DNA from: a virus
Lineage: Duplodnaviria > Caudoviricetes
IMG/VR virus record: IMGVR_UViG_3300037067_027616
Span: 224,001 to 288,000 of that record
Direction: 5' to 3' (one strand)
Length of the DNA stretch: 64,000 nt
Shown: positions 1 to 64,000 of the stretch, one piece after another
Layout: every line of letters begins with the position of its first letter
Position numbering within the stretch: the first letter of the stretch is position 1
Made by a program: the position numbers and the translations under genes
The notes under the pieces: model-generated
Seen by the model: only the letters and a program-made list of their open reading frames with translations
What the model was told of the DNA's origin: nothing
Databases searched by the model: none

Positions 1-149
1 AGTATCCCGCATGAATAGGTTAACAAAGCAGTGTCCGGGCGACATAGATGACCGCCACGGACGCAACCGCAATCCATGAATTAGGCATGCATCCGTACGG
101 ACTTACCCGATACAAGATGCAAAACCTCAAATATCGATAGACTATTATT

Positions 150-1187
150 TCAGGACTTCAAGGTTTCAAGGATGTGACGCATCCTATGAAGATACGTGTG
201 GTTCTGAAGGACTTTAGTGTAGGCGGCAACCTTCATTTCCTCTACTTTTTGCACCCGATCGCCGATAAGATAGCTGTAAAGACCCTGTGTCAAGCTGTCG
301 GTGTCTGAAAAAAACACAACTTCATTATCGTTGAACACTTCCCGTGCCTCCGGACGGCTGTCGTCAAGGAATTGCAACCCACCACACAAAGGCACTTCAT
401 AGGCTCTTGGGTTCAAACTTTCTGGTACGAATCTGCTTTTGTTGTTTGGGTTCTTTTTGCTTTTTGTGCGGGGATTCCATTTTACGTCCCGTAGTATGTT
501 AATGATGGCTTTTGCCCCGTTATAGTACATGACGGTTTCACCATGCGGAATCGTCCTTGCATCTGACACATACTTCCATAAAGGTGAATTTCTTGGCATG
601 TACCCGACGTGACCGCATATTTTCATGGTCAACCCGTTGCTCTCCACAAACGGTATGAGTCCCTCGAGTATTTTTCTTCTGTTTGGATACAAAGCCCCCA
701 AGAACAATATGTCGCTGAGGTACCTCTCATTTAAGTTTTCACGCGGGATAATACCACATTCATGTGAGCAGGCCGCAGTGGGACAGTAGTATACGTTGGA
801 ATATCTTCCGCAAGACGCAATGCTGCGTTCATTTGTAAAATAATAATCTATTTTGTCCAAACGTCTCTTCATCGGGTCAAATGAATGTGGATCCTCCGTT
901 GACACGATGACCTTTTTAACGTGGTAAAGGCTTTCAAGAAGGTAGTCTGGCACATTTAACCCACCGATGAACATCGCGTGTGTGAAGCCTTTATGTTTCA
1001 TCAGTATGTTCGAATGCATGACATTGTAGTCTATTGGGTCGGCAAGGATGTGCCGGAACAGATGGTACGGGAATTCTTCATACGGGATGTTCAAATCTTT
1101 CAATGCTTCAGCATAACCGTGGTATACGTCTGTTAAGGCGAAGCCTGCGGCATCGGACACCAGGTAGAATTTGAACCCTTCAGACAC
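150..1187 (-). CDS. Glycosyltransferase, CgeB/Glyco_trans_1_2-like
   Basis: SDILFLGALYPNRR, YYNGAKAIIN, LNPRAYEVPLCGG and HTYLHR motifs typical of CgeB-like GT-B proteins. Confidence 0.8.
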   Translation of the reverse strand: MSEGFKFYLVSDAAGFALTDVYHGYAEALKDLNIPYEEFPYHLFRHILADPIDYNVMHSNILMKHKGFTHAMFIGGLNVPDYLLESLYHVKKVIVSTEDPHSFDPMKRRLDKIDYYFTNERSIASCGRYSNVYYCPTAACSHECGIIPRENLNERYLSDILFLGALYPNRRKILEGLIPFVESNGLTMKICGHVGYMPRNSPLWKYVSDARTIPHGETVMYYNGAKAIINILRDVKWNPRTKSKKNPNNKSRFVPESLNPRAYEVPLCGGLQFLDDSRPEAREVFNDNEVVFFSDTDSLTQGLYSYLIGDRVQKVEEMKVAAYTKVLQNHTYLHRMRHILETLKS

Positions 1188-1590
1188 GAACAGATCCTTG
1201 TATGGTTCCGTTTGACTCGAAAACGGACGTTACATAAAGTAAGCCATCGGTGTGTCGGTATCCCATGTTCCTTTTTATGACGGAAACAGATCTTTTTCTC
1301 ATATCCATGTAGCCTGTTTGGCTGAAGAACCAATCATCAGGGCCTATTGACGGATGTTCTTCTTTGGAAATTGTGGCTTTTTTTAAGCCGTGCCAATAAA
1401 GATCGAGTTTTACGAGCTTTTTTCGGTCTATATCAGGCCAACTTGTGGCCATCATCCGGCGTGATTTTTCGCTGTGGTAGCATTCGCGCTCAAGGACGGA
1501 TGTCCCGTCCTCATACATCGCTACGAACCCTGTGAAGCAATCAGGTACGCTAGTGTTTTCTGACTTTTGGGAAGCTTCTTTTTGGGGCAT
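1180..1590 (-). CDS. Hypothetical protein
   Basis: 136-aa ORF overlapping both neighbours in operon fashion. Confidence 0.6.
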   Translation of the reverse strand: MPQKEASQKSENTSVPDCFTGFVAMYEDGTSVLERECYHSEKSRRMMATSWPDIDRKKLVKLDLYWHGLKKATISKEEHPSIGPDDWFFSQTGYMDMRKRSVSVIKRNMGYRHTDGLLYVTSVFESNGTIQGSVRV

Positions 1591-1921
1591 GAACTTTCCT
1601 CACCCTCGGGCGAGGGGGTTTTGCTATGTTGATTTTCTTTGGCTTTTTGAAATGTGCATGGGGTCTAGCTTTAATTCTTTTTACAACATGTTTGTTTTTC
1701 TTTGGAGCCAACCAATGGGGCTTAACTCTCTTGAAAAGTTTCCGCGATCTCATGAAAAGACGGTTTTTTCGTAGGTACCTTTTCCTTTGAATACGTATTT
1801 TCGTTTTATGAACACGATAGTACATGCGGGCTTTGAGGCGTTGACTCGGACTTCTGCGCTTTATCTTGCGGACAAATCTTCTTTTATAAGCCGTTATTAC
1901 CCTTAATATTGCCTCATGCAT
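1550..1921 (-). CDS. Very basic Arg/Lys-rich protein, possible DNA-condensing protein
   Basis: GGAGG RBS; sequence dominated by R/K with a single acidic residue. Confidence 0.6.
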   Translation of the reverse strand: MHEAILRVITAYKRRFVRKIKRRSPSQRLKARMYYRVHKTKIRIQRKRYLRKNRLFMRSRKLFKRVKPHWLAPKKNKHVVKRIKARPHAHFKKPKKINIAKPPRPRVRKVHAPKRSFPKVRKH

Positions 1922-1964
1922 TTTATCCTCCCGTAATTCATAGAAAATTTTATTAGAAGGATAT

Positions 1965-2585
1965 TTACGGGTTGGGTGTGGACGGTTTCTTGTCTACGGT
2001 CATATTTTTCAGTGCCTCTCCCAATGCACTTTTATCGGCACCGTGTTCTATCCGGAATTTCCACAGGCGGTATTCTTCAGAAGATTTAAGGGTTTTCTCC
2101 AAATTTTCGTATTCATCCAAAAGACTTTTAGCCTCTGGGTTCGAAAATTTTTTATTCGTGAGCAATTCCTTTATTACGTGCATCCTCTTCAACGGCTTTA
2201 TTATCTTTTTATAGGTTACTGATTTACCACCCATGACGCAAAGGGGTCTCAACTCATGGCAATCTCTGCACAAATATATCTGTTCACGGTCCTCAAATTT
2301 GTTTGGTAAATACAAGCACCTTTTTGGTTTTCCACACTTGGGACACAGTATATACCACAACAAACCCCCTAAACTCCTTCGAGTTGCTAGATATTGGAAT
2401 TTCTGCCCGTTCAATTCAAACAGTTCAAGATTTTTATGTATCTCATCACGATATGCTTCATCCCTTTGTTTGCCTCTTTTTGCGGTTATGCTCTTCTTTA
2501 TGTTCCTAACCAATTTAGCAAAATCTAAACAAACGCACATTTCAACAGGGTGGTATTTTCTAGGCCTTGGCATCAGATCCTCCAT
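1965..2585 (-). CDS. Zn-finger hypothetical protein
   Basis: WYILCPKC...LY...YLCRDCHEL cysteine pairs. Confidence 0.6.
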   Translation of the reverse strand: MEDLMPRPRKYHPVEMCVCLDFAKLVRNIKKSITAKRGKQRDEAYRDEIHKNLELFELNGQKFQYLATRRSLGGLLWYILCPKCGKPKRCLYLPNKFEDREQIYLCRDCHELRPLCVMGGKSVTYKKIIKPLKRMHVIKELLTNKKFSNPEAKSLLDEYENLEKTLKSSEEYRLWKFRIEHGADKSALGEALKNMTVDKKPSTPNP

Positions 2586-3048
2586 GACCCATGATTGTTT
2601 TTCTTCCGTTCAAAGCCTTCAAAATTGACTCCAAAAAAGATATCATTCTGACAAGGATCCTGGACAGCCATCCGTGTGATTTCTGCGCTTCAGTCAAGGA
2701 TTTATCTAAAACCCACTCATATGTCCACAATTCCGGAAACAACCTTTTTTTCAAAGCCTCATCAGACATTATTGTGGTAAACCTTTCGGCGACAGCTTCA
2801 TCGAGCCATTTCCTGGCGAACGCGTTGCAGTCCCTTGCGCTTGTGCACACATCCGGTTTATCGGGGTCAAGGAGGCATAGCTTGACACATTTACTGTGTC
2901 CATCCACGTCTTCGTATTCTATGACGCCACTGTAATGACAATTCTCATGTGTCTTCTGCCTGGAAGCCGCTATGGATCTAATCAATGCGAGTTTGCGCAT
3001 TTGTCGGTATTGTCTATATATGACCCCGGGGCTTTTCATTTCAATCAC
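2560..3048 (-). CDS. Hypothetical Cys-containing protein
   Basis: ORF coupled to neighbours; several Cys. Confidence 0.55.
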   Translation of the reverse strand: MIEMKSPGVIYRQYRQMRKLALIRSIAASRQKTHENCHYSGVIEYEDVDGHSKCVKLCLLDPDKPDVCTSARDCNAFARKWLDEAVAERFTTIMSDEALKKRLFPELWTYEWVLDKSLTEAQKSHGWLSRILVRMISFLESILKALNGRKTIMGHGGSDAKA

Positions 3049-3592
3049 CTTTCAAAGGCATGTCGGTAACGCCCGTTATTCCAGAGTCGTGGGAAAAGTC
3101 TGACTTATCGTAGAAGAAATTCTTATTTAAAAACCGTATAGTGTCGGCATAATCGCAAAAACCACGGTTGAAACTGACGCCACTCATAGACCAAATTTCG
3201 ACCACCTTGCCTTTTGATTTCAAATGGCGACACAAGTCGATGAAATCCCCATCCCCACTCATAAGGACCCATTTATCAAATTTGTCCTTGTTCTCAAGAC
3301 AGTCTATGCATATAGCTATATCCTGATCTGTGCCTTTGTATATCCTGCCACCATCCTGCTTGTATGAAATTTGCGCCTTTTTTATTGCCAGGGTGTATCC
3401 TATTGACTTCAAAAAGTGTTCAAATTTTACGTGTTCCGCATCGGGAGTTCGAATTATATAGGCCGTTATCCCAACAACCTCATCCCCGCTTGCTTGGAAA
3501 TGGTCTCGTATTTTTACAAAATCAATACGCTTTCCAATGTCCTTTGCCGCGAAAAAAAGATTTTGGACGTCAAGTTGTATGTACACTCTCAT
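3041..3592 (-). CDS. NYN (LabA/DUF88, PIN-like) domain protein
   Basis: LDVQNL, KGTDQDI, LMSGDGDF motifs; start moved to MRVYIQ, which forms an ATGA overlap with the upstream gene. Confidence 0.85.
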   Translation of the reverse strand: MRVYIQLDVQNLFFAAKDIGKRIDFVKIRDHFQASGDEVVGITAYIIRTPDAEHVKFEHFLKSIGYTLAIKKAQISYKQDGGRIYKGTDQDIAICIDCLENKDKFDKWVLMSGDGDFIDLCRHLKSKGKVVEIWSMSGVSFNRGFCDYADTIRFLNKNFFYDKSDFSHDSGITGVTDMPLKGD

Positions 3593-4200
3593 CGTATTTT
3601 CTCCATGCGCGCGGCACGCCCGTGTTTGTCGATGCGGTACACGTGCTTTCCGCATTCGGCGAATTGAGGAAGGTGTGTTACAAGAAGTATGTCCATGCCT
3701 GTCTTCTCGGATAACTGGGTTATGAGCTTTCCAACATTATCTATGTTAACATTGTCTACAGCCTTGAATGTTTCATCCAACATCATGAAAGGAGCTCTTT
3801 TCAATTTTCTCATACACAAAAGCCGCAAGAGGAAACTTTCAACCACTTGAACGCTACTTCTCGAGTGTGGTGACACCTCATTTTCACCATCGACAGTACG
3901 AAGGACGACCCTCATACGCTTACCGTACTCTTCTAGTTTGCTTACAAATTTAACATCCCTCTCCGGGAATACTACAGATAAGCCATAGGACACGAGCTTG
4001 TCCATCCGTTCGAGATCCGCCTTTGCTAACCTGTCTATGAGATGCTTCAAAACCTTCTCCGTCATGAGCAACAAGTCAATTTTTTTCTCAAGCGTTTCAA
4101 TCTCGGACAACAGGTCACCTTTAGCCCTCATCTTTGAGGCCCGCATGCCTTCTACCATAGCAAGGCGCCTGTTGAATGATTCAAATACGGGACTATCCAC
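3589..4200 (-). CDS. SbcC/Rad50-like ATPase, C-terminal half
   Basis: Coiled coil, then Walker B/D-loop FMMLDETFKAVD and H-loop LLVTH; no Walker A. Confidence 0.75.
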   Translation of the reverse strand: MDSPVFESFNRRLAMVEGMRASKMRAKGDLLSEIETLEKKIDLLLMTEKVLKHLIDRLAKADLERMDKLVSYGLSVVFPERDVKFVSKLEEYGKRMRVVLRTVDGENEVSPHSRSSVQVVESFLLRLLCMRKLKRAPFMMLDETFKAVDNVNIDNVGKLITQLSEKTGMDILLVTHLPQFAECGKHVYRIDKHGRAARMEKIR

Positions 4201-4211
4201 CGTTACGTCCC

Positions 4212-5366
4212 CTAAACTTTCTTGGCATATCCACCAATGCCTACCTGTACAAAATTTTCTTTGTCGATATCGCCTTTGTCATAAGCCTTTAAAAACTTGT
4301 TCCCCTGCTCATTGATATGCAGGCGAATTTTATCACCATGATTAAAAGATCCAAGGACGGACTTCAAAACACTGTATAGCATTATGTGTGTGACGTCCTC
4401 TGAACCCGTGTCATCTGCCCGAGAACACGGTATTCTTTCAATGCTTTTTGATGATAACAATGACAAATCGATGTAAGATGAGTCACCGGAACCGCTAAGG
4501 GTCATTTGCACCCCGACTGCGCCATCTGTACCGGTATGGGAAGCTACAAGACGATCAAGGTGCTTCAACAGGAGCGCTTTATCAACGATGGTATGGGGTC
4601 CTTCGGATTTGACGTGCTGTGTTTGGACACTCGGAGGTTCCATCGCAGGCTTCAAAGCAGAAAAGTACACTCCGGTTGATGTTTCTATACCCACATCTCC
4701 ACCCGTTTGTATTAAACCAACCGTTTTGTCCTCCACAGCATCCAAAACTGAAGAAAGAATCGGGAGGATTGCTTTGCGTAGGCGCACATCATCAAACGGC
4801 TTGAATGCGGACGACACCATGAACCCCATCATACTGCTGCCGTTTGCGGCGTACATGACACCTTTCGATATGGTGACTATGTCAAAGTTGCGGGCGTCAT
4901 CTTTTTGAGGGGCAAGATAATTTTCGGCATATTTTACGGACGATGAGAACAATTCCCGCGATATTGGTATTGATACCCTTCCTGCGTTTGGCTCGAAAGT
5001 GAGCATCATCGATGCCGGGAACGATTGAAGTTTTGCAAAAGAAGAAGAACCGTTGCTGGTAAACACCTTGACGGATTGGTCGCTTTCATCGAAATCCATA
5101 ACGACATCGGTGATATCCATTTTAGATAAAACACCGGACAATATTTTTGGGTCGGCGGTGAACGAGGTTCTGGTGCCGGGGACACAATCAGCATCGATAG
5201 CACACAAAGCTTTGAGGTCGTTATTTGTGCCCGTTACTTTCATTTTTCCATCGGACACAGAGAACAGGAGATGGCCGCGCTCCTGCTGTATTATGATCTT
5301 CGACAATGCTTTCCTTGTGATCCCCACCGCTCTTTGAAGTTCGGATCTGTTGACCTTGATTTCCAT
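4212..5366 (-). CDS. dnaN: DNA polymerase III beta sliding clamp-like
   Basis: 384 aa; N-terminus MEIKVNRSELQRAV...LLFSVSDGKMKVTGTNND and FP motif match the beta clamp layout. Confidence 0.75.
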   Translation of the reverse strand: MEIKVNRSELQRAVGITRKALSKIIIQQERGHLLFSVSDGKMKVTGTNNDLKALCAIDADCVPGTRTSFTADPKILSGVLSKMDITDVVMDFDESDQSVKVFTSNGSSSFAKLQSFPASMMLTFEPNAGRVSIPISRELFSSSVKYAENYLAPQKDDARNFDIVTISKGVMYAANGSSMMGFMVSSAFKPFDDVRLRKAILPILSSVLDAVEDKTVGLIQTGGDVGIETSTGVYFSALKPAMEPPSVQTQHVKSEGPHTIVDKALLLKHLDRLVASHTGTDGAVGVQMTLSGSGDSSYIDLSLLSSKSIERIPCSRADDTGSEDVTHIMLYSVLKSVLGSFNHGDKIRLHINEQGNKFLKAYDKGDIDKENFVQVGIGGYAKKV

Positions 5367-5377
5367 TTGTGATCTCC

Positions 5378-5641
5378 TTATGCCTCTATGGATGAAAGCT
5401 GTTTTGATGCCTTTTCGAGACCTTCCTCGAATGAATCCATATCCTGCTTTAGCTTCGCTTCCATCTCTATTATGGTCTTGCGGAGCGTCTTTGGATCATA
5501 GCCGGCCTTCTTAACCTCTTCTATAATGGCGGAAAGTGCCTGCCTTTTAGCGTTGTATTGCTCCTCCAGGCGTATCTTCTTCGTCTGGAGTTCCTGCCGC
5601 CTCTTCTCAAGGGCTTTGAATCTATCGACCTGGTCAGTCAT
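5378..5641 (-). CDS. Small coiled-coil protein
   Basis: GGAG RBS; heptad-like charged helix. Confidence 0.65.
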   Translation of the reverse strand: MTDQVDRFKALEKRRQELQTKKIRLEEQYNAKRQALSAIIEEVKKAGYDPKTLRKTIIEMEAKLKQDMDSFEEGLEKASKQLSSIEA

Positions 5642-5650
5642 ACGCTCTCC

Positions 5651-6484
5651 TCAAAGCATCAAGTCTTGTACGCCGAGTGAAGAATCTATTTCAATGTGGC
5701 CCTTTTTCTCGGCATTCTCTTTTTTCTTTGCGTTGTACGCTTCGCACGAGCATTTATAAGGACACCATTTGCATTGTTTACTCAAACCAACCTTGGCCTC
5801 GAACACGGTGTCTTTTTTTATGGCCTGTTTCACGAGAGCTAATTTGTCCCGGAACGACAAAATTGTCGCTTTATCAAAATCAATGTACTTGATGAGCTTA
5901 AACCGATAGTACAGGAATCCGAGTTTGTCCGGGAGACGTCCTTTATTCAGAAGATATACAAGCGCGTAAAAATATAGCTGGTCAAGGTCGATATCCGCAT
6001 CGATTTTCATCTTTCCCTTGCCATCCAGAATTTCAATCGGTCCGCCCTGCGGTTCGTGGACAAAATCCATGCGACACGTTATTAAATCCCCGGACTTTTT
6101 GAGGTGCACGTTGAAGGTGACTTCCGATCTGGAGTCCTTCCAAAATGTGAACTTTCGCATATTTTCAATGACGTCTGCAACGGCCATATCAAATATCTGT
6201 TCGGAAGTGTTCTTCACCCACGGTTCACTCCAATTAACATAATTGGTGTCGAGGACATACTTCCATATTTCCTTGAGTACTGATTTTACGTTATCGTCCG
6301 TAAGTTGTCTGCCTGTTTTGGCAACCTCATTTGTGTACTTCTTGAAGAATCGCTCAACAAGCAGACCATAAAGAGCAAAGTACTTGCTTTCCTTTTCAGG
6401 GGGAGCAACCTTGTCTGCCTTAAGCTTATAATGCCTGGGACAGTCGATGTACATGCGGAAGTCACTATACGATAATTTCATCAA
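5651..6484 (-). CDS. PD-(D/E)xK nuclease, RecB/AddB/Cas4-like
   Basis: LSYS..YIDCP, RMD, ILDGK, QLYFY and C-terminal CKWCPYKCSC. Confidence 0.8.
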   Translation of the reverse strand: MMKLSYSDFRMYIDCPRHYKLKADKVAPPEKESKYFALYGLLVERFFKKYTNEVAKTGRQLTDDNVKSVLKEIWKYVLDTNYVNWSEPWVKNTSEQIFDMAVADVIENMRKFTFWKDSRSEVTFNVHLKKSGDLITCRMDFVHEPQGGPIEILDGKGKMKIDADIDLDQLYFYALVYLLNKGRLPDKLGFLYYRFKLIKYIDFDKATILSFRDKLALVKQAIKKDTVFEAKVGLSKQCKWCPYKCSCEAYNAKKKENAEKKGHIEIDSSLGVQDLML

Positions 6485-7467
6485 ACTGCTCCCTTGATTG
6501 CCATGTCGGCCTCTGACAAATAATGGGTAACACTGTCAAGTATTTCCTTTTCCAATTTCATAGAGGACAACTCGGCGTCTATTCTCCCAAGGGCATCTAA
6601 GTCTACTTCCTCGGCTCGGAGTTTTTCTACGAAATTCTCGGCCTCCTCCATCCTTTTTTTCTCGCGTTCTTTTGCCACAAGGTCGAATACCTGGTCAGAA
6701 TTCTTGACATTCAAACGTATGGCGCGCGCGGACACTACAACCTTGCCGTCAACCTTGTTAATTTGGACGTAGCCTATCTTTGGGGATCTTGTAATGTTGT
6801 CATCAGCCATTGTTCCGCGACTCACCGCCCCGATATTGATGAAAGTCACGTCACGGCCATTGTGCTTTATTGTCTCTATGCCTTGATCAAAATGAAAATG
6901 CCCCATGACAAAAATGTCATCGCCAAGATTAGCTATGTCACTGTATTTAAACACGTTAGAAAGGTGGTACTTTCCACCAATTAAACTGGAATACAAATGC
7001 AAGACGGCTATACTCAAATCAGCACAGCGTGATGCTTTTGGCATTGAGTCTATTTCCGGATTTTCCTCAAACGGAAACCCACGCAATTGAACACGCACGC
7101 TACCGTCATCTACTATCTCTTCCCGCAATTGCTTGAGTGCGCCACTGGCGTAGATGACACTCAAAGGTTGCTCCGGAAATGTCTTGTAGCTGTCGTTCTT
7201 CAAATCGTGGTTTCCCTCGGTGGCGTAGATAGGCGCCCCAAAATCTTTGAACAACGTTAACAACGTGCTGTTAAGACTGTGTGGATTGCGCATTGGGGCT
7301 TTAAGGTTGAATAGATCTCCTGCCATGATATAAAAGTCGACACCGAGTTTCTTACCGGCCTGTCCTACCTGGGTCAGTTTTTCGAGGATGTCCTCGAGAT
7401 AGCTACCAACCCGTGATTGGGGGTTTACGGAACTGATATGTGGATCTGTGAATGTCAGAAATTTCAT
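6481..7467 (-). CDS. sbcD: SbcD/Mre11-like metallophosphoesterase
   Basis: DPH, GDLF, GNHD, GHFH motifs; adjacent to SbcC N-half. Confidence 0.85.
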   Translation of the reverse strand: MKFLTFTDPHISSVNPQSRVGSYLEDILEKLTQVGQAGKKLGVDFYIMAGDLFNLKAPMRNPHSLNSTLLTLFKDFGAPIYATEGNHDLKNDSYKTFPEQPLSVIYASGALKQLREEIVDDGSVRVQLRGFPFEENPEIDSMPKASRCADLSIAVLHLYSSLIGGKYHLSNVFKYSDIANLGDDIFVMGHFHFDQGIETIKHNGRDVTFINIGAVSRGTMADDNITRSPKIGYVQINKVDGKVVVSARAIRLNVKNSDQVFDLVAKEREKKRMEEAENFVEKLRAEEVDLDALGRIDAELSSMKLEKEILDSVTHYLSEADMAIKGAV

Positions 7468-7470
7468 GCG

Positions 7471-8640
7471 CTATAAATCTTTCCCACAAAGAGGGCATAC
7501 CGTGAATTCTGATTTTTCTTTTTCTATAGAGGCTTGTTCTGCAGATACCCTGCTCTGCTCTTCGGACAAGGTCTCTATTTCTTTCTTTAAGGCAAGTATA
7601 TTTTCAACAGAGCTGCCTAAAAACCCCAACTTTGAAATGCCCGACCCAAGCTCTGAAAATTGTTCGTCACCAATAATCGAAACGGATCCGCACGGTGCCA
7701 AACGTTTTTCATCTGATTCAGCAATGTTAAGTCTCGCGAGCATGTCAGAAAGTTTCCTGTATTCTTCCGCCGAAAACAAAAGACCTTCTGGTTCATCCAC
7801 GGAAATTTTGTTCACATCCTGGAGGCGCTTTATATCCACAGCGAGGGCTTCTGTTTTTGTCAAAAGTTCCGAAGCCTTTGAAACTTTGAGAATTGTTTCT
7901 GAAAGACTACCGGAATCGGTGACTTCCACCGAGGACGATTGCTTGAGCCTCCCACAATCCGCTGCCAACGTTTCCAAAGATGTCAAAAGTTCCTTCGCTT
8001 TTTTCACGCCCCTTTCGGACGACTCTATGGCTTGAAAATCAGATTTTAGATTCGCGCCGTAGTCAATGATCTTGTCCAGCCCATCGAATTTCTTCAAATC
8101 GGATTCGACATTGACTATGTCCTTTTTTCTGATCTTCAAAAGGGCGTTCACCGACCTTTGATCTTTGTTACACAAATCCGAGGCTTTATACAACCTGTCG
8201 AGCCCATACGCTGTGGCGACGAGGTCTGACGTCTTCATGCCCTCTTCGCCAACAAGAAACAACTCGTTGAACTGTTCAGCGTATTGTAGGTTGTGCTTCT
8301 CCTCGTTTATTCGAACATTCCCATACCCGGCTAACCAGACTTCCGAAGGTGGGTCGTCCACGCCTATCTTCGAATATTTGTTTCCGTTGATGACGTAATA
8401 ATTGTTCCCTTCTTCTTTGTGCCACAGGAGGTCGAGGCCTTCAGCGATTATGTGGACTTCGCAAAACTTTTTGCCCCAAGATATGAATTCGGTACCCTGT
8501 TGGTTCGTAAGCGCCGCATTTATGGCACGCATGGTGGCACTTTTACCGGACAAGTTAGGACCCTGCACCGTCGTGAAGCCATCAATTTCGATGGTGGCAT
8601 GTTCCACGGACTCGTAATTCGTTATCTCGGCGCGTATCAC
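7471..8640 (-). CDS. SbcC/Rad50-like ATPase, N-terminal half
   Basis: ITNYES, Walker A GPNLSGKS, Q-loop, coiled coil ending in zinc hook CPLCG. Confidence 0.8.
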   Translation of the reverse strand: MIRAEITNYESVEHATIEIDGFTTVQGPNLSGKSATMRAINAALTNQQGTEFISWGKKFCEVHIIAEGLDLLWHKEEGNNYYVINGNKYSKIGVDDPPSEVWLAGYGNVRINEEKHNLQYAEQFNELFLVGEEGMKTSDLVATAYGLDRLYKASDLCNKDQRSVNALLKIRKKDIVNVESDLKKFDGLDKIIDYGANLKSDFQAIESSERGVKKAKELLTSLETLAADCGRLKQSSSVEVTDSGSLSETILKVSKASELLTKTEALAVDIKRLQDVNKISVDEPEGLLFSAEEYRKLSDMLARLNIAESDEKRLAPCGSVSIIGDEQFSELGSGISKLGFLGSSVENILALKKEIETLSEEQSRVSAEQASIEKEKSEFTVCPLCGKDL

Positions 8641-8643
8641 CGA

Positions 8644-9966
8644 TTATCCCTCGCTCGAATCACTATCTTTTTTTCCTCCCATGGAATTCTCTAATTCACT
8701 GAGATCCATGGCATCATCATCCGAAATACCCAGGTCATCGACAGGCAGACCCTTGATCTTTCGTATCGACTTCAGTTCTTCCTTTTCATCGTCCGACAAC
8801 GAGTTAGACTCCCTTTTCGATTCAAGTTCCCTGAGGGTGTTGTCCATCTCGGCATCGTCCCGGTTTGGTTGAAGCTTGGGTTTGAGTACTTCCAATATCT
8901 CCGGGTTAGCCTCAAGGTGCCTCTTCAAGGATTGCTTGCCTTGCACTTTGAACTGAAGGTCGGAGTCAGCATCCTTCCATGAAAACCAAGCGCCCTCTTT
9001 CTTGATGATATGCCTGTTGATAGCCAGTTCTATCATGGACATGACATTGTCGATGCCGTATCCAAATTGGATGTAGATCGGTCCGGATTTGAAAGGCATG
9101 TCAAGTTTGTTCTTTTCGATGACGACTTTTATAACTTGGCTTACCGCCTTCTTCTCCGAAATGCCTGTGATATCGCTGATCTCCTCGACCTGCTCACGCA
9201 AACCCGGCTTCATGTGAATCCTGAGTGACGAGTAGAACCTGACCGCCCTTCCACCTGATGTTACCTCTTTTGGACCTGTGTCGTATTTGTCCGCTTTGAT
9301 GGTGCTGCGCATCTGGTTCACGAGTACAAGGGCGCAATTCTTTTTACCGAGTCTTTTCGTTATCCAATTCAGCCACGTACCCGTAAGTTTTGCATGGAGT
9401 CCGACCTGCACACCTTCATCGGCCTCTCCCTCGAAAGCAGCCTTGGGGAGCATGGCTGTGACAGAATCCACGATGATGACGGCCGGGCCGAGTTTCATCA
9501 TGGCTATCCCGATGAGCTTGACGCCGTCCTCAAAGTTGTCTGGTTCGATGTGACAGAAATTTGGGGGTGAAATATCAACACCTATGTTCTCGATGTACTT
9601 GCGTTGTTGCCGCAGGCTCTTCTCGAAGTCGGCGTATATGACACGGAATCCGGCATCCAAAGCCTGTTTGGCAATGTGCAAGGCGAGAGTAGTCTTGCCG
9701 CAACCTTCATCGCCGTAGACTTCAGTGACGTAGCCCCGGGGTACTCCTCCGGGTCTGTTCTGCTGTGACCCATCCCCGATGAGGCGGTTCACGACCCAAG
9801 AGCCTGTAGAGAGGAAATCTATTTTCCTCTTGATGTCACCAAGATGCCCCGACTTCTTGAGGGACTCTATGAACGCCAAGGCTTCGGTGTCGCTCGCGGG
9901 CTTTTCATTCTTCTGCTCGGGCGACTTGCCCTTCTGATCCTTTTTCTTTTTCTTTTGAAATGCCAC
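8644..9966 (-). CDS. recA: RecA recombinase
   Basis: GGVPRG, EVYGDEGCGKTT, IIVDSV, VNQMR, SGGRAVRFYSSLR, KNK. Confidence 0.95.
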   Translation of the reverse strand: MAFQKKKKKDQKGKSPEQKNEKPASDTEALAFIESLKKSGHLGDIKRKIDFLSTGSWVVNRLIGDGSQQNRPGGVPRGYVTEVYGDEGCGKTTLALHIAKQALDAGFRVIYADFEKSLRQQRKYIENIGVDISPPNFCHIEPDNFEDGVKLIGIAMMKLGPAVIIVDSVTAMLPKAAFEGEADEGVQVGLHAKLTGTWLNWITKRLGKKNCALVLVNQMRSTIKADKYDTGPKEVTSGGRAVRFYSSLRIHMKPGLREQVEEISDITGISEKKAVSQVIKVVIEKNKLDMPFKSGPIYIQFGYGIDNVMSMIELAINRHIIKKEGAWFSWKDADSDLQFKVQGKQSLKRHLEANPEILEVLKPKLQPNRDDAEMDNTLRELESKRESNSLSDDEKEELKSIRKIKGLPVDDLGISDDDAMDLSELENSMGGKKDSDSSEG

Positions 9967-10621
9967 GTTCGCTTCTCCTTTTTATGCTCTTGAAATCGAA
10001 GAACAACTCGTTCTCCCGGTAGACTATACCGTACAACTCTATGGCGCCTTTTTTAGGCCCGCGCACGTACGTGTGCTTACCACAAAAAGTTTCCTTCTCA
10101 TACTCACCGAGGTCACTGTCCTTCAAGGTCTTTTCGATGTGCCAACGGTAAAACCTTTTTCCGTAAACACCCGCCCAATAAGCATCTGCCACGTCCTCGG
10201 CGAGTCGCTTCCCCTGCAACCCTAATGCTGTCTTCGCCTTGTCGATCATGTGGGGCTTGTGAACTTCAGCCACACTTGTGTTAGGGAAAACCAACTTCTT
10301 GAGCATCTGCGGAGGGAAGCATACCACAAATATTTCCCTGTCAAGAAAAACCCTGTGGAGGTACTGGTTCAAGGCATAAAGAACTTCCGTGCTTCCCGCC
10401 CCGAAGAAAGGTGCCTCCATCCCGATGAACTTTACGCCATACCTGTCTATGAGCGCCCGAACTCGCTCGGATTGGAGTATGAGGCGTTGGACGATGATGC
10501 CGTCCTCGGACGATGTCTTGAGCATACCTTTCTCGACAACGTCCGTGTCCGGTTTTTCACTATCCAACACGACATATCCCGCCTTTTGCAAGGAGGGGTC
10601 CAATCCGAGCAGATTAGGCAT
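9905..10621 (-). CDS. ruvC: RuvC-like Holliday junction resolvase
   Basis: LLGLDPSL, IGMEAP, EDVADAY acidic motifs. Confidence 0.75.
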   Translation of the reverse strand: MPNLLGLDPSLQKAGYVVLDSEKPDTDVVEKGMLKTSSEDGIIVQRLILQSERVRALIDRYGVKFIGMEAPFFGAGSTEVLYALNQYLHRVFLDREIFVVCFPPQMLKKLVFPNTSVAEVHKPHMIDKAKTALGLQGKRLAEDVADAYWAGVYGKRFYRWHIEKTLKDSDLGEYEKETFCGKHTYVRGPKKGAIELYGIVYRENELFFDFKSIKRRSERGISKEKEKGSEGQVARAEE

Positions 10622-10624
10622 GGC

Positions 10625-11266
10625 CTACAGGTTCCCGACCACATCGCCGAGGCTGACATCAACTGCCGCGTCATCTGACCCCGGGGCGTCAATGCCAAGT
10701 TGCTCACGGATCTCGGTTATGCTGAGGTCCGCTCCGAGTTGACGGCTGAGCGTCTTGCGCAATTCCGCAGCCTCTGCGATTATCTTCTTCATAAGGTCGG
10801 GCTTCGACCTCCAGAAGGATTCCTTGCAGGGGTTAGGCTCGATGGTCTGGAAATCCTCATTTGTGCACGTCAGTGTAATGTCGTGCTTGTCAAAGGGCCA
10901 TTCCTTACCCAGGTTCCGCAGCTTCACGTACATCGTGTCGCTGAAGATCCACGGTATGAGTTCGTAACCCCTGAGGGTTTTCTTTCCGTCCTTGTCGGCG
11001 ATATCGTAAACAATCAAGACACAAGCTATCCGTTGCTTGGGCAGATTACCTTCATAACTGTGAAGGCAACAGATTTCTTTCTTCTCCTTGGTGCTCTTGC
11101 ACAGGAAATAACGATCCTTGAAGTGGCATGTCGCACCGACGCATGGAGCCTGTCCCTCTTCATATACGATTCCAACACGGTCGGACTTCCCGCCCTTTCC
11201 CTTGTACTTCTTGAACCTGGACGGCTGTATGTCATCCCTTTCGAATCCAAATTCCTCAATCGCCAT
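10625..11266 (-). CDS. Probable phage ssDNA-binding protein (gp32-like)
   Basis: Position in recombination operon; His/Cys cluster; acidic C-terminal tail. Confidence 0.5.
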   Translation of the reverse strand: MAIEEFGFERDDIQPSRFKKYKGKGGKSDRVGIVYEEGQAPCVGATCHFKDRYFLCKSTKEKKEICCLHSYEGNLPKQRIACVLIVYDIADKDGKKTLRGYELIPWIFSDTMYVKLRNLGKEWPFDKHDITLTCTNEDFQTIEPNPCKESFWRSKPDLMKKIIAEAAELRKTLSRQLGADLSITEIREQLGIDAPGSDDAAVDVSLGDVVGNL

Positions 11267-11294
11267 GATCTTCTCCTTTTGTGTTACCGCTGTT

Positions 11295-11612
11295 TTACAG
11301 GAACTCCCTTATTGTGTCTCCGGGCCTGTACAGAATTTTTCGAGTACTCGTTGGCCTTTCAACCATTATTTTTCTTCTCTTGTCATACACCTTGGCGATC
11401 TTCTTTTTGACCCCCGTGGTGCGAAGACTTCCCATCCCGGGTGGGAGTTTCACCATCCCCGTGGTGAGTAGTTCGTAGAAGACAAGTTCAAATATCCTTT
11501 TGGACAGCCTCTTACGGACGGGCTTCGAATCCACCCTGCGTATAGCCTTGTCACCAAGGCGTTCCCGCAGTATGTCTCTAACCGCATCCATTATCACATC
11601 GCCTATTTCCAT
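11295..11612 (-). CDS. HU/IHF-like DNA-binding protein
   Basis: G.VKLPPGMGSL followed by a basic arm and ILYRPG, as in the HU fold. Confidence 0.6.
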   Translation of the reverse strand: MEIGDVIMDAVRDILRERLGDKAIRRVDSKPVRKRLSKRIFELVFYELLTTGMVKLPPGMGSLRTTGVKKKIAKVYDKRRKIMVERPTSTRKILYRPGDTIREFL

Positions 11613-11629
11613 GGCCTTCTCCAGGCGAA

Positions 11630-12733
11630 CTAATTGAGACTGTTCAATATGTCATCTATGTCGAGCTCCGCCTCCTCCGGGCCCTTCTTAGGCGGCGGCT
11701 TGTCCACAGGCGCCACTACGGCCGCCTTTGGTTTGGCCTCCTCCTTTTTTTCAATTATTACCTTTCCACTTTTTACATCGGATGGTGACCCTTCAGACTT
11801 TGCCACAGGAGGGGCCGCAGATGGAGCGTGCGGCTCGTCCAATACATCGCCGAGGTCTATTTCAAGACCCGTCACCACTGACCCTCCGCCGCCTTTTACG
11901 GCAGCCTCCGTCGTGCTTGGGTCGCTGTTTTTTGTTTTGGCGACCTCTTTGCCGACCGCCGATTGAGCAGGTCCGACATCATTTTCCTCGCCATCACCCG
12001 CAGGGGTGGTTTCTTGGTCACCCATTTCCTCCGGGTCATCGGTTAGGAATGATGCCATTGAATCAACTTCATCTCCAGACTCGCTACCAACCTCTTCAGG
12101 GGCGGGATCCGTTTTTATTTGGGTCGCCTCTTCAGACAGGCCGTCCGGCTTGTCCAGATCGATTCCTTCAGATGAAGATGCTACATCGTCCGGTGTAAGT
12201 TCGTCTTCCAACTGCTCAACCTCGCTGAGTCCAGCCATGAGGCCACTGACTTCCTTGTCAGTTCTGCTCCCGACGTTGAGCTTGAATATCTGTTGCTCCA
12301 TGATCCGCATGAGCACGCGTATGTCTGAATTCGTTGTTTTCAAATTCTGGTGAACAAGACGCACCGAGGAAAGAAGGTTTTGAAGTTCGATGACATCATT
12401 CTCAAGTGCAAGGACACGTTCGTGGTCAGCTTGCAACTTCTCATCGGCGGCGGCCTCGCGTTCTTTACCTGTTGGTATCTTTTTGATAACGGGGTCGTTG
12501 ACAAGGAGTCCGCGCTTCTTGACTTCTAAGCGCATCTGCTCCAACTTGAGGTCCCTCTCTTTTATGGAAAACTCGCGGGTAACCTCTATGATGCGTTTTT
12601 CGATAGTGCGCATCGCGTTACTGCACTCGAGGATTTTCTCCTGAAGGTACGCCGGCGTGGGGATGTCTTCAAAATCGAGGTCTAACCTGAGTTTCAAAAT
12701 CTGATCATAGATCGTTCCCGTGTCAATCGGCAT
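11630..12733 (-). CDS. Coiled-coil protein with long acidic tail (possibly UvsY-like mediator)
   Basis: Helical N-half, acidic low-complexity C-half ending DIDDILNSLN; function is a guess from context. Confidence 0.4.
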   Translation of the reverse strand: MPIDTGTIYDQILKLRLDLDFEDIPTPAYLQEKILECSNAMRTIEKRIIEVTREFSIKERDLKLEQMRLEVKKRGLLVNDPVIKKIPTGKEREAAADEKLQADHERVLALENDVIELQNLLSSVRLVHQNLKTTNSDIRVLMRIMEQQIFKLNVGSRTDKEVSGLMAGLSEVEQLEDELTPDDVASSSEGIDLDKPDGLSEEATQIKTDPAPEEVGSESGDEVDSMASFLTDDPEEMGDQETTPAGDGEENDVGPAQSAVGKEVAKTKNSDPSTTEAAVKGGGGSVVTGLEIDLGDVLDEPHAPSAAPPVAKSEGSPSDVKSGKVIIEKKEEAKPKAAVVAPVDKPPPKKGPEEAELDIDDILNSLN

Positions 12734-12827
12734 GGGTCATTCTCCTGTTCCAAAAACGTTGAAACGTTGTACTGAAAACTTTAGTGCCTACTAAACCAAT
12801 ATACTACCGTGCACGGACGGATTAAAG

Positions 12828-13229
12828 CTATTTCTGCATCTCCAATTGCACTATCCTGAACCCCTGCTCCGGACAGGTTTTGCTAATCCTGTTAAGGAAG
12901 GCTACGGCATCAGGGTCATCAAGGTCACCCATGAAATGAACCTCACGGACATCCGTGGCATACAGAACCTTAAAGTCTTCCAAGGACGGAAATTTTGAGC
13001 ATATCAGAACAGGATCACCCCTGTGGTGTCCTCCTTCCACGTCCTGCAGGATCGCCTCTACTACCGCTGACGTGCTTATGTCATCTTGACCGGGTATATC
13101 ACCTGAAGAGCATACGGCGGTCAGCTTCTCTCCTCGTACGACAGCAGCAGCCGAAGGCTTTCGGCATTTTGATAATCCTCTGGCTTCGAGAACAATGCGC
13201 GCAATGTTATCCCTTGTTCGTTGGTCCAT
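12828..13229 (-). CDS. dCMP/cytidine deaminase-fold protein, catalytic residues lost
   Basis: S.C...AAAVV start, SAVVEAI in place of HAE.NAI, FPSLED in place of PCxxC. Confidence 0.55.
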   Translation of the reverse strand: MDQRTRDNIARIVLEARGLSKCRKPSAAAVVRGEKLTAVCSSGDIPGQDDISTSAVVEAILQDVEGGHHRGDPVLICSKFPSLEDFKVLYATDVREVHFMGDLDDPDAVAFLNRISKTCPEQGFRIVQLEMQK

Positions 13230-15406
13230 GACCGTATCCTCTCCGCGAACATGGTGTTTCGCCTCTGTATTTTGTCATTTGCTATGGCCGCTTCCAAGGC
13301 ACTCGCCTGCCCGAGTATAATGACCTTCCTTTTTGCCCTGGTCATGGCCGTATAAAGTAAATTCCTCTGCAGGAGCATCTTACCATGTGCCTTTAAGAAG
13401 GGCATTATAACTAACGGGTATTCAAGGCCTTGAGCACGATGAACAGTTATCGCGTATGCCATCTTGATCATCTCGTCGGCTATTTTCATAGGGATGTCAA
13501 CCCTGCGGGTGGCATCCCCATAATCCTCGATATCAACAGTAACGTGATCCGGCGTGACGAATGCCACTTTCCCTATGTCGCCGTTGAAAATCTCGAGTTC
13601 GTAATTGTTCTTGCGTATGATGACCCGGTCACCTTTACGTATGGTCGTTCTCCCGATGGTAAACTCTTTCTTGTCGGGGGCCGGGGGGTTGAGTGCCGCT
13701 TGAAGGGCGGTGTTCAAGGAATCCACACTCAACGGGCCTTCATTACGCGGAGTGATTATCTGAAAATGCTTCTTATCGTCCGATACGCGGTTGTGTTGCA
13801 TGAGTTCTTCAGCAAATTTCACCACGGTCCGCTCCACGCGCTCATGATCCTTGTCCCGTATGAACCAAATATCGGCCGACTTTTCAGATTTGAACAAGGA
13901 CAAATCCAAATCTCCATCGCGAACTTTCTTTGCCGCTTTTATGATGTCGGACTGCTTGTCCTGCCTGAAGATAGTGTCAAGGAAGATGGTTTTAATTTGT
14001 TTGCTGTCAATAAGCTCCCGTAGAACAGAACCGGGACCTACGGAGGGAAGCTGGTCATTGTCACCTACAAACACCAATTTCGTTGAGGGATTCAAGGCAG
14101 ACATAAGCCTGTAGAACACCTCTTGATCTACCATCGAGGTCTCATCAACAATAACTGCCTGCGTAGGGTACTTCACCACGGCGTTGTAGTCCCAATGTGT
14201 ACCTTTGTAGCCAAGTCTGCGGTGTATTGTGTAGGCGGGGTAGCCTGAAGTTGTACCGAGCTTCTTGGCGCTTATACCCGTAGGCGTCAAAAGTTCAAAA
14301 GAGGCATTGAGGAGCTTGAGAATGGTCACAAGCCCCTTGACCACGGTGGTTTTACCCGTGCCTGGGTTTCCTGTGATAACAAGAACCTTTTCTGACAAAA
14401 AAGACCTGATGGCTTCCTTTTGAGCCTCTGAAAGTTCTATACCTTCCAAGTGTTCGTATTTTACAATGAACTCCTCCCCTTTTACCGAACCAAACTTGAG
14501 GGATCCGGGGGTGACCATGATCCGGTGCAGGAGCCGCGCCGACTCATTCTCGTAAAAGAACAATGAGAGGTCATATATGCGGTTACCGTCAACCACAGCG
14601 CTTCCATCTGAAGACAGCGTGGCTATATGCGGGGCAATGTCGTCCCAAGTTATATCCCCGTCCTTCAAGGGCCACGGATGTCCGCGGTTGTATGCATTGT
14701 ATGTTGTAACGAAATCGTTCTGCAATAAAAAGAGGTGTCCTGACGAGGCACACTGCCGCAATGCATGAAGGGCGAGGCTCTTCCAACGGGTAGGATCCGT
14801 ACGTTCCTTCCCAAGTTTTTCTGCTATGCTATCGCACGTGCTGAACCCAAAACCGTGTTCGATGAGCCGCCACGGGTTGTCTTTCAGTATTTTTTCGCTG
14901 TCCGGACCATACGATGTCAGCACTTTTCGTATTTTAGATTCAGTGAGTCCAAGACTGTGCAAAAAAATCTGAACGTCTTTCAAATTCTTGTTCGCAGACC
15001 ATGCTTCTACGATGCTTCTGGCTATTTTTTCTCCGATACCCTCGACTTCGGCGAGCCTTTCAGGACATTGCTCGATTATTTCTTCGAGTTTTGGCCCAAA
15101 ATGCTTCACGAGGATAACTGACCTCTCTGGTCCTATCCATTTTGCAATGGCTTGAAGATACAGGCACATACTGTTTGGAGATCCATCATGACAGTGCGTG
15201 TAGGCACTTGCCTTGAACCCCACACCATATTTAGGGTGCGTGCGGAAGGCACCATGCACCTCTATGGCAGCACCCGGCACGAGGTGCGAAAACTCACCTG
15301 TGACGGATATGAGTGCTCTATCCCGCCGCCGAAGTTGAAAAACCTTGAAGTCGCTGGACTCGGAAGCGAAAAGCACCCTGTTAACGGTGCCCTTTATAGT
15401 TTCCAA
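13121..15406 (-). CDS. recD2: RecD2-like SF1B helicase
   Basis: HPKYG, HhH, GNPGTGKTT, VDETSM, VGDNDQLPSVGPG, FRQ, AYAITVHRAQG, RNLLYTAMTRA. Confidence 0.95.
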   Translation of the reverse strand: METIKGTVNRVLFASESSDFKVFQLRRRDRALISVTGEFSHLVPGAAIEVHGAFRTHPKYGVGFKASAYTHCHDGSPNSMCLYLQAIAKWIGPERSVILVKHFGPKLEEIIEQCPERLAEVEGIGEKIARSIVEAWSANKNLKDVQIFLHSLGLTESKIRKVLTSYGPDSEKILKDNPWRLIEHGFGFSTCDSIAEKLGKERTDPTRWKSLALHALRQCASSGHLFLLQNDFVTTYNAYNRGHPWPLKDGDITWDDIAPHIATLSSDGSAVVDGNRIYDLSLFFYENESARLLHRIMVTPGSLKFGSVKGEEFIVKYEHLEGIELSEAQKEAIRSFLSEKVLVITGNPGTGKTTVVKGLVTILKLLNASFELLTPTGISAKKLGTTSGYPAYTIHRRLGYKGTHWDYNAVVKYPTQAVIVDETSMVDQEVFYRLMSALNPSTKLVFVGDNDQLPSVGPGSVLRELIDSKQIKTIFLDTIFRQDKQSDIIKAAKKVRDGDLDLSLFKSEKSADIWFIRDKDHERVERTVVKFAEELMQHNRVSDDKKHFQIITPRNEGPLSVDSLNTALQAALNPPAPDKKEFTIGRTTIRKGDRVIIRKNNYELEIFNGDIGKVAFVTPDHVTVDIEDYGDATRRVDIPMKIADEMIKMAYAITVHRAQGLEYPLVIMPFLKAHGKMLLQRNLLYTAMTRAKRKVIILGQASALEAAIANDKIQRRNTMFAERIRSWTNEQGITLRALFSKPEDYQNAESLRLLLSYEERS

Positions 15407-15407
15407 A

Positions 15408-15632
15408 CTATTTACCTTTTCTGAATATTACTTTGTACCCCGCGCCAGCGAGGTTGAAGAAAAGAAGAAGAATGGCGGCCACTGACACTGTGTATATCAC
15501 AGCCACATAAACGGACGTGATGGTTTCGAGCATCGACATGAGTTTGTCGTTCTTCAATGCCCAGATGGCAGCTGCAGTAACCACGACCAACCACGGACAG
15601 GCGAGAAGCAGACCAAACAAAACATTCTTCAT
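15408..15632 (-). CDS. Small membrane protein
   Basis: Two hydrophobic stretches; ATGA overlap with the MTase stop. Confidence 0.6.
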   Translation of the reverse strand: MKNVLFGLLLACPWLVVVTAAAIWALKNDKLMSMLETITSVYVAVIYTVSVAAILLLFFNLAGAGYKVIFRKGK

Positions 15633-17629
15633 GATACCCGGCTCCTTTTTATATATTTGTCAATTCTTGAACCTATCCAAGACATCACAGTCACTGCCAT
15701 ACTATTTCCGATCGCTTTATATCTAGGTCCATCGGGACAGAGATCCGCCGGCTTGCCTTTCCATGATATTTTTGTGTATCCGCGAGGGAATCCCATTAAA
15801 GCCTCACATTCCTCCGGAGTTAGGCGCCTGACACAAAACGATTCAGGCGTACGTGCGAGCAACAATGGATCTTGGTCACCTCTGTCAGCTTCTTTGGTCA
15901 GTGGTGGGCAGACATTTGATGGCGCCCCGTCTTTATCTCGCGTGTAATGACTTGGTTTGAACGATACAGTTTCCGTATCAGCCATTGCCACAGCGTTGAC
16001 GTGAGCGCACGACAAAGTGTGCATGGGGTCACCTTCATCCCCCACACCAACACCTTGTCTGTTCATTTCGTCTTTTTTATCCGGGTCACGTCCTGCGTTT
16101 CTCATGTCGATAGGGTAGACGGCATGTGTACCATGACCGGGGTGTGTACCTGGGGCTACGCACGGCGCCTGCTCCTCGGAAAAACCAATACCTTCTGCTT
16201 TTTGAGAAAGGTCACAACCGTACGCAACGCCTTGGGTCGCTGCAGCATCTATCGTGTAGCTTACACCATCTTCATTCCATCCACGACCGTTCTGTTTTTT
16301 GTCCATTACCCGGACGTCTTGGAGCGCTATGACATGTGGTATGGCATTGATACACATTCCGCGTTCGTCACCCATACCGCCGGCCTGCAGACTCATAGCT
16401 GTTTCTCCCACAGTTCCATTTCTAATATCACAAGCCATTGGTTCAGCTGTTTTGTTATTTTCAAGGCAACAAACTGCTTGACCTCTATCGCTCATAGGAT
16501 TGGCAGGGATGGTGAATGCCAAATCTTCACTCACACTGACACCGGGGTCGTCTCTGTCACCATTGAGTTGCATCACCACCGCCGGCGGGTGAGCAGTGGA
16601 AGCTATAGGGTGACACGGATCCCCTTCTTTCGGGTGACTATAATTTAACGCCGATGTTATCTGTGTCGTGTCAAATGGAAGAACCCTTCTGACAGGTATC
16701 AAGTTTTGCGTTTCGTTGTGGGGTGTCCATCCTTGGCTTACCCCGGGGAATTTGGAAGTCAGTGTAGCCGCAGTTTCGTTTATAGGTTCTGGCCTCATCA
16801 CAAGTGGAAGATTGTTTCCACCTGTACCGGCTTTTGCATTCAACTGTGGGCAGACACTGACTTCTTTTATACGACTGTCTTGCCCATGGTTCTCGTAGAC
16901 GGTTACTGTTTCATCTCCTTGGCCGCGTATTCCAGAGCCATTTTCAGTTGTGGGGGCAACGTTTTTCCACGGCGTTCTGATCGGCGGAGTATCCCGGCGG
17001 CAGCTTTCCCACTCAAATAAAATTTCTTGGGGATGGAACCAATCTCGAGGACCTGAGATAAGGAACACACGCTTGCGGCGTTGGGCCAGATTGAAATATT
17101 GGGCATCGAGGCATCTCCACGCGGCTGACCTTTGGGGTCCAAGCACAAAACCAGCGTCCTTCCACCTTCCCCCTGGCGGCTCAAGTGGCACATCTTCTCC
17201 GACAAGTGCTCCCAAAAGACATCCGAAGGCATTGTCTTTTGTGCTGAGGACTCCTGGGACGTTTTCCCAGACGGTGATGACTCCCGGCTCTCCTCGAACA
17301 AGTCGTACGTCGTCAATTGCATTGGCTATCCTCACATAAGTTAAGGCCAAATTTCCTCGAGCATCCCCAAGGGATTCCCTAGTTCCCGCAATAGAAAAAC
17401 TTTGGCATGGAGTCCCCCCTACAAGTACCTCTGGTGCAACGACTTGTGAGGTTTTTATAAGGTTCTCTAATTGGTTAATATCACCGAGATCTGGTACGCC
17501 CGGGTAGTGTTGCGCGAGCACGGCTTTCGGGAACGCCTCTATTTCGGAAAACCACGCGGGTTCCCACCCAAGATCGTGCCAAGCCACGGTAGCGGCTTCT
17601 ATACCACTGCACACGCTTCCGTATCTCAT
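15629..17629 (-). CDS. C5-cytosine DNA methyltransferase (alpha polypeptide) with expanded variable region
   Basis: SVCSGI, GGTPCQSFS, WENVPG, QRRKRVF, RRLTPEECEALMGFP, YKAIGNS. Confidence 0.92.
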   Translation of the reverse strand: MRYGSVCSGIEAATVAWHDLGWEPAWFSEIEAFPKAVLAQHYPGVPDLGDINQLENLIKTSQVVAPEVLVGGTPCQSFSIAGTRESLGDARGNLALTYVRIANAIDDVRLVRGEPGVITVWENVPGVLSTKDNAFGCLLGALVGEDVPLEPPGGRWKDAGFVLGPQRSAAWRCLDAQYFNLAQRRKRVFLISGPRDWFHPQEILFEWESCRRDTPPIRTPWKNVAPTTENGSGIRGQGDETVTVYENHGQDSRIKEVSVCPQLNAKAGTGGNNLPLVMRPEPINETAATLTSKFPGVSQGWTPHNETQNLIPVRRVLPFDTTQITSALNYSHPKEGDPCHPIASTAHPPAVVMQLNGDRDDPGVSVSEDLAFTIPANPMSDRGQAVCCLENNKTAEPMACDIRNGTVGETAMSLQAGGMGDERGMCINAIPHVIALQDVRVMDKKQNGRGWNEDGVSYTIDAAATQGVAYGCDLSQKAEGIGFSEEQAPCVAPGTHPGHGTHAVYPIDMRNAGRDPDKKDEMNRQGVGVGDEGDPMHTLSCAHVNAVAMADTETVSFKPSHYTRDKDGAPSNVCPPLTKEADRGDQDPLLLARTPESFCVRRLTPEECEALMGFPRGYTKISWKGKPADLCPDGPRYKAIGNSMAVTVMSWIGSRIDKYIKRSRVS
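16903..17322 (-). CDS. Nested out-of-frame methyltransferase beta polypeptide (M.EcoHK31I-type)
   Basis: 139-aa ORF inside the MTase in another frame, GAGGA RBS, C-terminal LSQVLE...KFYLSGKAAAGILRRSERRGKTLP. Confidence 0.65.
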   Translation of the reverse strand: MQLTTYDLFEESRESSPSGKTSQESSAQKTMPSDVFWEHLSEKMCHLSRQGEGGRTLVLCLDPKGQPRGDASMPNISIWPNAASVCSLSQVLEIGSIPKKFYLSGKAAAGILRRSERRGKTLPPQLKMALEYAAKEMKQ

Positions 17630-17997
17630 TTACCTGTTTTACCTTTCTTGGCCTTGTCGGCGACACCTTTTTCAGGTTCTACTTGAATAAAGGACGCCTC
17701 TTTTTCAAACTGTTTAGCCACAAGGTAGTTCAAGGTTGAATTAACCATCCGGACCTCTAACAGGGCGTGGTCAAGCATCTCGTCAAACAGTTTGGCCCTT
17801 CTGGAGGAAACCTTATGTGACGATGAAGCATCTATAACTGCCGCCAACCCTGTAAGCATGTCAGAAACAAATTCTGCCTTTTTAGAAATAAGAACCTTAA
17901 TGTCCCTGGATATGCCTTCAGAACTGAAGGTAAGGGCTGTGTTCTTCAAAAGCATCTCGTTATACTGATCTATTTTTTCCCGAATTTCATCAGCCAT
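17626..17997 (-). CDS. Hypothetical helical protein
   Basis: ATG with GAAGGGG RBS downstream of a TAGTATATTG motif. Confidence 0.6.
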   Translation of the reverse strand: MADEIREKIDQYNEMLLKNTALTFSSEGISRDIKVLISKKAEFVSDMLTGLAAVIDASSSHKVSSRRAKLFDEMLDHALLEVRMVNSTLNYLVAKQFEKEASFIQVEPEKGVADKAKKGKTGK

Positions 17998-18098
17998 GGT
18001 GACCCCTTCAAGATTGACCTTCCTACACAATATACTAACGGTTTGCGGATTTTTAACAAAAACCTGAAATAGTCACCCCCCTCCCTCTCCCCGTAATA

Positions 18099-18152
18099 AG
18101 ATAGATCTTTACGAAGTAAAGAGATATCTGTTTGCTCCGAAGGAGCAACAGA
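18099..18152. other. Two adjacent C-GAA-G triloop hairpins, candidate replication origin element
   Basis: TCTTTAC-GAA-GTAAAGA and TGCTCC-GAA-GGAGCA at the divergent strand switch. Confidence 0.5.
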
Positions 18153-18183
18153 AGAAACTACTGATACCATAGCCAATACAGAA
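18148..18183 (+). repeat. 36-bp direct repeat, copy 1
   Basis: ACAGAAGAAACTACTGATACCATAGCCAATACAGAA, identical to 19001-19036. Confidence 0.95.
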
Positions 18184-18262
18184 GGGGGGAAGACTGAATG
18201 TTAATCTTTAGGATCCAAGCATTATATTATAATGGTGAACATCAATCCTTACGGAGGGGCCA

Positions 18263-18628
18263 ATGATTATTGTAGTGACGTCACCTGATAAGATTTCCAT
18301 CAACATGTTTGTGGACTATGTAATGAAACAATCCATAAAGGATTCAGTTTTCATAAACTTGAACGGACTTTTGTCAGAAGACGCCCTCATGCTTATAGTG
18401 AATGATGCTTTTAACAGGCATCCGAGTAAAGATATCATATTCAAGCACAAGACAAATAAAAAATATGTCCCCGCGAAGATACCAAAGGCCCTTTTTGAAA
18501 AGGCTGATTCCATAATAGGTTTTGGACTATACAGCAACCATGCTGAAGTAGTGAAATCCTTCCAAGGGTGGACGGATTCTGTGGTGTCTTCTTATCACAG
18601 TTACATTGAAAATATGAACAAGGTTTAG
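18263..18628 (+). CDS. Hypothetical protein
   Basis: GGAGG RBS; AT-rich 121-aa ORF between the two repeats. Confidence 0.7.
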   Translation: MIIVVTSPDKISINMFVDYVMKQSIKDSVFINLNGLLSEDALMLIVNDAFNRHPSKDIIFKHKTNKKYVPAKIPKALFEKADSIIGFGLYSNHAEVVKSFQGWTDSVVSSYHSYIENMNKV

Positions 18629-18691
18629 CCTGCTAAAAATTATCTTCAAATAAAAGGTTAAAAAAGAAATGTGCAATAGTATATTCATATT

Positions 18692-18945
18692 CGTGACAGT
18701 CGGAGTTTTCAGGTGCCAGACATAACACCTGTCTGTTTGTCACAGATTCATCGTTGCCGCTTACCCGCTATGGTAGCCGGAGCCGAAGGATCCCTGGTAA
18801 GGGTCATAGGTGAAAGCAAGCGGCGGGGAAGGATTGCCGGAAGGGGGCCTGCGGCTACGAAAATATCCTCGCCACTCCCAATTGCGGGAGGGTTTGAATT
18901 GCCCTCAGGACGCTTCCCCGAGCGGGGAGGAGCCGTAGGCCTTAA
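18692..18945 (+). ncRNA. Candidate structured non-coding RNA
   Basis: GC-rich intergenic block with several nested stems, some needing G-U pairs, just after a TAGTATATT motif. Confidence 0.45.
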
Positions 18946-19000
18946 GCCGTAAGAAGTTGTCTTTTAACTACTTACGACGGACGACAAAATGGAAAAAATC

Positions 19001-19036
19001 ACAGAAGAAACTACTGATACCATAGCCAATACAGAA
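19001..19036 (+). repeat. 36-bp direct repeat, copy 2
   Basis: Identical to 18148-18183. Confidence 0.95.
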
Positions 19037-19103
19037 AAAATCGAATTTGTTTGGTCATCGACCAGACACCAAAAGTTTGATAATCGATCTTGGAGTCCCA
19101 CCT

Positions 19104-20099
19104 ATGTTTGATAGAATAGTTGGACATAGGGAAGTGTTGTCCATGCTTCGAAAAATGTTGATTGACCGTAGTCCTGATGGAGTTTACCTTTTTCAAGGAC
19201 CAAAGTCAATCGGCAAACACACAGTCGCGCGTGAATACGCGCGACTGTCCGTGTGTTCCGGGACTATGGAACAAGGTTGCGCCTGCGACAATTGTCGTTT
19301 GTGGCCTTCGGTTCCAGACTATTTATCCATAAATGACAGTCAGAAAGTCTTTAAGGTTGATGACGCAAAGTCTGTAGATACTTTTCTGTCCCTTGTTCCT
19401 TATTCGGCGCCACGTCGGGCTGTCGTCATAGATGATGCCGATAGAATGAACAAACAGGCTTCCTATAGTCTTCTTAATACACTTGAGGAAGCAGGGGACA
19501 GGTCGGTAGTGATACTCGTGAGCAGTGATGAAAATCGGATACCGATGCCGATCGTTTCAAGATGTATCCCTGTGCAATTTGGTCCACTCTCACAGCAGGA
19601 GGTTTCCGACATTCTCTCCATGCAAGGCCATCCCCGCATGTCTGTCGAGGACGTTTGCAGGGCTATGCCGTGTTTCAGCAGTAGTGTACTGAGGGATTTT
19701 ACGTCATATGCTTCCTACATGAAGAAGATGCCTTCCATCTTGAAATCAATGTCGAGTGGATCCGATGAGGATGCCCTTCAATCAGCTTCAGAAGCAAATG
19801 AAGCCGGTCATTCTGTGCATTTCACGGAATCCATGGTTTCCATGTTGTGTGACATTATTAAGACACACTATGATCGCCCAGAAGCGGTCGCGAGTCTGTC
19901 CATGGCTAAAGAAATAGAGGTGTTGACTGAAACTTGGTCGGACGAGGTCTGCATAGCATCGTGTGCCAGGCTCGGAGATGTGCTTGATGCCGCGCGATCT
20001 CCTTTAAATTTGAAGGTAGGCCCGAGGCTCCTTTCTGCTGTTTCCTGGATGTCCCTTTATGTTTCACAGTCTTTGGCGAGAAAAAGGATGGTCAAGTGA
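19104..20099 (+). CDS. holB: DNA polymerase III delta-prime-like clamp loader subunit
   Basis: MFDRIVGH, YLFQGPKSIGK, Zn module, PD, IDDADRM, LLNTLEE, IVSRC. Confidence 0.85.
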   Translation: MFDRIVGHREVLSMLRKMLIDRSPDGVYLFQGPKSIGKHTVAREYARLSVCSGTMEQGCACDNCRLWPSVPDYLSINDSQKVFKVDDAKSVDTFLSLVPYSAPRRAVVIDDADRMNKQASYSLLNTLEEAGDRSVVILVSSDENRIPMPIVSRCIPVQFGPLSQQEVSDILSMQGHPRMSVEDVCRAMPCFSSSVLRDFTSYASYMKKMPSILKSMSSGSDEDALQSASEANEAGHSVHFTESMVSMLCDIIKTHYDRPEAVASLSMAKEIEVLTETWSDEVCIASCARLGDVLDAARSPLNLKVGPRLLSAVSWMSLYVSQSLARKRMVK

Positions 20100-21031
20100 G
20101 TACCTGTGGTAAGATGATAGCATCCGGCAAGCGAAGATTCCTTGTAGATGCAAAAGAACCATCGCTCGTGCCAGACCTTCTGGATTCGTTAAGACAGGAG
20201 TTCCCGGGATGCAGACTGTCCATACATGAGGACCCCTTGTCATTTTCGTCCGCGTCCATGGCGGGGGACATGTTCCTCGGGGACGGTATGAAGATTACAG
20301 TTCTTTGGGATTTGTCTGAAGAATCTATGAAGTCGTTGGAGTCCATCCTCGATTTCACGTCAGATGATGTCCTCATGGTAGTGCAACGTAAGTCAATTCC
20401 CAAGGGGCGCCTGTACACGAGAATGAAAGCTGAATGGGAGGTCATCACACTCGAACCCCTTGATGACCGGGCGTGTGAAGCGTATGCTGCGGCTGCTTTG
20501 AAGAAAATTGGATGTAAATTTTCCCCTGAAGTACCTTCTGTCATAACCGATAGAAGGGGGCGGGATTTGCCGGCCATCAGGAATGAGGTAAAAAAATTTT
20601 CACTCCTTGGCAAGCCAATCGACAAGGATACGGCCGCCAAGTTGGTGTGTGGTAAGGAGAGCGTGAAGGTTTTTGATCTGGCGGACGCTGTGTTGCGGCG
20701 CAGATGGTCACAGTCCTGTGCTTTGGCGGCGACACTCCCGGAGAATGACTTGATAGGGTTCTTACATGCTGTCCAGACGCAGTGCACGAAGCTTTACAAG
20801 GCGGCGTCACTTAAGGAACAGGGTATGGCGCCGGATGACATCGCCAGCATGCTTGAAGTTCCTGCGTATATAGCCAAGACAAAGATAGTACCTCTTGCAT
20901 TGCAAATGGGGCGCAACAGGATACTGAAGATGATCGATGCCGTCCACGCCGCCGATGTTACCGCCAGGACATCGAGGATCCCAAAACGTCTTTTGATGGA
21001 GAGTGTGGTTATCAAGTTGTTAAAATCATAG
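20096..21031 (+). CDS. holA: DNA polymerase III delta-like clamp loader subunit
   Basis: DMF clamp-binding-like motif, G.DL..IRNEVKK, VFDLADAV, collar ending LMESVVIKL. Confidence 0.75.
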   Translation: MSTCGKMIASGKRRFLVDAKEPSLVPDLLDSLRQEFPGCRLSIHEDPLSFSSASMAGDMFLGDGMKITVLWDLSEESMKSLESILDFTSDDVLMVVQRKSIPKGRLYTRMKAEWEVITLEPLDDRACEAYAAAALKKIGCKFSPEVPSVITDRRGRDLPAIRNEVKKFSLLGKPIDKDTAAKLVCGKESVKVFDLADAVLRRRWSQSCALAATLPENDLIGFLHAVQTQCTKLYKAASLKEQGMAPDDIASMLEVPAYIAKTKIVPLALQMGRNRILKMIDAVHAADVTARTSRIPKRLLMESVVIKLLKS

Positions 21032-21039
21032 AGGGACCT

Positions 21040-21444
21040 ATGAAAAACGATTTATCTGAAGACAAGGAACCGGGCCTAGAAGAAATATTCTCGCTCGATG
21101 AAGATAATGATAGTACAAAAGTCATGCCCCATTGTATGGTGAGCGTGGATTACAAGAACCGTGTGCATCTTCTATCCATTTTGAATGAGGATGATACCCA
21201 AGTTAGAAAATTCTTATGCAGTGATTTTTTGGAGTACTTTGATGATGAAATAGAGGTTTGGGGGGATAAAGAACCGGGCCTGTATGTCGCAGATTTTTGG
21301 ATTAATTCTTGGCAGGATAATAACCCAGACAGTTGTGATTGGAATGCAGAGTTGGTGTCGTACAATGTTGAATGCCTGTGGAAGGTCTCTGATAAGAATT
21401 CTATTACCCCCACACCTACTAAAGGGAAGCATGTTTATCCATGA
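21040..21444 (+). CDS. Hypothetical acidic protein
   Basis: RBS and overlap with next gene. Confidence 0.6.
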   Translation: MKNDLSEDKEPGLEEIFSLDEDNDSTKVMPHCMVSVDYKNRVHLLSILNEDDTQVRKFLCSDFLEYFDDEIEVWGDKEPGLYVADFWINSWQDNNPDSCDWNAELVSYNVECLWKVSDKNSITPTPTKGKHVYP

Positions 21445-22004
21445 CTACCGAGCAGAAACTTTACAGAACTATATTGGCTGACCCGCCGTGGTCATATGAC
21501 AACAAGCGCACGGGTGGTAATCTCAAAAGCGGATCGTCCCAAAAATATGGCACCTTGACCGTGCGACAGATACGTGCCATCCCGGTGCAAACGATCGCGC
21601 ACCCGGATTCCTGTTTGCTCCTGTGGGTAACCATGCCGTTCCTTCCTGAAGGTTTGTTGGTCATGGAGTCTTGGGGGTACAAATACAAGGCCTCCGTGGT
21701 ATGGGAGAAGGTTGGGAGGCTTGGCATGGGGTTCTGGTTCAGGTGCCAGACAGAGATATGCCTTGTCGGCTCCAAAGGAAAGGCGAAGCCTTTTCACTGC
21801 CAGTCTCGCAACATCATCCACGCCCCATCCCCAGGTCACAGTTGCAAGCCGGACGAGTTCTTCAAGCTTGTGGAACCCGTCACCCCAGAACCCCGTTTGG
21901 AGATGTTCGGAAGGCTCCGGCATCCAGGGTGGGATATATGGGGTGACCAGGCAGATGGTGGATCTGATGTTGCTATAGAAGTTCCTTTTTTGGCCGAAAA
22001 ATGA
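21441..22004 (+). CDS. MT-A70-family N6-adenine methyltransferase
   Basis: ILADPPW, LLLWVT, WGY, GMGFWFR, HSCKP, LEMFGR, WG. Confidence 0.9.
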   Translation: MTTEQKLYRTILADPPWSYDNKRTGGNLKSGSSQKYGTLTVRQIRAIPVQTIAHPDSCLLLWVTMPFLPEGLLVMESWGYKYKASVVWEKVGRLGMGFWFRCQTEICLVGSKGKAKPFHCQSRNIIHAPSPGHSCKPDEFFKLVEPVTPEPRLEMFGRLRHPGWDIWGDQADGGSDVAIEVPFLAEK

Positions 22005-22043
22005 TAACCTTTTCATTGTAGAATCTATTTAAGCGCGTAAGGT

Positions 22044-22364
22044 ATGTTGATGGAAAACAATGACTTGCGTCCGAAGCTTGACGTTGATCGGGATAGGATA
22101 AGGGAGGTGGTTTCAGAGGCCTACCGGATTACTCGTGAGTACGTGGACGGCGAATTTGTTTGCACGAAGGAACAAGTCATGGAGTCTTTGGAGAAATACC
22201 TTTCATGTGGGTTGGCGGCGGCGACTTTCAGGATACCTCTTGGGAACCGCCACTATCCGGACATGGTTTTGAGGGTCGATCCGAGGAGGAAGGAAGTGGC
22301 TTTGGTGTCCTTGTACAGGAAAGCCACTGGAAGGGTAAACCGCATATTGAGGGCTTTGCGCTGA
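22044..22364 (+). CDS. Hypothetical protein
   Basis: 106-aa ORF, TGATG coupling to next gene. Confidence 0.6.
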   Translation: MLMENNDLRPKLDVDRDRIREVVSEAYRITREYVDGEFVCTKEQVMESLEKYLSCGLAAATFRIPLGNRHYPDMVLRVDPRRKEVALVSLYRKATGRVNRILRALR

Positions 22365-22843
22365 TGGCTGGAAAAATAGAACCTCTTTTCGTACGGTTTG
22401 CCAATGGTGAGGCATCCATTGAGGACGTCCTTAACGCCCTGTCATCTTCGCAAGATAAGAAAACTGCAGATATAGTTACAGAGGCATTGAATAATATTCC
22501 AGACTTGTCAGTATTCAGGACGGACTTCAAGTCCATGTTGGGTGACCTTGCTGACAATGGCGTTTCAAGAAGGGTGATGAATTACGTAGATTCTTATATG
22601 AAGCCTTCGCTTGAGGAGTACGTATCTGGGTCTGGCGGGGGGACGAAGTCTGGTGAGGCACGGTGGGTTGCCATAAAGGACAAGGACGCACCGTGGCCAG
22701 AGGCGGTGTTGTGCTACAATCTTTGCTTGTATTTGAGGGTGTACGGCATCACAGAATTTAAAAAGTGTCCCACGTGTGGGAAGTTCTTCACAAATAAGGG
22801 ACGGTATGCAAAGTACTGCATGGAACATACCCCAAAGAAGTGA
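22364..22843 (+). CDS. CGNR-like zinc finger protein
   Basis: KKCPTCGKFF...AKYC at C-terminus; start reassigned to coupled ATG. Confidence 0.6.
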   Translation: MAGKIEPLFVRFANGEASIEDVLNALSSSQDKKTADIVTEALNNIPDLSVFRTDFKSMLGDLADNGVSRRVMNYVDSYMKPSLEEYVSGSGGGTKSGEARWVAIKDKDAPWPEAVLCYNLCLYLRVYGITEFKKCPTCGKFFTNKGRYAKYCMEHTPKK

Positions 22844-22851
22844 GATGATTT

Positions 22852-23031
22852 ATGTATGTTATCCGTGACGAGTATAATTTCGTTGAGGTTTCTTGGGTTG
22901 CAGATCCCCTGGACAAGAATGCATTGGTAAAGCTTTCTTTTTGGGAAAAAGTGACTATGTGCATTTTTTGCACATTGCTTTCTGTTCGTAATTGGTTTAA
23001 CAGGAAAAGCAGGGGATCGTGGACATCGTAG
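22852..23031 (+). CDS. Possible 59-aa protein, below the ORF-track cutoff
   Basis: Fills the gap exactly: MYVIRDEYNFVEVSWVADPLDKNALVKLSFWEKVTMCIFCTLLSVRNWFNRKSRGSWTS; RBS weak. Confidence 0.4.
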   Translation: MYVIRDEYNFVEVSWVADPLDKNALVKLSFWEKVTMCIFCTLLSVRNWFNRKSRGSWTS

Positions 23032-23531
23032 TGGCATGTGGCATACAGCAGTCATATTTTGGAAAGAAGGGGTCACGTTACCTTGGTGACAAGGCGGATG
23101 TCCTAAAGATTCGTATGGAGTCGTTTCTTGCCCAAGAGAAAGCACGAGGAAGTCTCGTTTTCGCGGCAAGGGAGGTCCACCAGCCGAACGACCAGTTTTA
23201 TAGTTCGATGAAGAGTCATTCATTGGTGGGAACGACCGATATAGAAATACCAGAGGTGTTCAAACCGTATATAAAGTTCATCGTGAATACCACGAGGCCG
23301 AGTGCGTTCTTCTCCACGCCGCTCGAGTCGGAAGTACATAAGGCGCGGCCGGAGAAGGTACACATCGTGGGGGTCGAGACACACATGGCTGTGCTGTTCA
23401 CGGCGGAGGAGTTCAGGAATCGCGGGTATCAAGTGGTCGTCCACGAGGCTATGACAGCGTCCGAGGATGACTATTTACATGCCCTCGGCATCAATTTGCT
23501 TGCAAATTCTCTGTCTGTTGTGGTACAATAA
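23019..23531 (+). CDS. Isochorismatase/nicotinamidase-fold protein, catalytic triad lost
   Basis: EVH, H...GT, SAFFST.L, VGVETHMAV, RGYQVVV...TAS layout. Confidence 0.75.
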   Translation: MDIVVACGIQQSYFGKKGSRYLGDKADVLKIRMESFLAQEKARGSLVFAAREVHQPNDQFYSSMKSHSLVGTTDIEIPEVFKPYIKFIVNTTRPSAFFSTPLESEVHKARPEKVHIVGVETHMAVLFTAEEFRNRGYQVVVHEAMTASEDDYLHALGINLLANSLSVVVQ

Positions 23532-23547
23532 GTTGAGGGGGTGTGCA

Positions 23548-23877
23548 ATGGAAAACGAAAACATGTCAGAATACCTTCTGAAGTGTCCAGCATGCGCCAC
23601 ACAGCTAAAATTGATATGTGAGGAGTCCAGCCCGGTGATTGTGGTCTGCCAGGGGTGCGGGAAGGCTATTGTCATGCACCAGAACAGGCTGTTCACAGTG
23701 CCTGTTCCGTTTATGGTAGAACTCATGAGAAGACACCGTGTCAAGGTCTGTGGCAACATAGTCGCCACGAAGATTAGCGATGAGGCGCAGTCCAAAATGA
23801 GCGACCAGAGGTTGTCGGAACTGCACAAGGCTTTGGAAGGCTCTGAAGACGTTATAGACGTCATCCGAAGGTTTTAG
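23548..23877 (+). CDS. Zn-ribbon protein
   Basis: CPAC and CQGC pairs; GAGGGG RBS. Confidence 0.65.
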   Translation: MENENMSEYLLKCPACATQLKLICEESSPVIVVCQGCGKAIVMHQNRLFTVPVPFMVELMRRHRVKVCGNIVATKISDEAQSKMSDQRLSELHKALEGSEDVIDVIRRF

Positions 23878-23913
23878 TTTAATATTCAGGTTCCGATCAG
23901 TTATATTTGACAT

Positions 23914-24375
23914 ATGACTGACCAAGAACTGCAGGGAAAGATAGTCTACCTTACTGTCCACGCAGACAGGTGGCTCCGCCGCACGAATCCCACGTTCCCG
24001 ATATTGATGGCAAACCGTGTCGCCCGGGTCATCAAGGTTTTCGATTGGGAAAGCGATGAGGGAAAGTACCTTCTTGACCAACGGGAGAAGTCCGGAAAAT
24101 GGAAGGAACTTGACCCTCGGGAGTTCAAGTACGTCCTGTCTATATTCTATCCCGAACTCGTCAGGGGTGAAAAACACGGAATCAAGGTGGAGGAGTTGTT
24201 TCCAAGGGTATTCCCGGGAGAGAAGGTGGTGTTGTTTGATGTTCTTCCAGAGTGGATGGCTACTGAACTTAATAACCCACCGGACAAAATCAAAGCTTTC
24301 AAGATAGAGAAAAAGAAAGAGGGTGAGAAAGAAAAGAAGGCGAGGAAGCGTGTATCTAGACGCGTTCATAGATAA
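23914..24375 (+). CDS. Hypothetical protein
   Basis: 153-aa ORF in operon. Confidence 0.6.
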   Translation: MTDQELQGKIVYLTVHADRWLRRTNPTFPILMANRVARVIKVFDWESDEGKYLLDQREKSGKWKELDPREFKYVLSIFYPELVRGEKHGIKVEELFPRVFPGEKVVLFDVLPEWMATELNNPPDKIKAFKIEKKKEGEKEKKARKRVSRRVHR

Positions 24376-25039
24376 GGCTTCAACCTCCATATTGGAGTAT
24401 AAGGAGCCTATGAAGTATCTAGCTTCCCGTGGATTCGGTTCGGATGACATCAAGCGGTGGGGCATAGGATATACACGCGTGGCGAGGGTTTCCGGGGCAG
24501 AGTGCGAGGATTTGAATAAGCTGAAAGAGGCCACGCATGGTTTTCGCAATCTTGAAGGCAGAATTATTATACCTTTACGGAACATCCTCGGACGCGTGAA
24601 TGGAATACAGACAAGATCCATAGACACAAAGGTTTATAAAGATTATCTTATGTCTGAAGCAAAAAATATGGGCACGTTGTTTGGTTTGAGGGAGGCGCTT
24701 CCGCATATACGGTCGACAAGAAAGGTTTTTGTCCACGAAGGTGCGTTCAATGCGATGGCCTTTTCAAAAGTATTTCCAAACACGGTCGCGTCTCTCACAT
24801 CATTTCTTAGTGACCAACAGGTTGAGTTGTTGCGCTTTTTGTCAGACTTGATAGTGGTGGTGTTTGATAATGACAAGGCTGGTGATATAGGCAGGGCAAA
24901 GGTCTTGAAAACGTATGGGAGTTCCGGATTCGAATCTATTACCATCGGTGAATCAGATTCCAACGCTTGTCTTACGATGATGGGTCCGGATAAGTTCACA
25001 AAGTACATAAAGTCCCGTGTCCCAACGATGTTGCAATGA
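24350..25039 (+). CDS. dnaG: DnaG-like primase core (TOPRIM) without Zn-binding domain
   Basis: YLASRG, GIGY, RIIIPLRN..GRV, LFGL, VHEG, FDNDKAG. Confidence 0.8.
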   Translation: MYLDAFIDKASTSILEYKEPMKYLASRGFGSDDIKRWGIGYTRVARVSGAECEDLNKLKEATHGFRNLEGRIIIPLRNILGRVNGIQTRSIDTKVYKDYLMSEAKNMGTLFGLREALPHIRSTRKVFVHEGAFNAMAFSKVFPNTVASLTSFLSDQQVELLRFLSDLIVVVFDNDKAGDIGRAKVLKTYGSSGFESITIGESDSNACLTMMGPDKFTKYIKSRVPTMLQ

Positions 25040-25143
25040 TTATACTCAAAAGACATTTTCATGAATAATAGTCCATGTACCTGTTTCAGTAATCATAGTT
25101 CATACAAGTCCGCGGGGTGGGACGGGAGTCCCATGGAGGACCT

Positions 25144-25422
25144 ATGAGCGAAGAACAGAAACAGGAAGTGCTTGACAGGCAGATAGCAGAGAAGGAGTTA
25201 AAAGTTCGGGAGTTGGATGTCGTCCTTCAAGAACTAGGTGCTACAAAAGAAGAGAGGGCATTCGTCGCCGTTAGGGAAAAGCACGAACTTTTGAGGAGAG
25301 CGATCGAGGCGGGGTCAAATTCGTTTGGCAAAGTACTTGAGGGTTCCAAAGAGAGTGAATCTCTGAGGGATCTCATTTACGAAGCGTCCAAAAGTTTGAC
25401 TGAAGAGGTCAAGAAACTTTAA
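25144..25422 (+). CDS. Hypothetical helical protein
   Basis: GGAGG RBS before ATG 25144. Confidence 0.6.
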   Translation: MSEEQKQEVLDRQIAEKELKVRELDVVLQELGATKEERAFVAVREKHELLRRAIEAGSNSFGKVLEGSKESESLRDLIYEASKSLTEEVKKL

Positions 25423-25502
25423 CCAATCTCCGTGATTGCGTGAATTATCTGCTGAGCAGGTGCATGGATTTATAGAAATTTAAAAAGATATAGGGGGTCC
25501 CA

Positions 25503-26864
25503 TTGTTCGGTGTAGAATTCAGACCACTTACGTTCGGGGACGTCCTCGGGTTGGAGGATACGAAGGAGATTCTCAAAAAGATACTCCAGACTAATAACTA
25601 CGACCCGGGGTACATCTTCGGAGGTTCCCACGCCACAGGAAAGACTACATTGGGAAGGATATTCGCCCGTGCGGCCCTTTGCAAAAACCGCCGTGAGGAC
25701 ATGTCACCGTGCAACGAATGCAAATCCTGCCGGGATTTCCTTGAGGAACGCAACCCAGGATATCTTGAAATAGATGCCGCAAACCAAGGGACAAAGGAAA
25801 ACATACAGGCCATAAAAGACAGCTTGAGGTATGAAACCTTATCAAACATGAAAATCATATTGTTTGATGAGGCCCATGACATATCTGAAGCCGGTAAGGA
25901 CGCGTTGCTTCTGCAGTTGGAAAGACCCGACCCGAACATCATCCTCATTTTTTGCACGACCGACCCCGACAAGATGCACAACACGCTCCGATCAAGGTGC
26001 ATGGAGTTTGCAATACAGGATCCCAGTGAGAAGCTCGTAAAGATGAAGCTTGAGGCGATATGCAAATCAAAGACCCTGGTGTATGATGGAGAGGCCCTTG
26101 AGGATATTGTCCGATCCGTCGGAAGGCATTACCGCGATGCGGAGAACAAACTTCGGCAGGTTTCCCTCCTCGGTGACATAACTCGTGATAACGTGAAGAA
26201 GGCTGTATCGTTATACGTTGACGAGGCTACAGGATTACTCCTAACAATACCCGATGACCTTGGCAGGGCGTTGACATTTTCAGATTACCTCGTGTCAAAA
26301 ATGAATGTCCATCGCATCTATTCGCTCATTGTCAGGATATTGGTGGACTCTGTGAAGCAACTGAATGGTGTCCCATTTGCCGAGGGGAGATATTCGGAGT
26401 TACTTCACGCCATTTCGAGGAAGTATGGTGCCATGGTGTACGAGGTAATTGACTACCTCGTGTCGCGCAACAGGCTAAATGACCAGCAAATGTTCCAAAG
26501 TGACCTCCTCATTCTGCATTACAGGTTCAGAAGGGGGTCGTTTATACCAAAAGAGCAGCCTTCGGGGGTGACCGTTTCAGACCAACCGAAGGTCGCTCAA
26601 AAAAAGGACGAACAGCCTGTAGTACGGGCCCCGTCCATTTCTGAATTGTCTAAACTTCCGGACGGCAAGAGGGAGGACGTCGTCAGGGAGTACAAGGAAA
26701 ACCGCAGGAAGCAACGGGTCGATGAGCGCGTTCCTGAGATGGTCTCGAAGGCCTGGGGGCCGGAGAAAAAAGAGAACACACAGGAGCTGATTCACCGCCG
26801 GCCGGTTTCTAAAGCCGAGCTGGAACGCGTTCTCAAGGGGACCCACGATGAGAAGAGGATATAA
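25503..26864 (+). CDS. dnaX: DNA polymerase III gamma/tau-like clamp loader ATPase
   Basis: FRPLTFGDVLG, GSHATGKTT, PCNECKSC, EIDAA, FDEAH, LRSRC, RDA. Confidence 0.9.
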   Translation: MFGVEFRPLTFGDVLGLEDTKEILKKILQTNNYDPGYIFGGSHATGKTTLGRIFARAALCKNRREDMSPCNECKSCRDFLEERNPGYLEIDAANQGTKENIQAIKDSLRYETLSNMKIILFDEAHDISEAGKDALLLQLERPDPNIILIFCTTDPDKMHNTLRSRCMEFAIQDPSEKLVKMKLEAICKSKTLVYDGEALEDIVRSVGRHYRDAENKLRQVSLLGDITRDNVKKAVSLYVDEATGLLLTIPDDLGRALTFSDYLVSKMNVHRIYSLIVRILVDSVKQLNGVPFAEGRYSELLHAISRKYGAMVYEVIDYLVSRNRLNDQQMFQSDLLILHYRFRRGSFIPKEQPSGVTVSDQPKVAQKKDEQPVVRAPSISELSKLPDGKREDVVREYKENRRKQRVDERVPEMVSKAWGPEKKENTQELIHRRPVSKAELERVLKGTHDEKRI

Positions 26865-27531
26865 GAAGAGAGGCAGAAGAAAAAAGGCAAGAGCAACAGT
26901 AAAACATTCCAGGAAGGTTCGCGTTAAGCGACCAGTTGCGAAGGTTTCATCCCGGCGCCACAAACTTCCCGCGACTGCTTTGATGTCACGGGATTTGTGT
27001 GCAAAGCACGACCCGTCTGGCGCTTGGATGATACTTGAGGTCAATGATGACGGAGAAAATTTATATGACAGGTATGAACTTCTTGAGTCGGAATTGATTA
27101 GAATTTTTGGGGAAGAAGTACAGTTCTTCATCCCCGCTTATATCGAGAAGATAAAGGACAAAATCGTCGGTGTAGATCTCATAGGAGGATACCTTTTTGT
27201 CGAGAAGAAACATGAATCGGAGTCGGCAATAGCCGTCATGACAAGTCCCTATATCAAGGGTCGTATGGCTGAGGGTGGAAGATCAGGATTTATTACGGGA
27301 GCAAACATAAACGAGTACAAGAAAAAGATGCTCGATTATATCAAGAATATGGCTCCTAAAAAAGGTTCGTTGGTGATTCCAAAGGTTGGCACGTTCAAGA
27401 ATTTAGAAGGAAAGGTAGTTTCCGTGGCCCGCGACAGGAAGTCCGCCACCGTGATGTTCAAGAGATCATCAAGGGTCGTTACGGCACCTGTAAGTGTCAT
27501 CAACATGGATCCCGTGAGCGGCGCCAAATGA
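26848..27531 (+). CDS. NusG-like transcription factor (NGN + KOW) with basic N-tail
   Basis: FFIP, LIGGYLFVE, KOW-like KGSLVIPKVGTFKNLEGKV. Confidence 0.7.
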   Translation: MRRGYKKRGRRKKARATVKHSRKVRVKRPVAKVSSRRHKLPATALMSRDLCAKHDPSGAWMILEVNDDGENLYDRYELLESELIRIFGEEVQFFIPAYIEKIKDKIVGVDLIGGYLFVEKKHESESAIAVMTSPYIKGRMAEGGRSGFITGANINEYKKKMLDYIKNMAPKKGSLVIPKVGTFKNLEGKVVSVARDRKSATVMFKRSSRVVTAPVSVINMDPVSGAK

Positions 27532-27713
27532 AGCGCAACCTTGAAAACTCGGGCAAGACCAGTAGTAATAAATTTTCAAAGTTAAAATTGAAATCTGAAG
27601 AATATTTTGATTGCCCGGTATGCAAGGGATTGGGAGAGGATCCTAATGGTCCACCCACGAACAAGTGTCCAAAATGTGGCGGGATCGGGCAAGTGCGGAA
27701 GGAAGACTTGTGA
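27528..27713 (+). CDS. Small DnaJ-type CxxCxGxG zinc finger protein
   Basis: CPVCKGLG and CPKCGGIG. Confidence 0.65.
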   Translation: MKRNLENSGKTSSNKFSKLKLKSEEYFDCPVCKGLGEDPNGPPTNKCPKCGGIGQVRKEDL

Positions 27714-28636
27714 ATCATTTCATAATTGATGCCATGAATCTTGCTCACAGGGCTCATAACGCCAATTTTGAATTGAAGTCTGCAGATGGCAGGCCCACGG
27801 GCATGTTTTTTGGGTTCCTAAGGGTCTTGGTTTCCTTGAAGCGTAAATACAGGGGCTATAATTTCTGCGTGGCTTGGGACAGCCGATCCGAGAGAAAACT
27901 TGCCATAAAGCCTGATTACAAGTCCGGAAGGACACATTTGCCACCCCAGGTAATAGACGAAATCAAGGATATCAGGTTATTCATAACCTCTTGTGGCATC
28001 GATCAATACGAGTGTCCCGGTCAGGAGGCAGATGATGTTATTGCAACTCTTTCTGAACAATGGGGTTGCCAAGAAGGCCATATACTGTTATATTCTAACG
28101 ACAAAGATCTTCTACAACTTGTCAAAGATGGTAAAGTTTTGATGTACAGTCCCAAGGTTGCCCAGAAACTTGAAAAGTTTTATGATGAGGCTGCCGTGCG
28201 GGAGCGTTTTGGCGTTCCCCCCGAACTCCTTGTGTGCTTTCGCAGCCTCGATGGAGATCCAAGCGATGGACTTGATGGGGTGCCGCGTGTGCGTCGTAAA
28301 ATAATAGCTTCTCTTGTAACGAAGCACCAAGGATTAGATGCCATCTACGCCTCCGTTTCCGATGCTGAACTTACCGACCATGAGCGGTCATCTTTCCAAT
28401 CATTCAAAGAAAAGGCGTTCGAAAATTTGAATCTTATGGCGCTCGACAGGCATGTGGTTGGCATCAAAAAAACACCGGGATCGGTGGACAAGGATGCCAT
28501 GTCCAAAGTTCTTGCAAAGAACGATGTGAAGTCCATCGATCCTGATGCTGTTGGGGATCTTTTTTTGTCATCGTTGTCCGTCAAATATGGCGACCCGGTC
28601 GATGCGGTAAAGGTCGAAACGTATTCGTTGTTCTGA
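27710..28636 (+). CDS. 5'-3' exonuclease / flap endonuclease (PolI N-terminal-like)
   Basis: IIDAMN, YKSGR, EADDVIA, NDKDLLQL, LDGDPSD. Confidence 0.9.
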   Translation: MNHFIIDAMNLAHRAHNANFELKSADGRPTGMFFGFLRVLVSLKRKYRGYNFCVAWDSRSERKLAIKPDYKSGRTHLPPQVIDEIKDIRLFITSCGIDQYECPGQEADDVIATLSEQWGCQEGHILLYSNDKDLLQLVKDGKVLMYSPKVAQKLEKFYDEAAVRERFGVPPELLVCFRSLDGDPSDGLDGVPRVRRKIIASLVTKHQGLDAIYASVSDAELTDHERSSFQSFKEKAFENLNLMALDRHVVGIKKTPGSVDKDAMSKVLAKNDVKSIDPDAVGDLFLSSLSVKYGDPVDAVKVETYSLF

Positions 28637-28661
28637 CGGAAACCCGAGCCAGGAGATCAGC

Positions 28662-29288
28662 GTGTCCTCTAGGAAATATAGAAGCATGGATCCATTTGAG
28701 ATGCAGAATCGGTTCTCGAACGAACACCACAAGTTTTTCAGATTACAGGAAAGCCCTTTCAAACTCGAGGACTACGAGGAGTTCATACGAAGGCTTCCGC
28801 AAAGGGAGCAGGATCTCATCGAGATGTACTGTCGAAACAGAAAGAAACAGAAAGAAATAGCCGCATTTTTTGGAGTGACCCAAGGAGCGGTGAGCCACAG
28901 GCTCACAAGAGCCATACAACGATTGAAGTATTTGAGGGACATGCCAAAGTTGACGCAAGATTTACGCGGCTTGCTAAAAGAACATTTCACCCCGTTCGAT
29001 ATCGATGTCGTTGAAACGATGATCGAAACAACCTGCCAGTCAAAAACGGCCGCCATACTCAACAAGAAGCACCGCTTGCGCGGCGACAAACAGATGACCC
29101 AAGTGAAGGTACGTCACCGTTTTGAGAGGGCTGTGGCCAAGCTCGAACAGCTTATGTCTGACTATCCGGATTTGGATATTGTGCATAAGCTCGCCACCTA
29201 CGTAAAGAACAACCTCTATATGATGCACGAGGTTATATTGCCACACTTCAACCGTGGCAAGCGTGTGAGATACAGCGAAGTGCTGTGA
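28662..29288 (+). CDS. Sigma-70 region 4-like HTH protein
   Basis: LPQREQDLI...QKEIAAFFGVTQGAVSHRLTRA plus a second degenerate HTH. Confidence 0.7.
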   Translation: MSSRKYRSMDPFEMQNRFSNEHHKFFRLQESPFKLEDYEEFIRRLPQREQDLIEMYCRNRKKQKEIAAFFGVTQGAVSHRLTRAIQRLKYLRDMPKLTQDLRGLLKEHFTPFDIDVVETMIETTCQSKTAAILNKKHRLRGDKQMTQVKVRHRFERAVAKLEQLMSDYPDLDIVHKLATYVKNNLYMMHEVILPHFNRGKRVRYSEVL

Positions 29289-29291
29289 TAG

Positions 29292-29359
29292 TCCCGATCG
29301 GGTATATTTTTGAATAATTTTCATTGAAATGAATCTTTTGTTCCCGATCGGGTATATTT
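29292..29359. promoter_or_regulatory. Duplicated palindrome CCCGATCGGG followed by TATATTT
   Basis: TCCCGATCGGGTATATTT at 29292-29309 and 29342-29359. Confidence 0.6.
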
Positions 29360-29373
29360 GAAAGGAATTTATC

Positions 29374-29823
29374 GTGAAGATAATTTGGACAAAGCCAAAT
29401 TTGAGTTCTGAACTTGGTGAGTATACCGAGAATGACTTCACCCAGGAGTATCTTGCTAAAAAAGGTTTTTCCTTCAGTTCCAATGAGGACTTGTTTGATT
29501 TTCTTCGTGGTGGTACTATGAAATCCATGTACGGATTTGATTTGAGTACCATCGTAAATTTTACATCTTCTGAAAAAGATTCTGAAGAAGAATTGAAGGA
29601 TCCCGAATACAGGAAGTCCTTCGAATCCATGGAGTCTGAATTGATGGAAAAAGGTGAGATAACGTTGCCTGCTCCGATAGTTTTGAATTTTTCTGGGGCA
29701 TTGTATTTGTTCTCCGGTAACAGAAGGGCGATTCTCGCCGTGAAACACGGTCTGCCCTTGTCCGTGTGGATGGTAAATGCCCCAGAAAAGACCTCACCGT
29801 TAGATTCTTTTTTGAAGGGATAG
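29374..29823 (+). CDS. ParB/Srx N-terminal-like protein
   Basis: APIVL...LFSGNRRAILA resembles PI.V...DG.HR. Confidence 0.5.
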   Translation: MKIIWTKPNLSSELGEYTENDFTQEYLAKKGFSFSSNEDLFDFLRGGTMKSMYGFDLSTIVNFTSSEKDSEEELKDPEYRKSFESMESELMEKGEITLPAPIVLNFSGALYLFSGNRRAILAVKHGLPLSVWMVNAPEKTSPLDSFLKG

Positions 29824-29826
29824 AAA

Positions 29827-30117
29827 ATGGAGGACCTTTTTTTGCAAATAACATACGACATCAAGAACGATAAATTTTCTCACGTGACAAACATCAAGGA
29901 AGACATGCTCGATGACATTGTTGGGGAGTTTTTGAGGTCAGAAATGGGCCTTGGAAAAGACACCGCTCCCGCAAATGAACAAGACATATACAAAATAAGA
30001 ATCAATTGTGATCTGTCAGACGACACCTTCTACGTTAAATCGGATACAGGAAACAAGGGACTCACCACCGGTATAGTCATGCATTTCCTAAATAGCCGAA
30101 AAAAACAATCCCCGTGA
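29827..30117 (+). CDS. Hypothetical protein
   Basis: 96-aa ORF following directly. Confidence 0.6.
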   Translation: MEDLFLQITYDIKNDKFSHVTNIKEDMLDDIVGEFLRSEMGLGKDTAPANEQDIYKIRINCDLSDDTFYVKSDTGNKGLTTGIVMHFLNSRKKQSP

Positions 30118-30213
30118 TGTAACATATTGTTGCTACTTTTGGTTACACGAATCCCCCAGGGTCACTCAAGCATACCCGCCATGTCGTAACACCGCTCGTT
30201 TCAGGGCCTTCTG

Positions 30214-30228
30214 TAATACTTCGTTTAT
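30214..30228 (+). promoter_or_regulatory. Candidate late promoter TAATA-N5-TTWAT
   Basis: TAATACTTCGTTTAT upstream of the morphogenesis operon; same pattern at 49721, 54358, 57314. Confidence 0.45.
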
Positions 30229-30285
30229 ACTAATTCCTCGACAAATTAGGATTGCGTACAATCACGTTCGTTTATCGGAGTCCCG

Positions 30286-30711
30286 ATGCGCGCACGCATT
30301 TCAGACATGGTTCGCCGGATAGCGGGGTCGGTTGACAAAACGTCCTACGCCGAGCAGAGCGAATCGCCGTACCAGAACGTGAACATATATCAGCTTCAGA
30401 CCGATCCTTCGGATCCAAGTCCGGACATCGGACTCGGGCCGCCAAGTGTTTACAACGACCCATGTGACAAGGACGACCGCTTCAAACATAAGGATGACGT
30501 CCGCAGACAGGGTGAGAGGCCACAACCGAGCGATAGGCTTGATTATAGGCTTACGCCAACGATGGTGACTGTGCAGGAAGACCCAAAGACGGATGAACAA
30601 GGAAAGCCTTCCGACAATGTTTCAGCACGAGGTATGGGAGAGGCGGCTTGGGAGGAACTTAACCGGGAAACTTGGAGAAGTGAAGGTCCCGGGGGGCAGA
30701 TGGTGCAATGA
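30286..30711 (+). CDS. Hypothetical protein (possible virion)
   Basis: GGAG RBS; first gene of late block. Confidence 0.6.
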   Translation: MRARISDMVRRIAGSVDKTSYAEQSESPYQNVNIYQLQTDPSDPSPDIGLGPPSVYNDPCDKDDRFKHKDDVRRQGERPQPSDRLDYRLTPTMVTVQEDPKTDEQGKPSDNVSARGMGEAAWEELNRETWRSEGPGGQMVQ

Positions 30712-31370
30712 AGATGATAGACGGCAGGCCTTTCGAATGCAACACGTGCGGAGCCTGTTGCAGATGGCAAGGCAGGGTTTATTTGACACCACAGGATGCT
30801 GTGAAACTTGCCGAACATTTGAGTAATACGGTAAATGAGTTTTTAAGTAAATATACCGAGCCTTATGGCTCATCTAGGGTTTTGAAGAACAAGGAGGATT
30901 CCGAGGATTGTGTGTTCATGGATGGAGACCACTGCGGGGTATATGGAAATCACCCGCAACAATGTGATGAGTGGCCAAAGTCTTATGACAGCAGATGCCC
31001 GGGGTTCAAAAACAACGTCGGAGAAACACATATGGACTACAAAGAAGCTGTTGAAAGGGTGAACAAGAGGTTCTCCGCTTTGCGCGAGTGGGATCAAGCG
31101 GTCAGCGACCAATTGTACAAGGACCTCATGGCTGGGGCGAGTGGGATGAAGGTTGCCTCGAAGGCTATTGCCGATGGTGTCGACCCGTATGCGAATGCAA
31201 ACACCGTGAAGGTGGCTAATATCGATGATTTGTTTGCGTTCCACAGGGCAAGCGACAGCCACCTCATCCACAAGGCAACAAGGGATCTCTGGTCGATAGA
31301 GTCCGATGACGATGGGGGAATCCGGATCACAAGGCTGTTCGATAATGACGGCGAACCTATAAAGGGGTGA
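30708..31370 (+). CDS. YkgJ-family cysteine cluster domain fused to an unknown C-terminal domain
   Basis: FECNTCGACC, CVFM, CGVY...PQQC..WP. Confidence 0.75.
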   Translation: MKMIDGRPFECNTCGACCRWQGRVYLTPQDAVKLAEHLSNTVNEFLSKYTEPYGSSRVLKNKEDSEDCVFMDGDHCGVYGNHPQQCDEWPKSYDSRCPGFKNNVGETHMDYKEAVERVNKRFSALREWDQAVSDQLYKDLMAGASGMKVASKAIADGVDPYANANTVKVANIDDLFAFHRASDSHLIHKATRDLWSIESDDDGGIRITRLFDNDGEPIKG

Positions 31371-31374
31371 TTAT

Positions 31375-32076
31375 ATGTCCAGGACACGTATCACAAACCG
31401 TCTCGGTATAATAAAGACGGCCGCAGCTTCAAAACCGGGTGCTAAACCGAAAGAGGCCCCAACGAGGAACCTTTCAGGGTTTGATTACGAACCCTCCAAG
31501 GCAAAACACCTCAAGAGGAGCCTCCACAACATGAATGTGGCGCTTGGCACACTGCTTGCCGCCATGAAGGACTTGTCCCTGCTCCGTGGGTCTGAAGTCA
31601 CCCCTGATGGGATGCTCGGCGGACGCGGATTCGTGATGCCCTTCAAGGAACTCAAGGGCAAGCTCAATGAGGCCATCGGGTATCTTTCTGACATAACGGA
31701 TACCATCGCCGATGAACTCACAAATCCGAAGTGGAAGCTCAGTCGCAAGGAAGTCGGTGAGGTCCATAAGGAGAAGAAGGAGATCGAGGAGACCGTGGAC
31801 GATGCTGAAGATACCATCGAGACCCTCGAGGCCGCGAAGGCCAAGAAGAACAAGCCTTCTGATGAAAACGAGGAAAAGGAAATCAAAAAAAGACTCGAGC
31901 AGCAACAGGAAGAAACGCCTGCCGAGATCAAGGAAATAGATCCAAAAGACGTGGTGGACTCGGCAGAGGCCATCGCGATGAAGAGATACAAGGATTTGCT
32001 CGACGGAAATGGCGCCGACAAAGTGGCCAGCGTGCTGAGCAAGACAATCATGGCGAACCTGGTGAAGGGAGAATAA
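31375..32076 (+). CDS. Hypothetical protein (possible virion)
   Basis: Operonic ORF with KTAA/KVAS motifs. Confidence 0.6.
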   Translation: MSRTRITNRLGIIKTAAASKPGAKPKEAPTRNLSGFDYEPSKAKHLKRSLHNMNVALGTLLAAMKDLSLLRGSEVTPDGMLGGRGFVMPFKELKGKLNEAIGYLSDITDTIADELTNPKWKLSRKEVGEVHKEKKEIEETVDDAEDTIETLEAAKAKKNKPSDENEEKEIKKRLEQQQEETPAEIKEIDPKDVVDSAEAIAMKRYKDLLDGNGADKVASVLSKTIMANLVKGE

Positions 32077-32079
32077 CCA

Positions 32080-34065
32080 ATGGCTATGCAGGATCTCGAC
32101 AAGGTGCTCGGCAATGGGTACGAGGCAAAAGTGCCCGATCTCGACTGGGCGAGTATGGACGTGGCAAGCTACGACAACATCCCGACCGAAAACAAGGTTG
32201 AAACTATCCCGCAGCTCGTGGAGCAGTGGTCAAACAGACCTGAAAGGGGTACCAGACTTGTGGGTTTGGTCGAGGCCCCAATCAAGAAGTCCGCTTCCGA
32301 GGTGTCAAAGGAATCAATCGATGAGGTCGTCACTTGCGCAAAGAAGGAGATGATGAAGGGTCTCCGCGGCAAGGAATTAGCCGAGAAATTGGCATCGATA
32401 TTTCCCCCGTGGACTATCAAGGCGGCCAAGGATTCATTGAAGTCCGTGGCTGACGAACAGGGTTTGCTTGGAAGCGTGTATGTCGACCTTTCCGTGTTTG
32501 ACAGTTGCCGCGAGGCCTCTGAATTTCTTGGTGCAAACCGTATCCGCCTGGCTGATTATGTCGTTGGGAACCCGCGCAAACACGTGTGTTCAAGCCACCA
32601 CGATGGGTATTGCAAAGAATTGAAGAAAACGGCCGTGTCGGAAGTCCCGTACGGACCCGAAATGTACGACAAGTACACCAAGCACCTCCGCGTGGCCGGC
32701 ATCCTGTCGTCTTCGGAGTGCGTGACGGACAAAGAAACTTTGCGCGGCGCCCTTCTGAAGACCCCCGAAACTCGTCACCAGACTTCAATAGAAGTTCCCG
32801 CGAAGGATAAGTCTGCGAAACTCAAGGGTACAGAAACGCTTGAACAAGCCCTCGAGAAGGCGGCATCAGATCGTGAGGCTTCTTCATCTAAGTACGCAAC
32901 CTCGAGGCCGATTATGGCTTATATGCAGGATCAGATGCTTCGGGGCATCATCGGTGATGAACTGAAGAAGTCTGTTGGCTCGCGGTTCTCTATGGACGTG
33001 GTGAGGTCATTCTCTGGGGACATGCGCCGTCTGGCATCCCTGCAGGGACTTGTAGGCAACGTGTACGTCGATGTTGGCTACTACAAAAACGCCGAGGATG
33101 CTGTCCAAGCTATCTCTTCAGCGAAGACAAGGCCCTCATACATCGTCAACACAAGCCCTGAGGCAGAATATGACGGAAGGATCGCAGCCGTGGCGAAAGC
33201 TACCGGATGCGCCCCGCTGCCTCCGGATGGTGCGATAGACAACAAGGTGGCCCAGGGGTATATCGATGATCTTCGTTTCTCGGGCAGGCTGTCGTCAGAG
33301 AAGGCGGACAGTTACTCGAAGCTTCTGGTTGCTGGAAGAAAGCCGCTCGCGGTTTTGCGCGAAGCTTTCTTGTGCACCGAAAGAACCGACAAGTCCTTGA
33401 AGTCTGCGGCGCAGATGGGCACGTGGTACGGTGGAAAGTCAACAAACAAGGTCGAGAACCGTACGGCTGTGACCGAAGCGGCTAAAAAGGCTCTTGATAG
33501 TGGCGTGTCAACCGACAGGGTACAGGCCAAATTGGCGAGCATCGTACCAACGGCTGAAGCCACAGGCATGGTGCATAAGCTTTTGTCCAACATGACTGAA
33601 GTGGGTGCTTCTTGTCTTCCTCATTGTTCCTCGGAAACGTATCTGTTGGCAAAAGGTGCGACCATCAAGATGGCATCCAAGTGCAAAAATTGTGTGAACA
33701 GCACCGGATCGGCTTGTTTGAAGCAGGGGGCCAAGTTCGCAGGCGCCATTGACTACGACAAGGCTTTTATCGACATGACGATGCTTACGGCCGCTGAGAA
33801 GGACAAGAAGGAAGATAAGAAGTCAGATAAGGGCGGAGACAAGGCCACGAAGTATGACCCGAAGGACGGCGTGGAGCCTGTCGTGCAGAAAGTCCTTCCG
33901 AAGGAAAATCCGGACGTCGAACGGTCCGACATGAAGCAACCGTACGACATGACGGATGAATTCGGGAGCGGCAGCAACAAAGCCATGGACAAGCTTCGCG
34001 AGATGGACGAGAAGGAACCTGTGGGATCCAAAGATAAGGGCAAGGATAAGAAGAAGGACAAGTAA
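32080..34065 (+). CDS. Large protein with internal duplication
   Basis: Repeated QGLLGSVYVD / QGLVGNVYVD module; Cys clusters. Confidence 0.65.
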   Translation: MAMQDLDKVLGNGYEAKVPDLDWASMDVASYDNIPTENKVETIPQLVEQWSNRPERGTRLVGLVEAPIKKSASEVSKESIDEVVTCAKKEMMKGLRGKELAEKLASIFPPWTIKAAKDSLKSVADEQGLLGSVYVDLSVFDSCREASEFLGANRIRLADYVVGNPRKHVCSSHHDGYCKELKKTAVSEVPYGPEMYDKYTKHLRVAGILSSSECVTDKETLRGALLKTPETRHQTSIEVPAKDKSAKLKGTETLEQALEKAASDREASSSKYATSRPIMAYMQDQMLRGIIGDELKKSVGSRFSMDVVRSFSGDMRRLASLQGLVGNVYVDVGYYKNAEDAVQAISSAKTRPSYIVNTSPEAEYDGRIAAVAKATGCAPLPPDGAIDNKVAQGYIDDLRFSGRLSSEKADSYSKLLVAGRKPLAVLREAFLCTERTDKSLKSAAQMGTWYGGKSTNKVENRTAVTEAAKKALDSGVSTDRVQAKLASIVPTAEATGMVHKLLSNMTEVGASCLPHCSSETYLLAKGATIKMASKCKNCVNSTGSACLKQGAKFAGAIDYDKAFIDMTMLTAAEKDKKEDKKSDKGGDKATKYDPKDGVEPVVQKVLPKENPDVERSDMKQPYDMTDEFGSGSNKAMDKLREMDEKEPVGSKDKGKDKKKDK

Positions 34066-34093
34066 CCGCCCTCACATAGACATGGAGACATAG

Positions 34094-34828
34094 ATGAGCG
34101 ATGAAGTTGATGAGGTTCTTGACCAATATGGTGTGAAGGGCCTTGACCCGAGTATGTTGGAAGGCGCCTTAAAATGCCCGCCGTCCGTTGACGATGCAGT
34201 GTCTGTGTCTGATACAAGGGCATCGCAGGCTGCTTTCAGGGATGTGGTGGCCAAGAAAATAAAGGAAGCATCGGATCCAACGGAAGAGTCACCGAATGTA
34301 ATACCGGAGCCTGAAGCTGTGACAAGTCTTCCGGAACTTGCAGCGAAGGTGGGCATCAGCATTCCGGAGGCGTCTGATATACGCAAAGCGGTAACAAACC
34401 CTGCGGCAAATGACAAACTTGTTGAGTCTATACGCAGGGATGATTCAACGCTTACGATACTTAATACGGTCATGGAGGAGATAGCCGAGGAGGCGGCCTT
34501 CATAAAAGCTTGGCGTAATCAGAATTGGGACGGAGAGAAGGACATTTCCGAGGCTACGCTTTCAAGGATTAAGATGCTCAGTGAGTTGGTAAAGTCCATC
34601 TCCGAGCGGGAAAAACTGAAACGGGAGAAGGCTGTTGGCAAGGTGGATTTCCACAGCGAAAATTTCCAAAGCGTGTTGAAATACTTCATGTCGATCATAG
34701 TAGGTACATTCAAGAAGGTGCAAATACCACAGCAGTTCGAGGACATTTTCATCACGCAACTTGCTAAAGACTTCGATGGTTTCGAGAAGAAGGCGGAGAA
34801 AATCTATTACGGTAAATCCACAAAGTAG
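34094..34828 (+). CDS. Hypothetical, candidate terminase small subunit
   Basis: Helical protein directly upstream of TerL; positional evidence only. Confidence 0.4.
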   Translation: MSDEVDEVLDQYGVKGLDPSMLEGALKCPPSVDDAVSVSDTRASQAAFRDVVAKKIKEASDPTEESPNVIPEPEAVTSLPELAAKVGISIPEASDIRKAVTNPAANDKLVESIRRDDSTLTILNTVMEEIAEEAAFIKAWRNQNWDGEKDISEATLSRIKMLSELVKSISEREKLKREKAVGKVDFHSENFQSVLKYFMSIIVGTFKKVQIPQQFEDIFITQLAKDFDGFEKKAEKIYYGKSTK

Positions 34829-34883
34829 ATCGTTGAAAATTGAAGACATCGACCACACAGATTATGGGAAAAAGTGACAAAGC

Positions 34884-36845
34884 ATGAGCCTTTCAGAGAT
34901 TTGCGCCAACTTCATAACGAAGAAGGACTCGGATCACGACAAACTCCTGGACAAAAACATCCTCGAGTTTGTCACCGCTCCGTGGGGCCTTGGGCTCGGT
35001 TGTGGTGAAGTGCCTCCGCTGTATCCCGCACAACGTTTCATCCTGAAGGCATATTACGGTTTGGAGCTCGATGGTAGTTCCAACCGTGACATTATTATCA
35101 ATGATAAATTCAACGAAAAAGAGTTGTATCGCTTCAATGAGGTGGAATACGCTCATTACCTCTACGGCGAGGGACGGATAAACAGGGCGGTGATAGACAA
35201 AGCCTACCCAAACGTGGCCATGGTTGTTGGTCGTCGGGCGGGCAAAACTACGCTTACTGCTTGCATCATCGGCTACGAAACATATCGTCTGCTCAACAAA
35301 TACTGCCCACAAGAGTACTATGGCATCATGCCGGAGGACGAGATTTCATTCACATGCGTGGCTACATCGAGGGACACGGCGAGTTACCTTTTCAACAAGG
35401 TCGTCGGACACCTCGAGCGTTCAGAGTTTTTCCGGAAGTACAGGACAAAGTCGACCAAGCAGTGGATAAATCTTCGCACGCAAAGGGATATCGACCGATA
35501 CGGGGCGCATGGACGTGCTTCGATATCCGTGCGTGTGGCGGCATGTAGCGCCAAGGGACTCCGTGGATCCAACAATATGATCGTAGGTTTGGATGAAATG
35601 GCGTTCTTCTTCATAGACGAGGCAACAGGTATGAAGAAGGCCGGCGCCGAAGGTGACCATGATGACGGGGCTGTTTATACGGCTGTTACTCCTTCGGTTG
35701 CCAAATTCAAGAGTCCCGTGGGTGACAAACCTGAAGGTAAAATCATATGCATCTCGTCCCCGGGGTCGAAGTCTGGCAAGTTTTTTGAGGAGTACGAACG
35801 TGGTTTCGAGCAGGGGTGTGACGACTTGCTGGTCGTCCAAGCACCCACATGGGAAATAGATCCGAGCATGTCGAGCACGTACCTCCGCAGTAAATATAAA
35901 GAGAACTCGATTTCGTTCCGAAGCGAGTTCGGGGCGGAGTTCTCGGATCGTATGTTCGGTTGGATAGAAGATCCGCAGGTTTTGCGGCAGTGCGTGGTGC
36001 CGGAACTCAAATACAAACAGAGTAGCATGCTCCGCGTGCCACATTTCATGGGCATCGACCTTGGCATGAAGAACGATGGAACCGCCATAGGTGTGTGCCA
36101 TTGGGTGAAGGAAGTTGTGAACGGTGTTCCTGTCGACCGTATCGAGTTGGATGCAGTCGATGTCCGCTATCTGAAACTTGAGATAGACCAACCCAATGAA
36201 TCCTTGGAGCCAATAGTAGACTCCAACGGTACGGGTGAGGAGAGGACGAGGTTGCCTTATTTCGACCCGCAGGAGATAGTCGATTGGATCGAGGAGTTCA
36301 CGAAGCGTTTCATGATAGTGAAGGGCCTCATGGACCAATACCTCGGTATGGCTATCATGCCCCTTCTCATGAAGAAGAGCCTCAAGCAGTTCGAGTTCAG
36401 AAACTTCGGGGAGAGTTTGAATTCCTATGTGTATCAGAACCTTCTTAGTTTGTTCATAGGCAGTGAGGTGCGGCTCCCCGAAGGAGATGCCGTGACCATA
36501 AACGGCAGGATAGAGAAGGACAGCGAACTTATTCGTGAATTACTTACCCTCCAGGCGGAGCAGAAATCAAAGTACATGGTGAGGGTCGACCACCCCGACC
36601 GTGAGGGAATGCACAACGATATGAGTGACGCCTTCGCGCGCGCATGCCTGTTGGCGGTCGAGTATCGCAACAAGGGTTTTGGGTCACTCACCTCCCCGGC
36701 GCTGTCGGCCTCGGAGAGATCAAATATGGGTACCTTGAGGATGTCGAGACACTCTGAAATAATTAAGGCAAGCCTGAACCGTCCTTCCGGTGCGTATATG
36801 GGAAAGATGCAGTCCAGGAGTATGCGTACGTCCCTGTTCAGATAA
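34884..36845 (+). CDS. terL: Terminase large subunit
   Basis: Walker A GRRAGKT, Walker B GLDEMAF, ISSP, EFGAEF, nuclease GIDLG and HNDMSDA. Confidence 0.9.
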   Translation: MSLSEICANFITKKDSDHDKLLDKNILEFVTAPWGLGLGCGEVPPLYPAQRFILKAYYGLELDGSSNRDIIINDKFNEKELYRFNEVEYAHYLYGEGRINRAVIDKAYPNVAMVVGRRAGKTTLTACIIGYETYRLLNKYCPQEYYGIMPEDEISFTCVATSRDTASYLFNKVVGHLERSEFFRKYRTKSTKQWINLRTQRDIDRYGAHGRASISVRVAACSAKGLRGSNNMIVGLDEMAFFFIDEATGMKKAGAEGDHDDGAVYTAVTPSVAKFKSPVGDKPEGKIICISSPGSKSGKFFEEYERGFEQGCDDLLVVQAPTWEIDPSMSSTYLRSKYKENSISFRSEFGAEFSDRMFGWIEDPQVLRQCVVPELKYKQSSMLRVPHFMGIDLGMKNDGTAIGVCHWVKEVVNGVPVDRIELDAVDVRYLKLEIDQPNESLEPIVDSNGTGEERTRLPYFDPQEIVDWIEEFTKRFMIVKGLMDQYLGMAIMPLLMKKSLKQFEFRNFGESLNSYVYQNLLSLFIGSEVRLPEGDAVTINGRIEKDSELIRELLTLQAEQKSKYMVRVDHPDREGMHNDMSDAFARACLLAVEYRNKGFGSLTSPALSASERSNMGTLRMSRHSEIIKASLNRPSGAYMGKMQSRSMRTSLFR

Positions 36846-36857
36846 TGGAGACGACTG

Positions 36858-39800
36858 ATGGCTGGAAAAACAGGTAACTATTCGAAGATCATCATATACG
36901 ATGAGCGCAGGCGGTATTACTACCTGTGGCCGCAACGTAACAGGCCGCTTCTCGATGACGAGATACGCGACATGGGCATCGGCCTGCTCGACCAGGCCCG
37001 TCGCTCCATACAAAGGGTATGGGGTGATGTAGCGGCGCCTGACAACACCTTCAGTGCGTCCGCAATATCCACCGCCGATGCGTTCAAGGTCATGGAGTCA
37101 TCTTCGCCGTCAAAGAACTTCCTTGTGAATGGCGGAAATACCGGTGGTGACAGTCTTGACCACCCGGCCGTGCTATATGCCAAGGGTTTCTACATATTCC
37201 TTGCCGAGGACATCGAATACACCGGGCAAATGTATTCGTCTGGCAGCATAGACTTGAACACAGAATCCAGCAAGTACAAGACGCTGACGCTCATACCTGC
37301 ACTCACCACGCCGTCTGCTGAACGCATCGACATTGTTTACGTGCACCTTCATTTTGAGGAAGTTACTTCGGTCGTAGGTACGGACGTTGATGTCTACCGG
37401 GACTCGAACCTTAAGAACCCGATAGTCGGTACGGACACGGCAAACAGGTTGCGCGCGGTGTTTGATATACGCGTCCGTGAGGGATGGACAGATCCCATTG
37501 ATGACAATATATTCAACCATTCAGAGTTTTTAGGTGACATATCACTCAATGACTCCGACCCGACAGACGATGAGTTCAAGATACCCATCGCGGTCATATA
37601 CCGCCATGCGTTCACGGACGAAATAGCGCAAGCGGACATAGTAGACTTGCTTTCGGTGTACGACAAAAGGGTAAAGTCGATTGATGAACTTTCTTGGCGT
37701 ATCCGCCACGGTGGCTATACACAGGCCGATGTCGACCAGAAGAATTTTGCAACAGCGGGTTATACCGGGTTCTCACAAAGGTTCCCGAGTGCGGTGGTAG
37801 ATGAAGGTGCATTTGCTACGGGACTCAACCAGGGCCTTGGCACCGAAGCATTCAATTCTGACTCTGTGACCCCCAGAGTGCTCGACCAGGACGGCAAGTT
37901 CATGATGGACGCCCTCCTCGTAGGACACGCCACGGGGCTCATCACGTACGAAACTGGCGCCGAGATGCTCCAAGACGGCGAATTTGTCGCCGAGAAGGCT
38001 TCTGCTGAGAGCATTTACGTAGGCTATGCCGCAGGTGATACGGGCGCCCGTGAATACAAACATAACGTCAGCGTTTATTCCAAGGGCGTGAGTGGTACCG
38101 TAGGTGTCGAAGTAGTCATAAATGACGGCGAGACAGGGTCATTTGCGATGTTGGTGAGGGCGGGCGAAACAGGCATGCCCGCGAATTTCATGGCCATCGA
38201 CCACCAGGGCCGCATGGGTATCAACACCATGGAACCTGGGTGGGGTGTTTCCGGTGTGGCGTTGGATGTAAATGCCTCGGAGAGAGTGCGGCAGGATCTC
38301 ATCGTGGACGGCAACGCGCAATTCGGCGGAAGCGTGGCAGGACAGACGTGGGTGGTGCCGGCTGAATTGAGCGCCTTGAACCCCGCTATCTTCGGGTGGA
38401 CAGGCACGTTTGGGATAACCGGGGCGGTCGCGACCGTTCTTATCCGGCGTGGCGTGGCAGTGGTAGGTGAGTCTGGAATCTCCGGGTACGGATACACGGG
38501 CGTTGCAGGCCAATATGAGTGCTACGACATGATGGGTAACCGGATGTTTACGATCGGTGACCTCGGACCGGAGTTTGACCGGGTGGTCAGGACTTTGTAC
38601 GGTGTGGGTGCAAGGGAAGCGTATACCTCCGATGTGTCATTTTTGTCACTCCCGGGTGGGTTCGACTACATCAAAGCCGGTGACACGGTCACCTACGACA
38701 TCATCAAGCATGATGACCTGCACGTAACAGGTGCCTTGACGGTCACGCAGAACGCGTGGGAGGCTATCGAGGAACTGCGTGATGATATCATCTACAACAC
38801 CGGTTGGGGCGCTCCTACGGGCCTTTACAGGCAGTTCGTGTATACGGACACCCGTGGCATATCTGGAAGCATAGACGACCCTCTGACGACCTTTACGGGC
38901 ATGGGTGAGGCGTTTGGCGTCCAAATCATCAGCAATATATATGGGTTCACAGGGGCTGGGTACACGGGTGCGATCGATGATGCCCACGGCAGGATCATTA
39001 TCAAGGAGATGCCGGAGGATCCCGTCGATGCTGAAATAGACGACATAGCCACGTTTAAGATCAGCAGAGCGCTTTTGACCGATTTGAACATAACTTTTAC
39101 CGAACACCATTATTACGGTTCCGGCGAATATGGTGGCGGTTTGGAAGATTTGAGATTTGCCAAACTTGACCTTGGGGATGGCGCCGATGCGTGGTTGTTC
39201 AACGGGGACGTGTTCTTCAACGGTCTTGGCGGACGGAACCAGATTGTATTCTCCCCGAATGTCATATTCCGGGACGATGTGATTGTTTATGGCACTTTGT
39301 TTGCCGACCAGCTTCGGTTCAATTTTGCGAAGGTAGGCAACCTCGGTGTTGATTATGACATCATCATCGACCGTGACGGGTCATTCGGTAGGTATTTGGC
39401 GGTCGGATCCGATGCCATGAGTACGTTGTTGGGCATGCAGGGTTCAAACCCGAATAGCGACCCGAGGATCAAGTTCTTCGTCCGGGGTGGGATACAGGGC
39501 AACCCGCTTGTGGCGGAATCAGAGTCGTCCGATGTAAACAGCTTGGGAGATGTCTATCTACGCAATACCGCTTTACGAAGCCGTATGTATGCGAGGATCG
39601 GGGGCACGGTTGACAGTACGTCCGTACCGTTCGGGATACATCTTGTTGACGAGCGCAACACCTCCACGAAGCTTAATACTGTCGTGGTGGATTATCGCAG
39701 CGCCATGGGCGAAACGGGTCAAGTGACGTTGGATGTCCGCGGGGACATCAAGGCAAGTCGGGGGGTTATTGCTCCGTATCTGGCGGCGGGAGATACGACC

Positions 39801-40856
39801 AGCATTGACACGGACTATGCGTTGTATATCGCAGGTCGCGGGTATGTTGGTGGGCAGTTGTCTGTGGAGTCCTTGAGGTTTGTCGGCGCGGAGGCCCCGA
39901 GCGGGGACACGGACATTGTTACCCCTGTGAATGTTGCGATCATCGACAGTGCTACGCAACAGCAGACGTTCCACAACAACGAGGTCATACTCCGCGAGAA
40001 GAAGTTCACGGTCACGGAGCGGGTGTATCTCAACAACAATAGCAAACTTGCTGTGTCCGGTGTGACCGGTATGGAAGAATACTATAATAAAATGATTGAT
40101 GAGGGAGAAGGCCTTTATGGTCATGACACGTTGACATTCTTGGAGAGTGAAATCACTGATCTTGTTTCAACAGGAAACGATGTGTATATCGATGATATAA
40201 CAGATGCCTCCAAGAAAAGATACGCCTTCTCGCATGTGAATGTATGCACCCTTGGAACAATACGCACACAATGGACGGGATATGCGTATGACCCGACGGG
40301 TGTAATAGACGAGCGTAACACCATTCAATCTTATGAGTTTGAGTCAGCGTATTTCAGGGATCGCAATGGTGGATCTATAATCAATTGGATGCCTGGTGCA
40401 AGGTTTGGAGATGACAATTTTGTTGTTAGAATACAAGGCAATCTCATAGACACACATCCGGACTTCCCGGCGATGTACGCGGTTGATGGATGCCTTGCCG
40501 TTTACATTCCTAAAAGCAAGTGGTTCGGGTACGGCACCGATGATGGTCAACCGAGTACTGAATACAGGTCGTTTGTGTTGTGGTATCCGTACGAATCAGT
40601 GCTTACTAACTTCAACACACTTCCTATGGTTCAGCAGACATTATGCGGTGGATTCTCCCCGGTTGCTGATTGGAAGGTGGGTTTGTATCCGAGATTGGTC
40701 AAGCAGACACGGTTGCCTTTCGATACGAGCGCAGGGAGCAACCAGGAACGTATGTACATTGGTGAGTGGGATCTTGATGTGGTTGTTTTTCCCGCCATCA
40801 TAGGTCGTTGCGCCAATCTCACCGGACAACTGTATATAAGTTACGTACAGTCTTAA
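36858..40856 (+). CDS. Large virion structural protein (tail/baseplate/fibre-like)
   Basis: 1332 aa, Gly/Thr-rich beta content; N-terminal Q..RPLLD.E and RIDIVYV...T..R motifs resemble DUF6519-type proteins. Confidence 0.6.
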   Translation: MAGKTGNYSKIIIYDERRRYYYLWPQRNRPLLDDEIRDMGIGLLDQARRSIQRVWGDVAAPDNTFSASAISTADAFKVMESSSPSKNFLVNGGNTGGDSLDHPAVLYAKGFYIFLAEDIEYTGQMYSSGSIDLNTESSKYKTLTLIPALTTPSAERIDIVYVHLHFEEVTSVVGTDVDVYRDSNLKNPIVGTDTANRLRAVFDIRVREGWTDPIDDNIFNHSEFLGDISLNDSDPTDDEFKIPIAVIYRHAFTDEIAQADIVDLLSVYDKRVKSIDELSWRIRHGGYTQADVDQKNFATAGYTGFSQRFPSAVVDEGAFATGLNQGLGTEAFNSDSVTPRVLDQDGKFMMDALLVGHATGLITYETGAEMLQDGEFVAEKASAESIYVGYAAGDTGAREYKHNVSVYSKGVSGTVGVEVVINDGETGSFAMLVRAGETGMPANFMAIDHQGRMGINTMEPGWGVSGVALDVNASERVRQDLIVDGNAQFGGSVAGQTWVVPAELSALNPAIFGWTGTFGITGAVATVLIRRGVAVVGESGISGYGYTGVAGQYECYDMMGNRMFTIGDLGPEFDRVVRTLYGVGAREAYTSDVSFLSLPGGFDYIKAGDTVTYDIIKHDDLHVTGALTVTQNAWEAIEELRDDIIYNTGWGAPTGLYRQFVYTDTRGISGSIDDPLTTFTGMGEAFGVQIISNIYGFTGAGYTGAIDDAHGRIIIKEMPEDPVDAEIDDIATFKISRALLTDLNITFTEHHYYGSGEYGGGLEDLRFAKLDLGDGADAWLFNGDVFFNGLGGRNQIVFSPNVIFRDDVIVYGTLFADQLRFNFAKVGNLGVDYDIIIDRDGSFGRYLAVGSDAMSTLLGMQGSNPNSDPRIKFFVRGGIQGNPLVAESESSDVNSLGDVYLRNTALRSRMYARIGGTVDSTSVPFGIHLVDERNTSTKLNTVVVDYRSAMGETGQVTLDVRGDIKASRGVIAPYLAAGDTTSIDTDYALYIAGRGYVGGQLSVESLRFVGAEAPSGDTDIVTPVNVAIIDSATQQQTFHNNEVILREKKFTVTERVYLNNNSKLAVSGVTGMEEYYNKMIDEGEGLYGHDTLTFLESEITDLVSTGNDVYIDDITDASKKRYAFSHVNVCTLGTIRTQWTGYAYDPTGVIDERNTIQSYEFESAYFRDRNGGSIINWMPGARFGDDNFVVRIQGNLIDTHPDFPAMYAVDGCLAVYIPKSKWFGYGTDDGQPSTEYRSFVLWYPYESVLTNFNTLPMVQQTLCGGFSPVADWKVGLYPRLVKQTRLPFDTSAGSNQERMYIGEWDLDVVVFPAIIGRCANLTGQLYISYVQS

Positions 40857-40899
40857 AAAACAGGAGGAGGCCCTTTGGCCTCCTCCTGTAACTTTTCTT
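40855..40899. terminator. Bidirectional intrinsic terminator
   Basis: ACAGGAGGAGGCC-CTTT-GGCCTCCTCCTGT between convergent genes, A-run before and T-rich after. Confidence 0.85.
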
Positions 40900-40905
40900 A
40901 TTGTC

Positions 40906-41763
40906 CTAACGGTTTATAGAACGAACGGTAACTACAGAATTACTCCCGTTTTTCATGTCTGTAACAATACGACCATTGAGGCTGAAATCTTTTTTGCACA
41001 CACGTATAGTATTTCGTGTTGCAATATTCTTGTTGTTTATAGTAGAAACTTGTGGGTCATATATACCGTGAACTTCAGTGGGAGTCAATGCCCGATTGTA
41101 TATCAGTATTTCATCAATTTTGCTTTTAAGGTAACGAGTCGCTACACCGTTGATCAGAAGATACGAGTTGGTAGCCGTTGTTGTTGCAAGTGCCGGGAAG
41201 GCCACTTCCGCATGAAGTGCTCCATTGATGTACCAACGGGCTGATTTGTTTTGGATAACCAACGCCACGTGTGTCCAAGGGTTGTTGGCACTGAGCCCAT
41301 CGGCAGGAAATTGTGCACTGGTAACTTTTGCTTTGGCATAGCGCACTCCTTGCTGTTGGACACATAGGGTATCTTGCCGGAAGACGACCCGGAATCCCAT
41401 TGATGTGTCACGCCACGAGCGTGGGGTACCCCAAGCAAGTATTTGTTGTATTGAATCACCTTTTTCCGCGAGGCTCAACCAGAAACACACAGTCCTGTCC
41501 GAATCACCTTTTGGCAACCCGTTGTCGGATCCATAGAAGTGTCCGGAAATCGAACCTTCAAAGGAGTAGGCATTGCTTGGAAAAAGGTCACGGTCGGCGG
41601 TCAGTGTTGCTCCTGTTGACCCGACCGTAAGTGTCCTTCCGCTCCCCGACCCGTCCGTCAGCGCGCCGCCGGTGAAGTCGTACCGGGCCACGAGGCCGTT
41701 TGTGGGAATCTGCCCCGTCACCACCGCCATCACCATCAGAACTGCCAGAATCGTGTTACGCAT
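40906..41763 (-). CDS. Secreted LamG/ConA-like domain protein
   Basis: Signal peptide, GLVARYDF, WTHVALV, YING, IDEILIYNRALT. Confidence 0.85.
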   Translation of the reverse strand: MRNTILAVLMVMAVVTGQIPTNGLVARYDFTGGALTDGSGSGRTLTVGSTGATLTADRDLFPSNAYSFEGSISGHFYGSDNGLPKGDSDRTVCFWLSLAEKGDSIQQILAWGTPRSWRDTSMGFRVVFRQDTLCVQQQGVRYAKAKVTSAQFPADGLSANNPWTHVALVIQNKSARWYINGALHAEVAFPALATTTATNSYLLINGVATRYLKSKIDEILIYNRALTPTEVHGIYDPQVSTINNKNIATRNTIRVCKKDFSLNGRIVTDMKNGSNSVVTVRSINR

Positions 41764-41821
41764 ACTGCACCCCCTCTTTTTGGGTCCACGTCTACCGGGC
41801 TCTCCTGCCCGTCACGTAGAC

Positions 41822-41850
41822 AATATACTAAAATAAAAAGGATTTGTCAA
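41822..41850 (-). promoter_or_regulatory. Sigma70-type promoter
   Basis: TTGACA-17 bp-TATATT on the minus strand. Confidence 0.75.
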
Positions 41851-41877
41851 CATCTTTTTGAAAAAAGTTCAACAAGG

Positions 41878-42669
41878 TCATATATCGAGACCTACCATCG
41901 TTGGAACAGCCAAGCCAACGACCTTTTTGATGGATTCCTTCCATTTGACCATACTGTTCTTCTCGTAGAGGCTGTAGAGCAGACGGATGCGATCATCGCT
42001 CTGCCACTCGATTAGTTGCGCGGCCCGTGGCGCGGTTTCCTCATTGTATTCGCCGTTCAACTTGAGGCGCTCGATGAGGAAGTTCGCTTTTCCCAGCCAG
42101 ATGGCATCGGTCACGTAGACTTTTGCCTCGTTGATGACGCGCCCTATGTTGTCGTCCAGCATTGGCTCGCAGGATACACTTGTTTCGAAGCCTTTTTCGT
42201 ATGCCATCTTCAAGCTAAACATGCGCTCATCGAAGTTTGGCGCCCCGGGTTCCCAGAATTTCAATACAGTGCTGTCGGATGACCCGATCGTGAATCTGAA
42301 TAGGATTTGTTTTCGATAGTCGGCGCATTCTTTGGTAATACTCCATATACATGTGCCGTGTGGTTTTGACACGATAAGAACCCTGTTGCCCGCTTTTAAC
42401 ATCTTCAACAAGGTTTCTATGGATTGGTACACATTGAGCGGGGTGATGTCATGGGTGGTCGGGAACATGATAGTGCCAGCCCGCTTACCAAATTTCTTCT
42501 GCAGTGCTTTGGGAATGAGTGTGGGATTTTTCCATCCATCGGCAGTCGATTTATTGCGCACAGGGCATCTGCTGCGGGCGTAGCAGTAAAGACATTGATG
42601 TTCGCAACCATGTTGGATGTTGAAGCTCGATGACGCCCATTCTTTGGTACCAAAAACTTCCTTTACCAT
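41878..42669 (-). CDS. Radical SAM-like protein (DUF5131/SplB-like)
   Basis: GCEHQCLYCYA (CxxxCxxC), SCEPML; start reassigned to MVKEVF with AAGGAG RBS. Confidence 0.7.
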   Translation of the reverse strand: MVKEVFGTKEWASSSFNIQHGCEHQCLYCYARSRCPVRNKSTADGWKNPTLIPKALQKKFGKRAGTIMFPTTHDITPLNVYQSIETLLKMLKAGNRVLIVSKPHGTCIWSITKECADYRKQILFRFTIGSSDSTVLKFWEPGAPNFDERMFSLKMAYEKGFETSVSCEPMLDDNIGRVINEAKVYVTDAIWLGKANFLIERLKLNGEYNEETAPRAAQLIEWQSDDRIRLLYSLYEKNSMVKWKESIKKVVGLAVPTMVGLDI

Positions 42670-42696
42670 ATGTTGTCTCCTTATCCGTTCTTGAAT

Positions 42697-42725
42697 AATA
42701 TACCTTTTTGAAAAACAACTGTCAA
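42697..42725 (-). promoter_or_regulatory. Sigma70-type promoter
   Basis: TTGACA-17 bp-TATATT on the minus strand. Confidence 0.75.
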
Positions 42726-42764
42726 GAAGATTTCTAGGGATGTCAATATCGTTTGCGGGGGATG

Positions 42765-43610
42765 TTACTTCGAGGGCTTGACGTACGGAGTGAATTTTCT
42801 CACCGGATCGCCAGATTTTTCCCACCCGAAGGAGTGGGCATCGCAAAATTTGGCAATGATGTCCGATAGGAACGGATCGAGTCGTTGTTCTACTTGCTCG
42901 GCTATGTCTGCAGGCACACCATAGTACGGATGGGCTATAGACCCGGCGATGCATGCTTGTGTGTCTGCATCACCTCCCAAAGAAACAGCTTTTCGCACGG
43001 CGTCCTCGAAGGACGAGGACTCGAGGAAGCATCGTATGGCCTGCGGGACGGATCCTTGGCAGGTTTCATCGAACGCGTAGTCCTTTCTTATTTCTTCAAC
43101 TGTTTTTGACAGATCGTACCCGAATTCTGAAGTGATGACGCTGGCTATAGTCTTTTTTGGCAAAGCATTCCTGGCCATCCATATTGCCAAGGCGACTGCT
43201 TGTGCCCCTTTTACACCCTCGGGGTGGTCGTGAGTCACCTCGGAGGTCCTTCTTGCCCACTCGAGTACCTCTTCCTCCGTGTCGTATGCAAAGGCCACGG
43301 GTGACACCCGCATAGCGGAGCCGTTGCCGTAGCTATTATAGGGTTTTCCTTCGGAGTTTTGGAGCCATTGCACGAACATGCCCCCGAATCCGCTCCCCAG
43401 GTATAGCCTGCCGATTGACCGATACGCTTCCGCGAACCCCTCACCGGACAGCAACGCCCGGGCTGTGGCCACAGTTAAAACACTGTCATCCGTGGCACGG
43501 GGTTCTCCTTTGGATTTACCACGGGCTTTGAATAACGGGAACGTCTCTGATTTGTATGCATCAAATTCGTATGGGGATCCGATGATATCTCCAGCTATGG
43601 CACCCAACAT
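42765..43610 (-). CDS. ADP-ribosylglycohydrolase (DraG/ARH family)
   Basis: GAIAGDIIGSPYE, TDDS, GNGSAMRVSP, THDH, GGDADT. Confidence 0.92.
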   Translation of the reverse strand: MLGAIAGDIIGSPYEFDAYKSETFPLFKARGKSKGEPRATDDSVLTVATARALLSGEGFAEAYRSIGRLYLGSGFGGMFVQWLQNSEGKPYNSYGNGSAMRVSPVAFAYDTEEEVLEWARRTSEVTHDHPEGVKGAQAVALAIWMARNALPKKTIASVITSEFGYDLSKTVEEIRKDYAFDETCQGSVPQAIRCFLESSSFEDAVRKAVSLGGDADTQACIAGSIAHPYYGVPADIAEQVEQRLDPFLSDIIAKFCDAHSFGWEKSGDPVRKFTPYVKPSK

Positions 43611-43639
43611 GATGTTTTCCTTTCAACAAACGGTTTTGG

Positions 43640-44008
43640 TCATTTTTTTGATACTTTCATCGGATTCACGGCTTTCAGATGGGATTTTTTAGCCATAACC
43701 TTGAGTCTTTTCAAGTACTCACGGTGGATCATGTCGAACGTCTTTTCCCATTTTTTGCCATGGCCAGATTCGAAGCCGGCGACCACGTGTGCAACCTCAT
43801 GGGCGAGTATCTCGGGGGTGACTCCCAAGGGTGTCAAAACACTCACCGTGATGACCGGGGGAGTTTGCCCGAAGTCCGTGTAGCCAAATTTATTTTTTTC
43901 CCCCTCGAGTCCGAAGAAAATATCAGCACCGTGTTTAGGGAACAGATCCCGGGAAACTTCAAGTACCAATTTTAAAGGGTCGAATGCCATGTGGAAAGCG
44001 TATTTCAT
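43640..44008 (-). CDS. Small zincin (SprT-like HExxH) protein
   Basis: LAHEVAHVV...GHGKKW. Confidence 0.7.
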   Translation of the reverse strand: MKYAFHMAFDPLKLVLEVSRDLFPKHGADIFFGLEGEKNKFGYTDFGQTPPVITVSVLTPLGVTPEILAHEVAHVVAGFESGHGKKWEKTFDMIHREYLKRLKVMAKKSHLKAVNPMKVSKK

Positions 44009-45087
44009 ATTTTTCTCGCCTCGTTTATGACTTCCATCTCCGGATATTTTATGTATATAGTCTGTGGGTCAAAATACCTGCCGTATATGGGGGAGTCATC
44101 GATGTGTATGTGTATGCGCTTCTCCCGACAGTAGTCCGCTTTGCTCCTATTCCAGACTTCAACGTCCATCCACGGTCCGCGGTCGTCTTCCCACACCTTT
44201 GTGCCTTTTTTCTCATGGTGGCTGCTGATGGAGAATATATGGCTGTAGGCTATGCCCAGGCCAGCGATTTTTTCACGCAATTCTTTGGTGTCCTTCGACC
44301 CGGTGATAACGTGTACCTCACCGCCCCTGTTGAGGATCTTTTTGGAAAGGTTCGAGAAATATTTTTTGTCATCGTCTATGACTCCGTGTAAATCCAATCC
44401 GAGCCGCAACTTCTCCCCTTCGGTTAGTTTCCCGTAGGCTTCGTTTATATATCGGTCGCAGGATTCACAAATTACGGACTGTTCAATGTCCTTGATTTCC
44501 ATGAGGGCTTCTTTGTTTTCCTCAAGGTAGGCCTCCGTAGCCTTGGCTAGAAGCGCCCGGTGTTCCTCTGGCATATCCTCGACCACATGCATAACCTCTT
44601 TGTGCATGCGAAAGTGATGATTTCCAAGATGCTCGCACCATGCCCGCAGGAAGCCGCTACTGAAGAAGATGTCCGGTATGGTCCCGATGGTGTAGTCCAG
44701 GTTGTTTCCGTTCTCTGGTCGGTCGTAACCCAATGGGTTTTCTGAACCTTCCTCATGATAACTTTCAACAAAAGCGTCATCGCTTCCGATAGTTATCATG
44801 ACGCTCTCATCAGCGCAACGATGCCCAGGATAATTGCTGTGGTCGTAGGCTAGAACAGGCCCGTCCGCAGAAAATTCGAGGTTATAGACCCCGTCTTTTA
44901 CTTCCCATTTCATTCCGCCGTAATTTATTGTGATTGATACGTTCTCTTTCCAAGGGTTGTGTATGGTCAGACTTTCGGAGGTTTTTAGCACCACGGCTTT
45001 CAACTCCTCGATTCTCTTGAGGAGTTCGTCCGAGAATTTGATGACCCCACAGTTCGACAACCCGAGTACGCAATACGCTGTCTTCAT
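44005..45087 (-). CDS. Unknown N-domain fused to HAD-like phosphatase
   Basis: LGLDLHGVI, VITG, K, HIDDSP in the C-terminal third. Confidence 0.65.
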   Translation of the reverse strand: MKTAYCVLGLSNCGVIKFSDELLKRIEELKAVVLKTSESLTIHNPWKENVSITINYGGMKWEVKDGVYNLEFSADGPVLAYDHSNYPGHRCADESVMITIGSDDAFVESYHEEGSENPLGYDRPENGNNLDYTIGTIPDIFFSSGFLRAWCEHLGNHHFRMHKEVMHVVEDMPEEHRALLAKATEAYLEENKEALMEIKDIEQSVICESCDRYINEAYGKLTEGEKLRLGLDLHGVIDDDKKYFSNLSKKILNRGGEVHVITGSKDTKELREKIAGLGIAYSHIFSISSHHEKKGTKVWEDDRGPWMDVEVWNRSKADYCREKRIHIHIDDSPIYGRYFDPQTIYIKYPEMEVINEARKI

Positions 45088-45088
45088 T

Positions 45089-45697
45089 TTACATCCTATC
45101 CGCCGGGAAGAATTGGATGCGCCGGAGTGCTACGGAGCGCGCGGTGCACCCGAGGTTTTTGGCTATGCGATAATCGGTAAGCGACCAATCTACAGAAGAC
45201 CAATCATACCGCGGTTCCCTGTATTTGTATTTGTATGGGGAATCAGGTATCCCGAGCTCTTTGCGTTTTTTTCCGGGTAGATATGTGGCACACCCCAAAA
45301 TTTTAGCGATTTCTACGTCACGGAGAGACCAATCAACGTTTGAAAAATCATATTTGCTCTGTTTCGGAGTCGTAATCTTATGATGCCTTGGGGATGGGGG
45401 TTTCCCAAGTTTCTTGCGCTTTAGGCGTACAGCTTCAGATGAACATCCAAATTCTGATGCTATAATAACATTCTGTTTTGACCAATCTACAGAATCCCAT
45501 AGTATGGTTGTCTTTTCTTCATTCTTCACGTGCTTGCCATCATAGGCACCACGATGGTTTAGGACTGCGTTAATCGTCATCGGGGTAACCCGAAACAGGT
45601 GCGCGAGGGTCTGTGCACTCTCGTGAAAACCTTTGTTATAGTACATATCCCTCACATGATCGGCCTCTTCCGATGATAATTTTGGCCATCTTCCCAT
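45089..45697 (-). CDS. Multi-HTH repeat DNA-binding protein
   Basis: Three VDWS...IA...GC...R repeats after an N-terminal HTH. Confidence 0.65.
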   Translation of the reverse strand: MGRWPKLSSEEADHVRDMYYNKGFHESAQTLAHLFRVTPMTINAVLNHRGAYDGKHVKNEEKTTILWDSVDWSKQNVIIASEFGCSSEAVRLKRKKLGKPPSPRHHKITTPKQSKYDFSNVDWSLRDVEIAKILGCATYLPGKKRKELGIPDSPYKYKYREPRYDWSSVDWSLTDYRIAKNLGCTARSVALRRIQFFPADRM

Positions 45698-45838
45698 AAA
45701 TACGACCCCGTCCTTTACCGCTTTTTGTTTTAGTCATACATAATATACCAAATGCCAACCCTAAAATAACACAGTAATTCTTTGTTCATACGATTTCCAC
45801 ATATATACAGTGCATATCTAAAGCATATCGGATAAAAA

Positions 45839-46021
45839 ATGAAGGCGAAATTGGTACACTTGACGGATAGACAGTTTGAACATTTGACCGATCAAGCGGG
45901 GAAGTTGGGGATATCGGTATCGGAACTCATACGGCGCATACTTGATGACCATATGGACTCCATACGTCAGTGGGTGGAACTACCAAAAGATGAAAAAGGC
46001 GCAGGGAAGCACAAAAAATGA
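45839..46021 (+). CDS. Ribbon-helix-helix (CopG-like) regulator
   Basis: VHLTDRQFEHL...GISVSELIRRILD. Confidence 0.7.
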   Translation: MKAKLVHLTDRQFEHLTDQAGKLGISVSELIRRILDDHMDSIRQWVELPKDEKGAGKHKK

Positions 46022-46174
46022 CATCGCGGTAATAACCTCGTATTCGCGGGGATACTTATGGTCGTGGCAGGAAACCAAAACCGGCAGTTGCGACGGAAAC
46101 TGCACTAACAAAAACGCATGGCGGTTACGGCCCGCTGCAACCTGCCACGATTTTTCTTCCTATGGGAGACGAGA

Positions 46175-46405
46175 ATGCCCGGTGAACTTGGTAATGAGGA
46201 TCTCCAACAGGGGGTCGGGTGGTACGACAGAAGATACCCGGCGCACGGCGAGTGGATGCTCGATGAGTATGGCCTCATGCCTGCGATGGAGAAGTGGCGC
46301 AAGGATCGCGAGAAGAAGGGCATGATAGATCGGGTGTTGGACAAATGCAAATACATACATGGGGGCGGTGATGAGGATCAAGGAATTGAACGCGGCAAGG
46401 GATGA
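46175..46405 (+). CDS. Hypothetical protein
   Basis: GGAG RBS before ATG 46175. Confidence 0.45.
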   Translation: MPGELGNEDLQQGVGWYDRRYPAHGEWMLDEYGLMPAMEKWRKDREKKGMIDRVLDKCKYIHGGGDEDQGIERGKG

Positions 46406-46673
46406 AATAAAGAAGGTCCGGGAAAAGGCGGCGTCCGATTTGAAAACTCTTGCCGGTTTGTGTGCTTCCATGGAAGGTGAGGTCAAAAGACGGTACTACG
46501 AAGAGATTAACAGGGCCGATGGTAAGACGGATGGCCTTGAGGACTTCGTGGAGGTTTCAAGGAACCTCAAAAGGGATTTACAGGCGGTGAATGCCGCCAT
46601 TTCGATAGTTTCAAGCAGGATACACGGGGCGGATGGCTACGATTTCGAAGAAACGGAAGAGGAAGGAAAATAA
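46359..46673 (+). CDS. Hypothetical helical protein
   Basis: ORF directly upstream of the portal. Confidence 0.55.
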   Translation: MGAVMRIKELNAARDEIKKVREKAASDLKTLAGLCASMEGEVKRRYYEEINRADGKTDGLEDFVEVSRNLKRDLQAVNAAISIVSSRIHGADGYDFEETEEEGK

Positions 46674-46676
46674 TAA

Positions 46677-48620
46677 ATGGCTGAAGAAACACAGGGCAGG
46701 CGCTCAAGAACGCGTGTGGTGAAGACTGCCTCAAACAGAAACGTCCGGGTTACGGATTCCGAGGGCATCCAGGCGAGTTCCAAGCTCACCGACAACGAGC
46801 TGAAAGCGCGGTCTTTCCGCAAGTATGCAACGACGTCCTTCGGCTTCAACAGCCGCTCGGCGTACGATGCCTACGGCAGTGGCGGGTTTGCGATGAGCCA
46901 ATATGGAAATTTCTATTCTCCACAGCTCTCGACAGACTTCCTTGAAAAGCCCCAGAACAGACGCGAACGGCATGCGTGGTACAGACTATTCTATAACAGC
47001 AATGAATACGTAGGAGCGGCGGTTGACCTGCATAGCACGATGCCCCTTTCGAAAATACGCCTTGAGAAGCCAAAGGGGAAGAACAAGGAACAGATCGACT
47101 ACATGTATGACTTCTTCGTCGAGATGTGTGATGAGATGAAGTTGTTCAAGACGCTGATCGAGATAAGTCACGAATACCATTTGTTGGGTAATAGCTACAT
47201 GTTCGCCGAGGAACACGACCCCTACAAGTCTGATAACCCAGATTATGTGGCGGAGATGCGGGAAAAGGGTCGTTTGGAGTCGGAGAGACTCTTCAAAGAA
47301 TTTGGCGTCGTAGATCGCGACCCGAACTACAAGGGGTGGAAGCGCATCATAATTCTTCCGCCGGATCAAGTCATCGTCAAACGTCAAGTGATGTCCGATG
47401 ACTCGTACATCGAATTTATACCAGATCCCGACACACGCAAGGCAATCCTCAATTCAAGAGACGAGCCGGACATATTTCAGCAACAGGGACGCGAACCTGC
47501 TCCGCCTCCGCCGGACGTACCAGACAGCATCGCCAATGCACTCCGCGACAACGGGGCCATACCGCTCGACACTGATCCGTACAGCGGGTCGCATGTGTAC
47601 CACCTGTGTCGCAAGAAGTGCCAGTACGAAACATACGGCGTTTCTGTGCTTGAACGGTGCATCAACACGCTCCTGTTTTGGGACAAGCTCCGCCAGGCGC
47701 AGACATCCATCGCCTCCCGGCACATGACGCCATTCAGGATCGTGTGGGCCGCGAACCTCGCTGAACACGATGTCGAGGATCTTCGCGCGCAGGTAGACCT
47801 TGCATTGGTGGATCCTGACTATTCCATCATTACGAACTACGAGGTGCATTGGGATGAACAGGGTTCGAATGGACGTCTTCTGTCCCTCACCGCCGAATAC
47901 GAACAATGCGAGAATGCTTTGTTCGCAGGACTTGGTGTGACCCGCGAAATGCTGACCGGAGAATCAACATACCAGGGCAACAGGCTGACTTTGGAGATAT
48001 TGAACAAGCAGTATCTGCTATTCCGGGAGATGCTCCAGGAATACGTCGAGAATTATTTGTTCAAGCCCGTGGCGAAGAAGAAGGGCTTCGTGGAGAAGGA
48101 CAAATACGGCCGCGAACGCCTTCTTTATCCTCATTTGAGTTTCACGCGACTTGCCATCCGCGATAACGACACGTTTTTCGACCAAGCAATGCAGTTGTTC
48201 AATAAGGGTTCAGTGCCTGTCGACATCATACTCGAGATGCTTAACATCGACCCCGATTCGGCGAGAAGTAAGATTGAGGCCGACATGTTCACGAGTAACG
48301 ACCCGTCCTTCAACCAATTCATGGTCGGCTTGTATCAAGCGGCGGCCAATAAGATGGCTGAAACCCACAACGTCACCGAGCGCCTGGCTGACTACCTGTC
48401 TCTGCAGGCTGTGCCACAGCCCCCGGGCGGAGCGGAAGGTGCGCCTCCGGGTGGACCTATGGGAAGGTTCTCGAGTACGGGTTTGAGTCCTGAAAGGCAG
48501 GCCGCGCTTAATAAAATAGTACGCACCCTTGCATCCAATCCTGCCAAACTCGATGAACTGACGAAAAGAATGCAAAGGACCCAGATTAAAAAGAACAAAG
48601 GCGAAGGAAATGCTTCGTAG
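46677..48620 (+). CDS. Portal protein
   Basis: V.AAVD.....P helix, LLGNSY, YGVSVL, ALFAGLGV..EML layout typical of portals; head-module position. Confidence 0.75.
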   Translation: MAEETQGRRSRTRVVKTASNRNVRVTDSEGIQASSKLTDNELKARSFRKYATTSFGFNSRSAYDAYGSGGFAMSQYGNFYSPQLSTDFLEKPQNRRERHAWYRLFYNSNEYVGAAVDLHSTMPLSKIRLEKPKGKNKEQIDYMYDFFVEMCDEMKLFKTLIEISHEYHLLGNSYMFAEEHDPYKSDNPDYVAEMREKGRLESERLFKEFGVVDRDPNYKGWKRIIILPPDQVIVKRQVMSDDSYIEFIPDPDTRKAILNSRDEPDIFQQQGREPAPPPPDVPDSIANALRDNGAIPLDTDPYSGSHVYHLCRKKCQYETYGVSVLERCINTLLFWDKLRQAQTSIASRHMTPFRIVWAANLAEHDVEDLRAQVDLALVDPDYSIITNYEVHWDEQGSNGRLLSLTAEYEQCENALFAGLGVTREMLTGESTYQGNRLTLEILNKQYLLFREMLQEYVENYLFKPVAKKKGFVEKDKYGRERLLYPHLSFTRLAIRDNDTFFDQAMQLFNKGSVPVDIILEMLNIDPDSARSKIEADMFTSNDPSFNQFMVGLYQAAANKMAETHNVTERLADYLSLQAVPQPPGGAEGAPPGGPMGRFSSTGLSPERQAALNKIVRTLASNPAKLDELTKRMQRTQIKKNKGEGNAS

Positions 48621-48987
48621 AATCACGGACTATATACGGGTGTGCGCGGACGAGATGGAAGATGCCCCGGCGGTGGCCGACTTGAATAAGACGGACATCA
48701 ACGGTGACCCCATGGATACGGTGCCTGTGTCAGATGAAAGTACCCCCGTGGACACAAACCTGGATAACAGCGGTGATAGGGGTCCGGGGGCCCCAAGGAA
48801 GCCTGGGCTGTTTGAGGAGTCTCCGAAGCCCACGGCTGGTCCGCAGATACGGGCGCCAAGGAGGCAACACGCGCAACACCGAAAATGGAACGCCGACACG
48901 CGCCGGCAGAAGATGCGTGAGTACATGCAACAGTATAGAGGTACAGGTAAGATAAACGACCGCAAGACGCAAACGAGAGGGGCGTAA
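48610..48987 (+). CDS. Hypothetical protein
   Basis: Coupled ORF, acidic N-half and basic C-tail. Confidence 0.55.
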   Translation: MLRRITDYIRVCADEMEDAPAVADLNKTDINGDPMDTVPVSDESTPVDTNLDNSGDRGPGAPRKPGLFEESPKPTAGPQIRAPRRQHAQHRKWNADTRRQKMREYMQQYRGTGKINDRKTQTRGA

Positions 48988-48991
48988 CCAC

Positions 48992-49288
48992 ATGGCGAAA
49001 AACAAGGTACCAAGGGAACTTCTGAAACAGGTTGAGGTCATCGAGGGGGTCATCAAGGCTTTAAACGATCTCACGGACACCAATAAGGTGCAGATGATGT
49101 ATTACGGCGTGGACTTCCAAGAAGTCCTCGTGGAGATGCAGAAGGATGCCACCGTGCTCCGCGGGAAGCTTGAGATTTTCAAGAACAAGATGGAAGAGGC
49201 CGCGACCTACACTTTTTATGATAGCGCAAGGTTCGCGTCATCCGATAAGGTTGTAGACGGGTTCTTGTCTGGTCCGAACGAAGAGTAA
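48992..49288 (+). CDS. Hypothetical protein
   Basis: GAGGGG RBS. Confidence 0.6.
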   Translation: MAKNKVPRELLKQVEVIEGVIKALNDLTDTNKVQMMYYGVDFQEVLVEMQKDATVLRGKLEIFKNKMEEAATYTFYDSARFASSDKVVDGFLSGPNEE

Positions 49289-49291
49289 CGG

Positions 49292-49723
49292 ATGCCCAAT
49301 GACCTTATAAGGGTGGGGCCGCGCAAACCCGTAGGTTACATGCCTTTGAAGGAACTTGATGACCTTGACGGGGTAAGGAAAGATCTTGAATCGCGCGGCT
49401 TGTCAGTCGTAGTCATGGATGACAGGGAGTGCAACATCGAAAGCGGGGCGATGGTCGCCTATGACCGGGATGCCTTGGGAAGTTTGTTGAAGTCCCACCG
49501 ATCGATACTCGCCAAAAGTCAGTGGCCTGATGACCCTGATTCATTCATAAGGCACCACATGATCCATAACGCCCCGTTCAGGACTAAATTGTATGACCTT
49601 GTCGCCGATGCCTACGGCGATTTTGAAAATCATTTCAGGAGCAATTCGAGATCCGGTGCGAAAGTCGCTGTCAGTTGTGTGACCTTCGGCCTCCTTCATG
49701 CGTTCAAATCCCACCTTTTCTAA
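49292..49723 (+). CDS. Hypothetical protein
   Basis: 143-aa ORF in operon. Confidence 0.6.
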   Translation: MPNDLIRVGPRKPVGYMPLKELDDLDGVRKDLESRGLSVVVMDDRECNIESGAMVAYDRDALGSLLKSHRSILAKSQWPDDPDSFIRHHMIHNAPFRTKLYDLVADAYGDFENHFRSNSRSGAKVAVSCVTFGLLHAFKSHLF

Positions 49724-49735
49724 TAACGTGTTAAT
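49721..49735 (+). promoter_or_regulatory. Candidate late promoter TAATA-N5-TTAAT
   Basis: TAATAACGTGTTAAT. Confidence 0.4.
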
Positions 49736-49847
49736 ATGGATCACAAGGACGTATGGTGACCTGCGCCTTTTCGGTGCATGTGTCGAATCATGCCAATAAC
49801 GGGTCGTCCGTATCTACGGGCGCACACGTGTGCCAGAAGGAATACCT

Positions 49848-51233
49848 ATGGCTGATAAGAAGGAAGTAAAGCCCGCCGAGAAGAAATTGGGTGATGTCCT
49901 TGACAAGCACCCTACCGTGCAAAACAACGCTCGGGATCTTTTCAGGAATCAAAACGGCACGACAATCGTTCAAGAACGTGTGCCGCGTGGTGACCTCCCT
50001 CAAGATGAAGTCATCATGCCCCGCAATGAGTTCGACCTCACCGAAGACGACTTGAAGGGACTCGCGGAACACGCGAAGAAAATGATTGACCCGGTGCTTG
50101 CAAAGTACGATGAGGATGTCGCACTTGAGGATGCTTTGTCCAAAGCGGTGTGGTCAAAGGACGGAAGCAAGTACCAGAGCAGGCTCAGCGCTTGTACGCA
50201 GAAGTTGGTACTTGACATTATGAAGGGCGGCAAGGGTTCTTCGAAGAAGGCATCTGTGAGACGTACGATGCGTGAGGTTGCCGAGGAACTTGAGAAAAAA
50301 GGTTTGATTAAGGAGTACGATTATGCTCTCCCCCAACATTGGGTGGATGAGTTTGCCGGTAAGCTGAAGAAGGATAATAAAGAAAACGGTTACGATATTG
50401 TTATTGGGTCATTTATTTGGGCGTACGACAAAACGGGATCTACGGGATACCCATTTCCGGTCACTGATGAGGCTGAAACTCTTCTAGAGAAATACTACCC
50501 AAACTACTATCGGGCAGTGCAGGACGCCAAAAAGAATGCTGTGTCAACACCCAAAGCTGCAAGCATCGACTCCCTCGTGGACGCGATACCGACATCAATG
50601 GCCGACATAGAGAAGGCCAATGCACCAAAAAAAGGTAATAAACCCCCCAAGGAGGCTGGGATGGATAAGGAAATGTTGCGCAAGGAAGCTAACGACCTTG
50701 CAAAGAAGCTGGACGCTCTGAAGGTTCTTCTGGGCGAAGAAGATGAGAAGGAAGAGGCTGCGGTCGAGGATAAGGACGCCGGATCAAAAAAAGGCCCGGG
50801 TATTCCTGATGCCACCGGCCCACGTGCGGGTACTGATAAGTGTCCGAAGAGTGACAAGCCGGAAGAGGCTTCTGCATGCGGTGAAGTCGCTGATTCTTCA
50901 GTGTTGGCGAGCCTCGATGAGATCGCCGAACTTGTGGAAAAAGAAGCCCGCGAGAAGCAGGATCTCGACCTGTTCAGGATCGCCTATCAAATCGACTGCG
51001 TGTCGGACTACCTTGGTGGAAGCAAGGACGCGAGCACCCTTCAGCAGGATCCTGATGAGGATTTCATGCGGAAGGCTTTCCACTCCGGTGTGAATGAGCA
51101 TGATGCGGACGAGCCGTACATGAAGGAATTCAACAACGACAACACGAAGGAAACAAGCCGCGTGGTCGGCAACATCAGCGTGCAACACAAGAATGCTTCA
51201 ACGCTGCCGTACTCCGTGAAGAAAGACGCATAA
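49848..51233 (+). CDS. Modular probable internal head protein
   Basis: AAGGA RBS; segments bounded by KKAS, KAAS, KEAG, KDAG, KDAS, KNAS. Confidence 0.6.
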   Translation: MADKKEVKPAEKKLGDVLDKHPTVQNNARDLFRNQNGTTIVQERVPRGDLPQDEVIMPRNEFDLTEDDLKGLAEHAKKMIDPVLAKYDEDVALEDALSKAVWSKDGSKYQSRLSACTQKLVLDIMKGGKGSSKKASVRRTMREVAEELEKKGLIKEYDYALPQHWVDEFAGKLKKDNKENGYDIVIGSFIWAYDKTGSTGYPFPVTDEAETLLEKYYPNYYRAVQDAKKNAVSTPKAASIDSLVDAIPTSMADIEKANAPKKGNKPPKEAGMDKEMLRKEANDLAKKLDALKVLLGEEDEKEEAAVEDKDAGSKKGPGIPDATGPRAGTDKCPKSDKPEEASACGEVADSSVLASLDEIAELVEKEAREKQDLDLFRIAYQIDCVSDYLGGSKDASTLQQDPDEDFMRKAFHSGVNEHDADEPYMKEFNNDNTKETSRVVGNISVQHKNASTLPYSVKKDA

Positions 51234-51252
51234 CCCCAAGGGGGATCGAAAG

Positions 51253-52233
51253 ATGCCGGGACTATTCCCCAATCCGTCAGCGGCCCCTGAAGCGTTCCAG
51301 CCTGGTGATCAAGTCAGGTGGTACGTGGGAGACGCTCACATATCTCCGTACGTAGGCGTGGTCACGCAGGTTCAACCGGGAATCCAGAAGGTCGATGTCG
51401 AATTTCCGGTGGGTGGCAACCAAAGGATGTCACCAGAGGACCTCATACTCGTCACTCGTTTCGTGGGTGAGGCCCCTCTCAAAGGCGACACTGGCTATAG
51501 TAGTTATGATAAAGCCAGGTCGCTAGATGGATATGGTACATTCAAGCAGAACCTTAGGGAGATGGCAAAGGTCGTGGTTTCCAAGAAGGCCTCCCAAGAT
51601 GGAAAGCCTATGGCCACAGTCATCGCCGAGAGGTTCGCATCGGAGGTTGTCGAGGAATTGGCATCTGATGTGCTGGATTGTGCCAACAAAGGTATGACCG
51701 ATGTCACCGCGTATCAGAGGATCTACCCGAAGTATGCCTCAAAGTGTTCCGATGCATTCCTGCGAGGCGCCGTCAGAAGGGTGTACGCAGCAGGGGCGCC
51801 AAGGTGGACGGTGTCCAACACAGAACTTGACGAGTGGTCAGAACGCGACCGCAATTCGGTCATCCTCAAGGACAAGGCCTCTGGAAAATCCATCATGGAA
51901 TGGTGGGACGAGGCCGTACACGATGCGGTCGAAGATGGTTTTCTGACCATGGGCAAGGGTAAGGGTCGCCTGCATCAAGACGCTGTGGATTATGCAAACG
52001 AGCGTGGTCTCAAGCCACAGTCGTCAGACAAATGGCACAAATCATTTCAAGAGGCCGAGAAGTTACGGAGTGAAGACAAGGATGCCGCCAATCAAGGTGA
52101 TAAGAAATGCATGATTTGTGGCAAACCTGTGCTTGATAAAGATCCTGAAGTACAGTTGTGCAAGGCCTGTGGCGATGAACGCAAAGAAGAAGCGGAGAAG
52201 GGTGCTCGGCCGATAGATGAAAGAGTACCTTGA
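51253..52233 (+). CDS. Modular probable internal head protein
   Basis: SH3-like N-domain, helical middle, separate C-module, CxxC pair. Confidence 0.55.
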   Translation: MPGLFPNPSAAPEAFQPGDQVRWYVGDAHISPYVGVVTQVQPGIQKVDVEFPVGGNQRMSPEDLILVTRFVGEAPLKGDTGYSSYDKARSLDGYGTFKQNLREMAKVVVSKKASQDGKPMATVIAERFASEVVEELASDVLDCANKGMTDVTAYQRIYPKYASKCSDAFLRGAVRRVYAAGAPRWTVSNTELDEWSERDRNSVILKDKASGKSIMEWWDEAVHDAVEDGFLTMGKGKGRLHQDAVDYANERGLKPQSSDKWHKSFQEAEKLRSEDKDAANQGDKKCMICGKPVLDKDPEVQLCKACGDERKEEAEKGARPIDERVP

Positions 52234-52672
52234 TTCTTGGGGTCCCACAAGGATAATCAATATGACTGTTTACAGTAAACTATCATCGATGCTCGATTCC
52301 GTTGCTGACCGTCTTGAAGCTAAAGGTCTTGTTAAAGAAGCCACGGATATTGATGCTATCAGTAACACTATAGAAGCTGCCGTAGCTAAACAGTTGTTTG
52401 ATGAATACGGAAACTTCCATGGTAAGATCCCGAAGGAAGCCGTTAGAGATTGTTCAGGCCCAGGGCAGGCTGACGAGGCCGTGAAGCATTGGCGCAAGAA
52501 GCTGAACTTCGAAGTCCCCCGGCAGAAGGCTATCCAATATCTCAAAGAATACGGGGCATGGGACCTTGATGAACTGAATGCCTTGGATGATGAGGAACTC
52601 GCGGAAAAGGTGCTGTGGATCGCTTGTGGTGATATTAAGGAACATGGTGAGTGGTTCGGGTTGGTACACTAG
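52217..52672 (+). CDS. Helical leader motif plus small unknown domain
   Basis: LDSVADRLEAKGLVKEATDIDAI followed by a compact domain; true start may be 52262. Confidence 0.55.
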   Translation: MKEYLDSWGPTRIINMTVYSKLSSMLDSVADRLEAKGLVKEATDIDAISNTIEAAVAKQLFDEYGNFHGKIPKEAVRDCSGPGQADEAVKHWRKKLNFEVPRQKAIQYLKEYGAWDLDELNALDDEELAEKVLWIACGDIKEHGEWFGLVH

Positions 52673-52685
52673 GAGATAATGACCT

Positions 52686-54317
52686 ATGGCGATGCTCAAG
52701 TACGGACATGCCGTAGTCGCAACACCGGTGGTCGACCCCGGCAAATGGGTGGACAAGGTCACTCCGGCGGGCAGGATTAAGGTCGCCAAAAACGTCATTG
52801 CGACTTATGACCCCTCTAAGTGGTTGCTGTCCCATGTTACTATCGTGGCTTCTGTTGATACCGATTTGGCTGACTCAAAAGATCCTAAAAGCAACTACTT
52901 CATCAAGCCCGAATACAGCATCTTCGTAAACAACAATGGAGATTCGTGGGAGCGCGTTCTTTTGAAAGCGTGCTATAAAACGTTCCTTGGTGCCAACTCT
53001 TATGTCGAACACGTCCAAATTCCTGAATGCTCTAAAGGTAAAGTAATCGATATTGCTATGCGTGAAGTTCCGTTTATGAAGGGCCAAGATGGTAAAGATT
53101 TGACTACCGTCTACGTGGATATCCTCATAGCAAATAGCCGTAAGCATACGGATTTAGTTGAGAAAATAACTTCAGGTGAATATTCAGCCGTTTCCATGGG
53201 TTGCCTTATAAAATATTCCCAATGTTCTCAATGTGGTAACATCGCCGCAGACGAGTCGAAAGCCTGCAAACACGTACGGTTCTTCAAAAAGAATTTTTTC
53301 TACGACAAAAACGGCGTGCGTCGAATCATTGCCGAACTTTGTGGCCGCGCAGAGGAACCAGACAGTTGCCGATTCATCGATGCCTCTTGGGTGCGTAAAC
53401 CTGCCTTTGAGGGCGCCGTACTCCGTAATCTCATTGAGCCAAATAGTATCGATGTCGGAGACAAATTCACCAAGGCTTTCGCAGTACCTGGGTTCGTGAA
53501 GATGGACGGCATGTACTTGAAGGCCGCAGCGGTACAGGCCGCCAATGACCTTGTCAACGAGATACAGGCCGCAGACGAGCCTGCGCCGAAGGCAGATACC
53601 CCGCCTCCGCCGCCCCCTGCGGAAGAAGCGCCTCCTGCTGATGATTCGAGGTTCCCTGAAGCCCCTGCAGGAACCGAGGAGCCACCTGCGGAAGCGCCCG
53701 CCGGCGGTGGTGGTGCTGATTTGGGTCTTGGAGGCGGCGGAGGAGGTGCTCCTGCAGAAGGTGCACCGGATCAGCCCGCGCAAATGCAGGTGGAGGAGCC
53801 TATACAGGACGCTACGGTGAAGGAAGTTAAGGACATGCTCAAGAAGCTTGTCCTCAATGATTTGCGCCGTGAGTTGCTCAAGGGCAGTGCGTCAGTGGCT
53901 ACGCCGCCTGAGGAGCGTCCCACAGAGGCGGAGAATGCAAGCCAGACGAGCCTTGTTAAAGATGCCTCTTTTAGTCGTATGGTGAAGATGGCTTCCAAGG
54001 AAGTTGGCGATCGGTTGGCGAACGGGTTGTTGATTCTTTCGAACTTGAATGATTGGGGCCGGATGCGCCGATACGGTTACAATAGAGATGACGTGTTGGG
54101 CATCTTATGGTATATGGACAGGAAGTCTTCGAGTTCACCAGTAGGACCGGATGCGGTCAAGGCGTTGAGCAAGGTGCGCTTGGCATCTGATGGAGATGCC
54201 CGCCGTTTCTTCACCGAGATGATCGTGGAGATCGGCCGTAAGCCGTCCGTGGTGGAGTCGAGGAAACTCCTAAAATGGGCGGGCATACTTAACCGTGTCA
54301 GCAGGGTTGCCAGATGA
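52686..54317 (+). CDS. Prohead maturation protease (HK97-like) with Pro-rich linker and C-domain
   Basis: NNNGD, VEH, SAVSMGC, FIDASWVRKPAF; upstream of scaffold and capsid genes. Confidence 0.7.
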   Translation: MAMLKYGHAVVATPVVDPGKWVDKVTPAGRIKVAKNVIATYDPSKWLLSHVTIVASVDTDLADSKDPKSNYFIKPEYSIFVNNNGDSWERVLLKACYKTFLGANSYVEHVQIPECSKGKVIDIAMREVPFMKGQDGKDLTTVYVDILIANSRKHTDLVEKITSGEYSAVSMGCLIKYSQCSQCGNIAADESKACKHVRFFKKNFFYDKNGVRRIIAELCGRAEEPDSCRFIDASWVRKPAFEGAVLRNLIEPNSIDVGDKFTKAFAVPGFVKMDGMYLKAAAVQAANDLVNEIQAADEPAPKADTPPPPPPAEEAPPADDSRFPEAPAGTEEPPAEAPAGGGGADLGLGGGGGGAPAEGAPDQPAQMQVEEPIQDATVKEVKDMLKKLVLNDLRRELLKGSASVATPPEERPTEAENASQTSLVKDASFSRMVKMASKEVGDRLANGLLILSNLNDWGRMRRYGYNRDDVLGILWYMDRKSSSSPVGPDAVKALSKVRLASDGDARRFFTEMIVEIGRKPSVVESRKLLKWAGILNRVSRVAR

Positions 54318-54357
54318 TAATCCGTCCACCGTTGGAAGGATTCAGGGGATCGATTCG

Positions 54358-54372
54358 TAATACTCTATTAAT
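54358..54372 (+). promoter_or_regulatory. Candidate late promoter TAATA-N5-TTAAT
   Basis: TAATACTCTATTAAT upstream of the scaffold/capsid operon. Confidence 0.5.
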
Positions 54373-54448
54373 ACCTGAAATTTGTTGATAATACACATGT
54401 GCGGCTCTCCTTGTGGGAGTGCCGAAACAGGTCTCTAAGGAGGAGAAC

Positions 54449-55582
54449 ATGAGGCAGCGACTCACTACCCGCACCGCCGAGGATCTCACGGTAAAGTCCA
54501 AGGGCGACGTGAAGGAGAGCAAGGGTTCGGGGATCGACAACGACGTGTACGATCAGAACGACACCGGTCATGAGAAGAACGACCCGGATCGTGGCGAGTA
54601 CGCGAAAGGTGATCCTTCAGCATGGGCCGAGGATGTTCATACGAAGCCCGTCAACAAGGATGACAAGAACCGCGAAGAGACAGGGCATGCCCCGCTCGTC
54701 GACAAGCATGCAGCCGCCGAAGCAATCGCGACTGTGCGCAAACTTGAAGAGAAGGCCGCTCGTTGCATCGTGGCCGCTCAGCGGACACTGCCTGGCGCCG
54801 ACCGTGATATGGTCGAGGCACAGGCCGCATCGTTCATGCACATGCCCGACAGCGAACTGAATGCGACCCTCTCGCGCCAGGAAAAGCTGGCCAAGATGAT
54901 CGCCGGTGCCGCTGAAGAAGTTACGAAGGAAACCGAGGAAAAGACCGCTGAAGAAGTGAAGACCCCGGAAGCATCGAATGCCCCCGAAGCCGTGAAGGCC
55001 CCGGAAGCATCGAAAGAAGAGGAAGCTGGCAAGAAGGGCGAAATTCCTCCGCAGTTCCTGAAGGGTAAGAAGGAAGATAAGAAGGAAGATGAAGATCTTC
55101 CCGCATTCCTGCAGAAGAAACTCGCATCCATCGAAGCTGAACTCGCAACATTGAAGGAAGCCACAAAGAAGGGCGTGAGTTCCATCAACACGAACAAGTC
55201 CGAGATGAACATATCCAACGCGTCCGATGAGGGTGCGAAGGAAGAGGCTCCGAAGGCCGAGGAAGCACCGAAGGAAGAGAAGGCTGAGGAACCGAAGGAA
55301 GATAAGAAGGAAGATAAGAAGGAAGAGAAGAAGGAAGATAAGGAAGAGAAGAAGGATGATGACAGCGATGAAATCACCTTCGGCGATGAAGAGGAAGGCA
55401 AGGATGCTTCCGATGACTCTCTGCTCAACCAGATATTCAGCACGGTGACCGCGTCGGCCGATAAAAAGGGCGCCGCGACACTGTCTGGCTTGGTGAAGAA
55501 GCAGGCGAGTTCCGGAACTACCGATCTCGACTCGATTCTGATGGACGGGACGCCTCCGAGCGTCAACCATCTCTTCCAGTAA
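54449..55582 (+). CDS. Probable capsid scaffold protein
   Basis: AAGGAGG RBS; E/K/A low complexity; between protease and capsid genes. Confidence 0.6.
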   Translation: MRQRLTTRTAEDLTVKSKGDVKESKGSGIDNDVYDQNDTGHEKNDPDRGEYAKGDPSAWAEDVHTKPVNKDDKNREETGHAPLVDKHAAAEAIATVRKLEEKAARCIVAAQRTLPGADRDMVEAQAASFMHMPDSELNATLSRQEKLAKMIAGAAEEVTKETEEKTAEEVKTPEASNAPEAVKAPEASKEEEAGKKGEIPPQFLKGKKEDKKEDEDLPAFLQKKLASIEAELATLKEATKKGVSSINTNKSEMNISNASDEGAKEEAPKAEEAPKEEKAEEPKEDKKEDKKEEKKEDKEEKKDDDSDEITFGDEEEGKDASDDSLLNQIFSTVTASADKKGAATLSGLVKKQASSGTTDLDSILMDGTPPSVNHLFQ

Positions 55583-55594
55583 GAGGATTTTTCC

Positions 55595-55622
55595 GCCACC
55601 TGCGGCCGATCCCGCAGGTGGC
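55595..55622 (+). other. 11-bp GC-rich hairpin without U-tract (stabiliser or processing site)
   Basis: GCCACCTGCGG-CCGATC-CCGCAGGTGGC. Confidence 0.6.
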
Positions 55623-55624
55623 AT

Positions 55625-55683
55625 AGTAGTAAACAGTACCCGCCCCATGTGGGGATTGGGTGAACAACAGGAGGAAGAACATG
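55625..55683 (+). promoter_or_regulatory. Conserved leader, copy 1
   Basis: AGTAGTAAAC..CCCGCCCC-ATGT-GGGGATTGGGT..AACAGGAGGAAGAACATG. Confidence 0.75.
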
Positions 55684-56196
55684 ATCGGTGAAGGCAGTGG
55701 AATAGTTCCTGACAGGGGCATGAACTACCTCGCAAGAGGTACGCTCAACACGCTGATGAATCTGACGGAAGCGGATCTGACGCAGGACAACGATGCTCTC
55801 ACGACATCGACCCGCGTCGGTGCGGACACCCCGAAGGGCCTGCTCGCAGGTTCAGTTGTGGCAGTCGGCGCCAGTGGAACCGTAGAGCATGCTGCTGCGG
55901 CGTCCACGGATGTGGTTGGTATCGTGGTGAACAATGCGGTTGGTTATCCGTACGAGTCGTCATCGGGCGTCGGAAGCGGCAAGTGTGTGTATCTGCACGG
56001 TGCCAGTTCTGTGTTCACGACCGACCTGTATGAAACCGCAGGTCTCGCAGGCGGCGCGTGGGCGGCAGGTAACTTGGTGTACTCATCGGCTGGTGGATTT
56101 TTGACGAACGTTGATGGTGGTGGAACAGTAATCGGCGTGGTGCTTATCGCCCCGTCGGCAACGGATCCGTTCATGGCCGTCCAGATGAGGATCTAA
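55681..56196 (+). CDS. Capsid decoration/cement protein
   Basis: Small Gly/Ala-rich beta protein just upstream of the MCP; strong RBS. Confidence 0.65.
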   Translation: MIGEGSGIVPDRGMNYLARGTLNTLMNLTEADLTQDNDALTTSTRVGADTPKGLLAGSVVAVGASGTVEHAAAASTDVVGIVVNNAVGYPYESSSGVGSGKCVYLHGASSVFTTDLYETAGLAGGAWAAGNLVYSSAGGFLTNVDGGGTVIGVVLIAPSATDPFMAVQMRI

Positions 56197-56273
56197 GTAG
56201 TAAACGCGGTAAACTATCCCGCCCCGTGTTGGGGATTGGGTAACGGTGAAAGGAAACAGGAGGAAGAAACATG
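56196..56273 (+). promoter_or_regulatory. Conserved leader, copy 2
   Basis: AGTAGTAAAC..CCCGCCCC-GTGTT-GGGGATTGGGT..AACAGGAGGAAGAAACATG. Confidence 0.75.
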
Positions 56274-57152
56274 CCCGACACAATCAGCAATGAAGTCAAG
56301 CAGCAGATCATCAGTGACTATCTGAAGACGGCTTCTGGCCGTATGAAGGTAGCTGCCTCGATGATTCAACCTCTCCGCTTGAGGAGAGATTACACGTCGG
56401 TCGCCAGGAAAGCTTTCCTGGTTGAGCAGCTCCCGGATGGCGCTCTCCCGATCTACGACAAGGATCCGAACATCACGGCGTTCGTGGTTGGCGAGGAAGG
56501 CCAGAATATCCTTGCAGTCGCGAAGTCCCGCAGGGTCACGTTCCCGCTGTTCGAACTCGCTTCCAACCCTGAGGTCCCGCTGACTCAGGTCAAAGAGCGT
56601 CGGTTCGACATCATCGAGCGCGTTCAGGATCTGGGCAAAGTCCAGATTCAGGCCGCTGAGGATGGAAGAGTGTTTGACGTGATGGATGCGGTCGCGGCCA
56701 ATGGCTTCGACAACTTGGACGCTGCTTATACCAACGCCCAGGTCAACGCTGTGGCACCGCTCATTCCCAGCAACCTCATCGACGCCTTCGCGCGCATCGA
56801 AACGCACGACCTCAGGGTCGCCCGCGTCTTCATGAACGCCCTGGATTTCGCCGACCTGAGGAAGTGGGGACGTGACGTTCTCGACCTCGAGAGCCAGGCA
56901 ACGCTGCTCAAGAGTGGGATGCTTGCCACTCTGTGGGGCGCCCAGGTCATCGTGTCGAGGAAGGTTGCTAAAGGTTACGTGTACGTGTGCGCAGAGCCGG
57001 AGTTCTTCGGACGTATTCCCGTTCGCACTGAGCTCACGGTCCTGTCAGCAGACGACCCGAAGGCTCGCAGGATTGGATTCTCAATCTTCGAGAACCTCGG
57101 AATCGGTTGCTACAACCCGCTGGCGCTGTGCCGTGTGAGAATCGCCCGCTAA
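56271..57152 (+). CDS. Major capsid protein, short HK97/encapsulin-like fold
   Basis: 293 aa; spine helix IQAAED, VFMN..DF.DL, LWGAQVIVS, FENLGI; strong RBS, biased codons, followed by a terminator. Confidence 0.8.
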   Translation: MPDTISNEVKQQIISDYLKTASGRMKVAASMIQPLRLRRDYTSVARKAFLVEQLPDGALPIYDKDPNITAFVVGEEGQNILAVAKSRRVTFPLFELASNPEVPLTQVKERRFDIIERVQDLGKVQIQAAEDGRVFDVMDAVAANGFDNLDAAYTNAQVNAVAPLIPSNLIDAFARIETHDLRVARVFMNALDFADLRKWGRDVLDLESQATLLKSGMLATLWGAQVIVSRKVAKGYVYVCAEPEFFGRIPVRTELTVLSADDPKARRIGFSIFENLGIGCYNPLALCRVRIAR

Positions 57153-57170
57153 TCCGGGTATCTCTTAGAG

Positions 57171-57202
57171 AGGCGGGGGAGGAATCCCCCGCTTTTCTTT
57201 TT
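57171..57202 (+). terminator. Intrinsic terminator after MCP
   Basis: GCGGGGGA-GGAA-TCCCCCGC then TTTTCTTTTT. Confidence 0.85.
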
Positions 57203-57313
57203 CCCAAAATTTTAATAACAACGTCTACTTTGCGTATATTTTATGTCAAGGTTTTTGAAGTCGACCCCTTTAAGGAGTTGATGGTGAAAATCTTGAAATA
57301 TTTTTAAATTTTA

Positions 57314-57328
57314 TAATACTCCGTTAAT
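57314..57328 (+). promoter_or_regulatory. Candidate late promoter TAATA-N5-TTAAT
   Basis: TAATACTCCGTTAAT. Confidence 0.5.
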
Positions 57329-57366
57329 CGTCCTCCTTCAGTGAAGCATCGAAGGAGACATTTGTT

Positions 57367-57597
57367 ATGGCCAACGAGAACATAGGACAGAAGGGCATCG
57401 AGAACAGCACACCTGGAAGATTCGGGCTGTACACGCAGCACGATGTGGACATGGGTAACTCGGATGGGGACACCGTCGACAGTACCTATTCCAGGAACTC
57501 TGTGAAGGAAATCAGCTTCCAGAGGACTCGCAACCTTCAGGGTACCGGGACGACTTTCTACTACCCGCTCGGCAACAGTTCGCGTCAAGAGTATTGA
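57367..57597 (+). CDS. Small hypothetical protein
   Basis: AAGGAG RBS; own promoter motif and terminator. Confidence 0.65.
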   Translation: MANENIGQKGIENSTPGRFGLYTQHDVDMGNSDGDTVDSTYSRNSVKEISFQRTRNLQGTGTTFYYPLGNSSRQEY

Positions 57598-57633
57598 TAG
57601 GCGCGTGTTTATTCACTGCCGGGCACGAATCAT

Positions 57634-57664
57634 GAAAGGCGACCTTTTGGTCGCCTTTCCTTTT
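57634..57664 (+). terminator. Intrinsic terminator
   Basis: GAAAGGCGACC-TTTT-GGTCGCCTTTC then CTTTT. Confidence 0.75.
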
Positions 57665-57716
57665 GATACTCTTCTCATTTTGAAATATATACGGATTATA
57701 TGCCGTTGGAGGCCAT

Positions 57717-58415
57717 GTGCTGACTGTCAAGATCGCGCGTAAATTGCGTCGCCTCGCCGAGGAGATGCTGTCTTCATTGGACAGCGAGGCCATGGTCAAG
57801 GGTCTTAAGTCTGATTACGGCATAGACATACCGCCCGATACCGACCCTGAGAATTTGAAAACTCTGTGTGACAGTTTGAAGAGGATCCCTGCCAGTCTTG
57901 TCAGGGACTGTGGCATAAATTTGATGAAGTTTGACGACATGGGTCCTTCCCGGGAGTACTACCCGAACCACGGCATTTACAGTAACGGCACCCTCACTTT
58001 GAACGAGAACATCATCGAGGATCCGACACTCGAATATGACCCCGAGAGCGGCATGAGGCTCAACAAATTTGACCAGACATTTTACCACGAACTCGGTCAC
58101 GGTTGGGACGAGGCGCATGGGCAGGATAATGTTGAACTCAGTCTGAAGCCTGATTGGCTCGGATTATCTGGTTGGTCGAAGGATCCGCAGGAAGGGTTGA
58201 AGAAGCTTGTCATTCAGGAACCCGGCGCTCCTAAAATGGTTGGTGAGTGGTGGTACAAGCCGGACTCTGGTTTCACGAGGTTTTACGCCCGCAGGAACCC
58301 GTTGGACGATTGGGCAGATTCCTTTTCGTACTACGTGGGCGGGCTCAAATCGTTCCTTCCAGAGTCGAAGATAAAATATTTCGATGGAAGGATCGGCAAG
58401 CATTTCTCGAGTTGA
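57717..58415 (+). CDS. Zincin-like metallopeptidase
   Basis: FYHELGHGWD and YARRNPLDDWADSFSYY (usually E.FAE). Confidence 0.65.
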   Translation: MLTVKIARKLRRLAEEMLSSLDSEAMVKGLKSDYGIDIPPDTDPENLKTLCDSLKRIPASLVRDCGINLMKFDDMGPSREYYPNHGIYSNGTLTLNENIIEDPTLEYDPESGMRLNKFDQTFYHELGHGWDEAHGQDNVELSLKPDWLGLSGWSKDPQEGLKKLVIQEPGAPKMVGEWWYKPDSGFTRFYARRNPLDDWADSFSYYVGGLKSFLPESKIKYFDGRIGKHFSS

Positions 58416-58433
58416 CAACATACGGGAGTAGAT

Positions 58434-59960
58434 ATGCCTACAACGAATGCATCGGTCATGGATAAGTCATCTGGTAAGCGTTTGCACAGCACCCCGGGAT
58501 ATGCCCCAGGGCATGCGGGCGACCCGCAGTATGCGGTACCGATAGCATACAGGGTTATTTTTCCCGAGGATTTTTACGCGATCCAGTTGCTCGATGGTCG
58601 TGATGTTGTGGATGATTCATTTCCTGAAATAAAGAACATCAAAGAGATTTTTGATTTCATGGATGAGGACGGGATAGATGATAAGGATTCCAAAGAATTC
58701 TTGTCCAAGTTTGTTTTTCCTACGATAAAACTTTCTGACGTTTCAAATAAGGTGCCTGCAGGCGGTGATCCGAACATCGAACTTGCTCTCGTAGATAAAG
58801 AAGGCAAGCCGTTGATCCGGCGCAAAGTGTCAGAGTTCTTGTCCGACCCAGACTTGACGGCTTGGGTGAAGGCATCCGTGGCGGAACATTTCAAAAAGTA
58901 TATCAACGATGAGTCAAATTGGAAGATACGCGATCATGAAGAAAATCTTCCTGACCCGGACTACAGGTCGGCCGCTTCTTTGAAGACAGCATCTGAGGTG
59001 GTGCCTACTCTTGAGGCCTTGATGGAAAAGCTTGAGAAGCTTGGCATGGAGAAGCAGGCATCAACCATCAAGGGCGTTATCGCGATGTTCCCGCAAATTG
59101 ACTTGCGTGAACGCAGGATGCATTCCCAGGGTAGGAAAGCTCCTGGCGAAACGTACAGTTTTGACCCATCGAAGCCCATGTTGCAGGAGGGTGACCAATA
59201 CACGGAGATAAATCCGCAAACAGGTGGTGAGTTCGAAAAGCGGTACAAGATGGATAAACCGCTCGGTGTTCACCAATTGGAGCCTTATTTTAGTAAGGGT
59301 ATGTTCGAGGTTGATTGGCTTAAAGGGGAGGTCGGCAAGGAGAAGGATCCCGCCAAAAAGGCCGTTTTGAATCGTCTTCTCGACAAGGCTGTGGCGCAAG
59401 AGTCAGCTATGCGTGGCAAGCAGGCATCTCAGAAGGCGTCTGGTGATCATTGGTTGTCAAAGCCCATAGAGTTGCACATACCCCCGCGTAAGGATCCCAC
59501 GGAGATATTCCTCATGGAGGCTCTCAAAACAGCCCCTGAAGTTGAAAAGGGTTTGATTGCCAATCTGTTGGACAAATACCGTGAAAGTCGCGCGCCTGCC
59601 CGATCTATGGTGTACAAGTGTGCCAGCACGCTCCGGTCTAAAGGTTACGATGCGCTCGCTGAAAGGCTCGAGTTGAAGGTAGCCACAGGCATATGGAAGA
59701 TTGGCGATCCCGTAGTCATCCGCAGCATGGCGGAACACATGGCTGATTTGAAGGTGGAAAGCGTAGACAAGAATGTCAGTTTGTATGATGCTATGTTCGA
59801 CCTTTACATACGGACATTGGAGGAGGCCGCCGCAGTGGTGAAAACGGCCAAAGTCGATGCCCACAAGTTGAAGGACATCGAAGAGGCTTTAAAGGTGGTT
59901 GTCAAGGCTGATCAGCTTATGATGCAGAAGCTGATGCAGATAGCAAATAAGGGGGTATAG
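58434..59960 (+). CDS. Modular probable internal head protein
   Basis: Segments bounded by KTAS, KQAS, QKAS, KCAS, KVAT; two helical leader-like motifs. Confidence 0.55.
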   Translation: MPTTNASVMDKSSGKRLHSTPGYAPGHAGDPQYAVPIAYRVIFPEDFYAIQLLDGRDVVDDSFPEIKNIKEIFDFMDEDGIDDKDSKEFLSKFVFPTIKLSDVSNKVPAGGDPNIELALVDKEGKPLIRRKVSEFLSDPDLTAWVKASVAEHFKKYINDESNWKIRDHEENLPDPDYRSAASLKTASEVVPTLEALMEKLEKLGMEKQASTIKGVIAMFPQIDLRERRMHSQGRKAPGETYSFDPSKPMLQEGDQYTEINPQTGGEFEKRYKMDKPLGVHQLEPYFSKGMFEVDWLKGEVGKEKDPAKKAVLNRLLDKAVAQESAMRGKQASQKASGDHWLSKPIELHIPPRKDPTEIFLMEALKTAPEVEKGLIANLLDKYRESRAPARSMVYKCASTLRSKGYDALAERLELKVATGIWKIGDPVVIRSMAEHMADLKVESVDKNVSLYDAMFDLYIRTLEEAAAVVKTAKVDAHKLKDIEEALKVVVKADQLMMQKLMQIANKGV

Positions 59961-59961
59961 G

Positions 59962-60381
59962 ATGTCTATTAATTTCCTGCAGGGCACGCGCGGTGGTAAG
60001 ATCAGCATGATGCGGGTGGCCACGATGATGGTGGTCACGTCCATTATGGGTGTGTGGGTGGCCCACAACATAGTAGCTATGTTCGTGGGTTGCAGTTTCA
60101 TCAGCATGGGCCAAACAGAGATGATGCTTGTCGCTCTTACCCTCGGTGCAAAGGCTGCGCAGTTGTTCGGAGAGGTGCGTGGGAACGGAAAAGATCGTGG
60201 AAGTCATGAGGATTACTCTGATAATAGTCATAGCCCTGAGGGTAGCCAAGATGATAGCCACGGGGATAGTCGTGAGGATAGCAGAGATGATGATAGTCGT
60301 GGTCGTATCCGTGACCGCAGTCATGATCATAGTTATGATCCCCCGACCACGAATGACATTCCGGTGGACAAGACGCAATAG
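59962..60381 (+). CDS. Two-TM membrane protein (holin-like) with D/S/H/R-rich tail
   Basis: ISMMRV followed by two hydrophobic segments and GAKAAQ. Confidence 0.5.
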   Translation: MSINFLQGTRGGKISMMRVATMMVVTSIMGVWVAHNIVAMFVGCSFISMGQTEMMLVALTLGAKAAQLFGEVRGNGKDRGSHEDYSDNSHSPEGSQDDSHGDSREDSRDDDSRGRIRDRSHDHSYDPPTTNDIPVDKTQ

Positions 60382-60387
60382 GAGGGT

Positions 60388-61017
60388 GTGATGCCTAATC
60401 CTAAGAATTACAAGGATAAGCAGGTCTGGATGGGAGATTGTATGCACCAGACCAAAAAGGTCGAGGGTAAGCCTCAGGATCAAAGTGTAGCTATTTGTTT
60501 GAATAAATGGAGGAACAAGGATAAGAAGAAAAAAGTGAAAAAGACTGCAGGAGAGGTCATCAGGTGCATCGCGGCAGCTCTTTATCCACCCCCTCCAGGC
60601 ACCCCTGCGGCAGTCCCTGGACAGGACTCTGTTCAGGAAATGGGTAAAAACTATTCACCACACCATTATATTGTAAGTAAGACGTATGAGGTGGTGACCC
60701 CCGAGTCGGAGGAGGAGGGGGATGCCGATGATCGTGGTTTTGAGTACGAGAATGAAAAGTATGACACTCTTCGTGATTTGGTGAGTGATTCTGCCAACCG
60801 AGAAAATTGGGTAGAGTGGTCCTCGACGCATTTGTCTGGTGATCATGAATGGCTTACCTCCGAGGGTGAAAAGGATATACAAACCGGGGAGTACACGAGT
60901 TACGGACTACATATCAAACGGTCAGACGGAAAGCCCCTTTCCAAACGTGAGGTTGATACGATAAGCAAGGCTTTTAGGGTAACAGGATACAAATATATCG
61001 GATCGAGGCAGGAATAG
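60388..61017 (+). CDS. Modular hypothetical protein
   Basis: Short CM...Q.VAIC..KW module, KKTAG linker, separate acidic C-domain. Confidence 0.55.
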   Translation: MMPNPKNYKDKQVWMGDCMHQTKKVEGKPQDQSVAICLNKWRNKDKKKKVKKTAGEVIRCIAAALYPPPPGTPAAVPGQDSVQEMGKNYSPHHYIVSKTYEVVTPESEEEGDADDRGFEYENEKYDTLRDLVSDSANRENWVEWSSTHLSGDHEWLTSEGEKDIQTGEYTSYGLHIKRSDGKPLSKREVDTISKAFRVTGYKYIGSRQE

Positions 61018-61018
61018 C

Positions 61019-61978
61019 ATGCCCTCATTTTCGGACAAAATACCTGTGGAGCGTAGTTCCGTGGAAGCTGTCATACTCAAGATAGCTTCTGTTTTGAAGG
61101 CACGCACCGAGGAAGCAAAGAAATCTGGCAAGCCCTCCGTTTTCCTTGGCGGGGATTGCTCTGATGACAATGCGTGGCGTAAGGACATCGTGAAGGAGTT
61201 CGGGGACAAACTTGCTTTCATCGACCCATATGATGAAAAATGGGAAGCCGAGGATAACATCTACGATGAACTCGCCGCCTTGGTAGGCGTGGATCATGTC
61301 GTTTTTTACAAGGGTGGAGATGGTACCAAGAAGGAGAAGGCGTTCCTTGAAGAGGTGGGTGACCGCGACAGTTACGAATCGTTTGACGACCTTGGTGAAC
61401 TCCGCACATACCTCGGGAATCTCTCCAAACCTGTCACGACAAAGACGGCAAATTCTGAAGGGGTGTACAATCATTCAACCACTCAGATAGATCTTCCCGA
61501 TGACCTCAGGGATGAGGTCATCAAGTGGGGTAAGGAAAAAATAGCGGACAAGGATCTCGTTCAGGACGAGAAGAATAGCATGGGGCGTGAGGATGAGATA
61601 CACGCCACGGTGCTTTACGGCCTAAAGGACGAAACGCCGGAGTCTTTCAAGAAGGTGGTTGAGGCGGTCGCTCCGTTCGAGGCAAGGCTCGGGTTGGTTA
61701 CCTTGTTCAAGGACAATAAGGAACACGATGTGGTTAAGATAGATATCGAGGCCCCGGAACTTCACAGGCTCCACTATGAGATAGCCGAGGCCGCGCCGTG
61801 CGAGAATTCGTTTCCGACCTATGTGCCGCATGTTACGATCGCATATGTGCGTAAAGGCGCCGGCGATAAGGTGCTGGGGTCGGATGTGTTTCGGGGGAGG
61901 ACATTTAAAGTCGACTCCCTCACGTTCAAGGATTCTGAAAAGAAAAAGATGAAAATACCCCTCAAGGGGAAATCCTGA
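61019..61978 (+). CDS. Nucleoside 2-deoxyribosyltransferase-like domain fused to 2H phosphoesterase (T4 57B/Acb1-like)
   Basis: SVFLGG...WR...FIDP N-domain; HATV and HVTI 2H motifs. Confidence 0.75.
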   Translation: MPSFSDKIPVERSSVEAVILKIASVLKARTEEAKKSGKPSVFLGGDCSDDNAWRKDIVKEFGDKLAFIDPYDEKWEAEDNIYDELAALVGVDHVVFYKGGDGTKKEKAFLEEVGDRDSYESFDDLGELRTYLGNLSKPVTTKTANSEGVYNHSTTQIDLPDDLRDEVIKWGKEKIADKDLVQDEKNSMGREDEIHATVLYGLKDETPESFKKVVEAVAPFEARLGLVTLFKDNKEHDVVKIDIEAPELHRLHYEIAEAAPCENSFPTYVPHVTIAYVRKGAGDKVLGSDVFRGRTFKVDSLTFKDSEKKKMKIPLKGKS

Positions 61979-62001
61979 TCCAAATCCATAAGGAGGGCCG
62001 T

Positions 62002-63039
62002 ATGGCCGAGTCAGCGAGGTACGTAGTAACACAGCCGTTCACAATCAGCTACGAGAAGAACGGCAAACAGTCGATTGATGTTTCTCCGGGTGACGTCATT
62101 GATTTTGATGGCGTGAATTTCAGCATCGGTGACGTGTCCGGGGCGTCGTCGTCCTTGCGTGTCGTCGTGCGGGAAGGAGAGTGGCTTCGCATCGAAGATG
62201 GGAGTACACCCCTTGATCTGAATGCCAAGCCAACAGTTTCCCCGACAAGGACTTATAACGCCACCGGGGGTCAGCAGGTGGAAATGAGTGACCCAGCTGC
62301 AGACAGGAACCTGTATCAGGGACGCCATCAAGGCGGATCGCAGTCTGAGAAGAGCCTCGGTGATACGGTGCGTGAGTATGAAGAGGGAACGGAAAAGGCC
62401 GGCACCACACTGGTGACGGATGACATGTCGGATATACACCGCGAGGTGAAGGTTACGACCATGGATGTGCGGGAAGTTGCTAAGGTGACTGATAAGGGCA
62501 AGAACGCCGCGCAGTCATCGTCTGGAGTGGTATCACTCCGCCAGAGCGCTCCGGAAGGCAAGAGGAAGGTCGTGCAGGGCGTGTCGATGGCCAAGCAGAC
62601 GGCCCCGGACAAGTCCCCGCAGGGTTACAAGCACATCAAGGTTGATTCGGTGGCGGCTGGGGTCGTGGTAGGGAAGGTGACCGACAGGTCGGCTGCCACG
62701 ATGAACAAAAAAGCCACCGAAGGAGAAAAGCGTCCGACCGTGACACATCAGACTGTAGTGAAGACCACATCGCGCCCGGCGTCTACGAGGGGTGACATCG
62801 GATCCAGCACGCAGGCGGCCGTTGTGAAGCAGATGGATGTGGCGCCGGAGGTTACGGTGGTTTCAACAGTCAGGGAGGAGTTCGAAGTCGTTTCGAAGGA
62901 CGGCATCAAGAGTACGATGACAGTCAGACCGAGCGATGAGATCAGTGTGGGAGAGGTCACTTCGACCTCTGCTGAGGGTGGGGTGGAGTTGTCGGGCGGT
63001 GATGACCTCGATGTATCCGACATCCTCCAGAATTCATAG
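62002..63039 (+). CDS. Hypothetical V/T/S-rich protein
   Basis: AAGGAGG RBS; small N-domain then low-complexity region. Confidence 0.6.
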   Translation: MAESARYVVTQPFTISYEKNGKQSIDVSPGDVIDFDGVNFSIGDVSGASSSLRVVVREGEWLRIEDGSTPLDLNAKPTVSPTRTYNATGGQQVEMSDPAADRNLYQGRHQGGSQSEKSLGDTVREYEEGTEKAGTTLVTDDMSDIHREVKVTTMDVREVAKVTDKGKNAAQSSSGVVSLRQSAPEGKRKVVQGVSMAKQTAPDKSPQGYKHIKVDSVAAGVVVGKVTDRSAATMNKKATEGEKRPTVTHQTVVKTTSRPASTRGDIGSSTQAAVVKQMDVAPEVTVVSTVREEFEVVSKDGIKSTMTVRPSDEISVGEVTSTSAEGGVELSGGDDLDVSDILQNS

Positions 63040-63047
63040 GAGTGTAC

Positions 63048-64000
63048 GTGGCACATTTGTGCGGACCAACAGTCGTCGTGGCCAGGTATCTTGAAGATGC
63101 CTGGCCCGACGATGACTTGACTTGGATGCAGTATCTCCAAGAGAGGGCGAATGTTTCCCCTGGTGATGATTTGTGTGGTCACAAAAGGCCCTCGACATAC
63201 AATCCGTACGACTATAAGGATCCCAGCGACAAGCCAAAGGACATGAAGGATGGCCCGCCGTTCTCGCAGAGTTATGACGAGATGGGGGCTGAGTATGGTG
63301 TCACCTACACGCCAAAGATTTACTATGATGATGACGGGATTATGAAGGACTGGTACAAGGCACGGCGCCAAGACTTCACAACGGATCCATCCGAGCAACA
63401 GCCCGCTATAAGTGTCGACCGTAAATATGCGTCCATGGAGGTCGATGCGGCTTCCTTGAAACAAGTCATTAATGCGGACAGGCATTACAAAAGCGCCCAA
63501 AAGAGAGCCAAGGTAGGCAGTGTCACGGTAGCACTTAAGGACTCCGAGCAGGATTCCATGCTCAAGGGACATTTCGAGTTCCGTTGCCAATCACAGAACA
63601 GCACCGAACAGCATACGGTTCACATGCAATTTTTGAGGCCTAAAGGAAGGTTGAGGCCTGCTTCATATTTAGATTACCCGGTGCAACTTTCGTGTTCGTG
63701 TCTGTCGTTCCTGTTCTACGGCGCACAATATTACGCTGTGAATGGAAAATATATGTGGATGCCGGGGTTTCGGGCGTCACTTGTTCCTCCCATACCACAG
63801 ACCATGACTTCCAGCATACATGGCGGGGTGCGACATCCGGGACGGGGTCTCAATTTCACGGCTTGCAAGCACATACTCGCCTGCTACAATTGGATAGAGC
63901 AAAAAAATCTTCGCATATTGATGCACTACCGCAGATACCCCAAAATAGGGCCTCCTTCAAAGATTATGAATGCGAAGGAATGGGAGCGTCTTATGGGGTT
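63048..64000 (+). CDS. SWIM-type zinc finger protein (partial, runs off the window)
   Basis: GTG start with AGGAG RBS; my translation gives LSCSCLSFLFYG...ACKHILA and no stop to the end; absent from the ORF track. Confidence 0.65.
   Translation, partial: MAHLCGPTVVVARYLEDAWPDDDLTWMQYLQERANVSPGDDLCGHKRPSTYNPYDYKDPSDKPKDMKDGPPFSQSYDEMGAEYGVTYTPKIYYDDDGIMKDWYKARRQDFTTDPSEQQPAISVDRKYASMEVDAASLKQVINADRHYKSAQKRAKVGSVTVALKDSEQDSMLKGHFEFRCQSQNSTEQHTVHMQFLRPKGRLRPASYLDYPVQLSCSCLSFLFYGAQYYAVNGKYMWMPGFRASLVPPIPQTMTSSIHGGVRHPGRGLNFTACKHILACYNWIEQKNLRILMHYRRYPKIGPPSKIMNAKEWERLMG

Follow-up and report, generated by a model that had tools for sequence, protein, structure and literature searches.

A conserved structured element of a new RNA family, upstream of the clamp-loader genes and beside a probable replication origin of huge phages

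Introduction

What is the role of a strongly folded, apparently untranslated stretch of DNA placed immediately ahead of the clamp-loader genes of a huge phage? The locus lies in a 466,729-bp virus record, bases 224001-288000 of which form the 64-kb stretch analysed here (hereafter the window, whose coordinates are used throughout). A reading made from the letters of the DNA without database searches (the sequence-only reading) had proposed that positions 18692-18945 hold a highly structured non-coding element and had interpreted it as a new phage non-coding RNA or a replication primer RNA. To our knowledge, a large structured RNA that belongs to no assigned family is a rare find, and every one solved to date has brought new biochemistry to light; we also know of almost nothing that has been established about how huge phages start and regulate replication. 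A covarying RNA in an apparent origin, upstream of a clamp loader and flanked by co-evolving twin sequences, offers a testable entry to huge-phage replication, and such an element may link the start of replication to expression of the replication machinery.

Results and discussion

A conserved element ahead of holB

The element lies in a 478-nt gap between a 121-aa ORF and the start codon of a holB-like gene (ATG at 19107). As the sequence-only reading had seen, this is a GC-rich island in AT-rich flanks (GC content of 0.555 at 18700-18899 against 0.35-0.40), and it starts 7 nt after the TAGTATATT box at 18677-18685. Folding of the plus strand gave a minimum free energy of -117.6 kcal/mol (z = -3.4), equalled by none of 100 shuffles, and the minus strand folded less strongly (z = -2.75). 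The principal features are:

18263-18628, plus strand: 121-aa ORF between c1 (see below) and the RNA, clade-restricted
18657-18685, plus strand: predicted promoter of the RNA, with a -35-like GTTAAA at 18657-18662, a 14-nt gap and TAGTATATT at 18677-18685
about 18752-18976, plus strand: RNA core, helices P1-P8 and a possible pseudoknot
19107-20099, plus strand: holB-like clamp-loader ATPase gene (Pfam PF13177, 3.5e-29; PF21694, 1.2e-10), the first well-supported gene downstream of the RNA
20096-21031, plus strand: holA, directly after holB, with synteny kept in all relatives

Twelve homologues of HolB, at 57-74% identity, were found in a large protein collection and their contigs were compared; two pattern scans contributed one further lineage. 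The element was found in 12 distinct relatives, all of them large-phage metagenome contigs, and its position is constant in all 12, between an ORF of about 123 aa and holB and downstream of a conserved promoter. Gene order is the same in every relative contig, running from a minus-strand C5-methylase and small ORFs through the ORF of about 123 aa and an uncalled gap of 450-715 nt to holB and holA. The gap sequences of the relatives align well, with a promoter-like box pair at a fixed distance ahead of the first helix. Within the 467-kb genome itself, nhmmer detected the element as a single copy.

Comparison of 18600-19000 with the phage GenBank collection by blastn gave no matches, and tblastn with HolB against the same collection returned distant relatives only (at most 31% identity). 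HolB peptide patterns in viral contigs led to one distant locus (L002), without the RNA. Scanning with DNA patterns identified one true new member (L018) and seven chance matches in viral contigs and only contigs of the same clade among metagenomes; among at least 120 matches listed from cellular genome contigs, no bacterial locus was real by nhmmer. On these sequence searches, the element appears to be confined to a clade of roughly 460-kb phages.

Family assignment and coding potential

The sequence-only reading could match the element to no known RNA class, and the searches agree. No Rfam 15 covariance model reached its gathering threshold in the 64-kb window, none matched in 11 relatives, and the sensitive mode applied to 18500-19150 gave chance-level matches only (E 3.6-8); the range compared included tmRNA, RNase P, 6S, SRP, riboswitches, ribozymes and GOLLD/ROOL. 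ARAGORN found neither a tRNA nor a tmRNA in the window, and we found nothing covering the element among described families or in the literature. The element is a new RNA family, absent from Rfam, in an unusual setting. An idea that the stretch after P6 forms a T-arm, as in a tmRNA, was dropped because it conflicts with P6, which covaries.

Could the region encode a protein instead? A 79-aa ORF with a GTG start does occur in the window at 18713-18952, but no reading frame is open across all relatives in the RNA region, indels are not multiples of three, the ORF has no Pfam match and substitutions in the stems are compensatory, so that the comparative data refute a coding role and we give it practically no credence. 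We are highly confident that this structured element is real, conserved, non-coding and specific to one strand, and that its family is not in Rfam. The earlier proposal of a new phage non-coding RNA is borne out insofar as the element is conserved and covarying, shares no reading frame, has its own promoter and belongs to no Rfam family; these properties are compatible both with a free-standing RNA and with a 5' leader of holB-holA.

Secondary structure

The sequence-only reading had suggested collecting homologues upstream of holB and looking for covariation, and the 12 relatives do show it. Eight helices (P1-P8) are backed by the comparison. Of the 53 nested pairs, 29 show compensatory changes, and the observed covariation score was above that of every one of 500 shuffles. 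RNAalifold recovered P2-P8, and the long-range helix P1, which closes domain 1, was spotted by eye. Because P1 was out of register by one column in one subclade, a covariance model (R1) was built and the sequences were realigned (alignment A5). The parts of the structure are:

18693-18743, plus strand: P0, an optional 5' hairpin whose apical stem-loop is nearly invariant; found in the window, L003, L017, L010 and L007
18752-18859, plus strand: domain 1 (P1-P5), 26 pairs in alignment A5, 93.2% paired, 15 compensatory
18752-18760 with 18851-18859, plus strand: P1, 8 of 9 pairs compensatory
18764-18769 with 18822-18827, plus strand: P2
18776-18778 with 18815-18817, plus strand: P3
18782-18784 with 18809-18811, plus strand: P4
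18792-18795 with 18800-18803, plus strand: P5
18837-18851, plus strand: P2/P1 junction with the invariant 11-base run CCGGAAGGGGG (invariant columns in alignments A1, A2 and A3)
18871-18893, plus strand: P6 hairpin, 8 pairs, 94% paired, 2 compensatory
18913-18930, plus strand: P7 hairpin, 7 pairs, 94.5% paired, 4 compensatory
18934-18943, plus strand: 3' strand of the candidate pseudoknot Px, pairing with 18844-18853
18948-18976, plus strand: P8 hairpin, 12 pairs, 88% paired, 8 compensatory

For domain 1, the observed values were matched by none of 500 shuffles, and slid controls were only 40-54% paired. Compensatory pairs make up 14 of the 27 in P6-P8, and the covariation score of the whole structure (P6-P8 with Px) was again reached by none of 500 shuffles. 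P8 is not followed by a U-run and a terminator scan called none there.

The 3' part of the P2/P1 junction is also the 5' strand of Px, a candidate helix of 8-10 bp (92% paired, one compensatory pair) that would be a pseudoknot because it crosses P1; we propose it tentatively from the alignment. In sequence, 18934-18940 is similar to the 5' strand of P8 (18948-18954); both segments can pair with 18970-18976, and both follow the changes that it undergoes from genome to genome. An alternative helix between 18934-18940 and the 3' strand of P8 (seven pairs, 74% paired, one compensatory pair), in which one position follows changes in both partners, is likewise put forward tentatively. The opposition of Px and P8 to this alternative helix hints, weakly, at a switch.

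Many of the invariant bases lie in junctions and not in stems, a pattern typical of ligand- or protein-binding RNAs, and many may appear invariant through shallow divergence because the clade is narrow. Many conserved G-U pairs are specific to the plus strand.

Every stem listed in the sequence-only reading is present in the window sequence, and about half of them hold among the relatives. CCCT/AGGG, CTCCC/GGGAG and TCCCC/GGGGA correspond to P5, P6 and P7 and are supported in the comparison with the 12 relatives. The hairpin formed by GTGACA/TGTCAC and CAGGTG/CACCTG is P0, which is real in 5 of 12 lineages and missing or replaced in the others, and the long GGCC helix (GGCCTGCGGCT/AGCCGTAGGCC) is kept tentatively as an 8-10-bp helix, 92% paired with a single compensatory pair. 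Three had to be replaced: GCCGCTT/AAGCGGC and CTATGG/TCATAG performed no better than shuffles and gave way to the long-range P1 and to P2-P4, and the alternative pairing CGGGGAAG/CTTCCCCG also fell within the range of shuffles. The region originally delimited (18692-18945) is real and stops short of the 3' end, as P8 (18948-18976) and an unstructured element (19001-19036) lie beyond it.

Promoter and a possible leader of the clamp-loader operon

The promoter at 18657-18685, which a simple promoter scan also picks up, keeps its position in 12 of 12 relatives, 7-10 nt ahead of the first helix. Spacing between GTTAAA and the TATATT hexamer is that of the promoter family of this genome, GTTGACAAA-N12-TTAGTATATT, which has 29 sites genome-wide against about 4 expected; the genome has 29 TAGTATATT sites, with GTTGACAAA upstream at fixed spacing. 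The motif is a strong sigma-70-type consensus, to which the 29 sites come close. The strand of the sites follows gene direction and flips at the GC-skew minimum (see below). The sites in the window are:

12798-12806, minus strand: promoter-family site
18029-18037, minus strand: promoter-family site
18677-18685, plus strand: promoter-family site, ahead of the RNA
41822-41830, minus strand: promoter-family site

We tentatively prefer to read the element as a new leader RNA that acts in cis on the clamp-loader operon and is set inside a conserved origin module; we regard this as a possible explanation and not an established one. A host-type (sigma-70-like) RNA polymerase would transcribe the element rightward from 18657-18685 as the 5' part of a message running into holB and holA. 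A factor would attach to the invariant core of the junction. It would be a protein (for instance the product of the neighbouring 121-aa ORF or a replication protein) or a small ligand, and its binding would act through mutually exclusive pairings, Px plus P8 or the alternative helix. The pairing state would then set the downstream unstructured site c2 (see below) and the holB message, with the result that clamp-loader synthesis would be tied to origin activity.

A leader is supported by the 5' position of the element on the operon strand, the promoter at 18657-18685, the covarying fold, the invariant junctions, the candidate alternative helices and a terminator scan that called nothing between the RNA and the holB ATG at 19107. 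Against it, there is no recognisable expression platform, as no U-run follows P8 and no sequestration of the holB ribosome-binding site is apparent; Px and the alternative helix have one compensatory pair each; and a pure leader leaves unexplained the identity of the two sequences c1 and c2 and the location at the skew minimum.

Riboswitches and protein-binding leaders such as that of T4 gene 32, in which a pseudoknot precedes an unstructured binding region, resemble the element in lying in the 5' region of an operon, in their covarying stems and invariant junctions, and in having a folded domain followed by an unstructured stretch before the coding region, to which the element adds candidate mutually exclusive helices. 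The element differs from them in matching no Rfam family and in showing neither a recognisable terminator nor a ribosome-binding site that is sequestered. With about 225 nt and eight helices, it greatly exceeds the T4 gene 32 operator in size and, unlike in the T4 gene 32 leader, its unstructured stretch has an identical twin in origin DNA.

A 40-aa ORF (18989-19111) overlaps the start of holB in the window and is disrupted in 6 of 12 lineages, where its ATG reads ATA or directly precedes a stop codon, or where the frame is shifted; its frame continues into holB in L013 and L005.

Origin context

The global cumulative GC-skew minimum of the 467-kb genome (49% GC) falls at 18092-18500 of the window and the maximum at the record ends, a pattern consistent with replication that proceeds from this locus in both directions. 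A second, diverged genome (G001; 182.7 kb, 62% GC) has its global minimum at 131,801 and the RNA at 131,098-131,220. The RNA therefore lies 0.2-0.6 kb from the global minimum in two genomes, and in both its predicted direction of transcription points away from the minimum. Because GC skew also follows gene orientation, we infer the origin here rather than map it; skew and gene orientation together make the locus a probable replication origin. GC skew of this kind has been reported for about 30% of huge-phage genomes (PMC7162821).

The dnaA gene (PF00308) was absent from the phage genome, with control genomes positive, and DnaA boxes occurred at chance level with no cluster at the locus. The elements of the apparent origin and the putatively transcribed twin of one of them are:

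18073-18148, plus strand: origin-core features upstream of c1, comprising a C-tract at 18073-18092, hairpin A at 18101-18127 and, at 18132-18148, hairpin B, which has a GAA triloop
18148-18183, plus strand: c1, between two divergent promoters, at the GC-skew minimum
19001-19036, plus strand: c2, an A/C-rich element of 33-36 nt, predicted to be unpaired, about 25 nt past P8

Hairpin A has arms of roughly 13 bp and hairpin B of 5 bp. Both are conserved in relatives, with 7 of 16 pairs compensatory, and both lie upstream of the two divergent promoters, outside the reach of any predicted promoter. They may be hairpins of the origin that form in single-stranded or cruciform DNA. The flanks of c1 consist of the C-tract and these two covarying hairpins before it and a G-tract after it.

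Twin elements and a possible origin RNA

The sequences c1 and c2 form a perfect 36-nt direct repeat (18148-18183 and 19001-19036, 100% identical). Two copies are present in every relative, and neither a third nor an antisense copy occurs on either strand of the 467-kb genome. Identity between c1 and c2 is 0.93 within a genome versus 0.75 between genomes, and in all 12 genomes c1 has its nearest match in the c2 of the same genome. Where variation is greatest, agreement is still 0.91 within and 0.62 between genomes, a difference reached by none of 5000 permutations. Variation is periodic over 3 nt, with entropy about twofold higher at every third base. The mean predicted probability of being unpaired is 0.62 for c2 against 0.39 for the rest of the leader.

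A small peptide gene with an EETTDTIANTE-like motif was considered for the twin element and rejected as a canonical ORF, as neither the start codon nor the frame is consistent: 9 of 11 c1 copies and 6 of 11 c2 copies lack a canonical in-frame start, and in six lineages the conserved AAATG before c2 is out of frame, directly followed by a stop, or replaced by ATA. The RNA at 18767-18775 shows complementarity to the element, with 88% pairing in an 8-nt window when all genomes are compared, but this value was unchanged by permuting genome labels and carries no signal of specific pairing. At 19040-19095, between c2 and the holB ribosome-binding site, an extra hairpin was seen by eye, the sequence of which differs among relatives while its pairing is kept.

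The twins point to a second explanation, which we rate as possible but on the unlikely side. The element would be an origin RNA, in which a folded scaffold carries c2 as a single-stranded guide of 33-36 nt that anneals to the bottom strand of c1, or in which the hybrid persists on its own template, and the R-loop would either open the origin or act as the primer for rightward DNA synthesis. The need to pair would preserve the identity of the twin sites, and c1 and c2 do agree within a genome at the very positions that drift (0.91 versus 0.62). The explanation also gains from the predicted unpaired state of c2, the lack of a third or antisense copy, the G-rich RNA strand, the placement of c1 between divergent promoters and beside covarying hairpins and C/G tracts, and a skew minimum at 18092-18500 of the window, and about 0.6 kb from the RNA in the second genome, from which the RNA would be transcribed away. 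Precedents exist in ColE1 RNA II, the R-loops of T4 oriF and oriG, and the Tetrahymena 26T RNA with ORC. However, gene conversion or a single protein binding both sites would explain the co-evolution of the twins equally well, skew follows gene orientation and gives an inferred origin, pairing leaves the 3-nt periodicity unexplained, and no RNase H or processing site can be named.

Like ColE1 RNA II and the T4 oriF and oriG transcripts, which prime through R-loops, the predicted transcript of the element would be promoter-driven, folded and G-rich, has a conserved secondary structure and would be made beside an inferred origin. Unlike in those systems, no antisense partner resembling RNA I, RNase H site or RNA-to-DNA transition is identifiable here, and the transcript apparently continues into protein genes. 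Action in trans would moreover be required because the complementary target c1 lies 0.85 kb upstream, a further difference from ColE1 RNA II and the T4 origin transcripts.

An RNA-guided origin, in which the 3' c2 of the scaffold pairs in trans with c1, the R-loop starts replication and help may come from a RecA-like factor that reads triplets (perhaps the 121-aa protein), is in our estimate rather unlikely. If it is true that the twins act by RNA:DNA pairing, this would be a new way to specify an origin; an RNA-guided origin would place such a mechanism in a virus of bacteria. The omega RNA of TnpB and crRNAs have a similar architecture, in which a scaffold folds and the single-stranded segment 3' of it has the sequence of a nearby DNA site, whereas the present locus has no adjacent nuclease or transposase gene and its neighbouring protein has 121 aa, so that the resemblance is one of layout.

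One idea to account for the 3-nt period, offered by analogy, is a factor that may read a single strand in triplets, as DnaA reads DnaA-trios in the basal unwinding system of bacterial oriC (PMC8287927). The twin element resembles the DnaA-trio system (PMC8287927) in comprising about 11 trinucleotides with one tolerant position per triplet, beside G/C-rich tracts at an inferred unwinding site. Unlike that system, the phage has neither dnaA nor a cluster of DnaA boxes, its purine-centred pattern does not fit the TAG/NAN consensus and its second twin copy lies in a putatively transcribed leader; only the 3-nt periodicity is common to both.

The neighbouring protein and further alternatives

The 121-aa protein has only 19 homologues, none of them named, all on contigs that match the relatives in kind and in size range; eleven of these contigs were read. 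Pfam, PHROGs and the ESM Atlas gave no assignment. A confident AlphaFold2 model (pLDDT 90.9) has a minimal P-loop/RecA-like alpha/beta fold; the structural matches (RadA helicase, Z 7.6; T7 gp4 helicase and RecA, Z 6.8; RFC, Z 6.7) are weak, all below a trustworthy level, Foldseek against the PDB returned nothing at E <= 1e-3 and no Walker A motif was seen in the alignment. Going by this model, the protein may be a degenerate ATPase-fold replication factor.

A ribonucleoprotein, in which the element would be the trans-acting RNA subunit of a complex with the adjacent 121-aa protein and would serve a function unrelated to holB, seems to us unlikely. The two genes are always adjacent, both are present in the eleven contigs read, the other homologues of the protein lie on similar contigs, and the confident protein model shows a fold of the nucleotide-binding type. 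But there is no terminator to mark off a free RNA, the structural matches stay under Z 8 and are weak, neither a Walker A nor an RNA-binding motif was seen, and adjacency alone is weak evidence.

Still less probable is an antiterminator resembling HK022 put, which would modify RNA polymerase on its own nascent transcript to make it processive and so license the long rightward gene block. A host-type promoter does immediately precede the element, which stands where the rightward-transcribed half of the genome begins, but the element is present once per genome although 29 promoters share the motif, there is no sequence or Rfam similarity, and put is about three times smaller. We consider it very improbable that the element acts as folded single-stranded origin DNA (a priming or helicase-loading signal) and not as RNA, for although covarying hairpins exist in the apparently untranscribed origin core nearby, every relative has a conserved promoter 7-10 nt ahead of the first helix and the many conserved G-U pairs are strand-specific.

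Other features of the locus

In one subclade (L005, 2341-2600; L013, 2515-2560; L015, 2532-2580), the ORF of about 123 aa is followed by repeated CCGTCCG...CGGACGG hairpins and then an A-run; these hairpins may be terminators or a repeat family. The C5-cytosine methyltransferase beside the origin shows only the methylase domain in its window copy (15629-17629) and is much longer in some relatives (L004, 1-1472; L010, 1-920; the P0007 locus), where Hint or LAGLIDADG matches in the long versions suggest a putative intein.

Follow-up and report, generated by a model that had tools for sequence, protein, structure and literature searches.

Phage T4 gp21 cuts after Glu at the motif [L/I]-x-E. The giant-phage protease gp245 uses a motif of three residues, prefers Ser at P1', and removes short N-terminal propeptides (PMC10052503); herpesvirus assemblin cleaves YLQA-T and VQA-S, its M-site cut removing the capsid-binding tail (PMC4498786). 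K/R-x-A-S is dense across the head-assembly genes of a 467-kb phage and of related phages, among them the cultivated phage G. The source record (466,729 bp) is related to Bacillus phage G; the window, a 64,000-nt part of this record, contains, at positions 46677-61978, the head-assembly genes of a megaphage of the phage G type. The papers examined yielded no description of the K-x-A-S motif.

In a blind scan of the head module, K-x-A-S ranked first among approximately 48,000 three-residue patterns (18 observed vs 2.29 expected, Poisson p 5e-11). The excess survives shuffles within blocks of 10 to 50 residues (approximately 2.3-2.4 expected vs 19 observed), and the other 17 orderings of K, A, and S, used as a permutation control, occur 0-6 times each. 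The composition-corrected enrichment anticipated for the broader pattern [KR]xA[SAG] was confirmed: the head module has 34 sites vs 12.6 expected (z 6.5); across the window, 64 sites vs 25.3 expected were counted in the 30-64 kb part, and 13 vs 16.4 expected, without excess, in the 1-30 kb part. No enrichment was detected in the head module for [SAG]xE and [LIV]xE, and the 1332-aa protein adjoining the terminase, another control, has 0 sites vs 2.4 expected. The genome-wide K.AS excess is centred on genome positions 240-300 kb (16-76 kb in window numbering; 34 observed vs 7.8 expected), the remaining genome having 69 vs 35. This approximately two-fold excess outside the head region is explained only in part by a paralogous LDKIAS element. 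With respect to position within proteins, K.AS peaks genome-wide at residues 15-25 from the N-termini, with 14 sites there and a rate about 3-6 times that of other positions. The over-representation of [K/R]-x-A-[S>T,G,A] is specific to head proteins, where the motif is a genuine signal under selection.

The motif recurs in approximately 80 environmental relatives; the head-module flanks of relatives contain 205 occurrences vs 66 expected. The window phage shares orthologous capsid, protease, and portal proteins with Tunturi_5 (a Tunturiibacter phage) and with phage G (Donellivirus gee); gene order is also the same, with the decoration gene preceding the capsid gene, and the motif is likewise enriched at the head genes. 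Phage G has a single hot spot, formed by the head genes (28 vs 8.0 expected; elsewhere 149 vs 136), and Tunturi_5 has three hot-spot bins: the head module (37 vs 15.5), the genes immediately preceding TerL (28 vs 9.6), and the interval 220-240 kb (30 vs 15.7). Tunturi_5 head proteins carry 27 sites vs about 7.4 expected, whereas its tail proteins carry 4 vs about 9. The three phages also differ: their site-rich internal proteins have no detectable sequence similarity to each other, the proteases of phage G and Tunturi_5 are devoid of the long linker and C-terminal domain of the window protease, and the phage G capsid protein, unlike that of the window, has no canonical site. The phage G protein in the scaffold position, gp21, has no canonical site.

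The prohead protease (52686-54317, + strand), proposed as such by the original prediction, is identified by its match to phrog_18299 (head maturation protease, E 3e-14) and by structural matches to its model, the top 13 of which are all herpesvirus assemblins (Z 8.0-5.1); at Z 8 across about 110-120 residues, the likeness is modest. The assemblin-fold domain (aa ~40-250) has a Cys-rich zinc-ribbon-like insert; a disordered P/A/E-rich linker then leads to the helical domain at the C-terminus (aa 438-540). Invariant residues among the orthologs are H50, H109, H154, S170, H196, and a Cys cluster; H196 may be a zinc ligand, and inteins sit beside H109 in three relatives. Sequence profiles tie the protease to none of the families S21, S77, and S78, and the genome encodes no S77, S78, or ClpP protease elsewhere. 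The predicted sites KAAA, KDAS, and KMAS were found at aa 279, 425, and 434. K279-A-A-A (53520-53531, + strand), at the end of the protease domain, is a candidate site for release-type (R-like) autoprocessing: 27/27 orthologs have K/R and A-A, many other residues take the place of Ser, and the linker that follows is hypervariable. Phage G and Tunturi_5 proteases have KVAS at the matching position. The second conserved site, K425-D-A-S (53958-53969, + strand), lies in a disordered segment (pLDDT<50, aa 402-436) that immediately precedes the C-terminal domain, and within a conserved N-x-L-[IV]-[KR]-x-A context with K/R in 20/27 orthologs. Three of the five sites in the protease fall in predicted linkers, whereas those at 498 and 530 are inside a confidently folded domain.

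The scaffold-like protein (54413-55582, + strand), encoded between the protease and the decoration and capsid genes, has no Pfam or PHROG family match and was assigned by position and E/K-rich composition. It contains 6 sites vs 2.3 expected (1-8 per ortholog), including the expected KDAS and KQAS (aa 330 and 363); RTAE, also listed in the original prediction, is present and outside the motif definition. K363-Q-A-S (55499-55510, + strand) is a candidate maturation (M-like) site located 24 aa from the C-terminus and followed by the conserved tail L..LW...PPDVS..F; of the 13 orthologs, 12 keep K/R, 12 keep A, and all 13 keep S. Tunturi_5 gp332 has KVAS 16 aa before its C-terminus. The head decoration/cement protein (55660-56196, + strand; weak matches to PF09956 and phrog_122), the position of which corresponds to that of phage G decoration protein gp26, serves as a negative control, with 0 sites across 38 orthologs. 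The major capsid protein of the HK97 fold family (56271-57152, + strand; PF05065; phrog_2522, E 1e-51) is 39% identical to phage G gp27 and 47% identical to Tunturi_5 gp334. Its near-invariant sites, both listed in the original prediction, lie within the first 30 residues: KTAS at aa 19-22 (nt 56325-56336), with K19 retained in 43/46 orthologs, and KVAA at aa 26-29 (nt 56346-56357), with K26-x-A-A invariant in 46/46. The portal protein (46677-48620, + strand; phrog_16240, E 2e-32), 28% identical to phage G portal gp14, carries the predicted N-terminal KTAS (aa 16-19), retained in the closest relatives only, and RQAA close to the C-terminus (aa 607); the phage G portal has KQAA at 18, KMAS at 55, and KIAS at 625. 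As a group, the sites are not more conserved than other K/R or Ala columns (means 0.47 vs 0.54 and 0.48 vs 0.43, respectively); clear constraint is limited to a subset of sites. The near-invariant ones match known cutting places, namely the protease-domain end, the scaffold C-terminal tail, and the capsid protein N-terminus.

The assemblin-fold prohead protease encoded by the phage itself probably recognizes the motif as its cutting signal and would process the head proteins. From the sequences we infer cleavage at K/R-x-A-S; by analogy with herpesvirus assemblin (x-A|S at similarly arranged release and maturation sites), the scissile bond would follow Ala. After prohead assembly, the protease would free itself at K279-A-A and again at K425-D-A-S, trim the final 24 residues of the scaffold (the conserved tail that probably holds the capsid protein), and take about 21-28 N-terminal residues off the capsid protein and about 18 off the portal. 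It would also cut the internal or core proteins 32080, 49848, 51253, and 58434 at linker sites, the pieces leaving the head or remaining as small internal proteins. Some substrates would act as small polyproteins, since they are gene fusions with sites at the joints.

Herpesvirus assemblin (UL26/UL26.5; MEROPS S21) is the best structural match of the protease domain, and the arrangement is similar: downstream of the protease domain come a release-type site, a linker, and then a C-terminal domain; the scaffold site lies a few tens of residues from the C-terminus before a conserved tail, and Ala and Ser occupy P1 and P1' (PMC4498786). In contrast, P3 is Lys/Arg in the window and hydrophobic in assemblin, protease and scaffold are separate genes rather than nested in-frame genes, and the window protease has no detectable sequence similarity to assemblin, a zinc-ribbon-like insert after the catalytic Ser, and an only putative Ser-His-His triad. 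Similarly to T4 gp21 and phiKZ gp175/SPN3US gp245, one protease would serve many head proteins through a P3-x-P1 motif with P1' Ser favoured, with short (20-24 aa) and long, repeatedly cut N-terminal propeptides and a self-trimmed C-terminal part (PMC10052503). However, these enzymes cut after Glu (A-x-E in SPN3US), and the window protease belongs to another sequence family, without an S77 match and with a PHROG shared with phage G gp19.

The highest site density in the genome is found in a 661-aa protein without family assignment (32080-34065, + strand; no Pfam or PHROG match) encoded just upstream of the large terminase (34884-36845); the motif region thus extends beyond the 46677-61978 originally delimited. 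With 14 [KR]xA[SAGT] sites vs 3.2 expected (p 7e-6) and 5 K.AS vs 0.67, it is a candidate internal core or scaffold-like protein. Tunturi_5 also has site-rich genes upstream of TerL. The 461-aa protein 49848 (49848-51233, + strand; ORF 49830/49848) is a fusion composed of an N-domain, a site, an inserted module, a site, a K/E-rich linker, and a C-domain, in which a helical hairpin precedes two conserved sites. Fusion of the N- and C-domains occurs in the window and in relatives L003, L005, L006, and L020, whereas L008, L012, L013, and L015 encode them as separate genes. Conserved sites follow the N-domain, occupy aa 399 (11/12), and lie some 10 aa before the C-terminal end. The predicted KKAS and KAAS are present at aa 139 and 242, and all six sites are within pLDDT<50 linkers or border on them. 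KKAS and KAAS directly flank a window-specific insertion of about 100 aa (50256-50565, + strand), missing from the closest relative, L003; the AT-richer module suspected at 50270-50560 has a GC content of 0.44-0.46 vs 0.51-0.57 in the flanks. At its start, the insertion has a degenerate version of a hairpin element, approximately 35 aa long, that is common to at least 14 otherwise unrelated proteins of the genome, often N-terminal and often with K-x-A; the first 22 aa of the insertion weakly match nine paralogous elements.

In the 326-aa conserved head-module protein 51253 (51253-52233, + strand; 14 orthologs aligned), the core (aa 1-180) is common to relatives and a C-terminal extension occurs in the window and L003 only; most orthologs stop where the extension begins, at VYAAG. 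The protein has 4 sites vs 1.2 expected, including a partly conserved KYAS at 160; RRVYAAG, proposed as a site, exists and is outside the motif definition. The 508-aa accessory protein 58434 (58434-59960, + strand; no family assignment) contains 6 sites vs 1.6 expected (K.AS, 4 vs 0.30), among them the predicted KTAS, KQAS, and KVAT. Its N-domain (aa 1-186) ends at an RSAA/KTAS pair, directly after which two short homologs begin. Next comes a hairpin-like helix with a conserved K-Q-A-S at its end; K(Q/Y)AS at 207 is retained in 5/5 homologs. The location of 58434 beside the capsid gene is not conserved among relatives. Of the joints at which domain-border sites had been expected, those in 49848 and 58434 stand, whereas KTAN in 61019 and YAAG in 51253 are non-canonical.

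Composition as the source of the pattern, with K/A/S-rich low-complexity sequence or paralogy generating it as a by-product, has a negligible probability. Head proteins are indeed rich in K, A, E, and S, and the repeated LDKIAS element supplies part of the genome-wide excess, but 10-residue block shuffles yield 2.4 occurrences vs 19 observed, permuted patterns are rare, the site-carrying head proteins are mutually unrelated, and the excess recurs in independent genomes differing in base composition; the blind scan, block shuffles, and recurrence across genomes refute this candidate. It is improbable that the motif is real and non-proteolytic, being a docking or assembly motif for scaffold, portal, or chaperone, or a sequon for Ser modification. 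Some sites do occur in conserved helices (51253 aa 127 and 160; the hairpin element), whereas sites favour disordered linkers and their placement mirrors the release and maturation sites of assemblin (PMC4498786). Phosphorylation or glycosylation of Ser on head proteins, envisaged under the same reading, has little likelihood: Ser modification cannot be the common function, because orthologous sites have Ala or Gly in place of P1' Ser, which also varies at the invariant protease site.

According to the original prediction, the stretches between sites are exchangeable effector (payload) domains that the protease releases for packaging and injection. This reading, extended to include targeting to the prohead and entry together with the DNA, is unlikely; such a system would be analogous to T4 internal proteins and Alt, phiKZ/SPN3US ejection proteins, or P1 Dar proteins. 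Modular fusions with sites at the joints and the N-terminal K.AS peak agree with effector delivery, and the hairpin element could be a targeting tag; N-terminal peptides ending in a protease motif also resemble the T4 Alt and internal-protein capsid-targeting sequence and P1 Dar. Elsewhere in the genome an aldo-keto reductase/kinase fusion has KKAS at the domain joint, and Tunturi_5 gp350, annotated by its depositors as DarB-like antirestriction, has 10 sites vs 3.3 in a hot spot, although that label is without Pfam support. However, unlike the T4 and P1 proteins, the window's site-rich proteins include no identified payload enzyme: 32080, 49848, 51253, 54413, and 58434 carry no Pfam or PHROG enzyme domain. 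Conversely, the enzyme-like ORFs are not enriched in sites. The HExxH protein 57717 has none, and the two accessory ORFs claimed as payloads (209 and 319 aa; 60388-61978, + strand), for which no relatives were found in viral contigs, contain the listed KTAG in 60388 (1 site vs 0.38 expected) and KTAN in 61019 (2 vs 0.82). The latter combines a nucleoside deoxyribosyltransferase-like domain with a 2H/Acb1-like phosphoesterase (PF13563, PF23474, and PF15891, the last below its cut-off). Module swapping between relatives came down to one clear insertion, that in 49848. The claim that the motif frees injected effector enzymes is thus unsupported; what holds of the polyprotein idea is that 49848 fuses separable modules with sites at their joints. 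Since these modules are conserved head-module proteins and conserved sites lie inside a small domain of about 105 aa, their sequences suggest degraded scaffold or core proteins rather than the release of folded effectors.

The head-assembly region occupies the + strand from 30.7 to 64 kb of the window and contains the genes for the large terminase (34884-36845; phrog_2), the portal (46677-48620; phrog_16240, E 2e-32), the head maturation protease (52686-54317; phrog_18299, E 3e-14), an E/K-rich scaffold-like protein (54413-55582), a decoration/cement protein (55660-56196; weak PF09956 and phrog_122 matches), and the major capsid protein (56271-57152; PF05065 and phrog_2522, E 1e-51). Within the head module, the protease gene thus lies on the stretch that runs from the portal to the major capsid gene, and it adjoins the scaffold-like gene. 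A megablast search with the head module against 50,697 phage records returned no match, and only a protein-level search revealed two cultivated relatives, Bacillus phage G (498 kb) and Tunturiibacter phage Tunturi_5 (309 kb). The capsid protein shares 39% identity with gp27 of phage G and 47% identity with gp334 of Tunturi_5; the protease and portal of both phages are likewise orthologous, and their gene order is identical. Capsid-protein relatives are encoded on at least 247 IMG/VR stretches, from which 80 loci (65-94% capsid identity, several on contigs of 300-512 kb) were retained as the set of environmental relatives. The order portal, 49848, 51253, 52217 (ORFs named by their start coordinate in the window), protease, scaffold-like, decoration, capsid is kept in these relatives, in phage G, and in Tunturi_5.

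The accumulation of K/R-x-A-(S/A) sites in head proteins, noticed in the original prediction, was confirmed and proved to be stronger and wider than claimed. Relative to per-protein shuffles, the motif [KR]xA[SAG] was observed 34 times in the head module (12.6 expected, z 6.5) and 64 times between 30 and 64 kb (25.3 expected), compared with 13 occurrences (16.4 expected) between 1 and 30 kb. Since the motif had been picked after the sequence was seen, every three-residue pattern at six spacings (about 48,000 patterns) was scanned as well. The pattern K.AS (K-x-A-S) ranked at the top of this blind scan (18 observed, 2.29 expected, Poisson p 5e-11) and was followed by proline runs. When shuffles were confined to blocks of 10 to 50 residues, about 2.3 K.AS sites were expected versus 19 observed, and the other 17 orders of K, A, and S gave only 0-6 occurrences each. 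Position scans over the extended head region (27 K.AS, 3.5 expected) demonstrated a preference for Lys (7.7-fold) over Arg (3.9-fold) at P3, any residue at P2, only Ala at P1, and Ser (7.7-fold) or Thr (3-fold) at P1', with weaker signals for Ala and Gly. The T4-type [LIV]xE and phiKZ-type [SAG]xE motifs were not enriched in the head module.

Over the whole 466,729-bp record, 103 K.AS sites were found versus 43 expected, and the excess is centred on positions 240-300 kb (34 versus 7.8). The three most site-dense proteins genome-wide, 58434, 49830 (an alternative start of the 49848 ORF, whose true start is probably the ATG at 49848), and 32080, are all encoded within the window. The last of these, a 661-aa protein (32080-34065) outside the region to which the original prediction referred, has 14 sites versus 3.2 expected. 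Each of the non-shell head proteins 32080, 49848, 51253, 58434, and the scaffold-like protein is enriched in sites. The decoration protein, which served as a negative control, has none, nor do 38 of its orthologs. A 1332-aa protein adjoining the terminase (36858-40856), with no Pfam or PHROG match, also lacks [KR]xA[SAGT] sites (2.4 expected) among site-rich neighbours, which suggests that it is not a protease substrate.

The same excess was detected in other genomes. The + strand ORFs in the loci of the relatives contain 205 K.AS sites versus 66 expected; taken one by one, some loci reach p about 1e-6 and others demonstrate little excess. In phage G, a whole-genome scan identified a single hot spot, the first 20 kb, which contains the head genes (28 versus 8.0 expected), whereas the remaining 477 kb are close to expectation (149 versus 136). 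Three hot-spot bins were found in Tunturi_5: the head module (37 versus 15.5), the genes directly upstream of the terminase on the circular map (28 versus 9.6), and the bin at 220-240 kb (30 versus 15.7). Within one Tunturi_5 stretch, the head proteins have 27 sites versus about 7.4 expected, and the tail proteins (sheath, fibre, and others; approximately 6,500 residues) have 4 versus about 9. The enrichment in phage G and Tunturi_5 also concerns unrelated proteins, and no sequence similarity was detectable among the site-rich proteins of the window phage, G, and Tunturi_5. To judge from these comparisons, what persists across the three phages is the motif, not the protein.

When all sites were pooled and compared column by column, their conservation was not above that of other K/R or Ala residues; many lie in fast-evolving linkers, where sites turn over. 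A subset is near-invariant and occupies telling positions. In the protease, K279-A-A directly follows the protease domain, ahead of a hypervariable P/A/E-rich linker, in 27 of 27 orthologs, and the proteases of Tunturi_5 and G have KVAS at the equivalent position. A further protease site, N-x-L-[IV]-[KR]-x-A (aa 422-427), stands just ahead of the helical C-terminal domain (K/R in 20/27). In the scaffold-like protein, K363-Q-A-S is located 24 residues from the C-terminus, before a conserved tail (12-13 of 13 sequences); Tunturi_5 gp332 has KVAS 16 residues from its end. The capsid protein has K26-V-A-A within its N-terminal 30 residues in 46 of 46 sequences, with an upstream K19-T-A-[S/A/G] in most orthologs. 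Three sites of the 49848 family, after the N-domain, after the C-domain hairpin, and about 10 residues from the C-terminus, are kept even when the domains are separate genes. At P1', orthologous sites of the capsid protein have Ser, Ala, or Gly, and the invariant protease site has many different residues, which argues against a sequon for Ser modification. A genome-wide peak of K.AS was observed at ORF residues 15-25 (14 sites, 2.45 per 1000 residues versus 0.35-0.8 elsewhere), for example in the portal, the capsid protein, and the 61019 ORF. It suggests N-terminal propeptides of about 20 aa, with the reservation that the gene calls are crude (longest ORFs) and some N-termini may be wrong.

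In an AlphaFold model of the protease, built on 21 orthologs, the core (aa about 40-240) is confident, at pLDDT about 80; a disordered linker spans about 300-375, and a confident helical C-terminal domain follows (438-540). The best real Foldseek matches were herpesvirus proteases, with weak E-values. In a second look by VIA-align, the top 13 matches were all herpesvirus assemblins (Z 8.0-5.1, rmsd 2.5-3.3, 110-123 residues aligned), led by VZV (Z 8.0, rmsd 2.5 over 111 residues) and pseudorabies virus (Z 7.8), with HCMV, HSV, and KSHV at Z 5-7; unrelated folds came next at Z 5.0 or less. The modelled catalytic domain has an assemblin-like fold, at modest Z values and with support shared by the phrog_18299 match. 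Neither the protease nor its 21 orthologs matched a Pfam protease family (S21, S77, S78), and sequence and profile searches of PDB yielded low-complexity noise alone, with no solved-structure match. In the entire genome, no PF03420 or PF04586 match was found, nor was any S77, S78, or ClpP gene detected elsewhere. Because of the absence of a curated-family match, the enzyme was classed as working like assemblin-fold enzymes while forming a distinct sequence family. H50, H109, H154, S170 (in LSMGC), and H196 are invariant in the 21 orthologs, as is a Cys cluster, for which Pfam scans of these orthologs gave weak zinc-ribbon matches and nothing else. The invariant His and Ser residues are candidates for a catalytic site of the Ser-His-His or Ser-His-plus-acid type, and H196 may be a zinc ligand.

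The protease gene is interrupted in three relatives by an intein of about 400 aa with Hom_end_hint/Hint/Intein_splicing domains and a LAGLIDADG endonuclease (loci L003:5092-7986; L008:5585-8347, the same gene as L007:5696-8458; L036:4990-7911). The window protease has no intein; the insertion point adjoins its invariant E108-H109. Inteins favour active-site positions, and so the location beside H109 would fit such a position. The 920-973-aa 'long proteases' of relatives were considered as protease-scaffold fusions and rejected, their length being due to the intein insertions.

The motif is, in our view, quite likely the recognition code of a prohead protease of assemblin-like type. The substrates of this enzyme would be the scaffold, the capsid protein, the portal, the protease itself, and a number of internal proteins that include gene fusions. 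We infer that the motif is cut, and cut after Ala. The arrangement of protease domain, K279-A-A, linker, and C-domain would correspond to release-type self-processing; the scaffold would be cut ahead of its conserved C-tail in a maturation-type reaction; and core or scaffold-type internal proteins would be chopped at their sites and cleared from the head. Herpesvirus assemblin cuts after Ala, at YLQA-T (R-site) and VQA-S (M-site) in pseudorabies virus; R-site cleavage separates the protease from the scaffold part, and M-site cleavage strips the capsid-protein-binding residues from the C-terminus (PMC4498786). The window phage resembles this system in the succession of protease domain, site, and linker with C-domain, and in the site before the conserved C-tail of the scaffold-like protein, but differs from it in the basic rather than hydrophobic P3 and in encoding the protease and scaffold-like protein as separate genes. 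Giant-phage proteases likewise recognise a P3-x-P1 code, in which Ser is the favoured residue at P1'; they remove N-terminal propeptides of 20-254 residues and undergo self-trimming, but their cleavage takes place after Glu (PMC10052503), and Glu-type motifs are not enriched in the window head module. No description of a K-x-A-S code was found in those phage G or Tunturi papers that were consulted.

The original prediction further held that accessory ORFs are polyproteins whose domains are bounded by these sites. This idea is partly right. The 49848 protein is a fusion: its N-domain (176-205 aa) and C-domain (106-110 aa) are separate genes in four relatives and fused in five, the window included, with a K-x-A-[SAG] site behind the N-domain in 9 of 13 sequences. 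The window copy carries an additional module of about 100 aa, missing in the closest relative, that is indeed AT-richer (GC 0.44-0.46 versus 0.51-0.57 in the flanks) and lies exactly between KKAS and KAAS. In the AlphaFold model of 49848, all six sites are within or at the edge of linkers with pLDDT<50 (39% of residues), an outcome with a chance of about 0.003 if the composition bias of linkers is ignored; Foldseek of this model against viral structures gave no meaningful match. With units that are independent elsewhere and candidate protease sites at the joints, the ORF appears to be a viral polyprotein. The 58434 protein has four homologs, belongs to no family, and yielded no usable ESM Atlas neighbour; two short homologs begin just after its RSAA/KTAS pair, and all 5 of 5 sequences retain K(Q/Y)AS at aa 207. 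The C-terminal extension of 51253 starts where the relatives stop, but at a non-canonical YAAG.

The supposed payload of these polyproteins, effector domains freed by the protease, packaged, and injected, was not borne out. The site-rich window proteins contain no enzyme domains detectable with Pfam or PHROG, and the enzyme-like ORFs are not enriched, namely 57717 (HExxH, 0 sites), 60388 (1 versus 0.38 expected), and 61019 (2 versus 0.82). Cleavage at the conserved sites within the small C-domain of 49848 would destroy this domain rather than release it, which matches the expectation for core or scaffold proteins that need to be cleared from the head. The genes 3' of the capsid gene, moreover, are not conserved in relatives. 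Delivery of site-bounded modules as effectors is thus possible, currently unsupported, and in our judgement improbable, although three observations speak for it. One is the K.AS peak near ORF N-termini. Another is Tunturi_5 gp350, labelled DarB-like by its depositors, with 10 sites versus 3.3 expected; Pfam detected no domain in gp350, gp348, gp345, or gp328 and did not confirm the label. The third is a hairpin element, about 35 aa long, that the 467-kb genome repeats in at least 14 otherwise unrelated ORFs; its pattern was matched 19 times, versus 1.7 in shuffles, and it often contains K-x-A.

The approximate consensus of this element is LD.IA..LE..G(L/M).KEA..LDV(V/I)SNT(I/L)E, and it is N-terminal in some ORFs and internal or C-terminal in others. 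Copies were found in the window at 52217-52672 (aa 19-60), 50256-50330, and 59000-59070, and in the whole record (G000:C1) at 164119, 188726-193688, 210476, 296818, 299636, and 305981. The element and the C-domain of 49848 are related, and orthologs of that domain contain a similar helical hairpin, a divergent form of the element; the strict pattern has no copy in the flanks of the relatives. The element may be a prohead-targeting module. It is a doubtful step from there to a modular capsid-cargo system of G-like megaphages, in which the hairpin (LD.IA..LE..G..KEA..LD..SNT.E), as a portable tag, recruits diverse proteins to the prohead, the assemblin-like protease, with a herpesvirus-like x-A|S specificity, frees them at K-x-A-S joints, and heads deliver a changeable set of proteins with the DNA, perhaps proteins that counter host defences, of which the DarB-like protein of Tunturi_5 would be an example. 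One copy of the element stands ahead of a DUF3228 domain.

Detailed knowledge of proteolytic head maturation is confined to herpesviruses and a few phage lineages (T4, phiKZ-like, HK97-like). The reading of the motif as a protease recognition code yields a predicted code for another lineage, itself widespread: the phage G-like megaphages, whose genomes measure 300-500 kb. Since two members are in culture and mass-spectrometry data exist for the phage G virion, the prediction can be checked. What appears to be new is the K-x-A-S code, a putative variant within known prohead-protease systems that is testable in both cultivated phages. Such a code would allow mature protein ends to be mapped for cryo-EM models, help to pick genes for head-internal proteins among the unknown genes of uncultivated megaphages, and aid the search for packaged proteins. 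If true, an Ala|Ser-type site with release and maturation logic would mean that phage and herpesvirus proteases, already linked by structure, have a parallel in function as well.

Several further ORFs deserve mention. The 61019-61978 ORF fuses a nucleoside 2-deoxyribosyltransferase-like domain (aa 38-100), which scores under the Pfam cut-off, to a 2H phosphoesterase/Acb1-like domain (aa 190-281; PF13563 E 7e-9, PF23474 E 1e-7), with an N-terminal KIAS (aa 21) and with KTAN in the linker that connects the two domains; this fusion has no relatives in the viral contigs searched. The 232-aa ORF 57717-58415 has an HELGH metallopeptidase-like motif, a very weak Peptidase_M91 match (E 0.059), and no K-x-A-S site, and is found beside the capsid gene in just one relative. 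Elsewhere in the record, an aldo-keto reductase is fused to an AAA_33/polynucleotide-kinase-like domain (G000:C1:162634-164094) in a protein that has KIAA at aa 12 and, right at the joint, KKAS (aa 315), and the neighbouring 5'-deoxyribonucleotidase-like protein (G000:C1:161084-162628) has two K.AS sites. These two multi-domain enzyme ORFs, whose counts are too small to test, hint that the motif may mark joints in proteins beyond the head module. Just beyond the window end, a 155-aa ORF (G000:C1:293855-294322, window 69855-70322) aligns at 37% identity to the Tunturi_5 capsid protein (residues 172-252) and at 30% to that of phage G; by these alignments, it is a capsid-protein fragment or paralog located 13 kb downstream of the real capsid gene.
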